In this document: one piece after another, positions 1 through 64,000 of the stretch
Layout: the number at the start of each line of letters is the position of its first letter
Position numbering within the stretch: position 1 is the first letter of the stretch
DNA from: a virus
Length of the DNA: 64,000 nucleotides
Direction: 5' to 3' (one strand)
Virus record (IMG/VR): IMGVR_UViG_3300031539_000002
Notes under the pieces: model-generated
Told to the model about the DNA's origin: nothing
Database searches by the model: none
The model's input: the letters and a program-made list of their open reading frames with translations, nothing else
Translations under genes and position numbers: made by a program

Positions 1-1
1 G

Positions 2-172
2 AAAGACGCGGGCAAGAAAGCCCACGGCTACACCCTCACCGCCGACTCCTTGACCCCCGGCAATGAATCCAAAGGCCCCAAGGACGAGGGCGAAGAAGAC
101 GAGGGTTGGGTTCCGGGTCATCGCACCGATGGCAAGGACAAGAAGGCCCACGGCTACACGCTTACTGCGTAG
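2..172 (+). CDS. 3' end of a head-module protein (partial) with KKAHGYTLTA repeated twice
   Basis: Frame 2 is open from the window edge to TAG 170-172: KDAGKKAHGYTLTA...KDKKAHGYTLTA*. The stop overlaps the AGGAGG RBS of the next gene. Confidence 0.65.
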   Translation, partial: KDAGKKAHGYTLTADSLTPGNESKGPKDEGEEDEGWVPGHRTDGKDKKAHGYTLTA

Positions 173-182
173 GAGGATCTTG

Positions 183-806
183 ATGGAGCGACGAGCAGAC
201 GAAGGTAACTGGCAAGCCCGTGGACAAGAGTTCCGCGTGGGTCAGACCGTGCAGCTCGTCAACGGGGGCGAGACGGATGTGGGGCGCGTCGTTGCGGTCT
301 GGCCGGGCATCGGCATGTGTGACGTGCAGTTCCCACACACGAGCTACCGCTTCCCCGTCGAAGACCTCCAGATCATCAATCAAGGGGACGACCCCTTCAT
401 CGCTCCCATGCACGAGGACGTTCCGGGTGGCCCCGGCTCCGAAGGCGACGTGTCCGAAGGCGCTCCTGCCACCAACGTCATCGAGGGCGAAGTGCCCCGC
501 ATCGAACTCGTCCACGAGGTCGGCAAGACCGCCGAGGAAATGACGAGCCGCGTTGCTCAAGCTTTTGTGAAGAAGTCGCTCTACTGGCACGCCACCGATC
601 GCAAATATCGGGTGAGCCGTGAAGAGCACGCGAACGGTCACTACAAGTGCCCGGCCAAGTCCTGCACAGGCCACCTGCGTCGCGCGAACTACAAGATGGA
701 GGACGGCCGCATGGTCAAACTCCACGCCTGCCCCGAGTGCCTGTTCATGATCCGAGCTTCGGACATCATGGACGACCATTGCGCTTCGTCGAAGGGAGCT
801 GCCTGA
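183..806 (+). CDS. Hypothetical head-region protein, N-terminal SH3-like barrel and C-terminal Zn ribbon
   Basis: AGGAGG at 171-176 precedes ATG 183 (better start than 63). FRVGQTVQL..GRVVAVWP..DVQF; CPAKSC/CPEC; KTA/RVA motifs. Confidence 0.6.
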   Translation: MERRADEGNWQARGQEFRVGQTVQLVNGGETDVGRVVAVWPGIGMCDVQFPHTSYRFPVEDLQIINQGDDPFIAPMHEDVPGGPGSEGDVSEGAPATNVIEGEVPRIELVHEVGKTAEEMTSRVAQAFVKKSLYWHATDRKYRVSREEHANGHYKCPAKSCTGHLRRANYKMEDGRMVKLHACPECLFMIRASDIMDDHCASSKGAA

Positions 807-807
807 T

Positions 808-2316
808 ATGGCGTTCTCTAAGACCGCTCGAGCAGACGTGACGCAGCCTTCGTGGTCGATGGACCATTGGGGCAACTTCGTGCAGCAAGCGCGTGGGCGC
901 GTTCGTACTGCTTCAGGTTCCCCGAACCTGGTGTCCCAGGCATCGGAGATCCTCCAAGAGAACTTCTCTCCCGAGAAGTACCTCCTGACGCACGCGACCA
1001 TCGTGGCGTCGGTGGATACCGATGACGTGCAGAACGTCAAGCTCGGGAACATCAACGAGCTCGGTCGCAAGGTGAATCGCCGGTGGGCGAACTACCGCAT
1101 CAAGCCGGGCTGCGACATCTACATCAACAACAACCACGACGCGTGGGACCGACCGGTGCTCCTCAAGAGCTACCGAACCTTCGTCGGCGCCCACAACTTC
1201 GTGGAGCACGTTCAGATCGAGGACCAGTCGAAGGGCCGCATCATCGATGCTGCTGCCCGCGACATCGGCGACTCGGTCTACGTGGACATCCTCATCGCGA
1301 CCAACCGCCGTCACTCGAGCCTGATTCGGGACATCGAAGCTGGCCGCATGAACACGATGAGCATGGGCTGCTCCGTCACGGAAACGATCTGCACGAAGTG
1401 CGGGAACGTGGCCGCCGACGAGACGGAGATGTGCGAGCACGTCAAGTACGCCAAGGGGCAGTACGAGTACGACTCGTTGGGACGCAAGTACCGAGTGGCC
1501 GAACTCTGCGGCCATAGTGACATCGACCCCACAGGCGGCGTGACGTTCATCGAAGCGTCATGGGTCGCGGTCCCTGCTTTCCAGGGTGCCGTGATGCGCA
1601 ACATCCTTGCGCCAGGCTCCATCAACTTGGATACGCGGAGTCAGATGCAGAAGGTGCTCTCAGAGCCCCCTTCGCAGTGGACTGCCGACGATGATCAAAT
1701 GGCCAAGGCCGCTCGCACACTCGAAGTGACGTTCGATGAGAACTCCCTCGATGCTGTGCAGCTCGCCGAGCGCCGTCGCCTCCAGCGTATTGCTGAGATG
1801 CCCGCCATGCCTGAGATGCCCCCAATGGGTGCTCCGGGCGAAGGTGGCGCACCAGGCGGTGAAGAAGCTGACCCGATGAAGGATCTCGAGGACGAGATCG
1901 AGAAGTACGTCCTCGACAAGATCAAGAAGAAGATTCGGGACAAGATGGTTTCGGAGGAGGACGAGGACCAGGTTTCCGAAGAGGAACTTGCCACGTCGTC
2001 CAACGAGAACATCAACCACCAAGCAGCCAAAGTCGCTGCACTGACGAACGGTACGAAGACCCTTCTTCGCATCGCTCGCTCTGACGTGGAGTTGCTCGAC
2101 GGGATGGCCCGTCTCCAGCAAAGCCACGGCATCAAAGTTTCGAGAGAACTGTACAGGACCGCCCTCCGGGTCGGGTCTACCGACGGGCACCCCTCTCTCG
2201 AAAAGTACCTCGTGCAATGTGCCGAGGTGCTTGGTCACAACCCAAACACGGGAGAATCCAAGACCTTGGTGCGTCTTGGGCGAATCCTTTCAATGCGAAA
2301 GAAGACCCGGTTCTAG
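808..2316 (+). CDS. Putative prohead (capsid maturation) protease with Zn-binding insert
   Basis: NNNHDAW, HNFVEH, SMGC..CTKC..CEH, FIEASWVAVPA. Lies upstream of scaffold and MCP; resembles the Bxz1-type protease from memory. Confidence 0.7.
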   Translation: MAFSKTARADVTQPSWSMDHWGNFVQQARGRVRTASGSPNLVSQASEILQENFSPEKYLLTHATIVASVDTDDVQNVKLGNINELGRKVNRRWANYRIKPGCDIYINNNHDAWDRPVLLKSYRTFVGAHNFVEHVQIEDQSKGRIIDAAARDIGDSVYVDILIATNRRHSSLIRDIEAGRMNTMSMGCSVTETICTKCGNVAADETEMCEHVKYAKGQYEYDSLGRKYRVAELCGHSDIDPTGGVTFIEASWVAVPAFQGAVMRNILAPGSINLDTRSQMQKVLSEPPSQWTADDDQMAKAARTLEVTFDENSLDAVQLAERRRLQRIAEMPAMPEMPPMGAPGEGGAPGGEEADPMKDLEDEIEKYVLDKIKKKIRDKMVSEEDEDQVSEEELATSSNENINHQAAKVAALTNGTKTLLRIARSDVELLDGMARLQQSHGIKVSRELYRTALRVGSTDGHPSLEKYLVQCAEVLGHNPNTGESKTLVRLGRILSMRKKTRF

Positions 2317-2347
2317 CCAGAACACCAAGTCTCAGGAGAAAAAAATC

Positions 2348-3793
2348 ATGGCACGTCAACGACTCACCCGTAAGCTGGCCGAGCAAAGCAAAAAGGCCTC
2401 CCCTCCCCCACAGATCCCCGCGGTCGATCGCACTGAGGGCCCGAGCAATCCGGCCTACTACCCCGATCCCGACGCGGACAAGTATCAGAACGGCGACACC
2501 AGCTCGTGGGCAGAAGATCCCCACAAGCCGATGGAGCCCGAGAGCCCGCCCCCGGCCATGCCCGGTAACCTGACCACGGAGAAGCTGGATCACCCCGGCA
2601 CCTCCGAGTTCAGCAAGAAGCCCGAAACCCCGGAGCAAGCTGCTGCCGAAGGTGGCGGCGGTGGCAAGTCGGCGTCCCTCAAGGAGCTCGCCGAGCAGCG
2701 CGCTACCCTGTGCGTCCGTCTCGCTTCTGCAATGCTGCCCAAGTCCTCGGCCCTCGAGATCGAGGAGCGCGCTGTCAGGCTCATGGACCTTGACGACGCA
2801 AAGCTCAAGGCCGCAATGGAGACCTTCAACGTCCTCGCCGGCGAAGAGCCCGACGAGTTCGAAGAGGGCGAAGAGTCCGAAGGGACCAAGGAGTTCGACG
2901 AAGAGAAGGAAGGCGGCAAGAAGGCTGCTCACGAACTCACCGCGCACTCGGCACGCATCGCGAAGATTGAGGGTGCGCTTGGTCGCATCGTCAAGGCCAT
3001 GGGCCACTTCTTCGGGATGGAAGAGGGCGACGAGGGCATGAGCGACAAGGAGCTCATGGCCTACCTCATGGCCGAGGACATGGACGGCGACGGCGTCGAC
3101 CAGAACGAGCCCGACTACGGCTACGGCGGTGGCGGCGAGAAGTCCTCCATGGAAGAGGAAGTGGAAGAGGAAGAGGCCATGCTTCGCGCCATGCTCGAGG
3201 AGATGGACGAGGAAATGGCTGTCATGGCTTCGGCCGCGACCGAGACCACCGAGCCTCTCGCCAAGGGTGCGGACATCCAATCGGGTGAGGGCGGCAACGT
3301 CAATCCCGATCCCGCTCCCCACACTCCCGTCGTCGCTCAGAGCGACGGTGCCGAGAAGAAGGCCAACGAGGACCCCACCGACAACGACATCGAGATCAGC
3401 GCCTCTGGTGCTGACCCGATGGGTCTGATGGACCTCACCGCTTCGGCCGACGACGAGCTGCTTGCTCTCTACGCCGATCTCGACCTGCCCAAGACGGCCG
3501 GTGAGGAAATGGAAGAGGCCGAGGAAGCCCCGGTCGACGACGAAGCCGGAACCGATGAGAAGGCCGAAGAGGACGACATCGAGTTCGGTGCCGACGACGA
3601 GAAGAAGGGTGGCAAGAAGGCCGCACCCGTCAAGCAACGTCCGCAGCCCAAGGCGGCTTCGGCCGGCGCTCGCACGCTCGGCAATGTTGCCGGGATGCCC
3701 AAGGCTGCACACGACGAGATCGCCGAGCTCGGCAAGATCTGGGACACCGCTCCCGACGTTGCGTCTGTGTTCGGACTCCCCAGCGGAAGCTGA
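2348..3793 (+). CDS. Putative capsid scaffolding protein (acidic, low complexity)
   Basis: AGGAG at 2334-2338 before ATG 2348; E/D-rich; between protease and capsid genes; many KKA/KTA motifs. Confidence 0.6.
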   Translation: MARQRLTRKLAEQSKKASPPPQIPAVDRTEGPSNPAYYPDPDADKYQNGDTSSWAEDPHKPMEPESPPPAMPGNLTTEKLDHPGTSEFSKKPETPEQAAAEGGGGGKSASLKELAEQRATLCVRLASAMLPKSSALEIEERAVRLMDLDDAKLKAAMETFNVLAGEEPDEFEEGEESEGTKEFDEEKEGGKKAAHELTAHSARIAKIEGALGRIVKAMGHFFGMEEGDEGMSDKELMAYLMAEDMDGDGVDQNEPDYGYGGGGEKSSMEEEVEEEEAMLRAMLEEMDEEMAVMASAATETTEPLAKGADIQSGEGGNVNPDPAPHTPVVAQSDGAEKKANEDPTDNDIEISASGADPMGLMDLTASADDELLALYADLDLPKTAGEEMEEAEEAPVDDEAGTDEKAEEDDIEFGADDEKKGGKKAAPVKQRPQPKAASAGARTLGNVAGMPKAAHDEIAELGKIWDTAPDVASVFGLPSGS

Positions 3794-3807
3794 TCAGAGA
3801 GTTCTCC

Positions 3808-3850
3808 AGGTCGAAGGGGCTTTTAGTTTCCCTATAAGCCCTTTCGACCT
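3808..3850 (+). terminator. 15-bp inverted repeat hairpin after scaffold gene (terminator or processing stem)
   Basis: AGGTCGAAGGGGCTT (3808-3822) pairs with AAGCCCTTTCGACCT (3836-3850), one G-U pair; no clear U tract. Confidence 0.45.
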
Positions 3851-3983
3851 CGGTAAAGCCCCTATCTGGGGACCATATATGTGAATGACGAGGTTTCGGG
3901 TCGGTAGCGTGAATTGATCTTATTCCGAGATCAGCCGACACGAACCCCATCACACTCAGCCAGTAAACAAGGAGCACAGCGAT

Positions 3984-4643
3984 ATGCCAATGCTTGGACA
4001 GGCGAGTGGCGGGTTCACGGAGAGCTCTGCAGCCCTACGGCTTTTGCACGTAGGAATTAGGAACGCAACGGGCGTTCTGACCGCAGATGGCTTCACCCAG
4101 ACCAACCCTCCCATCGTCACTACAGCGGGCACGATTTCCACTCAGACCAACACCGGCGTTGCCGGCGTCCTGAGCGGTTCCGTGGCCTTCACCCGACCCG
4201 ATCAAGGGTCGAACTTCATCGGAGGTCCGGTTGAACCCGGCGCCCCCGACAACATTCTCATCCGCCCCCTCGGCGTGTTCGTGAACACGGCCGTCGGCAA
4301 TGCGTTTGAGAACCAACCCGGACCTGCATCCGGCAAGAACACCTACGTGTCTGCACAAGGAACCTACGGGAACCAACTGTTCGAGACGCAGGCCCTTGCC
4401 ACGGTCGGTGCCGTCACCGTCGGTGACGACCTGATCTACCAGGCCGGCCAAGAGCTCGTCGCTTCTCGCAACGGGTACCTCATGATGCGCGTCACCACGC
4501 AGACTGGTGCGGCGATTTCCCTGGACGTGGCTTCCACCACTTCCGAGGTCGCCAACGGCAATACTGCCTCAACCCTGCTGGGCGTCCTCAAGATGCCGCC
4601 CGACAGCGAGCAATTCGAGCTCGTCTACGACCAGCGCGTCTAG
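3984..4643 (+). CDS. Putative capsid decoration / minor head protein
   Basis: AAGGAG RBS; G/T/A-rich beta-type sequence; immediately upstream of MCP. Confidence 0.6.
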   Translation: MPMLGQASGGFTESSAALRLLHVGIRNATGVLTADGFTQTNPPIVTTAGTISTQTNTGVAGVLSGSVAFTRPDQGSNFIGGPVEPGAPDNILIRPLGVFVNTAVGNAFENQPGPASGKNTYVSAQGTYGNQLFETQALATVGAVTVGDDLIYQAGQELVASRNGYLMMRVTTQTGAAISLDVASTTSEVANGNTASTLLGVLKMPPDSEQFELVYDQRV

Positions 4644-4658
4644 GAAAGGAGAGAGAAA

Positions 4659-5534
4659 ATGACCGGTGTATCCAACGCTGTGAAGCAAAAACTCATCTCC
4701 GAGTACATCAAGACCCCCGCGGGTCGTGCCAAGCTCGCTGCCTCTCTGACGCAGCCGCTCCGTACTCGGCGAGACTACACCTCGGTAGGCCGCAAGACCT
4801 TTTTGGTCGAGCAGCTCCCCGATGGTGCCCTGCCCATCTACGACAAAGACCCGGACGTGACAGCGTACGTGGTCGGCGAGGAAGGCGAGAACATCATCGC
4901 CGTCACCAAGCCACGTCGTGTGATTTTTCCGTTGTTCGAGATCGCCTCGAACCCGGAGATTCCACTCACCCAAATCAAGGAGCGTCGTTTCGATCTGATC
5001 GAGCGTGCTCAGGATCTTGCGCGTGCGCAGATCCAGGCTGCCGAAGACGAGCGCGTCTTCGCTGTCCTTGATGCCATCGCCACCAACGGGTTCGACTCGA
5101 TCCCCGGTGGTACCAACCCCGACATTCCAGTGGTCGCTCCGATCTCTGGTGCGGTGCTGGCCGACGCCTTCGCTCTCATCGAGCGCCACGACCTCCGGGT
5201 CGCGCGCGTGTACATGAACGCGCGGGACTACGCCGACATCAGGAAGTTTGGCCGCGATATTCTCGACATCGAGAGTCAGGCCACGCTGCTCAAGACCGGC
5301 CTCCAGGCTACCCTTTGGGGTGCCCAGGTCATCACGAGTCGCATCGTTCCTGCTGGCACCGTCTATGTATGTTGCGAACCTGAAATGTTCGGTAGGATTC
5401 CGGTCCGCACCGAGCTGACCGTCCTCTCTGCGGACGATCCCAAGGCTCGGACCATTGGCTTCAGTGTGTTCGAAAACTTGGGTATTGGTGCGTATAACCC
5501 GCGTGGGTTGACTCGCCTCACCGTGACCCGCTAG
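4659..5534 (+). CDS. Major capsid protein (HK97-type fold, Bxz1-like)
   Basis: AAGGAG RBS. GRAKLAASL.QPLR, LPDGALPIYD and PLFEIASNPEI...AQIQAAEDERVF match cluster C mycobacteriophage MCP motifs as I recall them. Followed by a terminator. Confidence 0.85.
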   Translation: MTGVSNAVKQKLISEYIKTPAGRAKLAASLTQPLRTRRDYTSVGRKTFLVEQLPDGALPIYDKDPDVTAYVVGEEGENIIAVTKPRRVIFPLFEIASNPEIPLTQIKERRFDLIERAQDLARAQIQAAEDERVFAVLDAIATNGFDSIPGGTNPDIPVVAPISGAVLADAFALIERHDLRVARVYMNARDYADIRKFGRDILDIESQATLLKTGLQATLWGAQVITSRIVPAGTVYVCCEPEMFGRIPVRTELTVLSADDPKARTIGFSVFENLGIGAYNPRGLTRLTVTR

Positions 5535-5555
5535 TAGCGGCAGAACGGCCAAACA

Positions 5556-5594
5556 AGGGAAGCCCTCACTCTTCGGAGTGGGGGCTTTTCCTTT
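5556..5594 (+). terminator. Intrinsic terminator after MCP
   Basis: GGGAAGCCCTCACTC-TTCG-GAGTGGGGGCTTTTCC stem with cUUCGg tetraloop, then TTT. Confidence 0.8.
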
Positions 5595-5637
5595 GGTTGC
5601 GGAGCATACTGGAGCGTAGTAAAAGACCTTAGTACCT

Positions 5638-6612
5638 ATGCGTGCCATCCCGTGTCCCATCACCAAAGCCGAACTCGAGCAGCTCTATCTCGGCGAGAAA
5701 CTCACCGACGACGAGGTCGCAGTCCGTATCGGCAAGGAGGCGACAGCCAAGCGTGTGCGCTCATGGAGGAAGCGTCTGGGCATTCGCACGCTCCAGCGGT
5801 GGGAACGGTACGACGTGCCTCCGATCGAGGGGCGTCTCAAGTCGCTGCTCGTGGGATCGATGCTCGGTGACGGGAGGCTCGTCCACAGGACGCACGCGAC
5901 CCACTACACGGAGAACCACGAGGACGACCAGAAACCCTATCTTGAGTGGAAAATGGCTCAGTGGGGCTCCTGGGTCCGCGTGGAGCCCAAGCACGTAGAC
6001 AAGACGAAGGACGGCAAGACATACCGGTCTTGGCGGTTCCACACGGTCGCCCATGAGGCCCTGAACGACTGGCAAGCGTTGTTCTACGAGAACCGTGATC
6101 GAGGGTGGAAGATCCTTGTGCCCGAACTCGTGGATCACGTCGATGAATTCGCGCTCGCCATCTGGTACCTCGATGACGGCTACGCGGGGTGGTGGCCCGA
6201 GTACCTTTTCGGTTCGACAGCCGAGAGCCGCAAAGTGGCATGGGCGATCTTTGAGAAGTTCGGGCTCAAACCTCGGTGGCAATTCGTCAAAGAGATGGAG
6301 GGACGTGAAACTGGCAAGTTCCACATGGAGCGCGAGGACACAGCCGAGCGTTTTCTTGAGATCGTGCGCCCGCACGTCCCGGCCTGCATGGCCTACAAGG
6401 TCAAGAGCTTCGGTTACAACAGCGGGCGCAACAACATCATCAAGGGCAAGCTCGACCCCGAGGTCTTGCGCGAGCTGGCGGCCGAGGGGATTCCGATCCG
6501 ACGCATGGCCAAGTTGTTCGGGGTCGGGGGCGCGACCATCGACCGACATCTCAAGAAGCATGGCATCGAGCACGCGAGAACCAAAGGGAACCCGCGCCAC
6601 AGGACCCCATGA
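5638..6612 (+). mobile_element. Free-standing double-motif LAGLIDADG homing endonuclease with terminal HTH-like segments
   Basis: LLVGSMLGDG and LAIWYLDDG motifs; C-terminal IRRMAKLFGVGGATIDRHL HTH. Confidence 0.8.
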
Positions 6613-7100
6613 GCAACAAAGACTTCCCACTGTTTCCGGTCCCGGATGAGGGGCTGCCTTTGTTCGACGGGGTTGAGTACCGGCTGGATGGTCTGGAGCG
6701 GGAAGTTCGTGAAATTCTGTGGTCTCTTGCGGACCGTCTTGGTGAGTTGAAAGAGTGGGCCTGGCTGGTGGGCGGCACGCTGGAGAAGGGAGGTCTGCGA
6801 ACGATTGTGCGGATGGCCGCTGTGGAGCTGAACCGTTGTGGGGTCCTTGCGGATGGGGTGTCCCCTGTAGACCTTCAAGAGGACATGGTGACGTGTTTCG
6901 TGCCGGAGGACTGCGCAGGGTTGTGGCGTAAGACGGTGGTGTGGCATGCCGTGGTGGTGGCGGTCACGACGTTGTCGGAGAAGGGGTCGAATCCAGTTTC
7001 CGATCGTCTTTGGTCACAGATTCGGCCTCGGCTGTTTGAAGCCTGGACCGAGCTTGCCGACAAGTTAGGCGTTGATGCGCCGGTTCTGGATGTGTGGTGA
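6609..7100 (+). CDS. Hypothetical protein
   Basis: ATGA overlap with upstream gene; 163 aa. Confidence 0.5.
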   Translation: MSNKDFPLFPVPDEGLPLFDGVEYRLDGLEREVREILWSLADRLGELKEWAWLVGGTLEKGGLRTIVRMAAVELNRCGVLADGVSPVDLQEDMVTCFVPEDCAGLWRKTVVWHAVVVAVTTLSEKGSNPVSDRLWSQIRPRLFEAWTELADKLGVDAPVLDVW

Positions 7101-7204
7101 GGGATCATCAGCGGGAGCCTGTCCTGGTGTTCCGCAAGCCGTAGGGGCGCCCTCCGCAGGAGAAGGGGTAGAAGGAGAGACATGGGCGTCCGCGACGAAA
7201 CGAC

Positions 7205-7233
7205 TTGACTTTTGTTCTGCGTTCTCCTAGAAC
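7205..7233 (+). promoter_or_regulatory. Sigma70-like promoter of the helicase/repeat operon
   Basis: TTGACT (7205-7210)-N17-TAGAAC (7228-7233), 9 nt before ATG 7243. Confidence 0.55.
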
Positions 7234-7242
7234 GGGAGAGAC

Positions 7243-7851
7243 ATGCCACAGCATTCTCTAAAAGAGATTCAACGCAGCATCCGGGAGTTCTACAAGGAGC
7301 ATGGAAAACGCCCGACGAGTCGGAGCTCCGGGGAGGGCCTGAACTGGAATGGGGTGGATCAGTGGCTCCGCAAAAACGACTACGGGTCTGTTGCTCAGGT
7401 CTCTCAGGATCTGGGGATCTCAGGGCCCCATGCCGATCATGGCCTTGCAAAGATCAAGAAGGGCATTCGGAAGTTCAAGGCGGAGCACGGGAAAATCCCT
7501 AGTGTTTTGACGGGAGACGCCACGGAGGACGTGGGGTACAGGACGAGCTGGGTGAACGTGAACAACTGGCTCCGTACACACGGGCACGGCTCTCTCGCTC
7601 AGCTATGTCAGAGGATGGGGGTTGCGTCTTCGGTGAGCCATTCGCTGGAGGCTATCCGTGTTGGCGTCGCACTTTTTGAGAAGGAGCACGGGCGCCCTCC
7701 TCGTCAACGTGACGGGGACGCGACCTCTTATGTGACCTACAGGACTACGTGGCGAGCGGTGGATGCGTGGTTGCGCCGGAACGGAACTTCTCTTGGGGCA
7801 TCGAGCACCGACAGGAAAAAGCACACGACTGACAAGGACAAAAAATCATGA
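7243..7851 (+). CDS. Protein with 3 helical HGRxP..W repeats (helicase-associated / HNH-associated-repeat-like)
   Basis: FYKEHGKRP..WLR, FKAEHGKIP..GDAT..VGY..W, FEKEHGRPP..GDAT..Y..W. Confidence 0.7.
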   Translation: MPQHSLKEIQRSIREFYKEHGKRPTSRSSGEGLNWNGVDQWLRKNDYGSVAQVSQDLGISGPHADHGLAKIKKGIRKFKAEHGKIPSVLTGDATEDVGYRTSWVNVNNWLRTHGHGSLAQLCQRMGVASSVSHSLEAIRVGVALFEKEHGRPPRQRDGDATSYVTYRTTWRAVDAWLRRNGTSLGASSTDRKKHTTDKDKKS

Positions 7852-9872
7852 AATTCCGCAAGCTCCGCAAGTACCAAGCCAAGCACAAGCGCGCGATCCT
7901 CCAGGCCCTCCACGAGGACCGGGATGTGCTCTACAACGCCCCGACAGGTGCGGGGAAGGGCACGGTGGGAACCTCGGTCATCGACGATCTCAGCCGGGGG
8001 GACTGGAACGGTGTCGTGGTGGTCGTTCCGATGCACACCATCCGGGACAGTTTCATGTACAACGGCGCGGGTTCGCCTGACTTGTTCGATCTCGAGATCT
8101 ACAACGGCGAACCGAGCACGAAACGGAGGTTCGCGAAGTGGATGCGCAAGCACTGGCAGGACCGGTCGTTCGCCTCGGTGATCTGCCGGCAGTCCTTCGT
8201 GCACGTTTCGTTGCCTCAAGATCTCACCGGTTGGACCCTCGTCATTGACGAGGCCCACGGCAGCACGATCGAGACGGGAGATGATGCGCCGCTCATGGGG
8301 ATGAAGCGCAAAGAGTGGACCGATCGAGGGGGGCGCCTCGTCGTGATCTCGGCGACGCCCTACCGCGGCGACGGTCTCCAAGTCTACGACGACACCTTTG
8401 TCCAAGTGCGTCGCTCCATCGCGGAGCATTCGCTGCCTGACGAGGACGGCAAGCGGTACGCGCCGAAACATTTCGAGATTCGCGCGGTGGGTCTCACGGG
8501 CTACCAGGTCCGAACGAAGGACGAGCTCTACGGGGAAAAGGCGCCGCGCCACATCACCCCCACTGCCATCAGAAAGATGGTCCGGGAGTGGAAGGGTGCG
8601 GGGTGTCCCAAGACCGTTATCATCGTCCCGGCCGGGGAGTCTGGCTCGTGGAGTTATCAAGTAGTCGAGGCGTTCGAGCGTGAGAAGGTTCCGTACCGAG
8701 GCGGTACCGCGGCGCAGGTCCACAACGCAGTCGGTACTGGTAAGGAGTGCCAAGACAAGCTCCTGGCACTCCTCGCCCGTGAGCGCGAAGTGACGCACAT
8801 CGACCAGTCCCAGGCGGATGTGATCGTCGCCTGCGCGCGTTTCGATGAAGGGACCGACTGGCCCTTGTGCAGTCACATCTACCACGTCGGGTTTCCGAAG
8901 ACGATCCGGCGCACCAATCAGCGGTGGGGTCGTTCTTTCCGTAGCAAGGCCGGGATCAAGGGACATCCGCACCCGGATGTGGCGCAGATCTGTTTCTTCG
9001 TGCCGGAGTTGACGAAGGAGATGCGCGACCAGATGGCGGTGCCCGCGTTTGAGCGGCTCCACCTTCGTATGGCGCTTCTGATGGCCGGCCACCTCGAGGA
9101 CCACGAGGCTGGCCAGATGCTCGTGTCTGTGATCCGGGACGTGGTCAAGATGAACACGCCCTCGGTCCCAGTCAACGTGGACCTCGACGAGATCGAGGCG
9201 CGGCTGCAGCCCACGGATGAGGAGATGCAGGCCGTCTCTGTCGCGTTCAAGTATCTGCGACCCGCCGAGAAGGGGCTCAGCCTTGCGGAAGTGGACCGTG
9301 TCGCCGAGCGCCATGGGTTCGACGACCGGTGCAAGATGCTGCTGCGGCTCCGGGTAGCTGCGGCGGTCAAGGACCCGAAGACGCGCGCGGCGATGTTCGA
9401 GGCGCTTCACCATGCGTGCCGCAAGATGTTCAAGAAAGCCAAGAGTACGAAGGGTGACAAACGCAAGTCCTCGGTGTCGAGCCCCATCGATCTGTTGCCG
9501 GGAGTTTTCAATGAGCTGTTCGACGAGTACGTCGTGCGAGAGCACAGGGGACTCATCAAATTCGACCCGCCGATGACGAAGAAGAACTGGCGGATGCTTT
9601 CGCGCCTGACTGGTCGGGACCCCAAGGAGATCGATCAGAGCATGCGGAAGGTCATCGGCATCTTGCACCGCACCGACGACATCATGGCCGGCACCGTGAA
9701 GTACATCGAGGAGCATAGTAAGCCCCCCACGGACTCATCGGGGGATGCCACGCCCTACGTTGGGTACGAAGCGACTTGGAAGTCCGTCAACGCTTACCTC
9801 CGGGGTCACCCGCTATCCAAGGGCGCCGTCGAGGCGTGGCGCCAGAGGAACATGGAGGCGCCGGGGCGGTGA
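7848..9872 (+). CDS. SF2 DExH helicase/ATPase with one C-terminal repeat unit
   Basis: Motifs APTGAGKG (I), IDEAH (II), SAT (III), FDEGTDWP (V), QRWGRSFR (VI). C-terminal YIEEHSKPP..GDATPYVGY..W. Confidence 0.85.
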   Translation: MKFRKLRKYQAKHKRAILQALHEDRDVLYNAPTGAGKGTVGTSVIDDLSRGDWNGVVVVVPMHTIRDSFMYNGAGSPDLFDLEIYNGEPSTKRRFAKWMRKHWQDRSFASVICRQSFVHVSLPQDLTGWTLVIDEAHGSTIETGDDAPLMGMKRKEWTDRGGRLVVISATPYRGDGLQVYDDTFVQVRRSIAEHSLPDEDGKRYAPKHFEIRAVGLTGYQVRTKDELYGEKAPRHITPTAIRKMVREWKGAGCPKTVIIVPAGESGSWSYQVVEAFEREKVPYRGGTAAQVHNAVGTGKECQDKLLALLAREREVTHIDQSQADVIVACARFDEGTDWPLCSHIYHVGFPKTIRRTNQRWGRSFRSKAGIKGHPHPDVAQICFFVPELTKEMRDQMAVPAFERLHLRMALLMAGHLEDHEAGQMLVSVIRDVVKMNTPSVPVNVDLDEIEARLQPTDEEMQAVSVAFKYLRPAEKGLSLAEVDRVAERHGFDDRCKMLLRLRVAAAVKDPKTRAAMFEALHHACRKMFKKAKSTKGDKRKSSVSSPIDLLPGVFNELFDEYVVREHRGLIKFDPPMTKKNWRMLSRLTGRDPKEIDQSMRKVIGILHRTDDIMAGTVKYIEEHSKPPTDSSGDATPYVGYEATWKSVNAYLRGHPLSKGAVEAWRQRNMEAPGR

Positions 9873-11497
9873 GGCAAGAGGCTCACAACTGCTACCAGCT
9901 TGCTTGTCTCATCGGGGTCGTGGAGCCTCGTACATCTCGCAAAAAGAGCGTGAACAGAACGATGAAGGGGGTGGAGGGCGAGATCCTCGCTTTCTTCAAG
10001 AAGCACGGGCGACGCCCAAGAGACAAAGATGGGTTCCGCAACGTGGACGCGTGGTTGATGCGGCGTGGGAGTTCGATCCACAAGATCTGCGAGAAGCTGG
10101 GTCTTCCTGGTGGCCGGGATTTTGGGCGCACGAAGGGAAGCATCGAACGAAAAATCAGGAAGTTCTACGACCGGGAGGGTAGGCGGCCCAAGAACAGGGA
10201 GATGGTGGACGAAAGCCGGTGGCTTGCCTACCACCACAAGATGTCTCTCCATGATCTATGTGACGAAATGGGGCTTCCCACAGAGAAGGTCCTTCGCACG
10301 ATTACACGAGTCCGCAAAGAGATCCGGGAGTTCTATGCCCGTGAAGGGCGTCGTCCGACCAATAAGGAGCTGCTTGGGTGGCTCAATTTCTTGAGAAGAA
10401 AAAACACGACTCTATCCAAACTCTGCGACAAGATGGGGCTTCCCGAAGGCCACAGAAAGCGTCGTTCAATGGCACGGCTCCGCGAGGTGCTTCAAGCATT
10501 TTTCGACGAGCACGGACGGCGCCCCACTACTGAAGAGATGGGGGCTTGGTGCGGTTGGCTTCGAGCACACCACAAAGGCAATACGCTCTACGGCGTCTGC
10601 AATGAGATGGGACTGCCTTCTCGGAGCGGGCAATCCGGGAAAGCCAGTGTGAGGTACTCCAAGAAGGAGGTGCTCCAAGAGGTCCAAAAGTTTTACGACC
10701 GTGAGAAACGGCGCCCGATGAGCAAGGAGGTACGGAAATGTGCTGGCTGGCTCAAGCGACGTGGCAGCAGTCTTCGAGAGCTGTGCGATGAGATGGGACT
10801 CCCCGCAGACGGGTACACCATGGAGATTGCTCGACAGGAACTCGGGAAATTTAACGAGACCCACGGGCATCGGCCGAGACACCAGGATCTCCCCAAACTC
10901 GCGCGGTGGCTGCGGTCGCAGGGCATTTCGTTGCCTCGGCTCGGTGAAAAAATGGGGCTCCCTGCGAAACGCCAAGAGGTCTCTGGCAGGACGATGAACT
11001 CCGTCCGGGCCGAGATCCGTAAATTCGTCAAGGCACATGGCCGTCGACCGGGCGTCCATGACATGCAGAAGATCGACAGTTGGCTGCGGGTCCGGGGTAC
11101 GGGGCTGCCTGCGGTGTGCGACGAGATGGGGTACGCACCGCTCATGCGAAGGGATCGCACTGAGGAAGAAGCACGGCAGGTGGTGCTCCGTTTCTACAAG
11201 GAGAACGGAAACCGCCCGCGCAAGGTTGACCTGCCGGTGTGGCAGGGATGGTTTGAGCATCGAGGATCTTCATTGCGCAAGTTTTGTGATGCACTTGGTC
11301 TGCCGAAGGAGTGTGAGTACGACAGGACCCTCAAGAAGGCACGCATCGCGATGAAGGCATTTTTCAAGGAGCACGGGCACCGTCCCGTACAGTCGGACCT
11401 TTGGGCTTGGGACGGTTGGCTACGGAACAACCACGGTCTGTCCGTCTCGAAACTCTGCGACGAACTTGGGTTTCCCAAGAAGGGACGCCGGCCATGA
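9869..11497 (+). CDS. Tandem-repeat protein, 9 x ~57 aa (FxxxHGRRP..W..LCDEMGLP)
   Basis: GTG overlaps helicase TGA; GGAGG at 9854; nine repeats counted by eye. Confidence 0.85.
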   Translation: MRQEAHNCYQLACLIGVVEPRTSRKKSVNRTMKGVEGEILAFFKKHGRRPRDKDGFRNVDAWLMRRGSSIHKICEKLGLPGGRDFGRTKGSIERKIRKFYDREGRRPKNREMVDESRWLAYHHKMSLHDLCDEMGLPTEKVLRTITRVRKEIREFYAREGRRPTNKELLGWLNFLRRKNTTLSKLCDKMGLPEGHRKRRSMARLREVLQAFFDEHGRRPTTEEMGAWCGWLRAHHKGNTLYGVCNEMGLPSRSGQSGKASVRYSKKEVLQEVQKFYDREKRRPMSKEVRKCAGWLKRRGSSLRELCDEMGLPADGYTMEIARQELGKFNETHGHRPRHQDLPKLARWLRSQGISLPRLGEKMGLPAKRQEVSGRTMNSVRAEIRKFVKAHGRRPGVHDMQKIDSWLRVRGTGLPAVCDEMGYAPLMRRDRTEEEARQVVLRFYKENGNRPRKVDLPVWQGWFEHRGSSLRKFCDALGLPKECEYDRTLKKARIAMKAFFKEHGHRPVQSDLWAWDGWLRNNHGLSVSKLCDELGFPKKGRRP

Positions 11498-12381
11498 GCA
11501 CCCAAGAACTCCGCGCTCGAAGTTGCATTGAGGTTGCGGCACTCCTCGGGCTCCACGAGCGACCGATACGCTCGAGGACGCTGGAGAGCGCGCGTGCGGA
11601 GGTTTTAGCCTCTTATGAGAAGCACGGGAGACGCCCTTCGGAGCAGCGTTTGAGTGCCACGGGTCAGTGGCTTCGGTATCGCGGATCATCTCTCCGGCGT
11701 GTCTGCGACGAGCTGGGCTTGCCTGGTGGGACCAACCTAGGCCGAACGAAGGAGGGAGCGAAAACGGTAACTCAAGGTTTTTTTGACAAGCATGGACGCC
11801 GCCCTGTGGCACAAGATCTTCGTGCGTGGGATTCGTGGCTGCGCGGGCGGGGGTCTTCGCTTGTCGTCCTCTGTGACGAGATGGGGCTTCCTGAGCGCAC
11901 CAGAATCATCCGAAGGAAAAGCAGCGCAACAAGGATGATCCGAGCTTTCTACCAGGAACAGGGCCGGTGCCCCGAGCCAGGAGAGATTCCTGTGCTGGAT
12001 CGTTGGCTACATAAGCACGCGTTGGTGTTGTCTCTTCTTTGCGACGAGTTAAGCCTCCCCTCTGATTGGGGCGACGCGAAAAAAACCATTCAAGAGTTCT
12101 TCAACAAGCACGGGAGACGCCCGAAGTCCACGGAGCTACCGCAGTGGGCCCGCTGGCTGCGTGCGCAGGGGTCTTCCCTCTCCCGCCTCTGTGACGAGCT
12201 GGAATTTCCCGGTCCCGGGGTGCCCAGAACCAAGCAAATGGCGCAGCATGTAATTCGAGCTTTCGTTCAGAAAAACGGGCACCGACCGTCCGAAGCGAGC
12301 CTTCCTGATTGGTACGAATGGTTGCGGCATGTGCCTGGGGTTTCGCTTCAGCAACTCTGCAATGAGATGGGGGTGCCTTGA
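11494..12381 (+). CDS. Tandem-repeat protein, 5 x ~57 aa
   Basis: ATGA overlap; five HGRRP..LCDE(L/M)GLP-type units. Confidence 0.85.
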   Translation: MSTQELRARSCIEVAALLGLHERPIRSRTLESARAEVLASYEKHGRRPSEQRLSATGQWLRYRGSSLRRVCDELGLPGGTNLGRTKEGAKTVTQGFFDKHGRRPVAQDLRAWDSWLRGRGSSLVVLCDEMGLPERTRIIRRKSSATRMIRAFYQEQGRCPEPGEIPVLDRWLHKHALVLSLLCDELSLPSDWGDAKKTIQEFFNKHGRRPKSTELPQWARWLRAQGSSLSRLCDELEFPGPGVPRTKQMAQHVIRAFVQKNGHRPSEASLPDWYEWLRHVPGVSLQQLCNEMGVP

Positions 12382-14144
12382 GCTCTTTGGATGGACACGC
12401 GAGTAACTGCACTGAGATCGCGGCCATCCTCGGCCTCCACGAGCTTCCGAAGCGCAGGACGATGGAGGGGGCGCGGGTGGAGGTCCGGGAGTTCTACGAG
12501 AAGCATGGTCGTCGTCCTTGGTGCACAGACCTCATGAATTTGGACGCGTGGCTGCGCAAGAAAAGGACGAATTTGCCTGACCTGTGCGATGAGCTGGGAC
12601 TCCCTGGGGGGAAGAACCTGCGTCGCACGATGGAAGAGGTCCGCCAAGAGGTCCAAGCGTTTTTCGATGAACACGGTCGTCGCCCGAGTTGTCACGAAAT
12701 GGCTTCTACCGACCGCTGGCTCCGAGTGCAGGGCACCGCTCTTCGCAAGTTATGCGACGAGATGGGGCTCCCCGGCGGTGCGGTGTTCGGTCGCACGATG
12801 GAAGGGGCCCGCCAAGAGATTCAGGCGTTCTTCGAGGAGCATGGCCGCCGCCCCTACGAGGCTGATTTGAATGGCGCCAGTCTTTGGCTGCGGAAGGAAG
12901 GAACAAGTTTACAAAAACTGTGCGACGAGATGGGCCTCCCGAAGCATCGGGACAGTTGGTCAGCAGAAAGAGCACGCCAAGAAGTCCAGGCTTTTTTTGA
13001 CGAGCACGGTCGGCGCCCTTTGGTAAAAGAGAACACAGCACTGGGGCACTGGCTGACCAGACGTGGCACGAGCTTGTCCAAGTTGTGCGACGAGATGGGG
13101 TTGCCTTGGCCTTCCCGCTCCAAGTACACGAGGGAGAAGATACGCCCGAAAATCCAAGCATTTTTCGATGAGCACGGACGCCGCCCGATAGATAAGGAGG
13201 TGAATGGCATCAGCCTCTGGTTGCGGAGGGTCGGGGCGACCCTTCGAGATGTCTGCAATGAGATGGAACTCCCCGGAGGTCTGGTGCTCGATCGGACGAT
13301 GGAAGGGGCCCGCCAAGAGATTCAGGCGTTCTTCGAGGAGCATGGCACACGTCCTAGAGTGGTTGACAAGAAGGCGCTGGCATCTTGGTTACGGGGACAA
13401 GGAACAAATTTACGAAAACTGTGCGACGAGATGGGCCTCCCGAAGATCATTCGGGCTCGGAACGCGTCCACGGAAGAAGTAGTCAACGAAGCGACCAAAG
13501 AGATCCAAGCGTTTTTTGATGAGCATGGCCGCCGCCCTTCGGTGAGAGAGAGAGCGGCACTCGCCGCGACTCTTCGATCGCGTGCTTCCTCCATCCCCCA
13601 AATTTGCGAAGCGATGGGGCTTCCAAAACGATCGCGCTCAAAACGTACGCTGGAAGGGGCCCGCCAAGAGATTCAGGCGTTCTTCGAGGAGCATGGCCGC
13701 CGCCCTGCCTGCGCCGAGATGGGTGGCCTGTCGAACTGGTCGGCTACGCAGGGCACGACTTTGCGCAAGCTGTGCGATGAGTTGGAACTCCCTGGCAATC
13801 GCCGTTATGACCGGACGATAGAGGGTGTTCGACGAGAGATTCAGGCGTTCTTCGAGGAGCATGGCCGCCGCCCAAAGCAGAAAGAGGGCCATTTCAACAC
13901 CCTCGATCAGTGGCTTTTTCGTCACGGAAGTTCTATCCCCAAACTCTGCAATGAGATGGGGCTCCCCGGAGGTCTGGTGCTCGATCGGACGATGGAGGGG
14001 GCGCGCCAAGAGATTCAAGCATTTTTCGACGAGCACGGCCGGCGCCCCATGGCGAAGGAGCTGCGGCCACTCAATAAGTGGCTCTTGGTCCAGACCCCGC
14101 GCTCGACCGTGGCGAAACTGTGCCATGAGATGGGACTGCCTTGA
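12378..14144 (+). CDS. Tandem-repeat protein, 10 x ~57 aa
   Basis: TTGA overlap; ten RTMEGARQEIQAFFEEHGRRP..LCDEMGLP-type units. Confidence 0.85.
   Translation: MSSLDGHASNCTEIAAILGLHELPKRRTMEGARVEVREFYEKHGRRPWCTDLMNLDAWLRKKRTNLPDLCDELGLPGGKNLRRTMEEVRQEVQAFFDEHGRRPSCHEMASTDRWLRVQGTALRKLCDEMGLPGGAVFGRTMEGARQEIQAFFEEHGRRPYEADLNGASLWLRKEGTSLQKLCDEMGLPKHRDSWSAERARQEVQAFFDEHGRRPLVKENTALGHWLTRRGTSLSKLCDEMGLPWPSRSKYTREKIRPKIQAFFDEHGRRPIDKEVNGISLWLRRVGATLRDVCNEMELPGGLVLDRTMEGARQEIQAFFEEHGTRPRVVDKKALASWLRGQGTNLRKLCDEMGLPKIIRARNASTEEVVNEATKEIQAFFDEHGRRPSVRERAALAATLRSRASSIPQICEAMGLPKRSRSKRTLEGARQEIQAFFEEHGRRPACAEMGGLSNWSATQGTTLRKLCDELELPGNRRYDRTIEGVRREIQAFFEEHGRRPKQKEGHFNTLDQWLFRHGSSIPKLCNEMGLPGGLVLDRTMEGARQEIQAFFDEHGRRPMAKELRPLNKWLLVQTPRSTVAKLCHEMGLP
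12800..13996 (+). repeat. Identical DNA blocks inside the coding repeats
   Basis: 46-nt GGAAGGGGCCCGCCAAGAGATTCAGGCGTTCTTCGAGGAGCATGGC at 12800, 13301, 13652; 35-nt block at 13269 and 13962. Confidence 0.85.
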
Positions 14145-14252
14145 GTTCTTTGATTGGGTACGCGAGGATCAAGGGGAACCCGCGCCACAGGGGCGCCTGA
14201 GTCCGCCACCGAGCCCATCCTCATCTTCCGCAAGCCGAGGTAGAGTGACGGC

Positions 14253-14336
14253 ATGAAGATCTGGGCATTCGTTCTCGGCGTTGTCGCGCTCCTGCTCCTC
14301 CTGAGCGTATGGCCCGCCCTCGGGTCCTTGGCCTGA
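14253..14336 (+). CDS. Small hydrophobic peptide (27 aa)
   Basis: MKIWAFVLGVVALLLLLSVWPALGSLA; GG-TAGAGT lies 6 nt upstream (leaderless motif). Confidence 0.4.
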   Translation: MKIWAFVLGVVALLLLLSVWPALGSLA

Positions 14337-14505
14337 ACTTGGGTCGTGCCCGTGCTGTGGCCAGCCTTGGTCGCCACCTCACTATCCTCCGATTGGCCCC
14401 TCTCCGTTTGAACCATGGGAAGTTCCTGCGTATCCCGAGCTCAAGAAGCCCGAGCCGAGTCCGTTCCTGGTCGAGGAAGAGCCTGAGGAGCCGACGCTCT
14501 CGGTG

Positions 14506-15051
14506 TCAGGCGTCAGCTTGAGGCTCTTGTTGTTCGTCGCCGGTGAGGATAGCTAGAGTTCGCGCCACGTCCTCTGGTTGGATGCCTCGAGCCCAGCTCG
14601 TGCGCACGAGATAGGGCGCCATGTGGGCGAAAGCACCGTCTCCCATGTCATCGAGGATGACGAAGTTCTCGACGTTGAGGTGCTTGTTCTTTACGAGCCA
14701 GACTTCGATTTCGAGTCCACGGAGCCCACGGTTCGCCAGGCCTGGCGGCATCTCATTGGAGAGTGGTGTGCGTCCGATGACTTCGCCGGTGAAGCCTCGG
14801 GAACTGAGGTAGCGCTGCATGTCTTCGGGAGTGCAGTGGTAGCGCCACGAGGATGAGATGACGACCTTCGCGTCACCGAGGGCCACGATGGCGTTGAGGC
14901 GCTCCACGGAGGTGGGGTTGATCATGCGGGTCCACCAGTAGTCGTCTTTGGGGTCCGGTGCTGTGGACGTGTCCGCGTCCAGGTCTGGATTGGACCCGAA
15001 GTACTCGGCGCTGTTGAGCACCCCGTCCATGTCTAGGAACACGACGCGCAT
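14506..15051 (-). CDS. HAD-family phosphatase (Swiss-Army-Knife RNA-repair type)
   Basis: FLDMDGVLN, VVISSSWR, RGLEI..WL, FVILDD. Confidence 0.8.
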   Translation of the reverse strand: MRVVFLDMDGVLNSAEYFGSNPDLDADTSTAPDPKDDYWWTRMINPTSVERLNAIVALGDAKVVISSSWRYHCTPEDMQRYLSSRGFTGEVIGRTPLSNEMPPGLANRGLRGLEIEVWLVKNKHLNVENFVILDDMGDGAFAHMAPYLVRTSWARGIQPEDVARTLAILTGDEQQEPQADA

Positions 15052-15158
15052 CAGAGAGCCTGTAGCACGATGAGAGTCCCGATGACCACCGACTGTAAGA
15101 CCACGATCCGAAGGAGATTCACGATAGTTCCCTCGGTGAGCTGGGAGGTCTGACCCAT
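15051..15158 (-). CDS. Small membrane peptide (35 aa)
   Basis: MGQTSQLTEGTIVNLLRIVVLQSVVIGTLIVLQAL; its TGA overlaps the HAD ATG. Confidence 0.35.
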   Translation of the reverse strand: MGQTSQLTEGTIVNLLRIVVLQSVVIGTLIVLQAL

Positions 15159-15253
15159 GCCTGTTTTGTGGTCAAATACGACGAGGGGCTTGGAATCCAT
15201 GAGCCACTTTACCCGACCGTGATCTGGTGGGGTAGAAGAGGTAGAGGTTCACG

Positions 15254-15673
15254 ATGGTTTGCCGACATCAACCCGGAGATCCCAACTGCTCTTCCTCCCC
15301 TCAGGGCCGCGCTCGAGCTGAGGCAGAGGCCCACCACTACCGGGAGAAGAAGGCGAAGGAGCGGATGGAGGAGCTGCTTTCTCGCACCCCCAACCCCGAC
15401 GACTACGAGCTCGTGGAACTTGAGCAAGTGGGGCCGCACCTTGTCGTGATGGCGCAGTACTCGTCGTGTACGAAGTGCTCGTTCGACGCGAAGAAGGTCA
15501 TGGTGTTTTTCAACCGCACTGTGAAGGACGCGGCGTTCTGGAATCACATTGACCCCCACTTCAACGAGCCCGGAAACGTCATGCGCAGGATAGCGCCCCC
15601 TCCCCGTGCGAGGTTTCCGGCTGACGACCAAGGCTGGAACGACGCGCTGGAGTTTGCGAGGAGTAAGGTCTGA
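15254..15673 (+). CDS. Hypothetical protein
   Basis: 139 aa; IDPHF..PPRARFP; TGATG coupling to the next gene. Confidence 0.6.
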   Translation: MVCRHQPGDPNCSSSPQGRARAEAEAHHYREKKAKERMEELLSRTPNPDDYELVELEQVGPHLVVMAQYSSCTKCSFDAKKVMVFFNRTVKDAAFWNHIDPHFNEPGNVMRRIAPPPRARFPADDQGWNDALEFARSKV

Positions 15674-15993
15674 TGGCTGAGGAGTTGGAGCGCGTCGTCG
15701 CCATGCGGAACGCGGATGGTAAAAAGAAAATCGCCTACGTCTACGGAGAGGGCGTGATGCTCGGAAGCCTGCATCCTCCCCACGGAACGATGACGATGCT
15801 CGGGCCTGTGGACGACAGTTTCCCGGCGGATTGGACGAACCCCTGCATCATGCTCAACGGGGGTGGGATCATCTGGGGATGCCAATGTTGGTGGGGTCCT
15901 GTTGAGAAAATGCAGAAACGGTTCGGGGACTACACCTGGGAGACCGTTGACGTGGCCGAACTTGAGAACCCTCCCTTACCGTCAGACGGGTAG
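15673..15993 (+). CDS. Hypothetical protein
   Basis: 106 aa; NPCI..IIWGCQCWWGP. Confidence 0.6.
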   Translation: MAEELERVVAMRNADGKKKIAYVYGEGVMLGSLHPPHGTMTMLGPVDDSFPADWTNPCIMLNGGGIIWGCQCWWGPVEKMQKRFGDYTWETVDVAELENPPLPSDG

Positions 15994-16016
15994 GGTTGAG
16001 GGGTAAAAGGAGTGCC

Positions 16017-16703
16017 ATGACAGACGTGACCCCCGCCACCCCCGCCAACGATCTCACCGAGGTCGCCATCATTCTCGATCGCAGTGGTTCCATGTCCTCC
16101 ATCAAAGACGACATGGAAGGCGGCTTGTGGACCACCATCACCGAACAGAACGGGCTTCCTGGCCGGTGCCGGGTGAGTCTCTACCAGTTCGATGACAAAT
16201 GGGAGACGGTCTTCGAGGCCAAGCCCTCGGGTGAGATCTGCCAAGACGACTGTCGCCTCGTACCTCGTGGTCAGACCGCGCTCCTTGACGGAGCCGTGAA
16301 GTCCCTGTCCGCGCTCGAGGCACGGATTCTTGCTGAGGCCGAAGACGAGCGTCCGGGCAACGTGATCGTCGTGATGATCACGGACGGCCGTGAGAACGCG
16401 TCACGCGAGAACACTCGGGAGGACGCCAACAAGATCATCGATCGCGTGACGGACAAGTACAACTGGGAGTTCCTGTTCCTCGCTGCGGACAAGCAAGGGT
16501 TTGAGGACGGGGCGTCCATGATGAAGGGCACGAAGGGCAAGCGCCTCATGTACGACAAGTCCAACACGCGCGGCATGTCTCAGGCGTACAGCTCCGCCAT
16601 CGGCAGCATGCGAGGCGGCGGCAAGATGGACATCGGCGTCAGCGATGTCCCCGACTCCGACGACAGTTCCGACAGTTCCGACAGCGGACCTAAGGTGCAC
16701 TGA
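16017..16703 (+). CDS. von Willebrand A domain protein
   Basis: MIDAS ILDRSGSM, GQTALLDG, ITDGREN; AAGGAG RBS. Confidence 0.85.
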   Translation: MTDVTPATPANDLTEVAIILDRSGSMSSIKDDMEGGLWTTITEQNGLPGRCRVSLYQFDDKWETVFEAKPSGEICQDDCRLVPRGQTALLDGAVKSLSALEARILAEAEDERPGNVIVVMITDGRENASRENTREDANKIIDRVTDKYNWEFLFLAADKQGFEDGASMMKGTKGKRLMYDKSNTRGMSQAYSSAIGSMRGGGKMDIGVSDVPDSDDSSDSSDSGPKVH

Positions 16704-16704
16704 G

Positions 16705-17064
16705 ATGAGTGAATACGAAATACCCCCCCTAGCAGCCGAAGTGGAGATCAGCGCCCTCGATGGTGTTGACCTCCGTGTTGGCAAAGTCACCGCTTGTGAG
16801 CTCGTGGAAGGAGCCGACAAGCTCTTGAAACTCGAAGTGGACCTCGGCCCTCTGGGCAAGCGCACCATCCTCAGTGGGCTCAGGAAGACGTACGAGCCCG
16901 ACGATTTGGTGAGCAAGCATGTCGTCGTGTTTGCCAATCTCAAGCCCCGCATGATGCGAGGCATCGAGAGTCAGGGGATGGTCCTGGCCGCGGGGGACTC
17001 TGACGATGAACTCGTCGTGGTCGAGCTTCATCGCAGCAGTGTCCCGGGTGAAAAGGTCGCTTGA
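16705..17064 (+). CDS. tRNA-binding OB-fold protein (Trbp111/CsaA/MetRS C-domain-like)
   Basis: DLRVGKV, ADKLLKLEVDLG, RTILSG, NLKPRMMRGIESQGMVL. Confidence 0.85.
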   Translation: MSEYEIPPLAAEVEISALDGVDLRVGKVTACELVEGADKLLKLEVDLGPLGKRTILSGLRKTYEPDDLVSKHVVVFANLKPRMMRGIESQGMVLAAGDSDDELVVVELHRSSVPGEKVA

Positions 17065-17381
17065 TGCTTGGGGGTGTCCCCGTCATCCGACTCAACGGTG
17101 AGCCGGTTTCGTGGCGCCCTTTCACGGAGGATGAACTCGCTCCACTGCGCAAGCACAAAGACGCCGCGTTTCGTTCGTTCGAGAAGCGCAAGGCTGAGGG
17201 GAAGTCAAATGCGGGCATGTGGCTCAACCTCAAGAAGCAGTTCCACGCATTTCTGCTCGTCGAGCCAGCGCCGGGCGACAACATCACGGCCGACGGTCTC
17301 CCGGAGGACTACGAGGAAGTGTGGGTTCGGTTCCGGGTCAAAGGGACGACGATGCACGGCAACATGAGGATCGCGCCATGA
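17061..17381 (+). CDS. Hypothetical protein
   Basis: Overlaps upstream stop; 106 aa. Confidence 0.5.
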   Translation: MMLGGVPVIRLNGEPVSWRPFTEDELAPLRKHKDAAFRSFEKRKAEGKSNAGMWLNLKKQFHAFLLVEPAPGDNITADGLPEDYEEVWVRFRVKGTTMHGNMRIAP

Positions 17382-17401
17382 TCGGAATCGTAGACTAGGC
17401 C

Positions 17402-17430
17402 GGTTCTGAGCCTATAGGAGGCCATTCGTG
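17402..17430 (+). promoter_or_regulatory. Class II (putative late) promoter motif GGTW-N6-CKAT..-N10-GTR, representative copy
   Basis: GGTT CTGAGC CTATAG ..GT G; further copies at 19213, 26417, 44371, 46734, 52129, 56427. Confidence 0.55.
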
Positions 17431-18692
17431 TGCAGCGCGTTGCGGCCCAGCTCCTGAGGTTTGCCCTCGAGAACCCTGCGTTTGCACGGGTGCTCGTTGC
17501 CGAGCTCAAGACGCGCCCTGAGTTTCGTGAATATGTGGACGGAAAACGGTTCCACAATCCCGAAACGGGCAACAAGGTTCTCTTCGAGAGCCTGCCCGAA
17601 CCGGACCAGCGGCGCGTGTACTTGGAATGGTGGCGCGCTCAGCGACGGGACAAAGAGCCCAAGGCCGATCCCAAGAAGCTCGAGGAGCGCCGCGAGACCA
17701 TCGAGAGCGGCAACCCGTGGGCGATCCCTTTGTGGGAGTACTACACTCGCGTCCAAGAAGGGTCGGGCAAGAAGCACCACGCCCCTGGCGACATCAAGAC
17801 GCAAACCGTCGAGAGTCTTGAGTGGATGGGGGAACCCAAAGAGAGCGATGTCAAAATCGGAGAGCGAGAGTTTGGCGACACGACGGTGAGTTTCTATCGC
17901 AGCACCGAGCGCAACAAGTACACGAGGAAGGACGAGAACGATGAGATCGTTCGCGATCCAGAGACAGGTCTGGCCACGTATCTGAGCGACGAAGAGATGC
18001 TCGACCGTGGGCTCCCCGCGTTCGGGACCACTGTCCGTGCGTATGATGGAGACACACCGATCGGCTCCGTAGCGGACGAGTGGGGCGCGAGCTTGGTGCA
18101 GGTTGCCGAGGAGCATCAGAAGAAAGGCATCGGCAGGTTCCTGAGTAAACTCTGGCGCAAGGCGTTCCCGTTCAAAAGCTCGGGTGGTTTCAGCGACCAG
18201 GGACTCTCCACCTTCAAACGTGTCTACCAGGACTTTGTGCGCGAGGCTCTTGAAAGCGGGGAGTACGACCGGGCGATGAAGGAGGGGTGGATGTCACCCC
18301 GTCGGTTCAAAGACATCCTCGACAGCGCAGGTTTGGACCCTCAAGGCAAGGAAGTGCGAAAGCCTCGGATTGACGCGCCCGATGCGGGGGGTTCCGATGA
18401 GTTGCACAAGGTTCGCGGAGAGCTGGCCGAAGCGGGCAAGCTGATGCGCGAGATGGATTGGGAAGAGACCGATTACACGGACGCTCAGAAGGCCGAGCAT
18501 CGCAAGAAGTACCACGCACTTCTGAGCCAGGCCATGCGTCTCGAGGAGGAAGAGAAGGACAAGGACGACGACGAAGGGCGCCAGAGGGATCAAAAGATGA
18601 GCGACCTCGCAGGCGCCTATTGGAAGGCCAAGCAGCGCGGAGATGCCGAAGAGGCTAAGCGCCTCTGGGACCAGATGGGCGCGATGGCGTAG
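17430..18692 (+). CDS. Putative virion cargo protein with GNAT acetyltransferase-like domain
   Basis: N-terminal RVAAQLLRFALENPAF helix and FHNPETGNKV motif; VQVAEEHQKKGIG (GNAT motif A) and FSDQG. Confidence 0.6.
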   Translation: MQRVAAQLLRFALENPAFARVLVAELKTRPEFREYVDGKRFHNPETGNKVLFESLPEPDQRRVYLEWWRAQRRDKEPKADPKKLEERRETIESGNPWAIPLWEYYTRVQEGSGKKHHAPGDIKTQTVESLEWMGEPKESDVKIGEREFGDTTVSFYRSTERNKYTRKDENDEIVRDPETGLATYLSDEEMLDRGLPAFGTTVRAYDGDTPIGSVADEWGASLVQVAEEHQKKGIGRFLSKLWRKAFPFKSSGGFSDQGLSTFKRVYQDFVREALESGEYDRAMKEGWMSPRRFKDILDSAGLDPQGKEVRKPRIDAPDAGGSDELHKVRGELAEAGKLMREMDWEETDYTDAQKAEHRKKYHALLSQAMRLEEEEKDKDDDEGRQRDQKMSDLAGAYWKAKQRGDAEEAKRLWDQMGAMA

Positions 18693-18701
18693 AAGAGATA
18701 G

Positions 18702-19217
18702 ATGGCCGCCACTTCGCTTGAAATCCTTGAGTACCCCGACCCTCGGTTGACCGCCCCTTGTGTTCCTGTTGGCGTCGCGCAGCTCGAGACGATGCAGGGG
18801 TTCATCGACGATCTCATCTACACGATGTTCTTCTCAGGGGGTGTGGGGCTTGCGGCCCCGCAGGTCGGCAACAACGTACGCATCTTCACGATTGACCAGA
18901 AGCCCATCAACGGGAGCCAGGGCGATCCATGGGTCTTCGTGAACCCCAAGGTCGAGGTTCTCGGCGAGGACATTGAGCGCCGCCGTGAGGGCTGCTTGAG
19001 TTTCCCCGGCGTGTTCATCTTCGCCAAGCGTCCCAAGTGGGTGAGGGTCACGGCCCTTGACCGCCATGGTGTGGAGTTCACGATGGACACGACGGGAACG
19101 GACCTGCTTTCCTTGGCAGTCCAGCATGAGAACGACCATCTCGATGGCGTCTTGATGTCCGAGTACGCCGACAAGCGCGGTTTGAAGTCCATCAAGGCCT
19201 GGGCGGCTCAGCGGTAG
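18702..19217 (+). CDS. def: Peptide deformylase
   Basis: GVGLAAPQV, EGCLS, QHENDHLDG. Confidence 0.95.
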   Translation: MAATSLEILEYPDPRLTAPCVPVGVAQLETMQGFIDDLIYTMFFSGGVGLAAPQVGNNVRIFTIDQKPINGSQGDPWVFVNPKVEVLGEDIERRREGCLSFPGVFIFAKRPKWVRVTALDRHGVEFTMDTTGTDLLSLAVQHENDHLDGVLMSEYADKRGLKSIKAWAAQR

Positions 19218-19240
19218 CGCTCCTATGCGACCACCTCCGT

Positions 19241-19786
19241 GTGGTCATCGTAGTTCTCAACGGGTTTCTTGGTGCCCGACGTACACGGCTCGATGTCACC
19301 GAGATCGTGGACAAGGCCGTGGCCGATTTGAAGGTTCGGCCCGAAGGCGTCATCCGCGGTCGAGGAGGGGCCGGCCCGGTGAAGTTCAACAAGCTCGCCA
19401 AACGCGTTGGAGGGTTGGCCTCGCAGGATCGTGTGCTCTTGCTGGTGGGCAAGAGTTTCGGGGCCCATTGGATCGTAAAAATGCTCTGGGATATGGCCGA
19501 GCGCGAGCAACTCGAGAAGTTCAAAGCAGTCGGGGCACTTACGGTGGACCCTGCCAATGCGCTTCACAAGCTGCAGCGGAAGACGAAGTCCATCCCCACG
19601 ATCGACCGCATCGTGAATCTTCATCAGTACGGGTTCCGGTCTGGGTATCGCATCGGGCCGCCGGCCACGAACTTGGCGCTCGCGGCCACCCACAAAGGCA
19701 TCGAGACCCACGCTCGAGTGGACTACGAGGTCCGTGAACTCCTCCAGTGGGGGTGCGCGTACCAGAGGGCTTCTCAGGCGTTCTGA
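19241..19786 (+). CDS. Alpha/beta-hydrolase-like protein
   Basis: LLVGKSFGA nucleophile elbow, LTVDP, late His (THKGI). Confidence 0.5.
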   Translation: MVIVVLNGFLGARRTRLDVTEIVDKAVADLKVRPEGVIRGRGGAGPVKFNKLAKRVGGLASQDRVLLLVGKSFGAHWIVKMLWDMAEREQLEKFKAVGALTVDPANALHKLQRKTKSIPTIDRIVNLHQYGFRSGYRIGPPATNLALAATHKGIETHARVDYEVRELLQWGCAYQRASQAF

Positions 19787-19924
19787 GGGGCCCGGGAGGT
19801 GGGCCGGGGATCAGGGCCCGAGCTTCTCACGGAGGCGCACAGGGCTTCTGGGAATGGATTTCGGGGTGCCTCGGTAGTATCCCCCGTGGGTGCGTATAAC
19901 CCACCCGCCCTCCAAGGAATCCTG

Positions 19925-20818
19925 ATGAAAAAGAGCCCCCTCGTCTTGCTAGCCCTCAGCGCCCTCCTCACCGCCGCTTGCGGTCAACGTGTCACTGTGG
20001 AAACCGGAGAAGTCGGGAAGGTCCTCGGCACTAGCGGTCTTGCAGATCGGGTACAGCAGCCGAGCAGCTTTCGCATGGAGACCTGTTGGGTCAGTGCGTG
20101 TCCGAAGCTCGTCCGTCTCCAGGTCAGCAAGAGCACGACGGTTCTCACCATCGACAGCCTCTACCTCCCGAAGTCCAACGTGGACATCAGGAACGTGCAG
20201 GTGGGCATCGTCTACGAGGTCAAGTCCGACGAGGAAAGCATCGCGCAGATCTACGAAGAAGTGCGCCCTGAGTCTGTCGAGTCACAGATCATGTTGATCT
20301 CGGCTGAGAAGGTCTACGAGACATACCTTGCTCGCAAAGCTCCCGACGCCATCGTCACCGAGCTGCGCAAGCACACCGTCGAGGACGTGCTCAGCAACGT
20401 GCCCGAGATTGCACAGGCCACCAAGGCGGCCATCGAAGAGATGCTGGGCGACGCCCCCATCCAAGTCACTGAACTCGGGTTCCCGAACGGCATCGGTGAG
20501 GTGCCCCGCGAAGTCATCCAAGCCAAGCGCCGTCTCTACGCGGTGGATGAGGAGAAGGCCCGCACCGTTCGTGCGCTCGCGGCGGAACTTGAGGTCGAGG
20601 CACAACGCCAAGCGGTGCAGAAGGTTCGTGCCGAGAACGATGTGCTCAACGCCAAGATCGCCGGTGTCCCCTACGACGTGTACGAGCATCTCAAGGTTCA
20701 GGAGCGTTTCGCGGACGCCGCCGACGCGATGGCAGAGGCGATCTCCGAAGGCAACCATGACGTGATCGTTCAAGCTCCCGCACCGCAGCTTCCGGCTGTG
20801 AAAGAAGAAGGCAAGTAG
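19925..20818 (+). CDS. SPFH/band-7-like lipoprotein
   Basis: MKKSPLVLLALSALLTAAC lipobox; VTVETGEVGK; C-terminal coiled coil. Confidence 0.65.
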   Translation: MKKSPLVLLALSALLTAACGQRVTVETGEVGKVLGTSGLADRVQQPSSFRMETCWVSACPKLVRLQVSKSTTVLTIDSLYLPKSNVDIRNVQVGIVYEVKSDEESIAQIYEEVRPESVESQIMLISAEKVYETYLARKAPDAIVTELRKHTVEDVLSNVPEIAQATKAAIEEMLGDAPIQVTELGFPNGIGEVPREVIQAKRRLYAVDEEKARTVRALAAELEVEAQRQAVQKVRAENDVLNAKIAGVPYDVYEHLKVQERFADAADAMAEAISEGNHDVIVQAPAPQLPAVKEEGK

Positions 20819-20820
20819 TC

Positions 20821-21189
20821 ATGGGCATCGTCAGTGTTCTGGGAATGTTCGGGGGCCTCGCGCTCTTGGTCGTCATCGCCCTCAAGATCAACGCGCTTCG
20901 GAAGGAGGAGCCGGACGAGGACATCGCATGGGGGCTCAAACTCGGTGTGGCCGGGTGTCTCTTCGCCGTCGTGCTTGGCGTCACAGGGATCGTCAACAAC
21001 TACTTCGTGAAAATCGAGACACCATTCGATCCCCCTGCTGCGGAACTCCCCGCCAAAGAGGGGCCGAAGGAGCCCATCGAAGTCCCTGAGGTCAAGTCCG
21101 TTGCCAAGCCTGATCCGATGAAGGACGCGAAGGACGACCATCACAAGGCGCTTGACGAATTCGGCAAGCAGCCCGAAGCCGACAAGTAG
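20821..21189 (+). CDS. Membrane protein (2 TM)
   Basis: Two hydrophobic stretches; charged tail. Confidence 0.6.
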   Translation: MGIVSVLGMFGGLALLVVIALKINALRKEEPDEDIAWGLKLGVAGCLFAVVLGVTGIVNNYFVKIETPFDPPAAELPAKEGPKEPIEVPEVKSVAKPDPMKDAKDDHHKALDEFGKQPEADK

Positions 21190-21381
21190 ATGGACCAGTT
21201 CGTCAAGGTCGCAGGGTACGCCCTTCTTTTCGTCATGTTCGGGGCGGCAGTGCTGTTGCTCCTGCACTACGCCGGGATCATCGTGGCCACGAGTGTTGCA
21301 GGGCTGTGGGCGTTTGTATGGGCCCCCGTGGCGGTGACTGTCACGGGCATTTTTGTCATCTGGATCTTCGACCAGATCTGA
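21190..21381 (+). CDS. Small membrane protein
   Basis: 63 aa, almost entirely hydrophobic. Confidence 0.55.
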   Translation: MDQFVKVAGYALLFVMFGAAVLLLLHYAGIIVATSVAGLWAFVWAPVAVTVTGIFVIWIFDQI

Positions 21382-21396
21382 CCATTTCCCCTGAGG

Positions 21397-21412
21397 GGTA
21401 GAATGATGGATG
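21397..21412 (+). promoter_or_regulatory. Class I leaderless promoter GG-TAnnnT-N5/6-start, representative copy
   Basis: GG TAGAAT GATGG ATG; same geometry before about nine other genes. Confidence 0.6.
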
Positions 21413-22519
21413 GCAGACAAGGCACTGGTTCCTGGTGACCTCGAGCTTCTGAGTGGTGTCGAACACATCAGAAAGCGCCCGGGCATGTACGTCGGGGATC
21501 TCGGACAGACCGGGGTTCACCACATGCTCTACTGGGCACTCGACGACATCCTCGCTAACGCGCGCGCCGGTCGAGGGAGTTTCGTTCAGGTCAAGCACTC
21601 GCACGACGGCTCCCTGACGATCTCTGATGATGGTAACACTATGCCGTCTCCTGACGAGAGGGGTGCAGGCATCACAGACCGCTTGGACAATCTCGTGACT
21701 GAGATGCACGCGGGACATGACACTCGAGGCACGGCGCCCAAAGTCCAGCTCCGCGATTGGCTCGTCGTCATCCGAGCTCTGTCCGAGATGTTCACCATCA
21801 CCGCGCGTGTGGGGGCTGAGTACTACACGCGAACCTATGCCGCAGGCGTCCCCATGACGGAATGGGAGACGACGGAGGTTCGCAGTCTCCTCAATCCGAA
21901 CATGGTGGTCCGGTTCAAACCCGACCCGGAGATCTTCGAGCGTACCGACTTCGTATGGGACCGTATCCGAACTCGGCTCCGACACATGGCGGCGACGTAC
22001 CCCAAGTTGCTGACGGACTTCGTCTACGAGCCCAGTAACAACGAACCCCTGGAGTACGAGCACATCAGGATGCCGAATGGCATGGCCGATATGCTCAAGG
22101 TCATCACCAAGGACGACAGGTTTTACGGCCAGAGGCCCAAGGAACCTTTGCGTCTGTGTGTACAGCAAGATGGGCTTGCGTTCGACGTAGCCCTCCAGTG
22201 GGGATCGGTTCCCCCTCCTGCGGAGAGCGCGTCCCGACGCATTCATTCGTGGGCCAACACCGTCGAAACGCGCGATGGGTCCCACGTCCTTGGGCTCAAA
22301 GACGCGTTGCGGGAAACGGGGCTTGAGGACGTGCCCTACTACGTTTGCATTTCTGTGTTCGTCCCGCAGCCCAAGTTCGTAACGCCTACGAAAAACGAGC
22401 TCCGCAACCCCGAGATCCGCAGGCTCATTCGGGAGCACTTGACGCCAGCACTGCGGAGGCTTCAAGAGAACGACGGGTTCGCACTCGACCTTGAGCACAT
22501 CAGGGGGCGCCGGTTGTGA
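21410..22519 (+). CDS. GyrB/ParE N-terminal (GHKL + transducer) homolog; degenerate ATP site, no TOPRIM
   Basis: IRKRPGMYVG, SDDG, MHAG, FKPDPEIF, WANTVETRDGSH, PTKNEL; only 369 aa. Confidence 0.8.
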   Translation: MADKALVPGDLELLSGVEHIRKRPGMYVGDLGQTGVHHMLYWALDDILANARAGRGSFVQVKHSHDGSLTISDDGNTMPSPDERGAGITDRLDNLVTEMHAGHDTRGTAPKVQLRDWLVVIRALSEMFTITARVGAEYYTRTYAAGVPMTEWETTEVRSLLNPNMVVRFKPDPEIFERTDFVWDRIRTRLRHMAATYPKLLTDFVYEPSNNEPLEYEHIRMPNGMADMLKVITKDDRFYGQRPKEPLRLCVQQDGLAFDVALQWGSVPPPAESASRRIHSWANTVETRDGSHVLGLKDALRETGLEDVPYYVCISVFVPQPKFVTPTKNELRNPEIRRLIREHLTPALRRLQENDGFALDLEHIRGRRL

Positions 22520-22833
22520 TGGAGCACTACGAACAGGTCCAAGACCTTCTGCGCAAGATCCACAAGGACACCATGTTCCGGTCGGACCCTGCGCTCGACC
22601 ACCCTTGCTATGCCGAACTCGTGGGCATGGGCCCCGAGATCGTTCCGGCGCTCCTACGTCAGCTCGAGGAGTTCCACGACCCCGGCGACTTGTCGATCTG
22701 GCACGCCATTTCAGCCCTGTACGCGTTGACCAAGGCCAGCCCAATTCCGCAGGAACACGCCGGCAGGCTGAGGCTCATCATCGAAGACTGGCTTGAGTGG
22801 GGACGGAAGGAAGGCATCGAATGGGGTTCGTAA
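22516..22833 (+). CDS. Hypothetical protein
   Basis: Coupled to upstream gene; helical, MGPEIVPALL..WLEWGR. Confidence 0.55.
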   Translation: MMEHYEQVQDLLRKIHKDTMFRSDPALDHPCYAELVGMGPEIVPALLRQLEEFHDPGDLSIWHAISALYALTKASPIPQEHAGRLRLIIEDWLEWGRKEGIEWGS

Positions 22834-23492
22834 TCGGAATCGACGAAGCTGGACGTGGCCCCGTGCTTGGGCCGTTGGTGATGGCGGCCGTGATGATCAC
22901 GCCCGAGCAGGAAGCGGAACTTGAGGGATTCGGTATTCAAGACAGCAAGAAGTACGGCAGTGGCAAAAAGGCCAAGCAGGCTCGTCTCGCAGCTCGTCCT
23001 GCGGTGCTCTCCAGGTGCGAGCACAGGATTGTGGTGTTCTCCCCTGAGGAGATCGATCGCTACGTGGAGCAGGGACGCCTTGACGATCTTGAGCGCGAAG
23101 GGGCCGAACGCCTTCTCGCTGAGATCGGCGCTACGTCCGTGGACAAGATCATCTGCGACGGAGAACCCATCTTCGCTCGACTCCAGCACCGGTGGCCGAA
23201 GCTGGTGGCAGAGAACAAGGCTGACGGTAAGTATGTCTGCGTGTCTGCGGCTTCCATCCTCGCCAAGGTCCGACGTGACGAGCTCATGGACGAGATCGTC
23301 TGCAAGTACGAAACAGAGTACGGCAAGATTACAGGGGGCGGCTACGTCAACAAGGGGAGTCGAGATTTCCTTGAGGCGTACGAGGCCAAACACGGAACCC
23401 TTCCACCGGAGGCACGCAAATCATGGACGTGGCGGAAGAAGCCAGACTTCGTCGATGGGCCGAGCATCGCCGACATGCTCAACGACGCTTGA
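22821..23492 (+). CDS. rnhB: Ribonuclease HII
   Basis: GIDEAGRGPVLGP, DSKK, ICDG, KAD..VSAASILAKVRRD. Confidence 0.92.
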   Translation: MGFVIGIDEAGRGPVLGPLVMAAVMITPEQEAELEGFGIQDSKKYGSGKKAKQARLAARPAVLSRCEHRIVVFSPEEIDRYVEQGRLDDLEREGAERLLAEIGATSVDKIICDGEPIFARLQHRWPKLVAENKADGKYVCVSAASILAKVRRDELMDEIVCKYETEYGKITGGGYVNKGSRDFLEAYEAKHGTLPPEARKSWTWRKKPDFVDGPSIADMLNDA

Positions 23493-23806
23493 AGTCTACC
23501 GAGGACCACCTGTTCCACGAGCGCCTCGTGGCTCACTTCGGGGATCGCGTCGCGGAGTTCTCCGTTGACCTGCTCGAGATGTTCCACGGCCTCTGGATTG
23601 ACGGACAACTTCACGGAGCCGGACTCTTGTGCGACCGCTGCGGGGCCACTGAGGGGGTCAAGCTCATCGGGGCCATGACTTCGTATACCGAGACCGAGGA
23701 CAACCCCGATCCCAATCATCCCACGCCCTACTGTCTCCCCTGCGCCAAAGAGTACGAGGAGCACTGGCAAGAGATGTGGGACGAGTACAATGCGGGAAGG
23801 CTGTGA
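23489..23806 (+). CDS. Hypothetical Zn-binding protein
   Basis: TTGA overlap; CDRC and CLPC; C-terminal W..MWDEY. Confidence 0.5.
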   Translation: MKSTEDHLFHERLVAHFGDRVAEFSVDLLEMFHGLWIDGQLHGAGLLCDRCGATEGVKLIGAMTSYTETEDNPDPNHPTPYCLPCAKEYEEHWQEMWDEYNAGRL

Positions 23807-24321
23807 AACGCGTCTACACCATCGGGCACAGCAACCGCCCCACCGAGCATCTCGTAGCTCGTCTCAAGCGCCATGGGGTCAAGGTTCTCGCGGACGTGCG
23901 CAGCCGACCTTTTAGCCGTCACAACCCGCAGTTCAACCGCTACGAAATCGCAGAGGTTCTGCGCCAAGCGAGCATTCCCTACGTCTGGATGGGGCACGCG
24001 CTTGGGGGGATGCCTGACGATCCGGCGCTCAAGATAGGGGGCCGGGCAGACTACGCGAAGATTCGTCGCTCTCAGCCGTACCAAGACGGGCTTGAGGACC
24101 TTGTGACAGGGCTGGAGTCCCCGTTGACCCCGGTGGCGCTCATGTGCAGTGAGCAGGACCCATCAGGGTGTCATCGACGACGCCTTGTTGGTGTCGATCT
24201 CGTGAGCCGGGGATACGAGCTCGTGCACATCTTGGGGGATGGTGAGCTGGCGACGGAGCACGACATCCGTGAGGGCACTGGCGAGAACCAGCCTTCGGTG
24301 CTTGACCTGTTCAGTGATTGA
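23803..24321 (+). CDS. DUF488 family protein
   Basis: YTIGHS, LADVRSRPFSR..PQFN, LMCSE..CHR. Confidence 0.85.
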   Translation: MKRVYTIGHSNRPTEHLVARLKRHGVKVLADVRSRPFSRHNPQFNRYEIAEVLRQASIPYVWMGHALGGMPDDPALKIGGRADYAKIRRSQPYQDGLEDLVTGLESPLTPVALMCSEQDPSGCHRRRLVGVDLVSRGYELVHILGDGELATEHDIREGTGENQPSVLDLFSD

Positions 24322-24844
24322 GGTCGAGGCCCAGTTCGCGTAGACACCTGAAAGCGATTATCTCGAGGTCTTGGATGGTGCCGTCGTTGGTGATCGCCGC
24401 GTCCACCGGGAGCTTGTGTTTCTCTGCTTCGTGTCCGGTGTCAGGAGCCTCGACGCCGGGGCGCGTGATACGGAGGACCTTGGCTTTGTGCCCCCGGAAG
24501 AAGGGAATCTCGTTGGGGTAGCGCAGGTCATCGACCACAAGAGGGCCATCGGGTCGTGTGTTGTGCCAGGCCATCAGCCAGAGGTCCGGGTGGATGAGGT
24601 CACGCCACTCTTTGCCGAGGGTCTGCATCGCCCACCGAGGAGTCTTCCCGCCAAGAAGGTCCGTGGGCAACTCTTTGAGAGCACCCTCGATGTGTTCCTC
24701 CGTGAGGCCCAGACAGCGCAGCATGTTTTTGAGCGGGGTGGCGATCTTGTGCCTGGTGAACCCGTACTCACGAATGAGGTAGTCGGCCACGACTCCTTTG
24801 CCAGAGTGCGGGAGACCGTTCAGACAGACGATGGGGGCACTCAT
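24311..24844 (-). CDS. Deoxynucleoside monophosphate kinase
   Basis: GLPHSGKG P-loop, TPRWAMQTLG, DDLRYPNE, NDGT. Confidence 0.85.
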   Translation of the reverse strand: MSAPIVCLNGLPHSGKGVVADYLIREYGFTRHKIATPLKNMLRCLGLTEEHIEGALKELPTDLLGGKTPRWAMQTLGKEWRDLIHPDLWLMAWHNTRPDGPLVVDDLRYPNEIPFFRGHKAKVLRITRPGVEAPDTGHEAEKHKLPVDAAITNDGTIQDLEIIAFRCLRELGLDLNH

Positions 24845-25140
24845 GAGACGTTGAACCCTACGCAGGTGAGGACGCCATTGACAACGAGATCGCCGCCCAC
24901 GAATACGTCCCCGTCGAACGTGGCGCCTTGTTCGTAGGTGACGGGCTCCTTGAAAAGATGGACGGTTTCGACCTGGAGGTTTGTGCCCGATTTCTCAAGT
25001 TCGCGGAGTACCCAGTCGAGTTCCCCGATGGCGGCGTCCGCAGCCGTGGAGGCGTCCCAGTCCCGGCGGTCTCCCGCAGAAGCGCTTTGGTTGCGACGCT
25101 CCTCGAGGCGCTTTTTGATGGCTTCTCGCAGCTCTCTCAT
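24841..25140 (-). CDS. Hypothetical protein
   Basis: ATGA overlap with the kinase; GG-TATGGT 6 nt upstream of ATG. Confidence 0.55.
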   Translation of the reverse strand: MRELREAIKKRLEERRNQSASAGDRRDWDASTAADAAIGELDWVLRELEKSGTNLQVETVHLFKEPVTYEQGATFDGDVFVGGDLVVNGVLTCVGFNVS

Positions 25141-25157
25141 GAATCGACCATACCGAC

Positions 25158-25186
25158 TTGACGCGACCGGCTTCGACCCCTACTTT
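25158..25186 (+). promoter_or_regulatory. Sigma70-like promoter
   Basis: TTGACG-N17-TACTTT in a divergent intergenic region; hairpin GACGTAG..CTACGTC (25241-25265) abuts ATG 25266. Confidence 0.5.
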
Positions 25187-25265
25187 GGGATCTCGTGCCA
25201 CTCGCACCACAACTGAATCTGCCTGAGAGGGGACCTCCGTGACGTAGCTGCTCTGCAACTACGTC

Positions 25266-25601
25266 ATGTCGAAGTCCAACACTCACAAGAGCCAGAACAG
25301 CAACCCCAACCCCCGCAAGAAGAACGATCCCCGCTACAAGCGGGTAATCGTTGGCTACCGTCTGGTAGCCATGACGGCGGACCAGGTGGACCAAATCTCC
25401 GAGATGGAGGGTCGTACGGACCCCCGGACCGCTTGGTGGAACGCCATCAGTAAGGGGCCCCGGTGCCGCAAGTGTTTCCTGCGGCTCCCCGAGGGCCGCA
25501 AGACCCACTTCTGTCGGTGGGACATCAAACAGGAGGGGCCACGAGACCCGAAGCCGGCCATGCGCCAGGTGCCCCTTTACCGGTGGGTGCTCAAGGAGTG
25601 A
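25266..25601 (+). CDS. Hypothetical basic protein with CxxC..HxC
   Basis: 111 aa; CRKC, THFC. Confidence 0.5.
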   Translation: MSKSNTHKSQNSNPNPRKKNDPRYKRVIVGYRLVAMTADQVDQISEMEGRTDPRTAWWNAISKGPRCRKCFLRLPEGRKTHFCRWDIKQEGPRDPKPAMRQVPLYRWVLKE

Positions 25602-25618
25602 GGCGGGTACGGTGAAGC

Positions 25619-25843
25619 ATGCCCATCACTCCTGAGGAATTGGACAAGCGCTTCACCTACCATCCTCCAACCGGAGACCAGCCCGAGCGGTACACGAAGA
25701 TCGGCGCGAAGGTTCGCGAACTTGCGGACCTCATCGTCGAACTCTGTCCCGACTCGCGAGAACAGGCGCTCGCCATGACGCATCTCGAGGAAGTGCGTAT
25801 GTGGGCCAACGCGGGCATCGCTCGGAGGTTGACCGGTGGGTAG
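25619..25843 (+). CDS. Acb2/Tad1-like helical hairpin (candidate immune-signal sponge)
   Basis: RFTYHPP...CPDSREQALAMTHLEEVRMWANAGIAR resembles the R..SLA.T.LEE..MW....IAR hairpin of Acb2. Confidence 0.65.
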   Translation: MPITPEELDKRFTYHPPTGDQPERYTKIGAKVRELADLIVELCPDSREQALAMTHLEEVRMWANAGIARRLTGG

Positions 25844-26048
25844 TTTCGACATCAAAGGCGGTCACGGCGGCGTCTCCATGGGCTGTCGTTACTGCGGCGA
25901 GAGTCTTGTGCGCGACCCTTCAACGGGCAACTACCGGTGTGACACCGCCGGTTGTGGGAAGGGGAGCCTCTCGAGCCCCGATGGGATCGAAACCACTGTC
26001 GATGAGCACGGGAACGTGAGGCTCACGTCGGGCAAGAAGCCTTCGTGA
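25836..26048 (+). CDS. Small Zn-ribbon protein
   Basis: CRYC..CDTAGC. Confidence 0.45.
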   Translation: MGSFDIKGGHGGVSMGCRYCGESLVRDPSTGNYRCDTAGCGKGSLSSPDGIETTVDEHGNVRLTSGKKPS

Positions 26049-26080
26049 ATTTGTCTATTCCCCCACGGGTATAAGGGAAG

Positions 26081-26410
26081 ATGGCAGCGGAAGATCGCAC
26101 CGAAGAACGCAAAGGGGGCGTGGAGCTCAAGGAGCGCGACGAGCAGCGCCTCAAGAAGCCTCGGAAGTACCGGGTGATCATCCTCAACGATGACTTCACG
26201 CCTATCGAGTTCGTCGTGGGTCTTGTGGTCAACGTGTTCCGCAAGAGCCACGAGGATGCTGCGAGGATTACGCTCGAGGTTCACCAGAAAGGTGCGGCAG
26301 TGGCGGGGATTTACACGCACGAGATTGCCGAAACCAAATGCGCCATCGCACTGTCCTACGCGGCCCAGAACGAGCATCCCCTCCAGCTCACGATGGAACC
26401 CGAGGACTGA
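26081..26410 (+). CDS. clpS: Clp protease adaptor ClpS
   Basis: YRVIILNDDFTPIEFVV, LEVHQKG.AVAGIY..EIAETK, HPLQ. Confidence 0.93.
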   Translation: MAAEDRTEERKGGVELKERDEQRLKKPRKYRVIILNDDFTPIEFVVGLVVNVFRKSHEDAARITLEVHQKGAAVAGIYTHEIAETKCAIALSYAAQNEHPLQLTMEPED

Positions 26411-26444
26411 GCTCGTGGTAAGCGCCCTATAGCTCTCCCTGAGC

Positions 26445-27173
26445 ATGGTTACGCTCAGAGACGGTTCCGAAGTCCAAGACACCCGACTCGCGCGTCTCGT
26501 GCAGTTTGACGAGCGGTCTCGGAACCACCCCATCATGGCCGCTGTGGGCACCAAGAAGAAGCCCCGGAGCTACTCTTGGTCCTGCGCGCAGCATCTCGAC
26601 CAAGGCTCTGAGGGGGCTTGTGTTGGCTTCTCGATGACGCACGAGCTGATCGCTCGCCCTGCCGAGGTTCAACATCTCAGCGCCCCCTTTGCGAGGGAGC
26701 AAGTCTACTGGGAGGCGCAGCGGATCGACGAGTGGGAGGGCGGTTCTTATCCTGGAGCGTCTCCGACGTACGAAGGGACTTCGGTTCTGGCTGGCATCAA
26801 AGTGCTCCAGAAAATGGGCTACATCGAGGGGTACAAATGGGCCTTTGGCTTGAACGATCTGGTCATGGCTGTGGGCTACTGCGGACCTGCGGTGCTCGGG
26901 GTGCCTTGGTACGAAGGCATGTTCGATCCGTGGGCGTGTGGTCATCTTCATGTTCAGGGGGAGTTGATGGGAGGCCACGCCATTCTCTGCAACGGAGTGA
27001 ACGTCAAGGATCGCACCTTCACGCTTCACAACTCGTGGGGAGCAGCTTGGGGGAACGGCGGAGACGCCAAGGTCTCGTGGGATGAGATGGACCGCCTGCT
27101 TCATGAACAAGGTGAGGCGGTGATCCCGATGGGTCGTAAAAAGTCCCTTCTGAGCCGTTTGTTGGGACGTTGA
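26445..27173 (+). CDS. Papain-like (C1) cysteine peptidase
   Basis: LDQGSEGACVGFS, GGHAI, NSWG..WG. Confidence 0.85.
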   Translation: MVTLRDGSEVQDTRLARLVQFDERSRNHPIMAAVGTKKKPRSYSWSCAQHLDQGSEGACVGFSMTHELIARPAEVQHLSAPFAREQVYWEAQRIDEWEGGSYPGASPTYEGTSVLAGIKVLQKMGYIEGYKWAFGLNDLVMAVGYCGPAVLGVPWYEGMFDPWACGHLHVQGELMGGHAILCNGVNVKDRTFTLHNSWGAAWGNGGDAKVSWDEMDRLLHEQGEAVIPMGRKKSLLSRLLGR

Positions 27174-27196
27174 GTAGAATACCGGGAGACCGGTAC

Positions 27197-28378
27197 ATGA
27201 CCCATCGTCGAATCGTCCTCACTGGAGGCCCCTGCGGGGGCAAGACCACAGCGATGTCCCGCATCGCCGAGCGCCTTGAGAACCTGGGCTTCCGAGTCTT
27301 CATGGTTCCTGAGACTCCGACCATGCTGTTCCAGGGAGGGTTCTCTCTGCACGATGTTACGCCTGCGCAGATCGTCGAACTCGAGACGGTCTTGCTGACG
27401 ACGGTGATGAACACCGAGGACTCGTTCCGACGTATCGCGAGCGTCTACGCCAACCCCGATACCGTGTTCCTTTGCGACCGCGGGATGATGGACACGAAGG
27501 CATACGTTTCTGCCGAGATGTGGCAGACGATCCTGAGCAACCTCGGACATACTGAGGTGCAGCTCCGCGACCAGCGATACGATGCGGTCATCCACATGGT
27601 CACCGCTGCGATCGGAGCAGAGGAGCACTACACCCTCGCCAACAACACCGCCCGCACAGAGACGCCCGAGCAGGCGCGTGACCTTGACCGTAAGACGCAG
27701 GATGCTTGGGTTGGGCACCCGCACCTGCGTGTCGTGGACAACAGTTCGGATTTCGATGACAAGGTGCGCGAGGCCATCGCGGCCGTGTGCAACGTCGTGG
27801 GCATCCCGGAGCCGCAAGAGAACGAGCGCAAGTTCCTTGTGACTTCCGTTGATGAGATCCCCGTCAAGAACGTCACCGTCGACATCGAGCAGGTGTACCT
27901 CACCACTGAGGGGAGTCCTCCGGGGCTCCCCCTCGCCGTCGAGGAGCGCGTCCGAAAGAGGGGGCGCGACGGGAGTTTCGTCTACACGCACACGACCAAA
28001 CGGCGCCAAGGTCCCGGCTCTGCCGCGGAACTCGACCGCATGATCACACCGGCCGAGCACCTGATGGCCCTGGAGCGGCGCGACCCTTTGTGCGCGACCA
28101 TTCGGAAGAAACGGACGTGTTTCATCTGGGAGGGCCGGTATTTCGAGCTCGACACGTATCTCGACTGGCGCCGAGGCAAGCACGCCGACGGGGAGCCGCT
28201 CTGCGTGTTGGAATTGGAAGTCGATGCCGAGAGTTTGGATGCCACGATCCCGCTTCCCCCGTTCGTGAAAATCGAACGCGAGGTCACCGGCGAGAACGGG
28301 TTCTCCAACCGAGAACTTGCGCAGAGCCTCGCCAGTTCCCAGCTTTGGGGTTCTCGATTAGGGTTGACGCTACCCTAA
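27197..28378 (+). CDS. AAA_28-type P-loop domain fused to CYTH domain
   Basis: IVLTGGPCGGKTT, CDRGMMD; CYTH ENERKFLV, RVRKR, IRKKR, FELD, LELE. Confidence 0.8.
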   Translation: MTHRRIVLTGGPCGGKTTAMSRIAERLENLGFRVFMVPETPTMLFQGGFSLHDVTPAQIVELETVLLTTVMNTEDSFRRIASVYANPDTVFLCDRGMMDTKAYVSAEMWQTILSNLGHTEVQLRDQRYDAVIHMVTAAIGAEEHYTLANNTARTETPEQARDLDRKTQDAWVGHPHLRVVDNSSDFDDKVREAIAAVCNVVGIPEPQENERKFLVTSVDEIPVKNVTVDIEQVYLTTEGSPPGLPLAVEERVRKRGRDGSFVYTHTTKRRQGPGSAAELDRMITPAEHLMALERRDPLCATIRKKRTCFIWEGRYFELDTYLDWRRGKHADGEPLCVLELEVDAESLDATIPLPPFVKIEREVTGENGFSNRELAQSLASSQLWGSRLGLTLP

Positions 28379-28411
28379 ATATGGGCTAACTCACCCTAAA
28401 AGGATAGAACG

Positions 28412-28987
28412 ATGGAAGCGAACAAGTTGAAGCAGTACTCGAAGCTGATGAGCCTCGTGCTGCGACATGACCCGGCGAAGATCGGGATTGAATTAGACGA
28501 CGCTGGGTGGACTGACGTTGCGAAGCTCGTGCGACAGGCGAACTCGGTCGAGGTCAAGAGGGGTCGCGGGCTCACGCTCGAGATCCTCCACGAGGTTGTC
28601 GAGAAGAACGACAAGAAGCGGTTTGAAATCTCCGAGGACGGACGCCGTATCCGAGCACGTCAGGGACACAGTGTCCAGGTCGAGCTCGGGGACGAGAAGC
28701 GGGAGCCTCCCGAGTTTCTCTACCACGGCACCCCTGAGAAGTTCGTCGCTGCGATTCGGTCAGGAGGGTTGCTCAAGATGAGTCGCCATGCCGTTCACCT
28801 GTCGCCCGACACGGTGACCGCCGACCGGGTGGGCTCAAGGCGAGGCAAGCCCGCGATCCTGATGATCCGAGCAAAGCAGATGCACGACGATGGCCATGCG
28901 TTTTACTTGACCGGCAACAACGTCTGGTACACGGACCACGTCCCGACCGACTACATCGTCTGGCCGGGGCACCGTCCCAATCTCTAG
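28412..28987 (+). CDS. kptA: RNA 2'-phosphotransferase Tpt1/KptA
   Basis: LRHDP, KKRF, IRARQGHS, LYHGT, RHAVHLS, NNVW. Confidence 0.92.
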   Translation: MEANKLKQYSKLMSLVLRHDPAKIGIELDDAGWTDVAKLVRQANSVEVKRGRGLTLEILHEVVEKNDKKRFEISEDGRRIRARQGHSVQVELGDEKREPPEFLYHGTPEKFVAAIRSGGLLKMSRHAVHLSPDTVTADRVGSRRGKPAILMIRAKQMHDDGHAFYLTGNNVWYTDHVPTDYIVWPGHRPNL

Positions 28988-29445
28988 GCGCCGTAGATCT
29001 TGATCGATCCGCCTTGCCCTGAGCCGGAGCCAGTGCCGGAGATAAACGTGATGTCGCCTCCTGACATGCCGTTGCCCGCAGTAAGGAACACAGACCCATC
29101 ACTGACTGGCGGCGGTGGCGGCGGCGGCTTCGGCATGTCGGCTTCGGGCACCCGTTCCCATGGTCCCTCCATGACTTCGACGGTCATGATCAGCTCCTCA
29201 ACGCTCTCAACGCCCTGAGGAGAGCCTCCTCGCGAGGTTGCCACCGCAGGGCCATGTACGACTTCGGGGCGCTCTGAGAGCGGCAGACGCCATTTCTCGA
29301 GGCGAACACGATGGCCGGCTTCGCATTGTCTCCGAGCCCATTTGAGGTCCCGTGTTCCCGGGGCTGCGTGGGCAAGGGAAGGAGCAGCAACGGCGGCCAC
29401 AGCTCCGCCGAGACCAAAAGCCGAGAGGAAGTTACGCCTACGCAT
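28984..29445 (-). CDS. Hypothetical protein with twin-arginine signal peptide
   Basis: MRRRNFLSAFGLGGAVAAVAAPSLAHA; poly-Pro linker; Gly-rich tail. Confidence 0.55.
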   Translation of the reverse strand: MRRRNFLSAFGLGGAVAAVAAPSLAHAAPGTRDLKWARRQCEAGHRVRLEKWRLPLSERPEVVHGPAVATSRGGSPQGVESVEELIMTVEVMEGPWERVPEADMPKPPPPPPPVSDGSVFLTAGNGMSGGDITFISGTGSGSGQGGSIKIYGA

Positions 29446-29453
29446 CCTTCACT

Positions 29454-30074
29454 CTACCGATCACGCGGCGTGTAGAGCTTCGAGAACTCAGCGCCGAATC
29501 GGTCGTTGACGATCTTGAAAGCCTCGGGGGTGTAGTAGCTTCCCCAGGGCTTTTTGTCCTTCGTCTCGTTGTGTCGCTCGAGGGGGACCGTGGGTAGCCC
29601 GAGAGTACCCATCAGGGCATCGAGGTCGGGCTGGAGGGTCTCGTACCGAATCAGGGTTTGGCAGTCCTGTGCGAGGTAGTAGATGCGCCCATCCTCGATG
29701 TACGGCGACTCGTGGTAGTTGCGAACGAAGTCCACGAAAGTCTTGGAGCCTCCGCGACGGACGAAGCAGCTCACGAGGAAGTCGTAGGGGTTGCGTACGA
29801 CTCCGAAGATATGCTCGTCGCCGGTCACGAGTTCGTGCACGATTTCGGGGTTCCATTCGCCCGGTTTGGAGGGTTTCCAGATGCGTGTGCGAGCCCTACT
29901 GATCTGTTCCATGCGGACGGCCCCTGGTGCGCCTTTCACATCGGCGAGGCCCATGTGCTGAGGTCGCAGATCGAACGCCTCGGGGAAGACATCTTGGAGC
30001 GCGAGCACCATCGCGCTTGATCCGGTGTGGGGGTGGGCGAGGAAGAGGAATTTGCCCGGTAGAAGGACGGCCAC
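29454..30074 (-). CDS. Sulfotransferase family 2-like protein
   Basis: FLFLAHPHTGSS, GVVRNPYDFLVS, IRYETL, YYTPE. Start placed at GTG 30074 by the leaderless motif. Confidence 0.6.
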   Translation of the reverse strand: MAVLLPGKFLFLAHPHTGSSAMVLALQDVFPEAFDLRPQHMGLADVKGAPGAVRMEQISRARTRIWKPSKPGEWNPEIVHELVTGDEHIFGVVRNPYDFLVSCFVRRGGSKTFVDFVRNYHESPYIEDGRIYYLAQDCQTLIRYETLQPDLDALMGTLGLPTVPLERHNETKDKKPWGSYYTPEAFKIVNDRFGAEFSKLYTPRDR

Positions 30075-30191
30075 GTTGCACACTACCCTCGAGGTGGGTA
30101 TGGTCCTGAGGTCGCGCCCTCCGTGGTGCCGCGGCTGCTGAATCTGACAGACCCCTTTTCCGCCCTGCGATGCAGGGGAGGCGATTCAGTG

Positions 30192-30878
30192 ATGGAAAAC
30201 GAACAACAACAAGACGGTGTCGTCCGCATGGGCGACTTCTACGAAGACTGCCGCTACCACCCGATGCTTTGCGTCTGGAGAGACGGCGATGACTTGACCG
30301 GTGTTTCGCTTGTGACCGGGAAGATCGGGTGTTGCAGCGCGAGCCACTGCGGAGTTCAGAAGCTCGACAAATTCGATGCCCTGTATCTGCGGATGCACGG
30401 ACCACTCGATGCGTGGCCGATCGGGGAACGATGCCCGTGGCCGAAGGAACAGCAGTGGTGGAAAGAGGAGGCCGTGAAGCACTCGCAACATTCACGGTCG
30501 ATCCCCATCAAGACTCCACCTGGATGGAAGATCTACCCTGGATGGTCACCTGAGGGAGGTGAGTTGTGGGAGAGCTCCGATCAGATGCACTGGAACGAGG
30601 ACATGTGGGGCGCGACTGGCGACGAGTGGGTTCTCGACATCGGGTCCTATGGGAACCACCACGTCTACACCTGCAAAGCCCTTCGACGCCGACCGGTGCG
30701 GGAGGTGTTCCCCGAGGACTACGAAGAGACGATCAAGTTCTGGAATCTCGACGGGCCTGACGCTTTGGTCGTAAATTGGCAGGAGCCCGACGTGGAGGTT
30801 GATTTTCACGATCCAGAGGAAGCTGCTGCGTGGGCTGCTGCGTGGATGCAGCGGGGCGGTCCGCCAAAGAGCTCCTAA
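30192..30878 (+). CDS. Hypothetical Trp/Cys-rich protein
   Basis: GGGGAGG RBS; GDFYEDCRYHPMLC..CSASHCG. Confidence 0.5.
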   Translation: MENEQQQDGVVRMGDFYEDCRYHPMLCVWRDGDDLTGVSLVTGKIGCCSASHCGVQKLDKFDALYLRMHGPLDAWPIGERCPWPKEQQWWKEEAVKHSQHSRSIPIKTPPGWKIYPGWSPEGGELWESSDQMHWNEDMWGATGDEWVLDIGSYGNHHVYTCKALRRRPVREVFPEDYEETIKFWNLDGPDALVVNWQEPDVEVDFHDPEEAAAWAAAWMQRGGPPKSS

Positions 30879-30933
30879 ACGCCTCAGGTCTTGGTTTTTC
30901 GTTCTATCGAGGTCCATAGGTGGGACGCCCCTC

Positions 30934-32475
30934 ATGGCTCAGCTTCGATCTGCAACCGACCAGAACCTCGTGCGCCTTTTGCGGGCCCGCGCGGAAGGTG
31001 ACACTGCGTTTCGTGAATCTCTTGCGCGCGAGATTCAAGCTGAGCCGAAGTACCAAGAGTACATCCAGCGCAAGCGCCAGGAAGGCGCCTCGCAATGGCT
31101 TTCCGAAGAGGATTGGGAGGCATACGTCTTTGGCAAGGAGCCCGCGAACGAAGCTCCTGCTGAGCAGCCTGTTGAACAGGCTCCGACTCAAGAGCAGTCC
31201 GAGGAGCAGCGGCCAAGCGAAAAAGCCGACCCAGATGCGAAGGAGGAGAAGCGAAGCGACCGTTTGATGGGTCGGGTTAAACAGTTCATCAAAAACCGGC
31301 GTCGGCAGCGTGGGAAGAAGTTCTGGGAGGCTACCCAAACGACGGGGTCGATGCCCAAGCGGTTGTTCCCGACCCGGGAGACGCGGCACCTTCCGAAGTG
31401 GGCCGCGCAAACGAGCAACAACCCTGAGCGCATCATGGCGCAAGCTCAAGAGTCACAGTCGTTGATGATTGATTGGCTCAACCGAGGCCGCGGCATCGAC
31501 AAGGCTATCGGCGCCACGACCGTGCGTCGTGATGAAGACCCGAAAGCTGAGATCGACCTTTCGCAGAAGGGTCCTGTTCTTGTGATTGGACCTCCCAAGA
31601 CGAAGAAGGCGATGGAGGACAAGGTCCGGGAGCGGTACTCGCCGCGAGGAGTGCCGAATTGGAGCGAGGGAGCTGTGGACCTCATCCGTGCTTCGATCGC
31701 TGTGGATCGTTACGATGACTTGGCTGGCGTCGTGGACAAGCTCAAGGAAAGCGGCATCGAACTCGTATCGAAACCCCGAAATCGGTTTCGCCAGGCCACC
31801 GCTTCGGGGTATCGAGATGTTGTGCTCAACGCCCGACTTCCCAACGGCCACATCATGGAGCTTCAACTCCATGTGAAGCCGATGATCAAGGCCAAAGACA
31901 AGACCCATGGTCTCTACCAAGAGATTCGAGGGCTCGACACGAAGGACAAGGACGAGCTCAACGAGGAGCAGCAAGCTTTGCTCGACCGGGTTGCAGCGGT
32001 GCAGCGGGCTTCTTTCGATGCCGCTTGGGAGATGTCTTTGGAGGGGGTAGAGCCTGAGTCCATCTTCGATGCTCCTCTCTTCTCGGAGTCCAAGAAACCC
32101 AAGAAGCCCAAGCGACGCAAAAGAGCGGGAGAAGAAGAGGGAGAAGAGACGCTTTACTTTGACGTGGACGGCCTCCCTGTGTCGTGGGACCGCCCCAAGA
32201 TCCCGAAGATCCACGGTGGCGGGGAGCCCCGCAAAGTCCAAGATCTCGCTTGGTTCATGGAGCGCGCCGTTCCTATTGCGAAGGACGAGTTTGAGATCTT
32301 GGTCAACGCCCGCAAAGAGACGCCTCCGAAGGGTAAAGACGACAAGAGCGAGAAGAGCGAGAAGGCGGCGCGAGACCTGCATCTTCTAGCGGCCATGCGA
32401 CGCCGTGCCGCAACCGATCCCGAGTTCCGAAGCGCGCTCCAGAAGGCGATGCGGGCACGGAAAGAGAACCCCTGA
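30934..32475 (+). CDS. Putative virion cargo protein with RelA/SpoT-type nucleotidyltransferase domain
   Basis: DLIRASI, RNRF..SGYRDV.LN, IMELQLH; flanked by FR helices and SIFDAP. Confidence 0.75.
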   Translation: MAQLRSATDQNLVRLLRARAEGDTAFRESLAREIQAEPKYQEYIQRKRQEGASQWLSEEDWEAYVFGKEPANEAPAEQPVEQAPTQEQSEEQRPSEKADPDAKEEKRSDRLMGRVKQFIKNRRRQRGKKFWEATQTTGSMPKRLFPTRETRHLPKWAAQTSNNPERIMAQAQESQSLMIDWLNRGRGIDKAIGATTVRRDEDPKAEIDLSQKGPVLVIGPPKTKKAMEDKVRERYSPRGVPNWSEGAVDLIRASIAVDRYDDLAGVVDKLKESGIELVSKPRNRFRQATASGYRDVVLNARLPNGHIMELQLHVKPMIKAKDKTHGLYQEIRGLDTKDKDELNEEQQALLDRVAAVQRASFDAAWEMSLEGVEPESIFDAPLFSESKKPKKPKRRKRAGEEEGEETLYFDVDGLPVSWDRPKIPKIHGGGEPRKVQDLAWFMERAVPIAKDEFEILVNARKETPPKGKDDKSEKSEKAARDLHLLAAMRRRAATDPEFRSALQKAMRARKENP

Positions 32476-35400
32476 TGGCGGATTTCGAGTGGCAGAGTTT
32501 CTTCCTTGATGTGACGCCCGAGCCCCCGCGCTCGAAGGTGGCGCTGTCTATTTTCGATGCGCCAGATTCAGTGGAATCTGAGCCTCCTGAGAAGAAGAAA
32601 GAGCCCAAGCCCAAAGCTGAGGAGCCCAAGGCAGAGTCCAAACCGGAGGCGCCTGCGAGCATCTTTGAGACTCCGTCTGCGGAGCCGGCAGCCCCTGCCG
32701 AAGAGAAGCCTAAGGAGACGCCCGAAGAAGGGGGCCAACCTTACAGCCCTCCTGCGGGCGCACAGGACTCCGGTAAGTGGGAGGAGTTTCTCAACCTGTT
32801 TTACGAGGGCGGTAAAAAGAAGGTCAAGAACCCGAACGCGGAAACGAAGGACAAGTATCCCGAGGTTCAGCTAAGCACGGCACTCAAAGACCAAATGTTC
32901 GCCCATGGGATTCAGCAAGAGTTCCATGCGTGGCTACAGCAGGGCAAAGAAGACGATCCCGCGTCCGATGCCCCTGCGGTTGAAGAGAAGCCGAAGTCCG
33001 AGCAGAAAAAGAAGCCCAAAGTCGGCACGAAGGTCGAGAGCTTGGACCAGGTTGTCCCAGGCATGTTCATTGAGAACGCATGGGGGACGGTCGGCAAGGT
33101 CACCTCGATGCTGCCCGATGGCGGTTTTCGCTATCGGCAGTTCGACAAGATCACAAACAAGTGGAAGGGCACGACTAAGATCGACAAGGCGAAGGCCGAG
33201 CAGTACTTCTCAGGGCAGTCGTTTACCGTCACTGAGGATCCGGCCCAAGACATCCCGAAGGGCTCCACGACGGTTCACGGCACTGATGTCACGCCAGGGG
33301 ATACCGTCTGGTTCAACGGTGACCCCCGCAAGGTCAAGAAGGTTGAGGAGGACCCGAACAAGCACGGCTACCGGTATCAGCTAGAGGACGGCACTTGGGT
33401 CAACATGCACGACGTGGAGGGGCCCAAGATGGAGTCCCCACACTCGTACGTCTACCACCAGCCCGGTGATCCCGAACCGGAGCCAGAGCCCTCGGCCGAA
33501 ACCCCTAAGCCCAAGAAGAAGGAGAAGGTTGACGTTGGCGATAAGGTTGAGACCTCTTCGCAGCTCACCGAAGGGGATTGGCTTGAGAGCTTCGACGCCG
33601 ATGACCCGAGTGAAAAGTATCTCGGCAAGGTCACTGAGGTGGTTGAGGGGGGTCCCTTCGGAGAGAAGGGGGAGTATGGCCCTGGGGTCATGATCCAAGA
33701 CTACAGCGCCGTGACCGGGAAGATGTCGGGCAAGCCTTGGTTCCTTTCAGATGAGAAGTTGCCAGAAGGGGACACGACGAAGGTCAAGCCTCCGAAGGTC
33801 AAGAAGGGACTGACGGGCAAAGAGGTCACTGACTCCAAGAAGCTCCAAGAAGGCGACGTTCTTCGTATCCATGAGTACGACGGTGGCAAGACGTACACGG
33901 CCCAGGTCATCAAGAACGATGACGGCTGGATCGTTTACAACATCGTGAACCCCAAGACCGGAAAGGTCTCGGATACTCGCACGGTCTCACCGCAGACGTT
34001 TGCGGACGAGCTCCAGGTTGCACGTTTGCCTGCGTCGAAGGTCCCCAAGAAGCTCAAGCCGATGTCGAAGACGAACGATGACGGCTCCGTCAACCCGTTC
34101 GCGCTCGTCATGGAGCAGCACGCCGAGAAGGAGCTGGCCAAGGCGAAGGCCAAGAGCAAGGAGCAGACCGAAGACCTTCAAGAGGACGCGGACCCTCCGG
34201 CTGCTGCGCCCAAAAAGGACAAGCCCAAAGGCAAGACCAAGAAGGTCGACAAGGGCAAGTGGAAGCTCCAGACGGAGCAAGTCGGTTGGGACGACATCAA
34301 AGTCGGTGACATGGTCCACACGGCGGACTACGGGCCGCAGCGCGTCGTGGGCCATACGGGAAGCGGCGTACGCCTTGAGAGTGGCGTTGTCCTTACGAAG
34401 AGCCAGCTCAAAAAAGACAAGGGTCAGTTCACCGTTTCCCGAGGAGACAAGCCACAGAAGGCTAAGGCACCTCCGATTCCCGAACGTCCGCAAGGGAAAC
34501 TCGTCTCGAAGGCGGATACTGTTCAAGAGGGCGATGTCATCGAGTACGAGCACAACGGCACCACCTACCGTGGTGAGGTTGTCTCGTGGGACACCCTTGG
34601 AGAGAAGTTCCGCGTTCGCATCATCTATCCGCCTGAATACGTCGCCAAGTACGAGACCTACGACGAGGCGACGGGTGAGAAGAAGTTCAAGACCCCTTCG
34701 TTCGACCAAGCCAAGATTGACAAGCGCAAGCCTCGAATCCTCTCGAAGGATGAGATGAAGGCGTACGACGCCAAGGTCAAGGGGTACACGCAGAAGATCA
34801 AGGACATCGACAAGCAGTATTCCGAAGATGTGGCGGAGTACGAGGCCGCGATGTCGGGTCAGGAAACGGTCACCACGGGGCCGCTTCAGCACCTTGAACC
34901 CCCCAAGGATTGGAACCACGACAGCACCATTGCGCATGACGCTGACCGATTCTTTGAGCAGTACAAGGCGATGCTTGGAGATAAGATCGAGTCCATTGTG
35001 GGCGGGATGTCCTCGGGCAAGTCCTACTGGTCGGGGACATCTGCCATGTGGGACGAGATGTCCGAAGGAGAGCGTAAGCTCGCGCAGTCGGCCCACGATG
35101 CGGCACCTGAGTTCAGGAAGCTGTTGACTACGGAGGAATGGAGTGCGTGGCAAAGCGCGCTCTCAACTTGGCAGGGCTCGAGCGGAGGCTCGACCGCACA
35201 TACGCTGATGGGTGGCCTTGAAAACCTCGGGGTCGAGGGAGGCCCCAAGTATTTTGAGTCCTCAAACGTGCAGCATTACCGGGAAGAGGGGCGCAAGAAC
35301 GAGGCGCTCCATCGCGCGATCTCCAAGGCGATGGCGTACAGCCAGCTCGTCTACGACGCTCTTGGCGTGAAGGACGTATCCCTCTACCGCGGTACCAAGA

Positions 35401-38093
35401 CCAAACCGGTTCAAGGGGCCGAGCAGGGCAAGAAGATCACGACTACCACTGCGCGTGAACTTGCATCCTTCTCGATCGATCCTCAAGTCGCTTACAGTTT
35501 TGCGGGCGGAGACAAGCGAGTCGTCAGATATCGCGTGCCTGTTTCTCGCCTGTTCATTTCGCCTATCACGTTCGCCCCGCTTTCTTCGGCGAAGTCGCCG
35601 CACAGCGAGAACGAGTACGTCGTTGCCGGCCAGGATGGCATGGAGGGCAAGGTGATGCCCCAGAGCCTGTCCTCGTTCAGTTCGTCGAAGATGAAACTCG
35701 CAGCCTACGAGCGCCGCCCCTTGTTTGGGCCTGTCCTTGATGATGAGGCGTTGATCATCGAGTTTGAGCCTGAGGATGATGCGTGGCTGCGGGCGCCGGT
35801 CAAAGAGACCTGGTGGCCCAGCTACTGCAACCAGTACGATCAGTGGGCTGAGGAGTACGAGCCTCGAGTCGCCTCCAAGATCCTTCGATTGGCTCGTCAG
35901 CACTCGGGGTTCCGACGTGAACTCCTTGCGGTCCTGCATCCCGTCAAGAAGGCCACGACGGTTTTCGACGCTCCCGACACCAAGATGGCGGTTTCGATTT
36001 TCGATGCCCCTGACTCGGCCGCTGCCCCAAAGAAGACCAAGCCGCAGGAGCCCCCCAAACAGGGGCCCCCCAAGAAGCACAAGTTCATTGTTGACCCCAT
36101 CGATCCCGACAAGGAGTCGGACATCGAAGGAGACGCCGACGTGATTCGAGATCTCACAGAGAGTCTTGGGTACGGCCAAGTGACCGACGTGCACATTGAG
36201 GGTGATTACGACGAGGGCACCATCAAGGGCCGCATCGAGGTCGAGGTGGACGCCGACAAGGCACATGATTTCTACACGGCGTTGGGGGAAAAGGGGTACG
36301 CAAGCTGGCCCAAGCCCAAGCCTCCCTCGAACGGAGGCACCTTCGATGAGTGGTTCGCCAAGAAGTACGACGGCGGCAAGAAGAAGGTTCAGAACCCCAA
36401 CCCTGAGACCAAGGACAAGTACCCTGAGGTCGCCACGTCAACGGCGATGAAGGACAAGGCGTTCGCGGCCAAGGTCTATGCTGAATACCAGCAAGAGACG
36501 GGACAGGAAGCGCAGCCGAAGCCTCAGGCTGCTCCCCCAAAGGCAAAATCCCCGAAGCCCAAGGTTGCCCCTCCAGAGGAGGGACCCAAAGCGCTCAAGC
36601 CTTCCGATCTCAAGACCGGGGACAAGATCCGTTACTCGTACAAGGGCAACGAGTTCGTCGGTGATATCGTCTCCGCAGAAGGCGGGGAGGTTCGAGCGAA
36701 TCTCTATCACCCGAAGACGGGCAAGAAGCTGCGCTTCAAGCCGGTCACGATCAACGCGGAGAAGCTCAAAGAGTGGGGCGCAGAACGTGCTGACGACTGG
36801 CACCGTCCTCCTCCCCCGAAGATCAAGCCTGGTGTGAGGCTCGTCGTGCCCGACGAGGATCTCGATGGCCAGGTGATTGAGGTTGCCGACAAGTACCAAG
36901 ACGACGAAGGCAAGTGGATTCTCAAAGACACCGCCGGCGTGGAGTGGAACTGGGAGGGGTCGAGTGGCGGCAAATGGGAGGTGGCTCCCGAGAAGCCCAA
37001 GAAGAAAGAATACGCCGGCGGCCTCACGGAGGATGAGCACAGCTACATCTATTCGTGGCTCGAGACGGTGATGGGCAACGCCGAGGAGGACGGCAAGCCC
37101 GAGAAGAAGAAGCACTATGAGGACCTCCAGGCGAAGCTCTACGAGGGGAAGGAGCTCACTTTCGAGGAGGCCGACGAGCTGCACAGTATCGCGGACGATA
37201 ATCAAGACCCGGACCTGGACGAGGACTACGTTCCGTCCGCAGTCGAGAAACTGAAAAAGCTTCGGGATAGCCTTCAGCCAGAGGAGAAGCCCAAGGCTCA
37301 GGAACTGCTCGACATCGACGCGGGGGGTTTCAAGCAGGTCGGCCACCAGACCGGGAGCAACCCCGGTGGCCTTTACGAGGACAAGCAAGGCGAACGCTAC
37401 TACGTCAAGACGCCGAAGTCTGAGGACAGGGGACGCAACGAGATCTTGGCCGGCAAGCTCTACGGACTCGCGGACATCGCTATCCCTGAACTGACTCCTG
37501 CAACCCGCGACGGCAAGTTCAGCGTCGCTAGCAAGATCGTCCCAGGCCTCAGCGAGAATGCCCACAAACTTCGCTCTGGCGACGTGCCGGGGGTGCTCGA
37601 GGGCATTGCCGTGGACGCATGGCTCGGCAACTGGGATGTGGTGGGGCTCGAGTACGACAACCTGCTCGTGGACGAGGAAGGCAATGGTCGCCGCGTGGAT
37701 ACCGGCGGCGCGCTCCGATACCGAGCGATGGGTGCCCCGAAGGGTGATGCGTTCGGTGATGAGGTCACCGAGCTCGACACCTTCACGGACCCGGATCGGA
37801 AGTCCGGGAGTGTTTTCCACCACGCTACTCCGCAGCAGATCGTGGACAGCATTGACCGCGTGCTCGACATCCCCGAAGACAAGATCCGGGAGCTGGTGGA
37901 CCAGTGGGGACCGCAGGGCAAGGAGAGGGACAAGCTGTTCAAGACGCTCCTGGCTCGTCGAGAGAGCCTCAAGAAGCAGCGTGAGAAGTACGCAGAGAAA
38001 GCTGCCGAGAAGAAGGCAGCAGCCAGGGTATTGATGGCCGCACTCCGACGACCTGAGTTCCGTAAGGCGCTGCTGCGTGAGGTTCGGGGATGA
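32475..38093 (+). CDS. 1872-aa polyvalent protein: SH3/KOW-like repeats, ADP-ribosyltransferase, HipA/PI3-4K-like kinase
   Basis: ART: LYRG..ELASFS..ENEYVV (about 35380-35625). Kinase-like: GSNPGG, YYVK, NEILA, DAWLGNWD, DN, DTGG (about 37350-37730). Confidence 0.7.
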   Translation: MADFEWQSFFLDVTPEPPRSKVALSIFDAPDSVESEPPEKKKEPKPKAEEPKAESKPEAPASIFETPSAEPAAPAEEKPKETPEEGGQPYSPPAGAQDSGKWEEFLNLFYEGGKKKVKNPNAETKDKYPEVQLSTALKDQMFAHGIQQEFHAWLQQGKEDDPASDAPAVEEKPKSEQKKKPKVGTKVESLDQVVPGMFIENAWGTVGKVTSMLPDGGFRYRQFDKITNKWKGTTKIDKAKAEQYFSGQSFTVTEDPAQDIPKGSTTVHGTDVTPGDTVWFNGDPRKVKKVEEDPNKHGYRYQLEDGTWVNMHDVEGPKMESPHSYVYHQPGDPEPEPEPSAETPKPKKKEKVDVGDKVETSSQLTEGDWLESFDADDPSEKYLGKVTEVVEGGPFGEKGEYGPGVMIQDYSAVTGKMSGKPWFLSDEKLPEGDTTKVKPPKVKKGLTGKEVTDSKKLQEGDVLRIHEYDGGKTYTAQVIKNDDGWIVYNIVNPKTGKVSDTRTVSPQTFADELQVARLPASKVPKKLKPMSKTNDDGSVNPFALVMEQHAEKELAKAKAKSKEQTEDLQEDADPPAAAPKKDKPKGKTKKVDKGKWKLQTEQVGWDDIKVGDMVHTADYGPQRVVGHTGSGVRLESGVVLTKSQLKKDKGQFTVSRGDKPQKAKAPPIPERPQGKLVSKADTVQEGDVIEYEHNGTTYRGEVVSWDTLGEKFRVRIIYPPEYVAKYETYDEATGEKKFKTPSFDQAKIDKRKPRILSKDEMKAYDAKVKGYTQKIKDIDKQYSEDVAEYEAAMSGQETVTTGPLQHLEPPKDWNHDSTIAHDADRFFEQYKAMLGDKIESIVGGMSSGKSYWSGTSAMWDEMSEGERKLAQSAHDAAPEFRKLLTTEEWSAWQSALSTWQGSSGGSTAHTLMGGLENLGVEGGPKYFESSNVQHYREEGRKNEALHRAISKAMAYSQLVYDALGVKDVSLYRGTKTKPVQGAEQGKKITTTTARELASFSIDPQVAYSFAGGDKRVVRYRVPVSRLFISPITFAPLSSAKSPHSENEYVVAGQDGMEGKVMPQSLSSFSSSKMKLAAYERRPLFGPVLDDEALIIEFEPEDDAWLRAPVKETWWPSYCNQYDQWAEEYEPRVASKILRLARQHSGFRRELLAVLHPVKKATTVFDAPDTKMAVSIFDAPDSAAAPKKTKPQEPPKQGPPKKHKFIVDPIDPDKESDIEGDADVIRDLTESLGYGQVTDVHIEGDYDEGTIKGRIEVEVDADKAHDFYTALGEKGYASWPKPKPPSNGGTFDEWFAKKYDGGKKKVQNPNPETKDKYPEVATSTAMKDKAFAAKVYAEYQQETGQEAQPKPQAAPPKAKSPKPKVAPPEEGPKALKPSDLKTGDKIRYSYKGNEFVGDIVSAEGGEVRANLYHPKTGKKLRFKPVTINAEKLKEWGAERADDWHRPPPPKIKPGVRLVVPDEDLDGQVIEVADKYQDDEGKWILKDTAGVEWNWEGSSGGKWEVAPEKPKKKEYAGGLTEDEHSYIYSWLETVMGNAEEDGKPEKKKHYEDLQAKLYEGKELTFEEADELHSIADDNQDPDLDEDYVPSAVEKLKKLRDSLQPEEKPKAQELLDIDAGGFKQVGHQTGSNPGGLYEDKQGERYYVKTPKSEDRGRNEILAGKLYGLADIAIPELTPATRDGKFSVASKIVPGLSENAHKLRSGDVPGVLEGIAVDAWLGNWDVVGLEYDNLLVDEEGNGRRVDTGGALRYRAMGAPKGDAFGDEVTELDTFTDPDRKSGSVFHHATPQQIVDSIDRVLDIPEDKIRELVDQWGPQGKERDKLFKTLLARRESLKKQREKYAEKAAEKKAAARVLMAALRRPEFRKALLREVRG

Positions 38094-41000
38094 ACGACTG
38101 GACCGACTTTTTCTTGCAGAGGGCGCCTCGCCGAGCTGCAACGCAAACGCGGGTCGCACATGCTCGAGTTGCGCTCTCGATTTTTGACTCGCCAGATTCG
38201 GTTGAGCCTAAGTCTGAGGAAAAACCCGAACCGAAGCCTGAACCTCCGAAGGCAGAGAAGCCCGCGCCCGAACCTCCGAAGGCAGAGAAGCCCGCGCCTG
38301 AGCCTCCGAAGGCAGAGCCTCCCGCGAGTGTCTTCGATGCCCCGAGCCCTGATGCGGCGAAACCCAAAGAGAAGCCTGCCAAACCCAAGGCAGAGAAGCC
38401 GTCAGGGAGCAAGTGGCTTGAGTTTTTGGGCATCTTCTACGAGCAGGGCAAGAAGACGGTCAAAAACCCGAACCCGAAGACCGCCAAGAAGTACCCGGAG
38501 GTCATGTTCACCACGGCCATGAAGTTCAAGCCCTTCTCGGCTCAGGTGGCGAAGGAGTTTCAGGCGTGGCTGCAACAGGGAGGCGAGAAGCCCGCGAGCA
38601 AGCCTACGACTCCCGAACCTGAGGACGATTCGTACACGAACGAACAGTACGATGACGAACTCGGTTCCATCATCGATGAGTGGGAGAGCACCGACGGGGA
38701 CTTCAAAGAACTCGAAAGCATTGGCATGAAGTTCTGGGGTGACAAGTGGAACCCCGACATGCACGGGGAGATGCTCACTACGGTTAAGGAGCATTTCGAG
38801 TACGCGCTTGAAGATGCTCAAAGCCAGGGTGACGGCACAGGCTTTTACGAAGAGCAGATCGAGGAGGTTCAGAAGAAGATCGACGGACTCAAGAGCAAGT
38901 CCGAAGCTGAGGTGAAGAAGCCCGAGCCCAAGAAGGACAAACCCAAGAAACTCCCGAAGAAGCCGATCAAGAAGGTCCAAGGATGGGGACTCGCTCCGGG
39001 CATGACCGTCAAGCAGGACGGCAAGCCGAAGACGGTGAAGAGCGTGTCCTTCAAAGACGGATTGCAGATCGAGTTCGATGACGGTTCAAAGTGGTCTCCA
39101 GGTTTCGATGACAAGATCGAGGTCTTCGCGGAGGACGAGGCTACCCCCCTTGAGCACGGTGACAAGGTGACATCTGGTTCACAGCTCACGCCGGATCTCA
39201 TCCTCCGTCGTGGAAGCCAGACGGTCCAGGTAGTGAAGAGGATGCCTGACGGTCGAGTTCGTATCCGTCTCTTCAAGAAAGACGGGACTTGGGCGAAGGG
39301 CACCAAGTACTGGCCTGCCACTTGGGCCCATATTTCAATGCCCGCGCAGGAGTGGGAAGTCATCGGTGACCCCACCAAAGAGGCAGAACCGCCTAAGGAG
39401 AAATTGAAGGTCGGCGACAAGGTGCCTGACGCTTTTCATTTGTCGCCCGGTGACATCGTGTCCGTCAAGACCTACGGCACCGACTACGCCTACAAGATCG
39501 AGAAGGTCATGGCTGACGGCTCGTTGCGTATCTACCGACACGGGAGTGGGGACACTTGGTATGGGCCCCATAAGTGGAGCGCACACCAGGCAAAAAAACT
39601 GTTCAATTCGGACGATTCAAAGATCATCGAGCACCCCGATATCCAGGCGAAGAAGGACAAAGAGGAGGCTGAGGCAAAGGCCAAGATTCAGGCCGAGGAG
39701 TATGCCAAGGCTAAGGCCAAGAAGGAAAAGGAGAAGGCTGAGAAGGCCAAGAAGATCGAGGCCAACCGCCCGAAGCCGAAAAAGGGCAAACACGTCACTG
39801 CTCTGGACTCCGTGAAACTCGGTGATGCAATCACATGGGAGCACGAAGGCAAAACCTACGTCGGGCGTGTGTCCGACCAAGAGGGCAAGAACTTCTACGT
39901 TGCCACGGTGGACCCCAAGACGGGGGTGCAGGATGGTCTTTTCGCGCTCGGTGAGTACGATCTTCTACGGCTCCCGGTGGCACAGATCAGCGAATCTGAT
40001 TTGCCCCCTTCTGCGAAAGCCAAGCTTGCTCCGAAGCCCACGAAACCGGTGCCCCCCGAAGCACCCAAGCTCCCGAAGGCACCTGAGCCTCCGAAGTCGA
40101 AAAAGATCACAGAACCCTCTGAGGTCAAGGTCGGTGACTACGTCGAGTGGGAGCTCAAGGACAAAACCTACCGCGGGAAGGTCGTCTCATTTGATGAGGA
40201 CGGGAAGTTCCGTGCGAAGATCGACTGGCCTGAGGGTACGGGCAGCCTCGGCAAAACTCCGAGTTTCGATGCGAAGAAGATCGTCGATCGCGGCACCAGG
40301 GTCATCGACCCCGGGGCGATGGCGAAGTACGACGAGGTCAAGACCAAGCACGACAAGGAGGTCTCTGACCTGCAGGGTGCCCATCAGAAGGCGGTCGCCA
40401 AGCAGGACGCCAAGTTCCAGGAAGCGATGTCTGCTTGGCAGACACAGAAGGACCAGATTGAGGGCAAATCGTGGGTGCCCAAGCGTCCCGTCAAACGCGA
40501 GCAGGGCGAGAACATCCCGAGCGCGCCCGAGGCGTGGGACCACGATCATCCCATCATGGAGCAGGCATTCGATCTCGTGGACGAATACTCGACGAAGTAC
40601 GCGAGCTTCTTCGCTGAGAAGCGCAAGGAACTCGAGAAGAAGGCACAGTCTTCAACCGTCGGAGGCAGTTCTACAGCCGCGAAACAGATGTGGGATGAGA
40701 GGTCGATGGGCGAGAAGATGCTCGCCATCGGTGCTCATGACTTCGGGCACAAGTTCATGGAGGACGTGCTCACTCCTACAGAGCGCCAAAAGTTCTACGA
40801 TTACATTGGCAACTGGCAGGGATCTTCGGGCTCCGCCGGGGGCCACAAGCTGATGGGAGCGCTCGAGGCCATGGGAGTTGAGGGCAAGATGAAGGCCCAT
40901 GACAAGGGCAAAGAGCCTTACCGTGCGGAGGGCGCCCAAGACAAGGTGCTCCAGACTGCCATCGCCAAGGCCATGGCGTACACGCAAGCAGTAGGGGATG

Positions 41001-41836
41001 CGCTTGGTGTGGAAGAGATCACTTTGTATCGGGGAGGGAAATCATCGACCTCTAGCCTGTCATCCGCCAAGGCTGGACAGATGGTGGCGCTCCCCAATGC
41101 TCGGGAACTGACCAGTTTCAGCGCGAGCCCTTCTACTGCTTACGGGTTCGGAATGTACCAAATGAGGTCCCGTGTCCCGATCAGCCGTCTTTTCCTCTCC
41201 CCCATCACGTACCCCAAATTGGGTGCCGGAAGTGGGTCGGGCTCAGGATACGGCGAGAATGAATTTATCGTTGCCGGCATTGCGGGAGATGGGGTCCAAA
41301 GGATGCCCCCGTCGATGTCGGATTACGACCCGGTTGTCATGAACGCCCCGTCCAAGAAAGCAGCATCAATGAAGACCGCCGCGGATGAGGATGAGGATTG
41401 GGACGACGACCACGAAGATTGGAGCAAGCACATGGAAGACACCCGTACCAACAAGAAAACCGCTGTGAGGATTTTGCGGCTCGCCAAGAACAACGACAAG
41501 TTCCGTGATGAGCTGCTCGGCGCTATGCGTCGAGTCAATGCCCCTCGAGACTTCGCCGTCGAACAAGAAGCGCAGCAGGTTCTGCTCGCACACCTGCAAG
41601 CTGGCGACGTTGTGCGATTCGCTTTCCGAACCTCCGAGAACGCGCCCGCCGAAGAAGAGACGCGTGTTGCTTTGTTCGACTACGACCCCGCCAACCGGGG
41701 CGTCGAACTTTCGACTGAGGGCAGTGGTCGTGCGATGCTCGAGGACCGGGGACAAAATGAAGGGGTGGTCTACATCCCGAGCTCAGGGCCGGCCCGTCCT
41801 CTGCTCAAAATCACGCACGTTCGTTCGCGGATCTAG
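38090..41836 (+). CDS. 1248-aa polyvalent protein with SH3/KOW-like repeats and ADP-ribosyltransferase; paralog of preceding gene
   Basis: Same N-terminus (W..FFL, VALSIFD.PDS), NPN..YPEV, WQGSSG, LYRG..ELTSFS..ENEFIV. Confidence 0.7.
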   Translation: MNDWTDFFLQRAPRRAATQTRVAHARVALSIFDSPDSVEPKSEEKPEPKPEPPKAEKPAPEPPKAEKPAPEPPKAEPPASVFDAPSPDAAKPKEKPAKPKAEKPSGSKWLEFLGIFYEQGKKTVKNPNPKTAKKYPEVMFTTAMKFKPFSAQVAKEFQAWLQQGGEKPASKPTTPEPEDDSYTNEQYDDELGSIIDEWESTDGDFKELESIGMKFWGDKWNPDMHGEMLTTVKEHFEYALEDAQSQGDGTGFYEEQIEEVQKKIDGLKSKSEAEVKKPEPKKDKPKKLPKKPIKKVQGWGLAPGMTVKQDGKPKTVKSVSFKDGLQIEFDDGSKWSPGFDDKIEVFAEDEATPLEHGDKVTSGSQLTPDLILRRGSQTVQVVKRMPDGRVRIRLFKKDGTWAKGTKYWPATWAHISMPAQEWEVIGDPTKEAEPPKEKLKVGDKVPDAFHLSPGDIVSVKTYGTDYAYKIEKVMADGSLRIYRHGSGDTWYGPHKWSAHQAKKLFNSDDSKIIEHPDIQAKKDKEEAEAKAKIQAEEYAKAKAKKEKEKAEKAKKIEANRPKPKKGKHVTALDSVKLGDAITWEHEGKTYVGRVSDQEGKNFYVATVDPKTGVQDGLFALGEYDLLRLPVAQISESDLPPSAKAKLAPKPTKPVPPEAPKLPKAPEPPKSKKITEPSEVKVGDYVEWELKDKTYRGKVVSFDEDGKFRAKIDWPEGTGSLGKTPSFDAKKIVDRGTRVIDPGAMAKYDEVKTKHDKEVSDLQGAHQKAVAKQDAKFQEAMSAWQTQKDQIEGKSWVPKRPVKREQGENIPSAPEAWDHDHPIMEQAFDLVDEYSTKYASFFAEKRKELEKKAQSSTVGGSSTAAKQMWDERSMGEKMLAIGAHDFGHKFMEDVLTPTERQKFYDYIGNWQGSSGSAGGHKLMGALEAMGVEGKMKAHDKGKEPYRAEGAQDKVLQTAIAKAMAYTQAVGDALGVEEITLYRGGKSSTSSLSSAKAGQMVALPNARELTSFSASPSTAYGFGMYQMRSRVPISRLFLSPITYPKLGAGSGSGSGYGENEFIVAGIAGDGVQRMPPSMSDYDPVVMNAPSKKAASMKTAADEDEDWDDDHEDWSKHMEDTRTNKKTAVRILRLAKNNDKFRDELLGAMRRVNAPRDFAVEQEAQQVLLAHLQAGDVVRFAFRTSENAPAEEETRVALFDYDPANRGVELSTEGSGRAMLEDRGQNEGVVYIPSSGPARPLLKITHVRSRI
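38237..38326 (+). repeat. 30-bp tandem repeat x3 (PEPPKAEKPA)
   Basis: CC(T/C)GA(A/G)CCTCCGAAGGCAGAG..CCCGCG three times in frame. Confidence 0.9.
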
Positions 41837-42009
41837 TCTTCGTCCTTCCAGCTCGCGTCTTTCACCCACGGGTGGTCAGGCCCGGCGCCACGGCACAGTT
41901 CGTGGTCGTCGGGCGTCCATTTTGTGCGCCCCGTACTTCGCTTCCCTCGCTTGAGAGCCATCTCGGCCTTGAAGGCTTCGCTCCTGTCCTCGTAGGGGCC
42001 GTACAAGGC
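41833..42009 (-). pseudogene. Orphaned 3' half of the SLX1-like GIY-YIG gene
   Basis: Translates ALYGPYEDRSEAFKAEMALKRGKR..W...LCRG, preceded by an in-frame TGA; homologous to the C-half of 42755-43114. Confidence 0.8.
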
Positions 42010-42033
42010 TCAAAAGTCTCGGTAGAATGTCGT

Positions 42034-42783
42034 GTGAGACGCATCGAACTTCCACCGATTACAGTACAGACACGACGTGGTGGTCTGTATGTGGTCTGGC
42101 TCTCGGACACCCACTATTACGGAGGAAGGGCCGTGTATTTTCGGGCCCGGTGGCGCCGTCACCTGACTCAATTTGAGCAAGGGAAACATCCCAACCGATA
42201 CGCTCAAGCGGTGTTTGACAAGCACGGGAAATTTGTGCCCGAGGTCCTCCAGACGTTGCCTACTAACGAACAAGTGACAGCGGAGAAGGGGTGGCTCGAT
42301 TCTCATTTCGGCAAGACAGGGTGTGTGAATCTTAGCCAAAGTCCTGTGAACAACACGCATGTCAGTGAAGCGGCTCGGCGCAAGATTTCGAAGGCCCACA
42401 AGGGTCGCAAACATACGCCCGAAGCGATTCGAAGGAGCTCCGAGTCGCGGCGCGGAATGAAGGCATCGGAGGAGGCTCGGCACAACAATTCTCGCGCGCA
42501 GACCGGCAAGAAAATGTCTCTGGAGGCGCGCCAGAACATGTCCCGGTCCAGCGCACGCAAAGGGAGTCCCATCACGGACAGCATGAGAGAAGCCACCATC
42601 GCATCCAACAAAGCTAGACGCGGTGAGACCCGGTCAGAATCTGTACGGCAGCATCTCTCCGAAGTGGTTTCAAAGCTGGTTTGGGTTTGCAACGAGTCGA
42701 GTTCTCGACGTGTGTTGCCGTCAAAAGTCCCTGCTCTTCTGGGACAGGGATGGATTAAGGGTCGGAAATATCGGAATCGTTGA
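42034..42783 (+). mobile_element. GIY-YIG homing endonuclease with NUMOD3 repeats
   Basis: GLYVV..YYGGR..RWRRH; SEAARRKISKAHKGRKHTPEA-type repeats. GG-TAGAAT lies 5 nt before GTG 42034. Confidence 0.8.
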
Positions 42784-43114
42784 TTTCGGCAACCCGAGGA
42801 TCGCCGGCCCCTAGCCCGCGACACCATGGGCTGTTCTCGGGGGACCAACGGCAGCGTGCCTCTCCTCGTCTCCCTTTTTTCAAAGTGTACTCAGCCTTCA
42901 GTGCCTCCGAACGGTTGCTGTACGGTCCGTAAATCGCTTTCATTCTCCACGGACGTTTGGTGGAGGTGTAGCGCCCGCCGCCTTTGATCTCGCCGTTGTG
43001 CTGCCTCAGGCGCCTTGAGGGCTCCGTTGTAGATCCCACGTAGAAGAACCCCGGTGCCGGCTTCCCCTTCGTGAATCTCGGTTGCTCGCTTTGTATGACG
43101 TAGACCCACCACAT
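42755..43114 (-). CDS. Small SLX1/UPF0213-like GIY-YIG nuclease
   Basis: WVYVI..FYVGSTTEPSRRLRQHNGEIKGGGRYT..RPW..RSEALKAEY. Confidence 0.8.
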   Translation of the reverse strand: MWWVYVIQSEQPRFTKGKPAPGFFYVGSTTEPSRRLRQHNGEIKGGGRYTSTKRPWRMKAIYGPYSNRSEALKAEYTLKKGRRGEARCRWSPENSPWCRGLGAGDPRVAEINDSDISDP

Positions 43115-43156
43115 GGCGCTGTTCCCCCTATAGGGAGGGGTTGGATGGAGGCATCC

Positions 43157-43795
43157 ATGAACAAGGTACTCACTTCGCTCACCGTCATTCTCATGTTCTT
43201 CATGACGGGTTGCCCTCACGGGCTCCCTGACGGGATCGCTGGCCCTCCCTCCTACGAGAACGGCGCTCCGCAAGATCCTCACTACGAGGAGATGGCGATG
43301 CGCACGTCCGAGATGGCGCCCGCGGGGGCCATCCCTTCGGACCCCCATGAGGCGTGGCTCCTGGCGATGCAGGAGATCGAGGACAACGGAATTCGTATCG
43401 TCCCGAAAGCCGAGGGGATTGAGAAGTGGGACAAGTTCACGACCACGTTCCCGAGCAAGATCTTCGTTTCCAAGGATTGGGACGAGAAAAGCGAAGCTAC
43501 CCAGGCGATCGTCCTGTGGCACGAGATCGTTCACCTGCGTGAGTACGACGCACACACGCCGCTCGTGATGGGAGTGATTTACCTCAGCGTTTCGGAAGCT
43601 CGATGGGCACTTGAAGTGCAGGCGTACCGAGAGAGCTTCCGAGTGATGCGTCTCTTCGGGATGGCCGAGGAAGAGATCCAGAAGCAAATGCGCCCTCGTG
43701 CCGAGTCCCTCTACGTGGGTTACGATCTCTCGACGATGCCGAAGGACTACGCGCTCGACAAGGCTGTCGAGATCTGGATGCTCGACGCCCCGTAG
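43157..43795 (+). CDS. Lipoprotein with HExxH zincin-like motif
   Basis: GGAGG RBS; MNKVLTSLTVILMFFMTGC; LWHEIVHLRE..ALEVQAY. Confidence 0.6.
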   Translation: MNKVLTSLTVILMFFMTGCPHGLPDGIAGPPSYENGAPQDPHYEEMAMRTSEMAPAGAIPSDPHEAWLLAMQEIEDNGIRIVPKAEGIEKWDKFTTTFPSKIFVSKDWDEKSEATQAIVLWHEIVHLREYDAHTPLVMGVIYLSVSEARWALEVQAYRESFRVMRLFGMAEEEIQKQMRPRAESLYVGYDLSTMPKDYALDKAVEIWMLDAP

Positions 43796-43812
43796 CGTCG
43801 GTAGTGTCTACG

Positions 43813-44400
43813 GTGGCTTCGCGCTCCACCATCAGTCGCAAAGCCCTCGAACGTCTGTACCCCGGTGCTGACCTCGAGGGCTTTGTGCCGACACATTGGG
43901 TCGAAGTCCTAGACGGTCGAAGTCGGAAGGTGCTGCACGAAGACGCGGTTGTTCTCGGCGAGCCCGAGGGCCAGCACGGCATCCGTTACGCACACACACC
44001 AAGAGTTGAAGAGCCGAAGTACGCTTGCATCCCTCCTGAGCGTTGGCAGTGTCTTGAGCGACACGGCATGGTGCGTGCTCGAGTGGTGAAGTACGTCCCC
44101 GACTACGTGTTGCCTACCGACCGCATGGGCAACGTCTACTTCGTGCAGAGTTCAGGGCCTGCGGCTCCAATCAAGATCGGTTGGTCGCAAGATGTTGAGC
44201 GCCGTATCGCGGAACTCCAGACTGCAAACGCCCACAAGCTCGTGTTGCTAGGGACCGTGGCCGGGACCATGGAAAGAGAGGCTGCGCTGCACGCACAGTT
44301 CGCTTACTTACGCATGGAAGCTGAATGGTTCCGAAACGCGCCTGAGATTCACGCATTCATCGCGGCGAACGGTAGCGTGCCTATACGCGGCCAGGAGTAA
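43813..44400 (+). CDS. Protein with C-terminal T5orf172/MUG113-type GIY-YIG domain
   Basis: VYFVQ..IKIGWS..RRIAELQTAN..E..LH..F..EWF; GG-TAGTGT 5 nt before GTG. Confidence 0.7.
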   Translation: MASRSTISRKALERLYPGADLEGFVPTHWVEVLDGRSRKVLHEDAVVLGEPEGQHGIRYAHTPRVEEPKYACIPPERWQCLERHGMVRARVVKYVPDYVLPTDRMGNVYFVQSSGPAAPIKIGWSQDVERRIAELQTANAHKLVLLGTVAGTMEREAALHAQFAYLRMEAEWFRNAPEIHAFIAANGSVPIRGQE

Positions 44401-44405
44401 GCGTC

Positions 44406-44771
44406 ATGGGTGTCGAGTCCAAAGTACTGCGGTTGCCCGTCCCACAAGAGAAGGTCACCTGCCATCTGACGGTGCCGCGTTTCGACAACGTCATCGCGCT
44501 CGAGGAGGATGTGCCCACGGGCCTGTCTGCGATAGCCACACAGATGGAGCGCGTCGCGGAACAGTTCGATGGTCTTGCTCGAGTGTTCGAGGACTGCCCT
44601 GACGCGAGCTACACCCCTGAAACTTGTTTCATCAACGGACAGCTCACCTTCGTTTTCCAGATCCCTCGTAATCGGGTCCAGCGCCTTCGTGAGTTGGGTT
44701 GGAGTGTCGAGGATCTCGACATCAAAGGCGAGGGTACAGTGCCAAGCAGACCTGAGATTTCAGATGCCTAA
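44406..44771 (+). CDS. Hypothetical protein
   Basis: AGGAG RBS; 121 aa. Confidence 0.55.
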   Translation: MGVESKVLRLPVPQEKVTCHLTVPRFDNVIALEEDVPTGLSAIATQMERVAEQFDGLARVFEDCPDASYTPETCFINGQLTFVFQIPRNRVQRLRELGWSVEDLDIKGEGTVPSRPEISDA

Positions 44772-45057
44772 TCCAGAACACATCGACGTGAACGTCGAGG
44801 AAGGCGTCAAGTTCGGCGTCTTCGCAAATGCTTTCCGTGTTGTCGAAGAAGCGGGCCCCGACTGCTTTCTCGACTTCATGGTGTATTCGGCAGCAGAGCA
44901 CGAGGCGACCGTGGTAGCCCGAGTACGAGTCCGCAGGGAGTTTTTGGATGGCATCCGGGACAAACTGGGCGATGCGATGGTGACCTTCTCAGAGGGGGCC
45001 CCAGAGGGCATAGGGCCTCAAATTGCTTATCGAAAGGCTAAGGAGCCTGTGCACTGA
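44764..45057 (+). CDS. Hypothetical protein (DUF3467-like)
   Basis: GVFANAFRV..CFLDF..VVARV. Confidence 0.45.
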   Translation: MPNPEHIDVNVEEGVKFGVFANAFRVVEEAGPDCFLDFMVYSAAEHEATVVARVRVRREFLDGIRDKLGDAMVTFSEGAPEGIGPQIAYRKAKEPVH

Positions 45058-45119
45058 ACCCCGGCGAGGAAGGCCGGTAAGGTGTTCCAGGCTGGTTTTT
45101 ACGAACCAGGACGAGGCTC

Positions 45120-46724
45120 ATGTCGGAGATTCCTTTCCAAGTCAACGAATTCCGAACGTACCAAGTGGTGCGTAGCGGCATCTCTTTCGGGTTCATCGAC
45201 ACCGCGCGTGGTGGATACAACCCCAATCAGGGGGAGAAGTTCCAATACGACGGGACGACTGTGATCCTCCACGATGGACGCGAGTTCACGGATGCGCCGC
45301 AGCTCAGGAGCGCCATCCGAGAAGGATGGATCTCACCAGTCGGCGACAAGGTGACGACCTATCGCCCGAAGGCTGCCGGTATCCAAGTGCGTCCTGCTGA
45401 GTCTCGCGGCCGAGATCTCCCTATCAAGACCACCATCGAAACCGAACGGGCCGAAGAGAGCACGGTGGTTTCAGTGGCAGAGCGCAAGAGGAATCGAGAG
45501 GCCGTCAACGCGGAAGCTACTCGCAAGGTTCCGTTCCAATCGCAAGAGGCACGAACCGCGATGGAGGCCCCGCCGGCAGCCCTGCCTGGTTGGGACAGCG
45601 GAGACGACGAGATCAACGAGCTCGCGGGTCTCTTCGATGAGGAGATGACTGTCTTTGAATCCGAGGACGGCGCGCCCGAGGAGGAGATCGAGGAAGACGA
45701 CTCCGAAGCCGAAGTGCTTGCGCAGGCCGAAGCTGACATCCTCGAGATGCTCAATGCCGTCGAGGACAACGACACCCCCGCGCCACGTCAGAGGGGGGCT
45801 ACGCGGCCCCCGCTTCCTGCCACCCCGCAAGCGGCCGGCCCCTCGGCTCGAGGGATGCCAATTGACAATCAAGATGCGCGCCCCGTGATGCCTATCGTTC
45901 GTGAGAACGTGTCGGAGAACTCCGGGGAAGTCGTTGGCAGGGTCGGCGATCAGAACAAGATCGTCGTTGAACGCGAGAAGGAGTTCGCGCTTAATGTGGC
46001 GAGGGCCACCCCGGAGAACAAGAGCCCGGCCCCTAAGCCGAGGTTCGGAGGGGTGGGCGCGATCGTTCACGATGAGCAGCGCGACATGGGGCAGATTTCC
46101 CTGTCGAGCAACACCCCTGCGATCAAGCTCGATGAGTCTGCCGCAGTCTCGAGCAGTACCAGCGAGACGATTCGCATGAGCGACAGCGCTCAGGTGGGGC
46201 CTCACAACAAGACTGCGAGGAAGGTGATCCAGACGGATCAGGGCGTTGCGGTGGGTCGCATTTTGACTCCTACGCATCAGAGCTTCACGGCGGACTCCCG
46301 CAACACGTCTGCCTCAGCGATTCAGCGGACGGCTGAAGGGGGTCGCCCGAAAGTAGAGAAGTACGCCGTCGAGCGCGAGGACGCCCCCGTTGTCGTAGCC
46401 AAGGCCACAGGGGACGTTCAAGAGGTTCGAGCTGGAGATACCCTTGAGGAGTTGCTCCCCGATGCTGCCAAGCCCGCGGCCGAGGTCTACAGGCGCCCTG
46501 AGAACGATCCGGCCTACGAGGCAATCAGGATGCTGATCCCTGATTTCAAGTGGAACAAGGACCGTCCGGTCAAAGAACGGGTCGCAGATGCCCTCAAGAA
46601 GGTCAAGGAGCCCATGTACGTGAAGGGCATTTTGGCGGTCGAGACCGAACTGGCTCGAGAAGAGATCAAGAAGGGGCTATCGGCACTTCTTGAAAAGACG
46701 AAGGCCAAAAAGGCCCAAGCATAG
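45120..46724 (+). CDS. Hypothetical protein, 534 aa
   Basis: Long ORF, phage-like codon use, acidic centre. Confidence 0.65.
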   Translation: MSEIPFQVNEFRTYQVVRSGISFGFIDTARGGYNPNQGEKFQYDGTTVILHDGREFTDAPQLRSAIREGWISPVGDKVTTYRPKAAGIQVRPAESRGRDLPIKTTIETERAEESTVVSVAERKRNREAVNAEATRKVPFQSQEARTAMEAPPAALPGWDSGDDEINELAGLFDEEMTVFESEDGAPEEEIEEDDSEAEVLAQAEADILEMLNAVEDNDTPAPRQRGATRPPLPATPQAAGPSARGMPIDNQDARPVMPIVRENVSENSGEVVGRVGDQNKIVVEREKEFALNVARATPENKSPAPKPRFGGVGAIVHDEQRDMGQISLSSNTPAIKLDESAAVSSSTSETIRMSDSAQVGPHNKTARKVIQTDQGVAVGRILTPTHQSFTADSRNTSASAIQRTAEGGRPKVEKYAVEREDAPVVVAKATGDVQEVRAGDTLEELLPDAAKPAAEVYRRPENDPAYEAIRMLIPDFKWNKDRPVKERVADALKKVKEPMYVKGILAVETELAREEIKKGLSALLEKTKAKKAQA

Positions 46725-46772
46725 CTGCGGTTCGGTTTTCTGCCGATGGGCCGCCCCCTGTGAAGGCGGTCC

Positions 46773-47189
46773 ATGTCCTTTTCACGAAATGCCGGTAGCC
46801 AAGCAGGCTGGGCTCTCATCACGGGTGGCGTAAACACCGCCCGTGTCGAGGTTCACCGTCTGCATCAGCTCCTCAACAAGGTTCTCGAGCTCGTGGAGTC
46901 GAGTCCTCAAAAGGAGCACCTCTACCAGGTTGCCGGCGATCTTATCGTGAACTTTCCGAAGTGCGTTGAGAAGATCGAGCACCAGCTTGACGAGACTGGC
47001 TACGCGCTTTCGGTGATGGGCAAGGACCATCTCAAAGATCGCCTCCCACTGTCCCGACGCAATATCGTGGATCAGACAGTCGAAGGAGCGCGGGCGTTCG
47101 GAGCTCCGATGCCGCGTACCTCGGCTGAGCGTGTACTCGAGAAGTACCTGGCCCAGAGAGTGGCGAAGCGACACGCCGAGGGGGAGTAG
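46773..47189 (+). CDS. Hypothetical helical protein
   Basis: Follows a class II promoter motif; C-terminal AQRVAKRH. Confidence 0.6.
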   Translation: MSFSRNAGSQAGWALITGGVNTARVEVHRLHQLLNKVLELVESSPQKEHLYQVAGDLIVNFPKCVEKIEHQLDETGYALSVMGKDHLKDRLPLSRRNIVDQTVEGARAFGAPMPRTSAERVLEKYLAQRVAKRHAEGE

Positions 47190-47192
47190 CCG

Positions 47193-50100
47193 GTGCCTGA
47201 CTTCGGTATCCGAACGGCTCTGTCGGAGTTCGGCAAGGCCGTCGAGGGCAAGAAGTTTAAGCACCCCGAAACGGGCAATCAAGTGCTGTACACCTCGTTG
47301 CCGATGCCGGAGCAACACCGCATCTACGAGCAGTGGCAGAGTTACCAGACGTTGCTCGACCAAGCCCCGAAAGAAGGGGCCAAGGTAGAGGACATCAAGC
47401 AGCTCAAGAAGGACGACTACATCACGGTCCAGGGGCCGCAGAGTCTGCTGCACGCACGCATCGTAGGGATGCACAACGGGCAGCCCACGGCGCAGAAGGT
47501 TGACGCCCGCACGGGGAAGCCTACCAAGGACCCTGTATTCTCGATTTCACAGAAGGCTCTGGACGCGTTCGAGGTTCGCAAGCGCGATGGAGAGGGTGCC
47601 AAAGGCCAAGGCAAGCCCAAAAAGAATCCCTTCAAGAACCGGGACTCGTGGGAATCCGTTGTGCTCGATGATGTGTACGAAGACGATGTCATTGCGTACA
47701 GCGTCGGCGGCAAGGACCGGATGGGACGGGTCACTCGCACGACCCCAGACGGCAGCCAGTTCTGGATTCAAGAAGTCGATCCGCGAACGGGCAAGGTCAA
47801 GGACAAGACTGAGCGATCGTTCGACCAATCGAAAATCACGGAGCGTGACGCGAAGCTCGTGGACGAGGATATCTGGGACGAGATCGGGGTCTCAGAGAGT
47901 GACTACTCAAGCGGCGGTGCGTGGCAATCGGGTTGGGGTGGCTGGAGCGGCGGGAAGCCCAAGAAACCCCCGAAGCCCCTGACTCCTGAGGAAAAGAAGA
48001 AGCTCGAGGAAGAGCGCGCAGCCAAGGCTGCTGCACGCAAGAAGGCCGTCGAAGAGATGGGCAAGACGGGCAAGCCCCTCAAGGAAACGAAGGACATCAA
48101 AGCCGGGGACGTTGTCTCCTACCACTGGGAAGGCGAGGTCTATCACGGGCGCGTCGTTGATGCGCGAGGCCACGAGTTCTTCACGATCGACATCGACCCC
48201 AAGACAGGTGAACTCAAGGAGCATGGCTTTGAGGAATGGCGCGGCCACTCGCTCAAGGGCAGCGACATGCACAAAGTCGACGAGGAGCACGTCCCCGAAG
48301 ACCCTGCTGAAGCCAATGAGCAGGCGCTGTACGAGGGTCTCCCCAAACTCGAAGAAGACGCCAAGAAATACTTCCGGGACGACAAGGACGCGAAGCTCGT
48401 TGACCTTGAAAAAATCACGCCGGCCAAGGTGCGGCTCAAGGGTGTCCTCAACGGCAACGACCTGCTCGCATCAGCGGCAAAAGGCCATGGGGGCAAACGT
48501 GCTCCTATCAGCCTGATCGAGAACGAGGACGGCACCTACACGGTGCGTGACGGCAACTCGACCTACAAGAACGCCGAGATCTCCGACTGGAAACAGATCC
48601 CCGCCATCATCAAGACGAAGGCGGAGTGGGACGCTCACGACAAGGCTGAGGAAGAACGCAAGAAGAAGCAGCAATCTTTGTGGCCCTCTCAAGGTCAGCA
48701 GCCGAAGGTGACGAAGGAGAAGCCCCCCAAGGAGAAGCCCGCGACGTTCCAAGGCGAAGTTCTCGAGAGCACCGAGGGGCTCGAGAAGGGCGACTTGTTC
48801 GGATACGAGTTCAAGGGCCATTGGTACGTGGGACGTGTGGACCGTCGCACGAAAGATGGCGGCATCCTTGTTGACTCGGTTCACCCCGAAAACGGCCGTC
48901 TCACTACTCTCAAGTACATCCAGTTTGAGGATGCAGACATGAAGGATGGGAAGGCCATGCGCCTTCCCAAGGACTTCGAGTTCCCCAAGAAGAAAAAGAA
49001 AGCACCCCTGAAGTTGCCCCCCAAAAAGAAGGACAAGGACAAGGGGAAGGGCAAAGGGAAACCCGGTAGCGGGAAGCCTTTCATGTTCGCCTCAAGGACG
49101 GCTGCGGGCGATGACATGCGAAGTGTCCTCGCAGACCTTCGCCAAGCTTATCGCCCACTCTGGCAGGACACCCCCGGCTACAAGACCGTCGTTGACATCG
49201 ATTCTGAGAAGGGCATTTCCCCCTCACAGACCGAGAGCACGGACCTGGACCGCGGCCAGGACAACATGGACTCGTCGTGGCCCGTGCAGGCCCCGCAGTC
49301 GCGTGAGAAGGAGCGCGCCCTTCCCCTGCCCTCGAACCACAGCAAGAACCGTGAAAAACGGATCGGCCCCACGACCATCAACAAGCCACGTCACGTCCCA
49401 GACCGCACCCTGTCTGTTCCTGGCGAAGAGTATGGGCACCCGACCAAGTACGACTACAACTTTCCTACGAGGCGCAACGAGACGCTCGCAGGAACCGATG
49501 ATGAGCTCGAGCCGGTTGCCAACGCTGGCCGTCAAGGCCCCTTCCCGGTAGAGCACCAGAGGAACCAAGGAGGAAGCGCGAAGATCGATTCAAGGGTCAA
49601 CTATCGCCGTGACCCCTCCAAGCGCATGCGCATGAAGCGTAAGTATCAGATGCGCGACAAAAGACAGCCGAAGGAGAAGCTCAAGGACAAGTACTATCGG
49701 ATGTACCCGCATCGCTTCAAACGGCGTGGCATCGGTTTCACGACCCCCGCAGAGCGTACGAAGGCGTGGCGCGAGGAGAACAAGGCCGACGACATTCGCA
49801 GTGGCGAAAAGGGCCGTAAGGAACGTCAGAAGGCGAAGGAGAAACGCCTCAAGGATCGTTTTGAGCAAAAGCAAGCTGGGCTTGAGTTTCTTGCGGAAGC
49901 GTTCGACCTACTCGGGCTCGATTTCATGGGCGCGAACTGGCCCATTGATTGGAACACCACCACCAAGCAGACAGGACCCCCGGCACAGCTCGACCAGAAC
50001 CACGGGAAAGGTGTTGATCGAGGCACCGGGACGCCGCGCACAGATCCTTCCAAGCAGGAGGGCGGGAGCCTTCGTGCCCCAAACCTGCCTGCCAAGCATC

Positions 50101-50939
50101 AGCCCGGGTTGTATACGCAGAATCTGCCCCCGGCTGCGGGAGCGATTGACATACCGACGACCAACAACCCGACCGATGGCTCGGGGAAGGTCCTCCCGAT
50201 GGAGTGGTACTCCGATGCCGTCAACAATACGCAGGCGATTCCCGACGGCCGCCAAGATCGATACGAGCGGAACAACAACTTCGACGTCAAGCAGGCCACG
50301 CGGAAGTTCATCCACGGGCTCTGTCACCCTGAGTTTGGTGTGGGGGTTCGTTCGAGCTTCGGGCCCGAGGGGGGTCATCAGCGCGTCGCCATGACGGTCG
50401 CTGACATCCTCAAGCGGTGTGACAAGAAGATCAAACTGCGGTCGAAGGAGTACACCCCGAAACTCGCCCGCACCGACACCAAGAATTGGATCTGGCACTG
50501 GAGCGTCGGAGACCACACGGTCCGCGTTCAGGCATTCAAACGAGGCAATGCCTCAAACTTTCCGAAACTCAATCTGAGAGTTTCATGTTCGTGCCCCTAT
50601 TGGCGGTGGTGGGGGCCGGCCCACTGGGCGACCAAGACGGACTATCAGAAGGGGACGGCTCCAGGGACGGCTGCGTACCCTCAGATCCGAGACCCGGCGC
50701 ACTGGAGGCCCGTCTGCAAGCACGCCTACGCCGTCCTTGAGAAGTCGCAAGACTTCTTTGTGAGGCCCAAGAAGAGTCCCCTGAGAAAGCTCGGTTCCCG
50801 GTTTTCAGTCGATAGCCCTGACGCAATTGAAGTCGTGATCGAGGAAGAACACATGGCAGCGCGCGTGGCGCAACGGTCGATGGAGCGCGACGTCATTCGA
50901 CGCGTGGCTCACCGGTACGTTGAAGGGGAGGAATCCTGA
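47193..50939 (+). CDS. 1248-aa modular protein: HPETGN motif, SH3/KOW-like repeats, ParB/Srx-like domain, C-terminal SWIM-like Zn finger
   Basis: KKFKHPETGNQV; APISLIENEDGTYTVRDGNST; LRVSCSCPYW..VCKH. Confidence 0.6.
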   Translation: MPDFGIRTALSEFGKAVEGKKFKHPETGNQVLYTSLPMPEQHRIYEQWQSYQTLLDQAPKEGAKVEDIKQLKKDDYITVQGPQSLLHARIVGMHNGQPTAQKVDARTGKPTKDPVFSISQKALDAFEVRKRDGEGAKGQGKPKKNPFKNRDSWESVVLDDVYEDDVIAYSVGGKDRMGRVTRTTPDGSQFWIQEVDPRTGKVKDKTERSFDQSKITERDAKLVDEDIWDEIGVSESDYSSGGAWQSGWGGWSGGKPKKPPKPLTPEEKKKLEEERAAKAAARKKAVEEMGKTGKPLKETKDIKAGDVVSYHWEGEVYHGRVVDARGHEFFTIDIDPKTGELKEHGFEEWRGHSLKGSDMHKVDEEHVPEDPAEANEQALYEGLPKLEEDAKKYFRDDKDAKLVDLEKITPAKVRLKGVLNGNDLLASAAKGHGGKRAPISLIENEDGTYTVRDGNSTYKNAEISDWKQIPAIIKTKAEWDAHDKAEEERKKKQQSLWPSQGQQPKVTKEKPPKEKPATFQGEVLESTEGLEKGDLFGYEFKGHWYVGRVDRRTKDGGILVDSVHPENGRLTTLKYIQFEDADMKDGKAMRLPKDFEFPKKKKKAPLKLPPKKKDKDKGKGKGKPGSGKPFMFASRTAAGDDMRSVLADLRQAYRPLWQDTPGYKTVVDIDSEKGISPSQTESTDLDRGQDNMDSSWPVQAPQSREKERALPLPSNHSKNREKRIGPTTINKPRHVPDRTLSVPGEEYGHPTKYDYNFPTRRNETLAGTDDELEPVANAGRQGPFPVEHQRNQGGSAKIDSRVNYRRDPSKRMRMKRKYQMRDKRQPKEKLKDKYYRMYPHRFKRRGIGFTTPAERTKAWREENKADDIRSGEKGRKERQKAKEKRLKDRFEQKQAGLEFLAEAFDLLGLDFMGANWPIDWNTTTKQTGPPAQLDQNHGKGVDRGTGTPRTDPSKQEGGSLRAPNLPAKHQPGLYTQNLPPAAGAIDIPTTNNPTDGSGKVLPMEWYSDAVNNTQAIPDGRQDRYERNNNFDVKQATRKFIHGLCHPEFGVGVRSSFGPEGGHQRVAMTVADILKRCDKKIKLRSKEYTPKLARTDTKNWIWHWSVGDHTVRVQAFKRGNASNFPKLNLRVSCSCPYWRWWGPAHWATKTDYQKGTAPGTAAYPQIRDPAHWRPVCKHAYAVLEKSQDFFVRPKKSPLRKLGSRFSVDSPDAIEVVIEEEHMAARVAQRSMERDVIRRVAHRYVEGEES

Positions 50940-51337
50940 TGCCCACCTACGACTACGAATGCCAGAGCTGCGAGCACCCGTTCGAGCTCGTGATGAAGAT
51001 GTCCGAGTACGACACGAAGATGAAACCCCCGTGCCCCGAGTGTGGTGCGGAGGAGAAGTCCATACGCATCTTCACGCCCCCGATGATCAACTTCTCAGGG
51101 GACGGGTGGGCGTCCAAGAACAACCGTATCGCCGGCCAGATGCGGGCGAAGAACCAGCGTCTTAAAATGAAAGAGCGTGAGCAGAAGGGAGACGGCATGG
51201 TTCCCTCCCTTGCTCCCAATGTCGGAGGGGAGCGCGTCGGTTCGTGGTCCGAAGCGGCCAAGCTCGCCCAGTCCAAGGGCAAGGACACGAGTGGCTATGA
51301 CTCTCGCGCCCGCAAAGAGAGGCCAGGTAGCTCATGA
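50939..51337 (+). CDS. FmdB-family Zn-ribbon protein
   Basis: MPTYDYECQSC..FE..CPECG..F.G.GW. Confidence 0.8.
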   Translation: MPTYDYECQSCEHPFELVMKMSEYDTKMKPPCPECGAEEKSIRIFTPPMINFSGDGWASKNNRIAGQMRAKNQRLKMKEREQKGDGMVPSLAPNVGGERVGSWSEAAKLAQSKGKDTSGYDSRARKERPGSS

Positions 51338-52116
51338 TCGGCATCCCCATCCCCAACATTTTGGATCGTGCGAAGGGACTCGCGCAGGTCCAGTTCATCA
51401 ATGACGAGAACATCCTGAGCTACCGCCTCAGGGTCTCCAACAGCCTCGACAACGCCTATGGTGCCTTCAACGGCGTCGGTGGCGTGGGTACGACTGCATT
51501 GTTCGATGTTGGTCGTGGGCGCACTTTCATCTCGAAGACGCTTCGGGGGAAGGGGCTCGGCATTTCGGGAGACATCACTCGAGGTCAGACCCGTGCGCAG
51601 TTCGACCCGAACGAGTACTTCGGTGTCTCGCCGGTGGTACCTCCTGACAGCAATCTTTGGTTCCTGCGTGTGCAGGTTTCGACGGTTGCCACGGCGGCTG
51701 CGGCCGGGAGCATTCCTGCGGGTTTCCCGGGTGGAGTCTTCCCTGGCGTCGCAACTGCAACGAATCAGTCGAAAATCCTCATCATGCGCGACCCCGACTT
51801 CCAGAGCGTCCCCCGGCCGGCTCTGTCGCTGTACGGGACGGCTCCTGATTTGGCAACGGCGGTTCCGGGTCTTCCTGCACCGCCTGAGGCCCTTGTCTTT
51901 GGTGTCCCTGCTTTTGCCGATGCCATCGTCATCACAAATCACGATGCGGCACTTCCGCTGTATTTCGCAGTGGCCGAAGATCAGCCCCTGATTCAGATCG
52001 ATCCGCAGACGAGCATTTCTCACGCAAGCGGCATGAAAGACGACCTGGTCATCTGTTCTACGGGTGGCAACCCCAATTTCTCGCTTCTGATCTCTACCGT
52101 GACGGGGCTGCGCTAG
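51334..52116 (+). CDS. Hypothetical, probable virion protein
   Basis: ATGA overlap; beta-rich; structural neighbourhood. Confidence 0.5.
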   Translation: MIGIPIPNILDRAKGLAQVQFINDENILSYRLRVSNSLDNAYGAFNGVGGVGTTALFDVGRGRTFISKTLRGKGLGISGDITRGQTRAQFDPNEYFGVSPVVPPDSNLWFLRVQVSTVATAAAAGSIPAGFPGGVFPGVATATNQSKILIMRDPDFQSVPRPALSLYGTAPDLATAVPGLPAPPEALVFGVPAFADAIVITNHDAALPLYFAVAEDQPLIQIDPQTSISHASGMKDDLVICSTGGNPNFSLLISTVTGLR

Positions 52117-52197
52117 CAGCGCCTTATCGGTTTTCGTTTTATAGGCGCCCCTAATACAGAGAAGGGCCCTCGTACCGGACACCGGAGGATTTTCACG

Positions 52198-52863
52198 ATG
52201 CCGTATATCATCATGCGTCGAGCCGACATCCCCAACGGGGTGCTGCAAGTCGACGATCTCAAGCCAAACGACTCCCAGCGGAACTACACGCTCGATCCTC
52301 CAGGTCAGAGCGGATACGTCCGTCAAATCCCAACCTCCGACACCGTCATCACGACGGGAGCAGGTCCCATCGTCACTGTGCGTGATGCGTGCGGGCTCGG
52401 GGCCTACTTCATCGACAACGTGGAAGACAGCTCGGGCACCGCGCTCACGGCTGCCGTCGCGAACGCGGCTGCGACTGCGGTCATCAGCTTGGCACAGTCA
52501 GGTGGGGCGCTCACGCTCGCTGCTGTGGACGCTGAGCTCGTTACCGCCGGTGCCACCGCAGGTACCGGTCTGACCGCGGGTGCTTCGACGGCCACGCTTG
52601 CCGAAGTGCTCGAGATCATGTCCGGGGCCAAGTACCAGCTTCCCGCTGGTGCTCAGGTCGAGGATGGCGGCAACGCTTTCGACCCTGTGCGAGCTGGCGC
52701 ATTTGCCACTACGCCGGGGGTCAAGCACATCCAGGCCACGGGTGCCTTCAACGTCAGCAATGGTGCTGGTGACCTGTTCGGCTACAAGAAGGCCAACTTT
52801 GAATACAACGGCGTATTCGCACCGGCTCTCCTCGTCCTCGCCGACGATGGAACCGTCCTGTAG
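52198..52863 (+). CDS. Probable virion structural protein, paralog 1
   Basis: MPYIIMRRADIPNGVLQVDDL.PN.SQRNY; GGAGG RBS. Confidence 0.6.
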   Translation: MPYIIMRRADIPNGVLQVDDLKPNDSQRNYTLDPPGQSGYVRQIPTSDTVITTGAGPIVTVRDACGLGAYFIDNVEDSSGTALTAAVANAAATAVISLAQSGGALTLAAVDAELVTAGATAGTGLTAGASTATLAEVLEIMSGAKYQLPAGAQVEDGGNAFDPVRAGAFATTPGVKHIQATGAFNVSNGAGDLFGYKKANFEYNGVFAPALLVLADDGTVL

Positions 52864-52875
52864 GAGGAACTGACG

Positions 52876-53913
52876 ATGCCCTACATCATCATGAAGCGTA
52901 GCGACATCCCTGATGGGACCCTCCAAGTCTTGGACATGGAGCCCAACACGTCGCAACGGAACTACACTATCGACGCTCCTGGTCAGACCAAGTACGTCAA
53001 CGCGGCTGTGAACGAGTCTGTCGTGACCACTGGTGCAGGACCCATTGTCATGCACCGGGCCGCTGACGGTCTGGCTGGCTGGATCATCACGAACCTCAAC
53101 GACGGCACCGGCGCCGCCGCTGTTGGTACGTTCACGGTTGTTTTTGCCACCCCGATCATCGCGGGTGACACCGTCACCGTGGGTCCTCAACTGTTCACTG
53201 CCGTTGCGGGTGCTCGAACCCCGGGCTCGAACGATTTCAGTATCGCTTCGGGAACCGACGCGGGCATCGCTACGGATTTGGCGGCGGCCATCAACGATCC
53301 ACTCAACAGTGGTGGCGTTCTGCCCCCTCTGGTGACCGCAGCTCCGGCTGCGGCGGTCGTCACGATCACCGCCAACATGGATGGCGCGGCAGGCAACCTC
53401 GTGCTCGCATCGAGCAACGGTGCTGGCTTCTCCCCTGTCGGAATGGCCGGTGGTGTTGACGCAGGTGCCGTCACGGCTGCGGATGCCAACACGGGTGCGG
53501 CTGCGGTCTTGGCTCTCTACGCTTTCGGTGATCTCACCAGCGCGGCGGGAACCTTGGCCATCGGCGACATCAACGGCGCGCTCGTCGGCGGTGCTGCCGT
53601 CACGGCTGCTCAGCTCCCGGTGGTTCTGAATCTGCTCGCGGGTGCCAAGTACGAAGTGCCTCGAGGCGTCCAGATCGAAGACGGCGGCGGTGTCTGGGAC
53701 ATCCAACCCCCGGTGGGTGCTGCTGGCGGCCCCGGATTCGTTGCGGGTAGCAACCGTGCCCTGTTCCTGAACGACGGACTGCCCCTCTCCTTTGTGATGG
53801 GCGAGCTCGCTGAGTTCACTTCCAACAGCTTCGTCTACGCAGGCGTTGCTGGAAACCCCAACGGTGAGGCCGTGGTCGTTTACAACGATGACGGAACCTT
53901 CTTCACCCCGTAG
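52876..53913 (+). CDS. Probable virion structural protein, paralog 2 (with inserted domain)
   Basis: MPYIIMKRSDIPDGTLQVLDMEPNTSQRNY; AGGAGG RBS. Confidence 0.6.
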   Translation: MPYIIMKRSDIPDGTLQVLDMEPNTSQRNYTIDAPGQTKYVNAAVNESVVTTGAGPIVMHRAADGLAGWIITNLNDGTGAAAVGTFTVVFATPIIAGDTVTVGPQLFTAVAGARTPGSNDFSIASGTDAGIATDLAAAINDPLNSGGVLPPLVTAAPAAAVVTITANMDGAAGNLVLASSNGAGFSPVGMAGGVDAGAVTAADANTGAAAVLALYAFGDLTSAAGTLAIGDINGALVGGAAVTAAQLPVVLNLLAGAKYEVPRGVQIEDGGGVWDIQPPVGAAGGPGFVAGSNRALFLNDGLPLSFVMGELAEFTSNSFVYAGVAGNPNGEAVVVYNDDGTFFTP

Positions 53914-53924
53914 GAGATACAACG

Positions 53925-54599
53925 ATGGCTGAAGTTTTCCTCATCATGCGTCGTGCCGACATCCCTGACGGGGTGTTGCAGGTGGTCGATCTCTGGCCGA
54001 ACACCTCGAGCAAAAACTACATTTACCAACCTGGCCTCGGCCAGACCGGGTACATTCACAACATTCCGGCACCCGCCATCGCGGCGAGTGTGGCAGCCGG
54101 ACCTCCAGTTGCAGCTACGGCTGACCTGACGGGTCTTGCGGCTTACCTGATCGGTAACCTCGACACGACTGCTGGCGTAGGCGGAGCGGTATACACCGGC
54201 GCTCAGGCAGACGCAGCGGCTGCTGCTTTGGTGGCCATCGCTCAAGCGGGCACGGTGCTCGACGCAGCGGCCGTGGATGCTATTTTGGCAGTCTTTGTGG
54301 CTGGCACCTCCCTCTCGGGAGGCGGCTCAACAGGCGTCCTCAGCGAGCTTCTGAGCGTCATGGCGGGCAATGGCTACATGATTGAAGCCGGTACTGAAAT
54401 CTCAGACGGTGGCGGTTTGTTCGCTGGTCGTGTGGGTGATTTTGTTGAAGGTGTTTACAAGCAGCTTTACGACATTGGGCAGTTCAAGTGTTCAAACTTG
54501 AACGGCAACGTGTCCCTGCTCAAGTCGGCGACTTTCACGTACGACGAGACCACGGGCGCTGCGGTGACCGTGTACAGCGCCACCGGCACGCTCCTCTAG
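53925..54599 (+). CDS. Probable virion structural protein, paralog 3
   Basis: FLIMRRADIPDGVLQVVDLWPNTS; C-terminal GTLL like paralog 1 GTVL. Confidence 0.6.
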   Translation: MAEVFLIMRRADIPDGVLQVVDLWPNTSSKNYIYQPGLGQTGYIHNIPAPAIAASVAAGPPVAATADLTGLAAYLIGNLDTTAGVGGAVYTGAQADAAAAALVAIAQAGTVLDAAAVDAILAVFVAGTSLSGGGSTGVLSELLSVMAGNGYMIEAGTEISDGGGLFAGRVGDFVEGVYKQLYDIGQFKCSNLNGNVSLLKSATFTYDETTGAAVTVYSATGTLL

Positions 54600-54605
54600 T
54601 TCAGT

Positions 54606-54651
54606 AGGGGCGGCTTGGTCGTTGTGACCTCGCCGCCCTTTCGTGCTTTTT
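54606..54651 (+). terminator. Probable intrinsic terminator
   Basis: GGGCGGC..GGTC/GACC..GCCGCCC stem, then TTTCGTGCTTTTT. Confidence 0.6.
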
Positions 54652-54694
54652 CCTCCCTTTCAAGGGATGGCTCAAACCAACGGAGACAAACAAA

Positions 54695-54961
54695 ATGGAA
54701 AATCAACAGCAGCAACAAACGGATGGGCACTACAGGACAAGTGACCTGTACTACGCGGCCTACCTCAAAGTGGCCGGGGTGAGTTTCGCGGGCACAAGCC
54801 GCGACGGTGGTCGGGTCTATTTCCTTTTTGAGGAAGGCGGCCCCGTGGCGATCAAAGAACTCAAACAGCAGTACTACAACCGAACGAGCAAAGTTGCCGC
54901 TTTGACGTATGCTGATGAAATCAAGGTCATGAAGGCCCTCACCCACGACAGGGGAAATTGA
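54695..54961 (+). CDS. Small protein (DUF5659-like)
   Basis: YRTSDLYYAAYLK..G..RVYFLF. Confidence 0.5.
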   Translation: MENQQQQQTDGHYRTSDLYYAAYLKVAGVSFAGTSRDGGRVYFLFEEGGPVAIKELKQQYYNRTSKVAALTYADEIKVMKALTHDRGN

Positions 54962-54964
54962 CGC

Positions 54965-55474
54965 ATGCGCCTCGAGCAGCTCATCACGGGAAACGACGAA
55001 GTCCAGCAGCATCTCGCCTCTGAGCGCGAGAAGCAGGGTCTGGTCGCCGTGTCCCCGAAGGCTCGCCAGGCGATCAAGCTCGAGATTCTTCCGCAAATTG
55101 AGGAGAGTGTGATCTCGGCCGAAGCGGCCGAGGAAATGTGCGAGGAAACGAAGCGGGCCATCGAGGCCGCCTTCTCGTACAAGAACCAACTCTACACGAG
55201 GCTCGTCAGCCACAAGGGTATCGAGCAGGGGGACGGCCAGTTCCTTGTGGATCTTCTCGTTGTCATGGACGAGTGGCTGCGCCACACGAGGGCAACCCTC
55301 AAGGACGATTCGCAAGAGAAGGTCCAAACCGAATCTAAGAAGCAAGAGGTTGAGGTCACGGTTAAGGTCGAGCAGGAGCCCGTGAAAGACGTGCAACTCA
55401 GCGACAGTGACCGAGGCCCCGTGATCGAAGTCGACCCTGCTGCTCTGTTTGAACTGGCCGATGTGAGGTTGTAG
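54965..55474 (+). CDS. Hypothetical protein
   Basis: 169 aa, acidic, helical. Confidence 0.55.
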   Translation: MRLEQLITGNDEVQQHLASEREKQGLVAVSPKARQAIKLEILPQIEESVISAEAAEEMCEETKRAIEAAFSYKNQLYTRLVSHKGIEQGDGQFLVDLLVVMDEWLRHTRATLKDDSQEKVQTESKKQEVEVTVKVEQEPVKDVQLSDSDRGPVIEVDPAALFELADVRL

Positions 55475-55476
55475 TC

Positions 55477-56382
55477 GTGCCGGTTTGTTTCAACGTCGGT
55501 TCGGAGCTGGGTCGTAACGACCTCTCCATCTTCCTCGTTGACGATCTCGGTGTTCCTTGCAACGCGGCTGAGATCTCCTACGCCATCTATTTCGTGGACC
55601 CGAGCTCAGGACCCCCCGGTATCGAGGTGCCGATCGGGCCTGCTGCCCGCACGCCCGTCAATCCTTCTGTGGGCGAGTACTACGCCGCGCTCCTTGTCCC
55701 TCCGGGGGCTTCGGAAGGTGACTACCGCATTCGGTGGACCTTCAAGAAGACCGTGAACGGTGATGACCAAGTGGTTGTCCAAGAGTTCGGAGTGACGAAC
55801 CCGGCCTCCCTGAGTAACGGCATGAGTCGGCTCTCTCAGTGTGAGTCAGGCCTGATCGACAAGCTCCGCGTCATGCTTCGGGACAACAACCCCGACCGGA
55901 ACTACCATTTCCGTCCTCCTGAGCAGGAAGGCGTCGTCAAGAAGTACAATCGAGTCTTCGGGTACGTCTGGGAGGATCACGAACTTCTGTGCTACCTCGA
56001 GATGTCGCTCGACTATTTCAACTCGATGCCGCCTTCAACTGGCATTGGCACACTCAATCAGCTCTGTCAGCAACGGCCTCAGTGGAGAACCTTCATCCTG
56101 TGGGGTGCTGCTGTTCACGCTCTTTTCGCTCTGAGTGTGAACTGGGTCCACGACGAGTTCGACTACAGCATCGGAGGCATCAGCCTCAGTATCGACCGCT
56201 CGAGCAAGTACGAGAGCCTCAAACAGAACGCTGAGGGGCAGCAGGACAAGGCAGCAGAGGCCAAAGCTCGCACCGTGAAGTTCATTCGTGGTCTCCAGCA
56301 ACCGAAATTCGGTTTCGGTGTGCGCTCAAGTTTCGGCCCCAATGTCGGACGCGGCGTTCTTTCTCCTCGTTCCTTCGTCTAG
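55477..56382 (+). CDS. Putative neck / head-completion protein
   Basis: Ig-like N-terminus, helical LIDKLRVMLRD domain and DYSIGGISLSIDRS..Y beta-hairpin like head-tail adaptors; position. Confidence 0.45.
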   Translation: MPVCFNVGSELGRNDLSIFLVDDLGVPCNAAEISYAIYFVDPSSGPPGIEVPIGPAARTPVNPSVGEYYAALLVPPGASEGDYRIRWTFKKTVNGDDQVVVQEFGVTNPASLSNGMSRLSQCESGLIDKLRVMLRDNNPDRNYHFRPPEQEGVVKKYNRVFGYVWEDHELLCYLEMSLDYFNSMPPSTGIGTLNQLCQQRPQWRTFILWGAAVHALFALSVNWVHDEFDYSIGGISLSIDRSSKYESLKQNAEGQQDKAAEAKARTVKFIRGLQQPKFGFGVRSSFGPNVGRGVLSPRSFV

Positions 56383-56488
56383 TCGAGTTTTTCGATAGGC
56401 GCAGTTTACGCCTCATCTTTTTCATCGGTTTTTGGTCGATAGGCAGGCGTAGGTAGGGATTCGTGCATCCCGCACCTGGACCTGCGCC

Positions 56489-58336
56489 ATGAGCAACATC
56501 GTCGCCGTTCTGATCGTCCGGTGTACCCACACTGGGGTCTACGCCGACGGGCGCCCTAATCCGGCGTCGGTGACTCTCTATGACCTAGACGAGATCACCA
56601 TCCAGAAGAACCGAACCCGCGCGGTTCCGGTTCCCTTCGGCGCAGGTACGACCCGGCCTCCGGTGGACATCCCCATGTCCACGCGGACGTTCATCTCGTG
56701 GCACCAAGGGGATATTTGCACGTTCACGATGCAGGGGTTGATCCGGTCAGAGATCATCCTCCAGCTTCGGGACAAAGCAAATTGCGGAGGCCCACTCGGT
56801 ACGGGACAGGCCTTGCAGCCTGCCGTCCTCAACATCGAGCGCGTGGGCAACGTCCTGCGGATGGTCATCCCAGACAACGTCATCCCGACGTTGCTCGACT
56901 CCATCGGTTTCCTCGAGGGGGAGCCGGTCACCATCACCGGGCTCACGGGCGTCTTCCGAAATCTCAACGGCACCTACGAACTCACTTCGGTGGCCCCGGG
57001 GTTCGGTCTCGCAGGCGCGGCTGTTGGGAGCTACCTGCTCGAGGCTTCTTCGGTTGGGCCCGACATCGCGGCCGCCACCTTGGCCGGTGCCAATCTGTGT
57101 CTGACTGAGGGCCGCGTTGTCGCGCAGTTCGGGAGCACGGGAGATGTTGGAGGTCTGGGCTCCAACGTCTTCGGCTACATCGGAGGTCAGCTTTTCCCGA
57201 ACGCGGGCGGTGGTGGCGGCGGTGCGATCGCTATTTACGACGAGGGCATCCTCATCGATGCGGCGGCTACGACCATCGACTTCATCGGAGCCGGTGTCAT
57301 TGCGAGCTCGGCAGGGGCCGGAGCCGTGGATGTCACCATCTCTGGTGGCGGCGGTGGCGTCACCAATCTCCAGACGGCGTACGAAGGCGGCAACACGATC
57401 GTCACGAGCGCGCCGGAAGGTCCTCTCGATGTCTCTGGTACGGAGGCCATCTCTCTTGATGCTGGGGCCGCGTCCAACTTCACCGTTGCGGGTGCGACTC
57501 TTGATTTGGCCACCACCACGAGTGGGTCGGTTCTTATCGATGGTGTCGATGGTGTTGAGATCAACTCGAGCGCGGGTGGTCTCCAGCTCGGCAACGACGC
57601 CAACACCGGGGACATCGACATTGGCACGGGAGCTGCTGCTCGAGACATCACGATCGGCAACTCGACGGGAGCTACGGGAGTCGACATCAACACCGGCACC
57701 GGAGCCCTCGAGGTCACCACCACGAATGGTGAAACGGCGGCTATCGCCACCTTCACCACGACGGGGGCTAGCGGAGACTCCATCCAGGTCTTCGTCGGTG
57801 ACAACGACCCGAGTGGCTCTGTCACAGGCTTGGCGGGCTCTCTGTTCTTCCGAGACACGGGGACCGGAGCCGAGCTCTATCTCAACACATCCACTGGATC
57901 GGGCACGACCTGGACACAGCTCAGCACGGCTGCCGGGACGGGCACCACAGCAATCCTGACGTGGGGAAACAACAGCGTTGCCAACAGCACTGCCTCTCGA
58001 GTTCTTGATCCTGGTTACGAGAATCGGACCGCACCGCTTGCCGCGTCTACGTCAATCATCGACGTACGTGTGCCTCGAGCCGGCACTTTGCGGAATCTCT
58101 ACGTGGAGCACAACGACCCTGGTGGGACCGGGGCCACCATCACATACACAGTCTTTGTCAACGGCGTGGGGACGGCCATCACGATCGGGCTTGCCAGTAC
58201 TGCCGCACAAGCGGCGGATACGGTGAACACGGTGGCGGTGTCTGCGGGGGATCGGGTGCGCATCGTGGTGACCAAGGGGGCCGTTGCTGGCGGTGGCTCG
58301 CGACGACCTGAAGTGAGCTTGGAGGTGGCCGCGTGA
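56489..58336 (+). CDS. Fibre-like virion protein
   Basis: G/T/A-rich; shares LQTAY.GGNTIV and FVGD.DP cassettes with 59320. Confidence 0.65.
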   Translation: MSNIVAVLIVRCTHTGVYADGRPNPASVTLYDLDEITIQKNRTRAVPVPFGAGTTRPPVDIPMSTRTFISWHQGDICTFTMQGLIRSEIILQLRDKANCGGPLGTGQALQPAVLNIERVGNVLRMVIPDNVIPTLLDSIGFLEGEPVTITGLTGVFRNLNGTYELTSVAPGFGLAGAAVGSYLLEASSVGPDIAAATLAGANLCLTEGRVVAQFGSTGDVGGLGSNVFGYIGGQLFPNAGGGGGGAIAIYDEGILIDAAATTIDFIGAGVIASSAGAGAVDVTISGGGGGVTNLQTAYEGGNTIVTSAPEGPLDVSGTEAISLDAGAASNFTVAGATLDLATTTSGSVLIDGVDGVEINSSAGGLQLGNDANTGDIDIGTGAAARDITIGNSTGATGVDINTGTGALEVTTTNGETAAIATFTTTGASGDSIQVFVGDNDPSGSVTGLAGSLFFRDTGTGAELYLNTSTGSGTTWTQLSTAAGTGTTAILTWGNNSVANSTASRVLDPGYENRTAPLAASTSIIDVRVPRAGTLRNLYVEHNDPGGTGATITYTVFVNGVGTAITIGLASTAAQAADTVNTVAVSAGDRVRIVVTKGAVAGGGSRRPEVSLEVAA

Positions 58337-59307
58337 GCACTAGGCGTTACCGATGGGTAGGGACTTTCCCCGGCGATCTCGACAACATCATCGAGGCGGG
58401 ATCTGGGGCGACGCTTGAGTTTTTCCAACGCACTCCTTGGACTGAGATCACGGTCGTTGACGGCACGCGAGATGTAGACCTCGACGACTACATGGAGCAG
58501 CAGGGCTACCTGCCCGACACGACCGGACCCACGGTTGTCATCACCAGTGGTCCGTACTCCGTAGGCACCGAACAGGTTGTTCTGGTGGATGCCACGACGG
58601 GGCCCATCACGGTCACGATGCCGTTGACCGCGGATCGGCTCGGCAACGACATTCAAGTCCAGAAGATCGACAGCTCGGCCAACACCGTGACGGTGAGCCG
58701 CACAGGCGGCGAGACGATTGATGGTGCGATCACGCAGGTTCTGGCCCTCGAGGGAGATGCCCTCTGGCTTGTGGCAGACCCCACGAACTCTGAGTGGCAG
58801 ATCAATCAGAGCCGTCGAGCCGAGGACATCACCTTCGACAGCAGCGGTCTCCCGACCCTGACCGCTGATAACGTCCAAGACGCCATCAGTGACATCCTGA
58901 CGGGAGGTCTGGCCTCAATCGAGGTATTCACTTCGGGAGAAGCGCTGACCGCAGGAGACCTCCTGACGCTCGACAGCGCGGGCGACGTAGTTCGCGCGGA
59001 TTCGTCTATAGGGACGGCCAATTACGAAGTGATTGGAGTTTCCGCAGAGACCGTCGGGATCGGCGTTTTGGTTCAGGTCATTACGCACTCTGGGGCTGTT
59101 CCCACTGTGCGTTTCACGGCAGCTCCCGCAGGGGCGCTGAACGGTCGTCTTGTTTTTCTTTCCACGTCCGCAGGGCTTGCCTCCACAGCCCCTCCCGGAA
59201 CCGGCGGCAACGCCATTTTCACGATCGGAACTCTCCAGGGCGCAGACGGTGCAACGACCACGCCTACGGTCGTTTTTCGTCCTCAACTCATCGCTCTTCG
59301 CTCGTAA
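58333..59307 (+). CDS. Virion protein with C-terminal DUF2190/capsid-cement-like domain
   Basis: VDAT.GPITVT.P..QKIDSSAN.VTV..GETIDG; GEALTAGDL..ADS..VIGV. Confidence 0.6.
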   Translation: MSTRRYRWVGTFPGDLDNIIEAGSGATLEFFQRTPWTEITVVDGTRDVDLDDYMEQQGYLPDTTGPTVVITSGPYSVGTEQVVLVDATTGPITVTMPLTADRLGNDIQVQKIDSSANTVTVSRTGGETIDGAITQVLALEGDALWLVADPTNSEWQINQSRRAEDITFDSSGLPTLTADNVQDAISDILTGGLASIEVFTSGEALTAGDLLTLDSAGDVVRADSSIGTANYEVIGVSAETVGIGVLVQVITHSGAVPTVRFTAAPAGALNGRLVFLSTSAGLASTAPPGTGGNAIFTIGTLQGADGATTTPTVVFRPQLIALRS

Positions 59308-59319
59308 AGGAACGTCACC

Positions 59320-62300
59320 ATGGCTGGTAACCAAACCGATAACCTCATGCTGCTTGACCTGACTACAGGTCTGCCGCGTACTCCAGAAACAGGCGGAACG
59401 CCGGATACGGTCCAGCTTTCCACAGACGTTCAACTCATCTCGGGCGCCAACATGCTCGTTGATGGGAACTTGACCGTCAACGGCACGACCACGACGATCC
59501 ACAGCGAACAAGTCAACATCAGGGACAACCACCTGTACTTGAACGCGGACTACACCGCAGTTATCGCGCAGACGGGTGGTCTCGTCATCAACGTCTTGCC
59601 CACGGCTACGGCCGACACTATCGCGGGCACCTTCGTTGCCGGCGTTGCGGCGACCAGTAACCCGACGGTGCAGACCACGGGTTCAGCGACGTTCGCAGCC
59701 GGGGACATCATCCAGATCGCGGGGGCAAACGATCAGGACAACGACGGCATCTTCGAGGTTCTGAGCCATATCGGGACCACGCTGACTATCCGCGGCATCG
59801 GTGTTACGGGGGCAACCGTTTCTTGGGTCGTCAACGACTTCACGGCAGACGCCACGGCAGGTGGCGATGTCCGCATCGTGACCGTCAACGTCATCGAGGG
59901 TGACTCAAGCGGTAACTGGAGCACCTCTACGGTCTCCACCACGACCGGCATCACCTACAACACGTTCACCACACAGGGTGTCGTTGATCTTCAAGTCGCC
60001 TATGTGGCGGGCAACACGATCACGACTTCTGGTGGCGAGGGCGATGTCATCATCGGTGGCACCGAGACTTTGGCGATCACGACGACGGGCGGCGTGAACC
60101 TCGATGCTCCGTTCGACTTCGACAGCTCGTCTTTCGACGTGCAGATGACGGGGAGCAACGGGTTCTCGATCGACGGCACGGCTGCCTCGAATGTCAGCGT
60201 CACGGCGGGGAACCTGACTCTGAGCACGGTCACTTCGGGTGATGTCCTCATGTCCTCGGCAGGAGTCGTGGACATCGACGCCACGACGAGCATGACGCTC
60301 GACACTGCGAATGCCGCAGATGCTTCTGGTAACGACATCACTGTCACCGCTGGTAGCTCGACGGCAGGTACGGCAGATGGCGCTTCCATCGTCCTCACTC
60401 CCGGTGACGGCTTCACGACCGGCACTGCGGGGTTCGTCAACATCACGTCCCCGGCAGATGAAGACGAGATCCTTCTTCAGCTTGAGTCCACAGGCACGGG
60501 CGCGAATGCGGTTGCCTTTTTCACGGGCACCTCTGCTCCGGGTGGAAGTGTCACAGCAGACGCCGGTTCGCTCTTCCTCCGCGACACAGGGACGGGCGCC
60601 GAGGCGTACATCAACACCTCGACAGGCTCGGGCACCGTTTGGACGCTTTTGGCTGCCGGTGGTGGTAACAGCCTTCAAGCCGCGTACGCGGTGGGCAACA
60701 CCATCGTCACAAACGCCACGGATGGTGACCTCGATGTGAGCGGCACCGAGGCCATTTCGCTCGATGCGAGCCAAGCCTCGAATTTCACGGTCACGGGAGC
60801 CGACCTCGATCTTGGGACGACCACTTCGGGAGACGTGAACGTCTCCGCGGCCGGCCAAATCGACATCGACGCAGGCACCACGGTCGTCATCAACACCACC
60901 GATGCCGCGGATGCCTCGGGTAACGACATCACCCTGACGGCAGCGAGCTCGACAGCGGGCACGGCGGATGGTGCGAGCATCATCCTCACCCCCGGTGATG
61001 GGAATACGACCGGCGCTGCGGGTTCGGTGGACATCGTGTCCCCTGCGGATGAGGACGAAGCGCTCCTTACGCTCACCAACACCGGTACTTCCGGCGACTC
61101 GATGGGCTTCTTCGTTGGTGACAGCGACCCGAGTGGGTCCGTTACTGCCGACGCCGGCTCGCTGTTCATGCGGGATACCGGCACAGGTGCTGAGCTCTAC
61201 CTCAACACCTCGACGGGTTCGGGTACGACCTGGACCAACCTCAGTGCTGGTGGGGCGGTAACGCTTCAAAGCGCGTACGTGGGTGGCAACACGATTGTCA
61301 CGGACACGACCAACGGCGACTTCGATGTTTCGGGTACGGAGGCCATCAGCCTTGATGCTGCCGCCGCATCGAATTTCACGGTTGCCAGCGCAGCTCTGAC
61401 CCTGAGCACGACAACTGCGGGCAACGTGGAAGTCACGGCTGCCGATGCGGTGAACGTCACTGCGGGCAACGAGGTAGCGGCGGCGGGCAATGTCGTCACG
61501 ATCGACGCCGGTGCTGGCGGAGGGGCCAACGACGGTGGCGCCGTCAGTCTCACGGGCGGTAGTTCGGGGGGAGGCGCGACGGGGAACGGCGGCAACGTCA
61601 ACCTCTCCGCTGGCGATGCTTTTTCCACCAACGGGGACGGCGGCGTCATTGCTCTTGATGTGGGTGCTAACACCGGCACTGGTATTCAAGGTTTCGTTGA
61701 CATTGTTGGTGACAACAACGAAGACGAAGCACTCGTTCGACTCACGAGCACGGGAACCAACGGCGACTCGGCGCAGCTCTTCGTGGGCGACAGCGATCCT
61801 GATGGGTCGGTGACGGGACTTGCAGGTTCTCTGTTCTTCCGGGATACCGGGACGACCGGCGAACTCTACCTGAACACTTCCACCGGCTCGGGCACGAGCT
61901 GGGAGCAGGTGGTCACCACGGGAGCCGGTGGTGGGCTGACTCTCCAGAACGCATACGTCGGCGGTAACACCATTCTCATGGATTCCACCAATGGAGACTT
62001 TGATGTCTCTGGTACGGAAGCCATCAGCCTTGACGCGAGTTCTGCCTCGAACTTCACGGTCGACTCCGCGGACCTGAGTATCGGGACCACAACCAGCGGC
62101 GAGCTCGATCTGACCTCCGCGGGTCTTATGGACATGAATGCCGGGGCAAGCCTCGACATCGATGTCACGGGCACTTTCGACATGCTTTCGTCGGGGGCTT
62201 TTAGCATCGACGGAACGGGCGCCTCCAACGTCAGCGCTACGAGTGGAGACCTCAGCCTGTCGTCGCTGACGACGGGGTCAGTCCTTGTGGACGGCATCGA

Positions 62301-63423
62301 CGGGGTGGAGATCAACTCGAGCGCGGGAGCTCTCGGGATTGGCAACGATGCCAACACGGGCGCCATCAACATCGGTACGGGTGCGGCAGCTCGCACCATC
62401 ACGATGGGTAACGCCACTGGCGCGACCTCGGTCAACTTCGATTCGGGCACCGGAGGCTACACGTTCGACTCGACGGTGGCTGAGACGGCCCCCTTGATGA
62501 CTTTGGCCACCACCGGTGCTTCTGGTGACTCGGTCAACTTCTTCGTAGGCGACAGCGACCCTGACGGCGCCGTGACCGGCCTCGCAGGTTCGTTGTTCAT
62601 GAGGGACACCGGCAGCGGCGGCGAGCTCTACATCAACGAGAGCACCGGGTCCGGCACTGTCTGGAATCAAGTGGTCACGTCGGGAGCAGGAGGCAGCCTG
62701 ACCCTCCAGAACGCGTATGTCGGTGGCAACACCATCGTCACCAACGCGACTGAGGGTGACTTCGACGTTTCGGGTACGGAGGCCATCAGCCTCGACGCGA
62801 GTTCTGCCTCGAACTTCACGGTCACGGGCGCCAACCTGACGCTTTCGACCGCTACGTCGGGCACAGTGGATGTCACTTCCGCGGCCGACATTGCCATGAC
62901 CTTCGCCACCAACACGGCGGCGGCCATGGTCATCGACGATGGGACGAACAACTTCTTCACGTTCGATTCCACGACTGGCGACCTCGCCATCGAAGCCAAT
63001 CAGTTCCTCGATCTGACGGGCTCTGGTGCCGGCGTCACACTCACCGCGGGAGCCACGATCGCCATTGGTGATGTGGTCGCGCTCGACACGGCGGGGGATG
63101 TCATCCTGGCAGACTCGAACACGGGCACCGACACTTTCGCCTACGTCATCGGTATTGCGTTGACGGCCGCGACGGCGACCAACCCGGTTCGGGTGTTCAC
63201 GATCGCCGGTGATCTCGTCCCTGTTGCTTTCTCCGCCGCGCCAGGTGCGGCGGCGAACGGGAGCATCGTGTTCCTCAGTGCGACCGGGGGTCGGGCCACC
63301 CTGACGGCTCCGACTGGTGGCGGCAACGTCGTCTACAAGGTCGGTATTTTGCAAGGCGGCGACGGAGCAGACACCACTCCAAATGTGATCTTTCAGCCGC
63401 AGTTCTTGGCGAAACGCCCGTAA
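59320..63423 (+). CDS. 1367-aa repetitive fibre protein with DUF2190-like C-terminus
   Basis: AAGGAA RBS; repeated cassettes; very acidic and G/T/A-rich. Confidence 0.7.
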   Translation: MAGNQTDNLMLLDLTTGLPRTPETGGTPDTVQLSTDVQLISGANMLVDGNLTVNGTTTTIHSEQVNIRDNHLYLNADYTAVIAQTGGLVINVLPTATADTIAGTFVAGVAATSNPTVQTTGSATFAAGDIIQIAGANDQDNDGIFEVLSHIGTTLTIRGIGVTGATVSWVVNDFTADATAGGDVRIVTVNVIEGDSSGNWSTSTVSTTTGITYNTFTTQGVVDLQVAYVAGNTITTSGGEGDVIIGGTETLAITTTGGVNLDAPFDFDSSSFDVQMTGSNGFSIDGTAASNVSVTAGNLTLSTVTSGDVLMSSAGVVDIDATTSMTLDTANAADASGNDITVTAGSSTAGTADGASIVLTPGDGFTTGTAGFVNITSPADEDEILLQLESTGTGANAVAFFTGTSAPGGSVTADAGSLFLRDTGTGAEAYINTSTGSGTVWTLLAAGGGNSLQAAYAVGNTIVTNATDGDLDVSGTEAISLDASQASNFTVTGADLDLGTTTSGDVNVSAAGQIDIDAGTTVVINTTDAADASGNDITLTAASSTAGTADGASIILTPGDGNTTGAAGSVDIVSPADEDEALLTLTNTGTSGDSMGFFVGDSDPSGSVTADAGSLFMRDTGTGAELYLNTSTGSGTTWTNLSAGGAVTLQSAYVGGNTIVTDTTNGDFDVSGTEAISLDAAAASNFTVASAALTLSTTTAGNVEVTAADAVNVTAGNEVAAAGNVVTIDAGAGGGANDGGAVSLTGGSSGGGATGNGGNVNLSAGDAFSTNGDGGVIALDVGANTGTGIQGFVDIVGDNNEDEALVRLTSTGTNGDSAQLFVGDSDPDGSVTGLAGSLFFRDTGTTGELYLNTSTGSGTSWEQVVTTGAGGGLTLQNAYVGGNTILMDSTNGDFDVSGTEAISLDASSASNFTVDSADLSIGTTTSGELDLTSAGLMDMNAGASLDIDVTGTFDMLSSGAFSIDGTGASNVSATSGDLSLSSLTTGSVLVDGIDGVEINSSAGALGIGNDANTGAINIGTGAAARTITMGNATGATSVNFDSGTGGYTFDSTVAETAPLMTLATTGASGDSVNFFVGDSDPDGAVTGLAGSLFMRDTGSGGELYINESTGSGTVWNQVVTSGAGGSLTLQNAYVGGNTIVTNATEGDFDVSGTEAISLDASSASNFTVTGANLTLSTATSGTVDVTSAADIAMTFATNTAAAMVIDDGTNNFFTFDSTTGDLAIEANQFLDLTGSGAGVTLTAGATIAIGDVVALDTAGDVILADSNTGTDTFAYVIGIALTAATATNPVRVFTIAGDLVPVAFSAAPGAAANGSIVFLSATGGRATLTAPTGGGNVVYKVGILQGGDGADTTPNVIFQPQFLAKRP

Positions 63424-63431
63424 GGTGATCC

Positions 63432-63647
63432 ATGAAAGTCAAAATCACAGTTGAGTACGACGTGACTCCAGAGGAAGGCAAGGAGCTGTCTTCCAAGGAG
63501 CACAACAACATGGTTGGGATGCTCCAACGGATCACGCGCAACCGAGTGATGGGCTACCTGGGCAGAGAAGTCGGTAACGAACACGTCAGTACTGGGTGGG
63601 AAGTCAAGATCAACGAGATCACGGTCACTCCCGTAACCAAGAGCTAG
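63432..63647 (+). CDS. Small hypothetical protein
   Basis: AAGGTGA RBS; 71 aa. Confidence 0.55.
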   Translation: MKVKITVEYDVTPEEGKELSSKEHNNMVGMLQRITRNRVMGYLGREVGNEHVSTGWEVKINEITVTPVTKS

Positions 63648-63654
63648 CTTTTAG

Positions 63655-64000
63655 ATGGCGAATCAGATCGATAACGTCCTTTTGGACGACGACACGACGG
63701 GACTCCCCCGCACCATCGACGTTGGTGTGGATGCTCTGTTCTTGTCCACAGATCTGACGCTCCAAGCTGGAGGCATCCTCACCGCCGACAACGTCAAGCG
63801 AGGGACCGCTGATCCAAATGTAGCTCTCGTTGCGGGCAATGAAGGCGATGTTTACGAGCGGACTCTTGCATCAACGGGCCAGCTTTGGGTCAACACGGAT
63901 GGCACAACGACTGGCTGGAGGCAGGTTGTCCTCGATGCGGACGGGTCGCTGACCTGGGCAGAGGTACTTGCTAACGGCAACACCTCCGGCGGAACCAACC
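63655..64000 (+). CDS. Fibre-like protein (partial), N-terminus paralogous to 59320
   Basis: MANQIDNVLLDDDTTGLPRT vs MAGNQTDNLMLLDLTTGLPRT; open to the window end. Confidence 0.7.
   Translation, partial: MANQIDNVLLDDDTTGLPRTIDVGVDALFLSTDLTLQAGGILTADNVKRGTADPNVALVAGNEGDVYERTLASTGQLWVNTDGTTTGWRQVVLDADGSLTWAEVLANGNTSGGTN

Follow-up and report, generated by a model that had tools for sequence, protein, structure and literature searches.

Encapsulin cargo-loading peptides and bacterial microcompartment encapsulation peptides are short amphipathic helices at either terminus of varied enzymes, joined to them by a poorly conserved linker, and they bring these enzymes inside a protein shell, which in encapsulins has the HK97 fold. 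They have no sequence relation to the tags described here, and the shells in question are organelles of the cell that contain no DNA and eject nothing. In phage T4, a capsid-targeting sequence is carried by Alt and by the internal proteins IPI–III and is removed by the gp21 prohead protease (PMC5694885, PMC3012670). The proteins of this study likewise share short peptides although they are otherwise unrelated, and they include an ADP-ribosyltransferase (ART); prohead docking and proteolytic release are only proposed here. In T4 the signal forms an N-terminal propeptide of 10 to 20 residues with L/I-x-E at its end, whereas the present tags lie at N-termini, at C-termini and inside chains, so they were not classed as T4-type propeptides. 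There is no sequence likeness between the two, and cleavage of the present tags is something we infer. Unlike in T4, two exclusive helix types occur together with a folded 60-residue domain and SIFDAP peptides.

Polyvalent proteins are giant multi-enzyme proteins with the same payload types, which Iyer et al. (2017, PMC5512222) predict to be packaged and to accompany the DNA. ART, RelA/SpoT, ParB, kinase, GNAT and NUDIX modules are common to them and to the proteins described here. In contrast to polyvalent proteins, our five proteins contain no Pfam MuF or portal domain, and what is conserved in them is the short tags together with one small domain for which Pfam and PHROG have no model. The MuF-fused polymorphic toxins of temperate phages are a further parallel, with a constant head module joined to variable toxin domains that include RelA/SpoT and ART. 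Here, however, the constant part is the NPN domain with the helix tags, and the carriers are huge lytic-type phages. A MuF (PF04233) fusion was considered and rejected, as none of the five proteins gave a Pfam match to it.

Phage proteins that enter with the DNA act before phage gene expression and therefore determine how an infection begins, in its first minutes, and how it fares against host defences. In uncultured giant phages, such injected proteins are beyond the reach of proteomics. A signature that marks them would yield lists of candidate effectors from metagenomes and would also supply portable packaging tags.

Results and Discussion

Head genes and tagged genes in the window

The window is the whole stretch of 64,000 nucleotides that was analysed. 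Two genes of its head region are relevant here.

2348–3793, + strand: scaffold-like protein, acidic and of low complexity, encoded immediately upstream of the capsid gene; its C-terminal tail is conserved
4659–5534, + strand: major capsid protein (291 aa), a candidate docking surface

The capsid protein is 84% identical to a protein of the relative G003, which matches Pfam Phage_capsid with 28.3 bits, and 98% identical to a protein of G002; across contigs of 141 to 435 kb the capsid protein of this lineage is 83–98% identical. The capsid gene, which the initial annotation had overlooked, and synteny together assign the window to a phage. Sequence searches revealed no cultured relative: phage records contained no megablast match to 20 kb of the window, and a single-protein scan of viral contigs was empty. 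Scans of viral and metagenome contigs for exact patterns likewise produced no match. The scaffold-like protein has no family match; it occupies the position of the 442- and 474-aa proteins that lie between the protease and capsid genes in G003 and G004.

The initial annotation proposed that five dispersed large genes attach one list of parts to different enzymes, and that these parts form a head-targeting and ejection code. The parts are an amphipathic helix (tag A below), SIFDAP-type peptides, a small NP motif (NPN or HPETGN below) and SH3/KOW-like repeats. Tag A is a 22-residue hairpin, L[IV][KR]LAxxxPxFRxxL, found at either terminus. A second terminal helix, RVAxR[FYW]L, had escaped notice and is called tag B. 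Relative to the capsid gene, the five genes are placed 12 to 43 kb downstream, amid replication-type genes and outside the head operon; the tagged genes of the window are as follows.

17430–18692, + strand: 420-aa protein; N-terminal tag A hairpin (17445–17510), HPETGN-type domain (about 17500–17665), GNAT-like region
30934–32475, + strand: RelA/SpoT-like protein, whose true start is Met46 of the ORF at 30799; one SIFDAP (32059–32076), two divergent terminal DP.FR..L helices
32475–38093, + strand: 1872-aa two-unit protein
Unit 1 of the 1872-aa protein: N-terminal peptide, two SIFDAP (32547, 32658), NPN domain (about 32775–32955), SH3-like repeats, ART (about 34900–35700), tag A (35874–35939)
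Unit 2 of the 1872-aa protein: two SIFDAP (35958, 35994), NPN domain (about 36336–36510), kinase-like domain (about 37300–37980), C-terminal tag A (38022–38087)
38090–41836, + strand: 1248-aa protein; N-terminal peptide, two SIFDAP (38177, 38327), NPN domain (about 38405–38585), SH3-like repeats, ART (about 40530–41330), tag A (41465–41530), small C-terminal β-rich domain
46773–47189, + strand: 138-aa protein with C-terminal tag B (47121–47156), neighbour of the next
47193–50939, + strand: 1248-aa protein; HPETGN-type domain (about 47220–47375), at least three SH3-like/Tudor barrels, ParB-like segment (about 48330–48690), SWIM-like zinc finger (about 50586–50750), two overlapping C-terminal tag B helices (50853–50927)

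A small domain and two terminal helices

The NP motif was located as first described: NPN..KYPEV units (KKKV.NPN.ETKDKYPEV-like) occur three times (32829, 36393, 38465) and the related HPETGN units twice (17556, 47262), with none elsewhere in the six frames. BLASTP recovered the shared modules without any supplied pattern. In AlphaFold models, NPN and HPETGN units alike follow the order helix-strand-strand-helix, and the NPN domain of the 38090 protein is modelled as an α-β-β-α fold of about 60 residues with a pLDDT of 92–97. Searches of Pfam, PHROG and the PDB gave no match to the NPN domain, nor did a Foldseek search with its fold; the best VIA-wide Z score was 3.2. It is a new small domain with a confident fold that is absent from current family libraries. 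The domain was found in 237 protein clusters and in only two of 185,579 species genomes, and the genes that bear it number only 1 to 4 per genome. Among 151 family representatives, the NPN domain and the tags are joined to at least 25 unrelated payload groups, which bears out the idea of one parts list reused on different enzymes.

HMMER searches with the short tag profiles gave almost no matches, so log-odds matrices and shuffled sequences were used instead. By this measure tag A has 12 matches against 0 in shuffles and tag B has 14 against 0.8, an excess over shuffled sequence. The tag A profile was built from unrelated family members, and shuffles give no match to it at or above 12 bits. 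Four of the six amphipathic helices originally claimed (17445–17510, 35874–35939, 38022–38087 and 41465–41530) score 24–33 bits on this profile. The other two, both in the RelA/SpoT protein, score 2.4 and −0.3 bits, below the 95% shuffle value of 3.6, and do not qualify as tag A; despite this, they are kept in orthologues. A plain R[IV][AV]xx[WYFL] pattern is barely enriched in the window (9 against 3.5), and for tag B only the profile combined with terminal position is informative.

The tags stand out in orthologues as islands of identity amid diverged linkers, and they recur in a contig of 43% GC. The orthologues P0006 and P0007 of the 38090 protein keep every tag with diverged linkers. The 17430 protein, whose tag A scores 31 bits, has a 64% identical orthologue in G001 with its tags kept. 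Tag B scores 12.6 and 11.4 bits in the 47193 protein (20.3 in the G001 orthologue) and 15.5 bits in the 138-aa protein (20.3 in G002, 18.5 in G001). In a 213-kb relative, the tags are restricted to orthologues of these proteins.

In a census of the 151 family members, tag A is present in 35 and tag B in 36, and a single member has both; the two look like alternatives rather than combinable letters. Tag A is N-terminal in 21 cases and C-terminal in 9, and tag B in 28 and 6, respectively. By profile score, tag B is also carried by the RecA and the type IB topoisomerase of G003, which could mean that the address is a DNA or replication compartment rather than the head. The two helix motifs and one short linear motif are absent from current family libraries and, like the new domain, stand independent of any idea about packaging.

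These parts might be inherited pieces of one expanding enzyme family that serve the enzymes themselves, in oligomerisation, autoinhibition or the docking of a small partner, with no addressing role. The DRAT-like ART is the largest payload group (61 of 151) and bears most of the tags. Behind it come an acidic ..EDW strand, which is conserved, a stretch rich in Lys and then the helix, a tail that some phages encode as a small ORF of its own; this fits a partner or inhibitor peptide. We consider this explanation unlikely, however, because the same tags and NPN domain are found on at least 25 unrelated payload clusters and tag B also on proteins without an NPN domain or ART, and because position at either terminus and the exclusivity of A and B are better explained by an external partner shared by all than by a role within each enzyme.

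SIFDAP-type peptides and Lys/Arg-x-Ala sites

The pattern [ST][IV]F[DE][AST]P occurs seven times in the six frames of the window, always within the ORFs at 30799, 32475 and 38090, against 0.02 expected from shuffled proteins. The claim of at least seven copies in three proteins therefore held for all seven, and there are none elsewhere. SIFDAP, NPN..KYPEV and HPETGN units are kept in three related phage contigs and in the contig of 43% GC. In a predicted model, the SIFDAP peptides do not dock onto the NPN domain. The tail of the scaffold-like protein (..VFGLP..) is similar to SIFDAP by eye, yet it scored below 6 bits on a profile of 37 SIFDAP instances on which true copies reach 15–34 bits; mimicry by this tail is no more than a lead.

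Four of the seven copies are directly preceded by Lys/Arg-x-Ala (0 in shuffles), K-[KT]-[TA]-A lies upstream of tag A in the giant proteins, and unit 2 of the 1872-aa protein begins directly after such a site. This arrangement would suit motifs that are mainly recognition or cut signals of the head-maturation protease, that is, a code for polyprotein processing with loading decided otherwise. Lys/Arg-x-Ala on its own is not enriched, though (202 observed, 206 expected), and the second SIFDAP of each pair lacks it. Mid-size members are tagged but have no polyprotein joints, and a cut site would leave conserved helices of 12 to 22 residues unexplained. On balance a pure processing code appears quite improbable.

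Payload enzymes and small barrels

The payloads named in the initial annotation were borne out to different degrees. The two ART copies, in the 32475 and 38090 proteins, are 41% identical to each other, and their R-S-E motifs (LYRG, [ST]FS and ENE[YF]) are invariant in both copies and in orthologues, in agreement with the assignment. Pfam DRAT (PF07357) reaches an E value of 3.4e-4 on the 38090 protein (20.3 bits, cut-off 25) and does not match the 32475 protein; it is matched in 31 family members, at best with 3e-9. The RelA/SpoT-like domain matches a small alarmone synthetase in the PDB (E 8.5e-4 over 66 residues) and has no match to Pfam PF04607. Its Atlas scores to RelA_SpoT clusters are 0.94–0.95, and its structural neighbours include MuF minor-capsid fusions. 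These data lend moderate support to a RelA/SpoT identity of the 30934 protein.

The GNAT, ParB-like and kinase-like assignments are weakly supported by comparison. The GNAT region of the 17430 protein has a Pfam E value of 0.02 and an Atlas score of 0.91, and the 47193 protein has ParB_N at E 0.018 and SWIM at 19.4 bits (cut-off 19.6). The kinase-like domain (37300–37980) gave no match to HipA or PI3/PI4-like profiles, and no PDB sequence match either alone or as a profile. A 58% identical homologue matches HipA_C at 4.6e-5, below the cut-off, and homologues are present in cultured phages. At least two effector domains can share one polypeptide, as in the 1872-aa protein (ART and kinase-like) and the 47193 protein (ParB-like and SWIM-like parts). 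Across the NPN family, Pfam names DRAT-like ART (31 members), exotoxin-type ART (16) and PI3/PI4 kinase (6) as payloads, and further GNAT, NUDIX, HAD, SAM lyase and metallopeptidase.

The SH3/KOW-like repeats do fold, in the models, as SH3-like/Tudor barrels. They form tandem small barrels of five strands that match the SETDB1 triple Tudor in Foldseek (E 7.5e-5, probability 1.0), a likeness of fold only. VIA gave Z scores of 6.0–6.7 with an rmsd of 2.2–3.1 over 61–68 residues; against the Tudor domains by which PcrA/UvrD, CarD and Mfd bind RNA polymerase, Z is about 5.

Head context in relatives

In three relatives, tagged giants lie between the portal and the prohead protease. In G003 the portal comes first, then a protein of 1166 aa that bears tag B plus two copies of tag A, and after it protease, scaffold-like protein and capsid. 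In G004 the protein after the portal terminates in tag A, and in G002 an NPN giant stands behind the portal and ahead of a second giant, which carries tag B together with two HPETGN domains. Four further NPN loci (L057, L059, L061 and L062) have no head genes within 8–10 kb. Among cultured phages, a 2146-aa protein of Yersinia phage fHe-Yen8-01 carries a homologous domain, and its GenBank record notes 'phage particle associated'; we found no paper on this phage, and the particle association is the note of the record only. A further cultured homologue, gp73 of Gordonia phage Sixama, is encoded immediately behind the portal, upstream of the gene for the capsid maturation protease; a gene for an ADP-ribosyltransferase is nearby. 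Other homologues adjoin portal genes.

This context bears on whether the tags might address the enzymes not to the capsid but to a site in the infected or newly invaded cell. The basic amphipathic helices would then direct them to the membrane or to a DNA or replication compartment, SIFDAP to a protein of host or phage such as a sliding clamp, and the barrels to RNA polymerase or nucleic acid. Tag B on RecA and topoisomerase IB, the resemblance of the barrels to RNA-polymerase-binding Tudor domains and the position of the five genes away from the head operon are in keeping with such a role. The S-[IL]-F-D of SIFDAP is reminiscent of tails that bind clamps (QxSLF; that of the RB69 polymerase), which we take as a lead only; the invariant D-A-P after the Phe, not known as a feature of clamp motifs, and the missing Gln argue against it. 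The placement of tagged giants between portal and protease in three relatives and the homologue annotated as particle-associated also speak against a cellular address, which we regard as rather unlikely.

A proposed head-loading module

The data show the parts, that these are conserved and exchanged from enzyme to enzyme, and that in relatives they occur in a head operon; docking, cutting, packaging and ejection of the tagged enzymes are what we infer. In the reading that we prefer, with a probability of about 50%, these proteins are a giant-phage effector family in which a fixed delivery part is combined with a swappable enzyme part; the tags would dock the enzymes in the assembling head, from which they leave with the DNA. 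The delivery part would consist of a terminal amphipathic helix (tag A or B), a flexible charged linker, which in this clade bears SIFDAP-type peptides, and an NPN or HPETGN domain. The terminal helices, and probably SIFDAP too, may dock the enzymes onto an inner head component, be it scaffold, portal or capsid protein. The docked enzymes would be enclosed in the head and later exit with the DNA, as with the T4 capsid-targeting sequence. At the Lys/Arg-x-Ala just before many tags, the head protease may release the enzyme from its anchor; in P0001 this site lies ahead of a tag at the N-terminus, and cutting at that point would leave the enzyme attached.

Of the head-targeting and ejection code first proposed, the modular parts list stands, head loading is supported only by context, namely gene order, the presence of the capsid gene in the window and the record note, and a combinatorial code is not established, given that A and B occur together in one of 151 members. 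Several observations count against head loading: the five genes are outside the head operon, tags lie at either terminus and inside chains, Lys/Arg-x-Ala is not enriched, two RelA/SpoT helices fail the profile, and the scaffold tail has no significant SIFDAP match.

More tentatively, a widespread huge-phage lineage may possess a position-independent address system, made of two interchangeable terminal helices, the new adaptor domain and SIFDAP, that fills its heads with a changing enzyme arsenal. The cargo would include ARTs, kinases, an alarmone synthetase and SAM lyase; RecA and topoisomerase IB might belong to it as well. If this possibility were true, the sequence by itself would suffice to recognise injected effectors, and foreign proteins could be loaded by means of the tags.

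Both ART proteins also begin with a conserved N-terminal peptide, M-x-D-[WF]..FF, which was overlooked at first.

Shared modules of the five large proteins

The window derives from an uncultured large phage (GC = 60%). In the initial annotation, five large genes, starting at 17430, 30934, 32475, 38090 and 47193, were described as reusing short tags around different enzymes. All-against-all BLASTP recovered the shared modules without any pattern being supplied. The observation of common tags and domains is real, and it holds for a whole modular family that had no earlier description; the parts seen here are new. The reported SIFDAP-type peptides were all found at the positions given, seven copies over six frames and all within three ORFs (shuffled proteins, 0.02), as were the three NPN..KYPEV and two HPETGN motifs. 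Every tag is kept in orthologues at 35–55% identity, and the intervening Pro/Glu/Lys linkers are not alignable. Across the whole of a 213-kb relative (G001), no protein has the motifs except the orthologues of the tagged proteins. A protein of 768 aa from a contig with a GC of 43% has SIFDAP, NPN, barrel and ART in the same order.

The two ART domains, paralogues with 41% identity, both retain the R, S-x-S and E-x-E motifs. The RelA/SpoT assignment is moderately supported, and the GNAT, ParB-like and kinase-like assignments weakly so. A SWIM match scored 19.4 bits, slightly below the cut-off of 19.6 bits. The repeats described as SH3/KOW-like have the fold of SH3-like/Tudor barrels. The first of these (model of 47193–48272, residues 60–134) resembles the TraI translocation-signal domain of type IV secretion (4l0j; a middling Z of 6.3, rmsd 2.5, 64 residues), and this modelled likeness is no more than a lead.

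The NPN domain and its family

Modelling indicates that the NPN unit folds as a domain and is more than a peptide. Residues 105–163 of the 38090 protein have a pLDDT of 92–97 (AlphaFold, 118 sequences) and the predicted order is one helix, a pair of short strands and then two further helices; the same model leaves the SIFDAP regions disordered. The HPETGN unit has a comparable helix-strand-strand-helix order and aligns loosely with NPN, and it is probably a divergent form of this domain. Foldseek found no PDB analogue of the NPN domain (VIA best Z 3.2), and neither Pfam nor PHROGs holds a model of it.

When 1.84 billion representatives were searched exhaustively with a profile, the domain was found in 237 clusters, and 167 of these had E values of 1e-10 or lower. 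Only two of 185,579 species genomes carry it, both on MAG contigs. The typical member has 300–450 residues and consists of a terminal helix, an acidic linker, the NPN domain and an enzyme. Clustering gave 25 payload groups.

Pfam payloads among 117 family members
DRAT-like ART: 31
Exotoxin-type ART: 16
PI3/PI4 kinase: 6
GNAT: 3
NUDIX: 2
HAD: 2
DUF3293: 2
SAM lyase: 1
Peptidase_Mx (metallopeptidase): 1

In the window's proteins the ART is followed by a fused tail (an acidic ..EDW strand, a Lys-rich stretch and a terminal helix tag). In some phages this tail is a separate small ORF, which might represent a gene split, a frameshift or a partner loaded alongside:

L023, about 9110–9274: separate tail ORF
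L024, 9092–9451: separate tail ORF
L062, 10878–11090: separate tail ORF

Terminal helices

Four of the six amphipathic helices initially proposed score 24–33 bits on the tag profiles, but the two RelA/SpoT ones reach only 2.4 and −0.3 bits. The helix corresponds to a hairpin of 22 residues, here called tag A. The same place can be taken by another helix, tag B (RVAxR[FYW]L). Among 151 representatives, tag A is present in 35, tag B in 36 and both in one, mostly at a terminus and at either end. The 47193 protein closes with tag B, as does the 138-aa protein that precedes it. In G003, a related, complete IMG/VR phage of 435 kb, a dozen proteins score for tag B at a terminus. Tag-B-like helices (15.6 bits each) lie at the C-terminus of a G003 RecA (248879–250273, L037; Pfam 3.8e-50) and the N-terminus of a type IB topoisomerase of the same phage (228430–229485, L036; Pfam 2.3e-26).

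Tag A is internal in the 38090 protein, where a small β-rich domain of about 100 residues follows (41530–41833). This domain had no family match and is conserved in three homologues (P0007, P0008 and P0016).

Head genes and proposed head loading

The window is syntenic with G001 and G002 (141 kb), and its head genes include:

2348–3793: acidic scaffold-like protein, immediately upstream of the capsid gene
4659–5534: major capsid gene, product 84% identical to the G003 capsid protein (Pfam Phage_capsid, 28.3 bits)

Capsid protein identity is 98% to the G002 fragment, 84% to G003 and 83% to G004 (407 kb). The shell protein is unusually conserved for phages that differ greatly in contig and genome size.

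The tags had been read as a head-targeting code. Among the mechanisms considered, head loading has the best support, with odds that are about even; the combinatorial code is hypothetical. The evidence for head loading is contextual throughout. Among the dozen G003 proteins that score for tag B, one of 1166 aa also has two copies of tag A. Its gene lies between those of the portal (PHROG portal, 6e-27) and the head protease (2.6e-12), at a distance of three genes from that of the capsid. The gene order is repeated in G004, where tag A forms the end of the post-portal protein. G002 is the closest relative; after its portal come an NPN giant and, next to that, a 2260-aa protein carrying tag B plus two HPETGN domains. 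Homologues of the kinase-like domain in cultured phages are 36–45% identical. One is found in Yersinia phage fHe-Yen8-01, in a protein of 2146 aa that its record calls a 'phage particle associated protein'; another comes directly after the portal in Gordonia phage Sixama, where the capsid maturation protease lies downstream and an ART gene is near. The enzyme types are those predicted as packaged in polyvalent proteins (PMC5512222), and the T4 capsid-targeting sequence is an experimental precedent for loading by a tag (PMC5694885).

Head loading is weakened because the five tagged genes of the window are not part of the head operon, because a RecA and a topoisomerase IB of G003 also score for tag B, and because no more than 1 to 4 NPN genes occur per genome. 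Lys/Arg-x-Ala, which precedes four of the seven SIFDAP copies and most C-terminal copies of tag A, also weakens it, being without overall enrichment and on the wrong side of the tag in P0001, a homologous protein. So does the likeness of the scaffold tail to SIFDAP, which is not significant.

Two giant G003 proteins (164659–170832 and 189938–193453) contain S-[IL]-F-G-x-P peptides, an intermediate form that links SIFDAP with the ..VFGLP tail of the scaffold-like protein.

Other genes of the window

Residues 1018–1061 of the 47193 protein (50244–50375) share 50% identity with the C-terminal end of another protein:

55477–56382: 301-aa protein, matching segment at 56233–56349

Two paralogue sets, at 52198–54599 and 56489–63423, are probably tail or fibre genes. 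The adjacent genes 52198, 52876 and 53925 have both ends in common, and a segment of about 200 residues, itself internally repeated, is found in both the 615-aa and the 1367-aa protein. A protein with a T5orf172/MUG113 (GIY-YIG-related) domain is encoded at 43804–44400, between the cargo genes.

Follow-up and report, generated by a model that had tools for sequence, protein, structure and literature searches.

A putative homing cassette in a bacteriophage genome carries a replacement 3' half for the GIY-YIG nuclease gene into which it is inserted

We describe a locus in 64,000 nucleotides of viral DNA (IMG/VR record IMGVR_UViG_3300031539_000002; this whole stretch is called the window below) at which a mobile cassette has very probably homed into a small GIY-YIG gene of a phage. 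The cassette consists of a 3' gene half of one allele class (T-type) and an antisense gene for an I-TevI-like GIY-YIG/NUMOD3 endonuclease, and the gene into which it was inserted belongs to the other class (O-type). Homing endonuclease genes of phages are known to persist in three ways, namely in introns or inteins, between genes, or by splitting a gene. The window points to a fourth solution in phage, in which the element brings along its own recoded version of the gene part that its insertion breaks; with this substitute the host gene remains intact and can, presumably, no longer be cut. The features of the locus are listed in Table 1.

Table 1. Features of the invaded locus, in window coordinates
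Feature	Position	Strand	Description
1248-aa flanking gene	38090..41836	+	convergent with the small gene; stop overlaps the orphan stop by 4 nt, as in L063 (4351/4354)
Orphan native 3' half	41833..42009	-	58 codons and stop; O-type; no 5' half upstream
Inserted cassette	42010..42946		937 bp; missing from empty-site alleles; takes the place of 9 bp (codons A-P-R) of L001
Spacer between orphan and endonuclease start codon	42010..42033	+	24 nt; minus strand carries TGA (42012-42010) closing the frame before the orphan
Predicted homing endonuclease gene	42034..42783	+	249 aa from GTG 42034 (most likely start); I-TevI-like GIY-YIG domain, putative NUMOD3, C-terminal domain
Hybrid small GIY-YIG (SLX1/UPF0213-like) gene	42755..43114	-	119 aa and stop; native 5' half continues in frame into cassette 3' half
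Cassette-borne replacement 3' half	42755..42946	-	63 codons and TAA; T-type class; catalytic Glu in K-A-E motif
Native 5' half	42947..43114	-	56 codons, K-R-P-W motif at end; GIY, YIG and Arg/His motifs present
216-aa flanking gene	43145..43795	+	runs divergently to the small gene; synteny shared with L001, L004 and L063

The hybrid protein of 119 aa matched the Pfam GIY-YIG family PF01541 (7.6e-13; 49 bits against a cut-off of 22.6), and its matches among known structures were SLX1 (7wme_A, 9.5e-10) and 1ywl_A (2.1e-6). The SLX1 match spans residues 21-82, and the C-terminal RING/zinc-finger domain of eukaryotic SLX1 is absent. Because it contains the GIY-YIG domain only, the protein is, by its domain content, SLX1-like rather than an SLX1 orthologue. 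An earlier note, made from the letters of this DNA, had described a minus-strand SLX1-like gene, an antisense GIY-YIG/NUMOD3 endonuclease gene and, beyond that, a start-less second copy of the gene's 3' half. All three were found where it had placed them.

The second copy, the orphan, has no start codon and lies directly behind an in-frame TGA. It shares 25 of 53 residues with the in-frame tail (47% protein identity; BLASTP E = 1e-18), and with such an E value the match is not due to chance. Its reading frame is intact. Compared with the tail of an uninterrupted relative, L001, the orphan showed 95.2% nucleotide identity with seven synonymous and one non-synonymous codon differences, and so no decay, whereas the in-frame tail was only 51% identical to the same L001 segment. 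Its amino acid identity to the tail of a second uninterrupted relative, L063, was 78%. When the changes on the orphan branch were polarised with L063 as outgroup, too few were resolved for a test of relaxed selection. Judged by these alignments, the orphan is the native tail, which was displaced by the insert and is now predicted to be untranslated.

Empty sites were found in close relatives. The 727-bp contig L001, which encodes protein P0020, joins the 5' half directly to an orphan-type tail. Its 5' half is 94% identical to that of the window in nucleotides and identical in all 56 amino acids, and its alignment to the window is split in two, with positions 10-553 corresponding to 43488-42947 (91%) and positions 563-727 to 42009-41845 (95%). 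The insertion point lies exactly between the K-R-P-W and A-L-Y-G-P-Y codons. The tail of P0020 agrees with the orphan at 40 of 41 residues and with the in-frame tail at 22 of 41, so that the uninvaded relative sides with the orphan, as the earlier note had expected. In L063, a 141-kb IMG/VR viral contig, the small gene is likewise uninterrupted and O-type, and synteny extends to both flanks, with the same four upstream genes and a homolog of the 1248-aa gene downstream. Since L001 ends at the stop codon of the gene, the evidence for downstream synteny comes from L063, a more distant relative (about 80% nucleotide identity). A contig from sequencing run X7 joins 42001 to 42946 without the insert, and sample S7 holds both alleles, with the junction of 5' half and orphan in X7 and contigs identical to the endonuclease gene in run X8. 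Close relatives are polymorphic for the presence or absence of the insert at one site, which is empty in L001, L063 and the X7 contig. The context of the locus is phage-like, as indicated by its IMG/VR relatives and a match to a head maturation protease. Among 50,697 phage records, none was matched by 41000-44500 in a blastn search, and a PHROG scan of ten other window proteins returned almost no named functions.

Two classes of tail could be told apart in the family of small GIY-YIG genes (120 of 285 members listed). T-type tails carry the motif RPW-x-M-K/R-A ... DPRV-x-EIN and O-type tails the motif ALYGPY ... HPWV. Tail class follows the tree of the 5' halves, requiring nine changes as against approximately 36 in shuffled data, and none of 500 shuffles gave so low a number. 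The 5' half of the window grouped with the O-type rows in this tree of 58 columns, and its best matches were the O-type proteins P0020 (95%), P0026 (84%) and P0036 (83%). The best match of the in-frame tail was the T-type protein P0003 (35/41, 85%). By class motif, the in-frame tail is of the other allele class than the native tail, and on these matches the hybrid gene is a chimera of an O-type 5' half and a T-type 3' half.

The endonuclease gene runs antisense to the invaded gene and, over its final 29 nt (42755-42783), shares sequence with the end of the replacement tail. Its start is most likely GTG 42034 and not GTG 41872 as given by gene callers (303 aa), because the alignment places the first residue of homologs of 245-251 aa at GTG 42034. 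The protein matched phrog_314, annotated as 'homing endonuclease' (7.5e-17), and the structure 1mk0 of I-TevI (5.6e-6), the latter over approximately 80 residues that include the GIY, YIG, R-W-x-R-H and Glu motifs. The enzyme looks active, since the motif columns that align with the catalytic domain of I-TevI are invariant in 16 homologs (41-64% identity). The catalytic domain is N-terminal and has the Tyr, Tyr, Arg, His, Glu and Asn positions typical of I-TevI/Seg-type enzymes. Its scores were below the curated cut-offs for Pfam GIY-YIG (18.9 against 22.6) and NUMOD3 (19.2 bits against 20.4), and many of the homologs carry a precomputed PF07460 assignment. For TIGR01453, the group I intron endonuclease model, the score was 44.4 bits against a cut-off of 56.05, by which the protein is related to this subfamily and not a member of it. 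An Rfam scan of 41300-43700 detected neither a group I intron nor any other RNA family, and the endonuclease is not an intein, because its gene is antisense. The endonuclease shares no more than 64% identity with its nearest homolog, and the donor of the cassette is unsampled.

Codon usage sets the insert apart from its surroundings. The proportion of G/C at third codon positions (GC3) was 0.59 in the in-frame tail and likewise in the endonuclease gene, and 0.79 in the orphan and the native 5' half. In windows of 62 codons across the genome the mean GC3 was 0.74 (sd 0.07), and 0.59 falls within the lowest 2%. The insert thus looks foreign by composition, and the remark in the earlier note that the orphan is genome-typical and the in-frame tail richer in A/T codons was borne out. 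Its further proposal, splicing-free homing into another GIY-YIG gene, is supported by the empty sites in L001 and L063, by the foreign tail class and by this codon usage.

The arrangement of orphan (minus strand), endonuclease gene (plus strand) and full gene (minus strand) was also present in at least seven distinct metagenomic loci (L011, L012, L014, L015 (=L049), L033, L037 and L052). In the window and in these seven loci the orphan begins at the same codon (family HMM position 63-70), every in-frame tail is T-type, and every orphan with a visible end is O-type. Neighbouring genes of the window were absent from the other invaded loci, a comparison with enough flank in L011, L014, L015 and L037 only; the remaining loci are short or cut contigs in which it means little. 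No close empty-site relatives of these other loci were present in the protein list among the members listed. The 5' halves of L011, L014 and L015 were not placed as O-type on the tree, because 58 columns are too few. In L013/L032 and in L040 the endonuclease gene is free and lies downstream of a T-type gene. Open reading frames that overlap the small gene convergently in L006 (309 aa) and L009 (266 aa) were considered as endonuclease homologs and proved to be unrelated.

An alternative is that the locus is a fossil of one old illegitimate recombination, with an immobile endonuclease, inactive or domesticated, and a layout inherited vertically. This is improbable in our view. Mobility and cleavage are indeed deduced from sequence, the endonuclease has no homolog closer than 64% and no promoter that could be found, and L036 and L037 contain truncated or decayed versions of the layout. 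Set against this, the flanks are 94-95% identical to the empty-site allele and the insert only about 51% to the native tail, which indicates that the insert was acquired around the time when two close phages diverged, or later. An old fossil also fits poorly with the undecayed orphan (seven synonymous and one non-synonymous differences, frame intact), with catalytic columns that are invariant in 16 homologs and with the presence of the layout in non-syntenic phages.

Two homologous tails on the same strand, 750 bp apart, could also have arisen if the phage had duplicated its own gene locally in tandem, the endonuclease gene having landed between the copies later and one 5' half having been deleted. 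This is very improbable and already contradicted, as the tails share only 47% protein identity and fall into different allele classes, the in-frame tail shares the foreign GC3 of the endonuclease gene, the boundary of the duplication coincides with that of the insert at the same codon in eight loci, and empty sites hold one gene with an orphan-type tail. Least probable of all is an assembly chimera of two related phages joined at a conserved gene, for although the window was assembled from metagenomes and related strains are found together in the samples, the exact hybrid protein and the identical arrangement occur on 18 contigs (two representative places being from a JGI and an ENA sample), Logan contigs from six runs contain the entire stretch (each run possibly a source of this DNA), one 23.6-kb record in run X1 spans it with zero differences, and the layout recurs at the seven further loci.

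With homing of the cassette as the preferred explanation, the following course of events is proposed. The cassette would have had a single origin, in a free-standing endonuclease gene located downstream of a T-type gene, the situation seen in L013/L032 and L040. In a co-infecting relative the endonuclease would cut the O-type allele near the junction, and the break would be repaired from the invaded genome, whose 5' half and orphan would act as homology arms. The carrier would be immune, because its recoded T-type junction would escape recognition. The host gene remains whole without splicing, because the in-frame replacement tail carries the catalytic Glu. Neither a promoter nor a clear ribosome-binding site could be located for the endonuclease gene, and a sigma-70 promoter scan gave 0 sites, with terminator-like sites at chance level. 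It is probably transcribed by read-through from the plus-strand operon upstream, given that the gap between the orphan and the endonuclease start is only 24 nt. A palindrome between the divergent start codons, CCTATAGGGGGAA, was considered as a repeated promoter motif and rejected, as it has only one exact occurrence in the window.

The fungal mitochondrial precedent invoked by the earlier note is real: mobile ORFs (mORFs) with a duplicated C-terminus have been described in atp6 of Allomyces macrogynus, in atp6, atp9, cox2 and nad3 of Glomus, in atp9 of Rhizopus and in cox2 of Mortierella (PMC3630166), and partial duplications of atp6 and cob adjoin GIY-YIG/LAGLIDADG ORFs (PMC6279837). As in the window, an intron-less endonuclease ORF lies within a protein gene, a foreign C-terminus stands in frame in place of the native one, which is kept downstream, the native copy is near-identical to the gene found in a close relative and the inserted copy divergent, and in Glomus atp9 the enzyme is of the GIY-YIG family (PMC3630166). 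The fungal host is an organelle and that of the window a bacteriophage. In the fungal elements the endonuclease ORF is co-oriented or fused in frame, whereas that of the window is antisense with overlapping 3' ends; the target in the window is itself a GIY-YIG nuclease gene, and one insertion codon is conserved in eight loci. The trick is thus already known from fungal mitochondria, and the phage host and the antisense endonuclease gene are what differs here.

Among phages, the free-standing T4 homing endonucleases SegB, SegF, SegG and MobE undergo intron-less homing (PMC2988022). The window resembles them in having an intron-less gene for an I-TevI-like GIY-YIG enzyme in a phage genome and in the expected mode, in which the allele of a co-infecting relative is cut and flanking DNA is co-converted; the T4 genes differ in their location between genes (PMC2988022). 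Where endonuclease genes lie inside genes, as with mobE in Aeh1 nrdA, mobA in T4 gene 60/39 and seg in gene 43, they split them into two polypeptides (PMC2988022). In the window, unlike these, the carried replacement half keeps the gene whole. I-TevI (PDB 1mk0; TIGR01453) shares the GIY-YIG catalytic domain and, putatively, NUMOD3-type DNA-binding repeats. It differs as the enzyme of a group I intron; at the locus described here no intron was detected, and the endonuclease has another C-terminal domain and a TIGR01453 score below the cut-off. The string 'duplicat' does not occur in the review PMC2988022. Literature searches found no phage example of an endonuclease with a replacement gene half, which does not disprove that one exists.

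The design of the element matches that of engineered rescue-type gene drives. Synthetic home-and-rescue homing drives have two components, a nuclease and a recoded version of the target gene's 3' part, and in them the wild-type allele is cut and invaded while the recoded, uncuttable part keeps the gene of the carrier functional. The logic of the window element is the same, the element itself being natural, protein-guided and viral. We suggest tentatively, with slightly less than even confidence, that it may be a natural phage home-and-rescue drive, in which cassettes of a nuclease and a recoded half-target spread among divergent large phages by cutting, during co-infection, the O-type alleles of a small GIY-YIG gene that is widespread. 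The orphan would serve as the arm that keeps the cassette mobile, tail classes would be swapped between lineages, and the cassette may perhaps act as a weapon against competitors. The defined empty site, the filled site and the eight natural variants make the case well suited to experiment.

A minor observation concerns annotation of the locus: gene callers miss the orphan and over-extend the endonuclease ORF through its antisense strand.

All three parts of the arrangement described in the earlier note, the minus-strand SLX1-like gene, the antisense GIY-YIG/NUMOD3 gene and the start-less second tail (the orphan), were found where it had placed them. The small gene product matched Pfam PF01541 in a profile search (49 bits, E 7.6e-13), and its closest solved structures were SLX1 nuclease domains (7wme_A, 9.5e-10) and the bacterial UPF0213 proteins 1ywl and 1zg2. 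The family is large in metagenomes (285 matches, many with 60-78% identity, of which 120 were listed), and metagenome bins of giant viruses (GVMAG) contain distant copies at 37-47% identity. The endonuclease matched phrog_314 'homing endonuclease' (7.5e-17) and 1mk0 (5.6e-6), with a TIGR01453 score of 44 bits, below the family cut-off, and its motifs aligning to the I-TevI catalytic core lie in columns invariant in 16 homologs. The gene callers' start is GTG 41872 (303 aa); the shorter gene was adopted because GTG 42034 aligns with the first position of homologs 245-251 aa long. The 54 codons added by the JGI/ENA callers (41872-42033) are read from the strand opposite the orphan. P0123 and P0124 are over-extended in the same way, and the conserved 'N-terminal domain' of such ORFs is spurious. 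The endonuclease gene and the small gene overlap by 29 nt at their 3' ends.

Features of the invaded locus, with third-position GC (GC3) and comparison with the empty allele on contig L001
Feature	Position	Strand	GC3	Identity to L001 (nt)	Codon differences, synonymous/non-synonymous	Remarks
Small gene	ATG 43114 to TAA 42757-42755	-				119-aa ORF, GIY-YIG domain protein
Native 5' half			0.79	94.0%	10/0	
In-frame tail			0.59	51%	15/29	
Orphan	42009-41833	-	0.79	95.2%	7/1	start-less second copy of small gene 3' half, directly behind in-frame TGA 42012-42010
Homing endonuclease gene	42034-42783, start GTG 42034	+	0.59			249 aa, I-TevI-like GIY-YIG enzyme, candidate NUMOD3 motif
Insert	42010-42946					937 bp
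MUG113/T5orf172-domain gene	43804-44400					198 aa
Palindrome CCTATAGGGG	43122-43134					
62-codon windows of long genes			mean 0.74, sd 0.07			0.59 within lowest 2%
O-type tail						RPW-x-P-R-A ... HPWV
T-type tail						RPW-x-M/L-K/R-A ... DPRV-x-EIN

Uninvaded relatives were found to match the orphan rather than the in-frame tail, the opposite of the result that the earlier note had named as refuting its reading. Family protein P0020 is identical to the window's 5' half at 56/56 residues, and its tail is identical to the orphan at 40/41 positions versus only 22/41 for the in-frame tail. Alignment of the 727-bp contig encoding it, L001, with the window is split in two (10-553 with 43488-42947, and 563-727 with 42009-41845), and the insert therefore stands in place of 9 bp (codons A-P-R). 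L001 ends at the stop codon of the gene, and both flanks were compared using L063, a 141-kb IMG/VR contig whose small gene (117 aa) is uninterrupted and has an orphan-type tail. One flank of L063 carries homologs of the window's 534-aa, 121-aa, MUG113 and 216-aa genes; on the other, a convergent homolog of the 1248-aa gene overlaps the small gene by 4 nt at the two stops, exactly as it does the orphan in the window. In sequencing run X7, a contig of a ~90% identical relative joins 42001 to 42946, and contigs identical to the endonuclease gene were found in X8, another run from that sample. The MUG113/T5orf172 gene, two genes from the invaded gene, has a homing-endonuclease-like nuclease domain; it was ruled out as part of the insert, since L004 and L063, both empty sites, have conserved it. 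The palindrome lies between the small and 216-aa genes, whose divergent start codons are ~30 nt apart, and is kept in L001; it was rejected as a general promoter motif, this being its sole exact occurrence in the window.

The orphan and in-frame tail have 25/53 residues in common (BLASTP 1e-18) and only ~55% DNA identity. Two tail classes, O and T, are distinguishable at both tail ends, and class tracks the 5'-half tree (9 changes versus ~36 in shuffles; 0/500 shuffles as low). Judged by sequence, the expressed small gene is an O/T hybrid, since its 5' half clusters with O-type proteins and its in-frame tail is T-type (best match among those listed P0003, 35/41). The K-A-E motif of the replacement tail aligns to F-E of SLX1; its Glu is the catalytic residue of the GIY-YIG superfamily, so the 5' half alone would be dead and the replacement tail needed for a functional gene. 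The codons of the orphan are genome-typical and those of the in-frame copy less G/C-ending, in line with the earlier note. The insert has a foreign composition and appears to move as one piece.

Loci retrieved with the endonuclease were scanned with profiles, and eight distinct loci (the window, L011, L012, L014, L015 (=L049), L033, L037 and L052) had the layout orphan tail (-), endonuclease gene (+), complete small gene (-), the endonucleases being 45-64% identical to that of the window. In all of them the orphan starts at family-HMM position 63-70 (codons for A-L-Y-G-P-Y) and the in-frame tail is T-type; orphans with a visible end are all O-type. None of the window's neighbouring genes recurs in any of the other loci, the flank being informative only in L011, L014, L015 and L037. 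These comparisons indicate that the elements form a family and are not a one-off. Short additional copies of the TAYGGNCCNTAY (Y-G-P-Y) motif at the orphan-side junction (L015:3111-3150, L014:3930-3951, L033:100-129) may have been left by repair at or close to the site of cleavage. A variant, L036, has only a short T-type (DPRVAEIN), not O-type, remnant (693-767, family-HMM positions 96-120), which may come from a second invasion of an allele that had been converted before, or from an older event that has since decayed. In L013/L032 and L040 the endonuclease gene lies downstream of a T-type gene without an orphan, plausibly the ancestral free-standing state. In L018, L034/L035 and L048, more distant endonuclease relatives (35-48% identity) accompany a complete small GIY-YIG gene, either upstream of it or in the same orientation; this endonuclease family is therefore associated with its target gene in several layouts.

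The insertion, hybrid gene, orphan, empty sites, foreign composition and recurrence together support the replacement-tail homing proposed in the earlier note, and argue for a phage-borne homing element carrying a replacement gene half. An inert fossil is a poor fit, given that the flanks share 94-95% identity with an empty allele, that the orphan has not decayed and that the catalytic columns of the endonuclease are conserved. Local tandem duplication is contradicted by the different allele classes of the two tails, the composition of the in-frame tail and the empty sites. An artefact of assembly is contradicted too: the arrangement is on 18 contigs from several samples (JGI and ENA among those listed), and a 23.6-kb record in run X1 covers the whole stretch with 0 differences.

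Under replacement-tail homing, the endonuclease would cut O-type alleles near the junction, and the cassette would be copied from the invaded genome during repair, with the 5' half and orphan as arms. The T-type junction would probably escape recognition, because it differs from the replaced segment at all 9 bases and at many third positions beyond, and would thereby confer immunity. Expression of the endonuclease is probably by read-through from upstream plus-strand genes, because its start codon is 24 nt from the orphan and a promoter scan for this gene gave no match.

The precedent invoked in the earlier note is real: fungal mitochondrial mobile ORFs with C-terminal duplication are described in Allomyces atp6 and Glomus atp6, atp9, cox2 and nad3, the native C-terminus matching sister species and the inserted one being divergent (PMC3630166; see also PMC6279837). 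These are the closest known system, and the window has all structural features of the class; it differs in that the host is a phage and the endonuclease gene is antisense, with overlapping 3' ends. A review of T4 lists endonuclease genes as intergenic or splitting genes into two polypeptides, and the word 'duplicat' is absent from it (PMC2988022). No phage case of an endonuclease with a replacement gene half was found in the literature searched, an absence that is no proof. The mechanism is thus already known in kind, and what is new here is the host and architecture.

A different rearrangement was observed at the syntenic locus in L065 (3224-4488) and L074, a 618-kb viral contig. There, a 396-aa ORF contains an N-terminus rich in K/R, then a second GIY-YIG domain (Pfam stretch 168-239) and, in frame, the small GIY-YIG gene in complete form, in inverted orientation; on the opposite strand a 5' orphan (small gene residues 1-45) adjoins the homolog of the 216-aa gene. 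A further endonuclease-type invasion, with an N-terminal orphan left behind, may have produced this layout. The window itself belongs to a very divergent large phage-like genome, with contigs to 226 kb, IMG/VR relatives to 618 kb and almost no PHROG matches.
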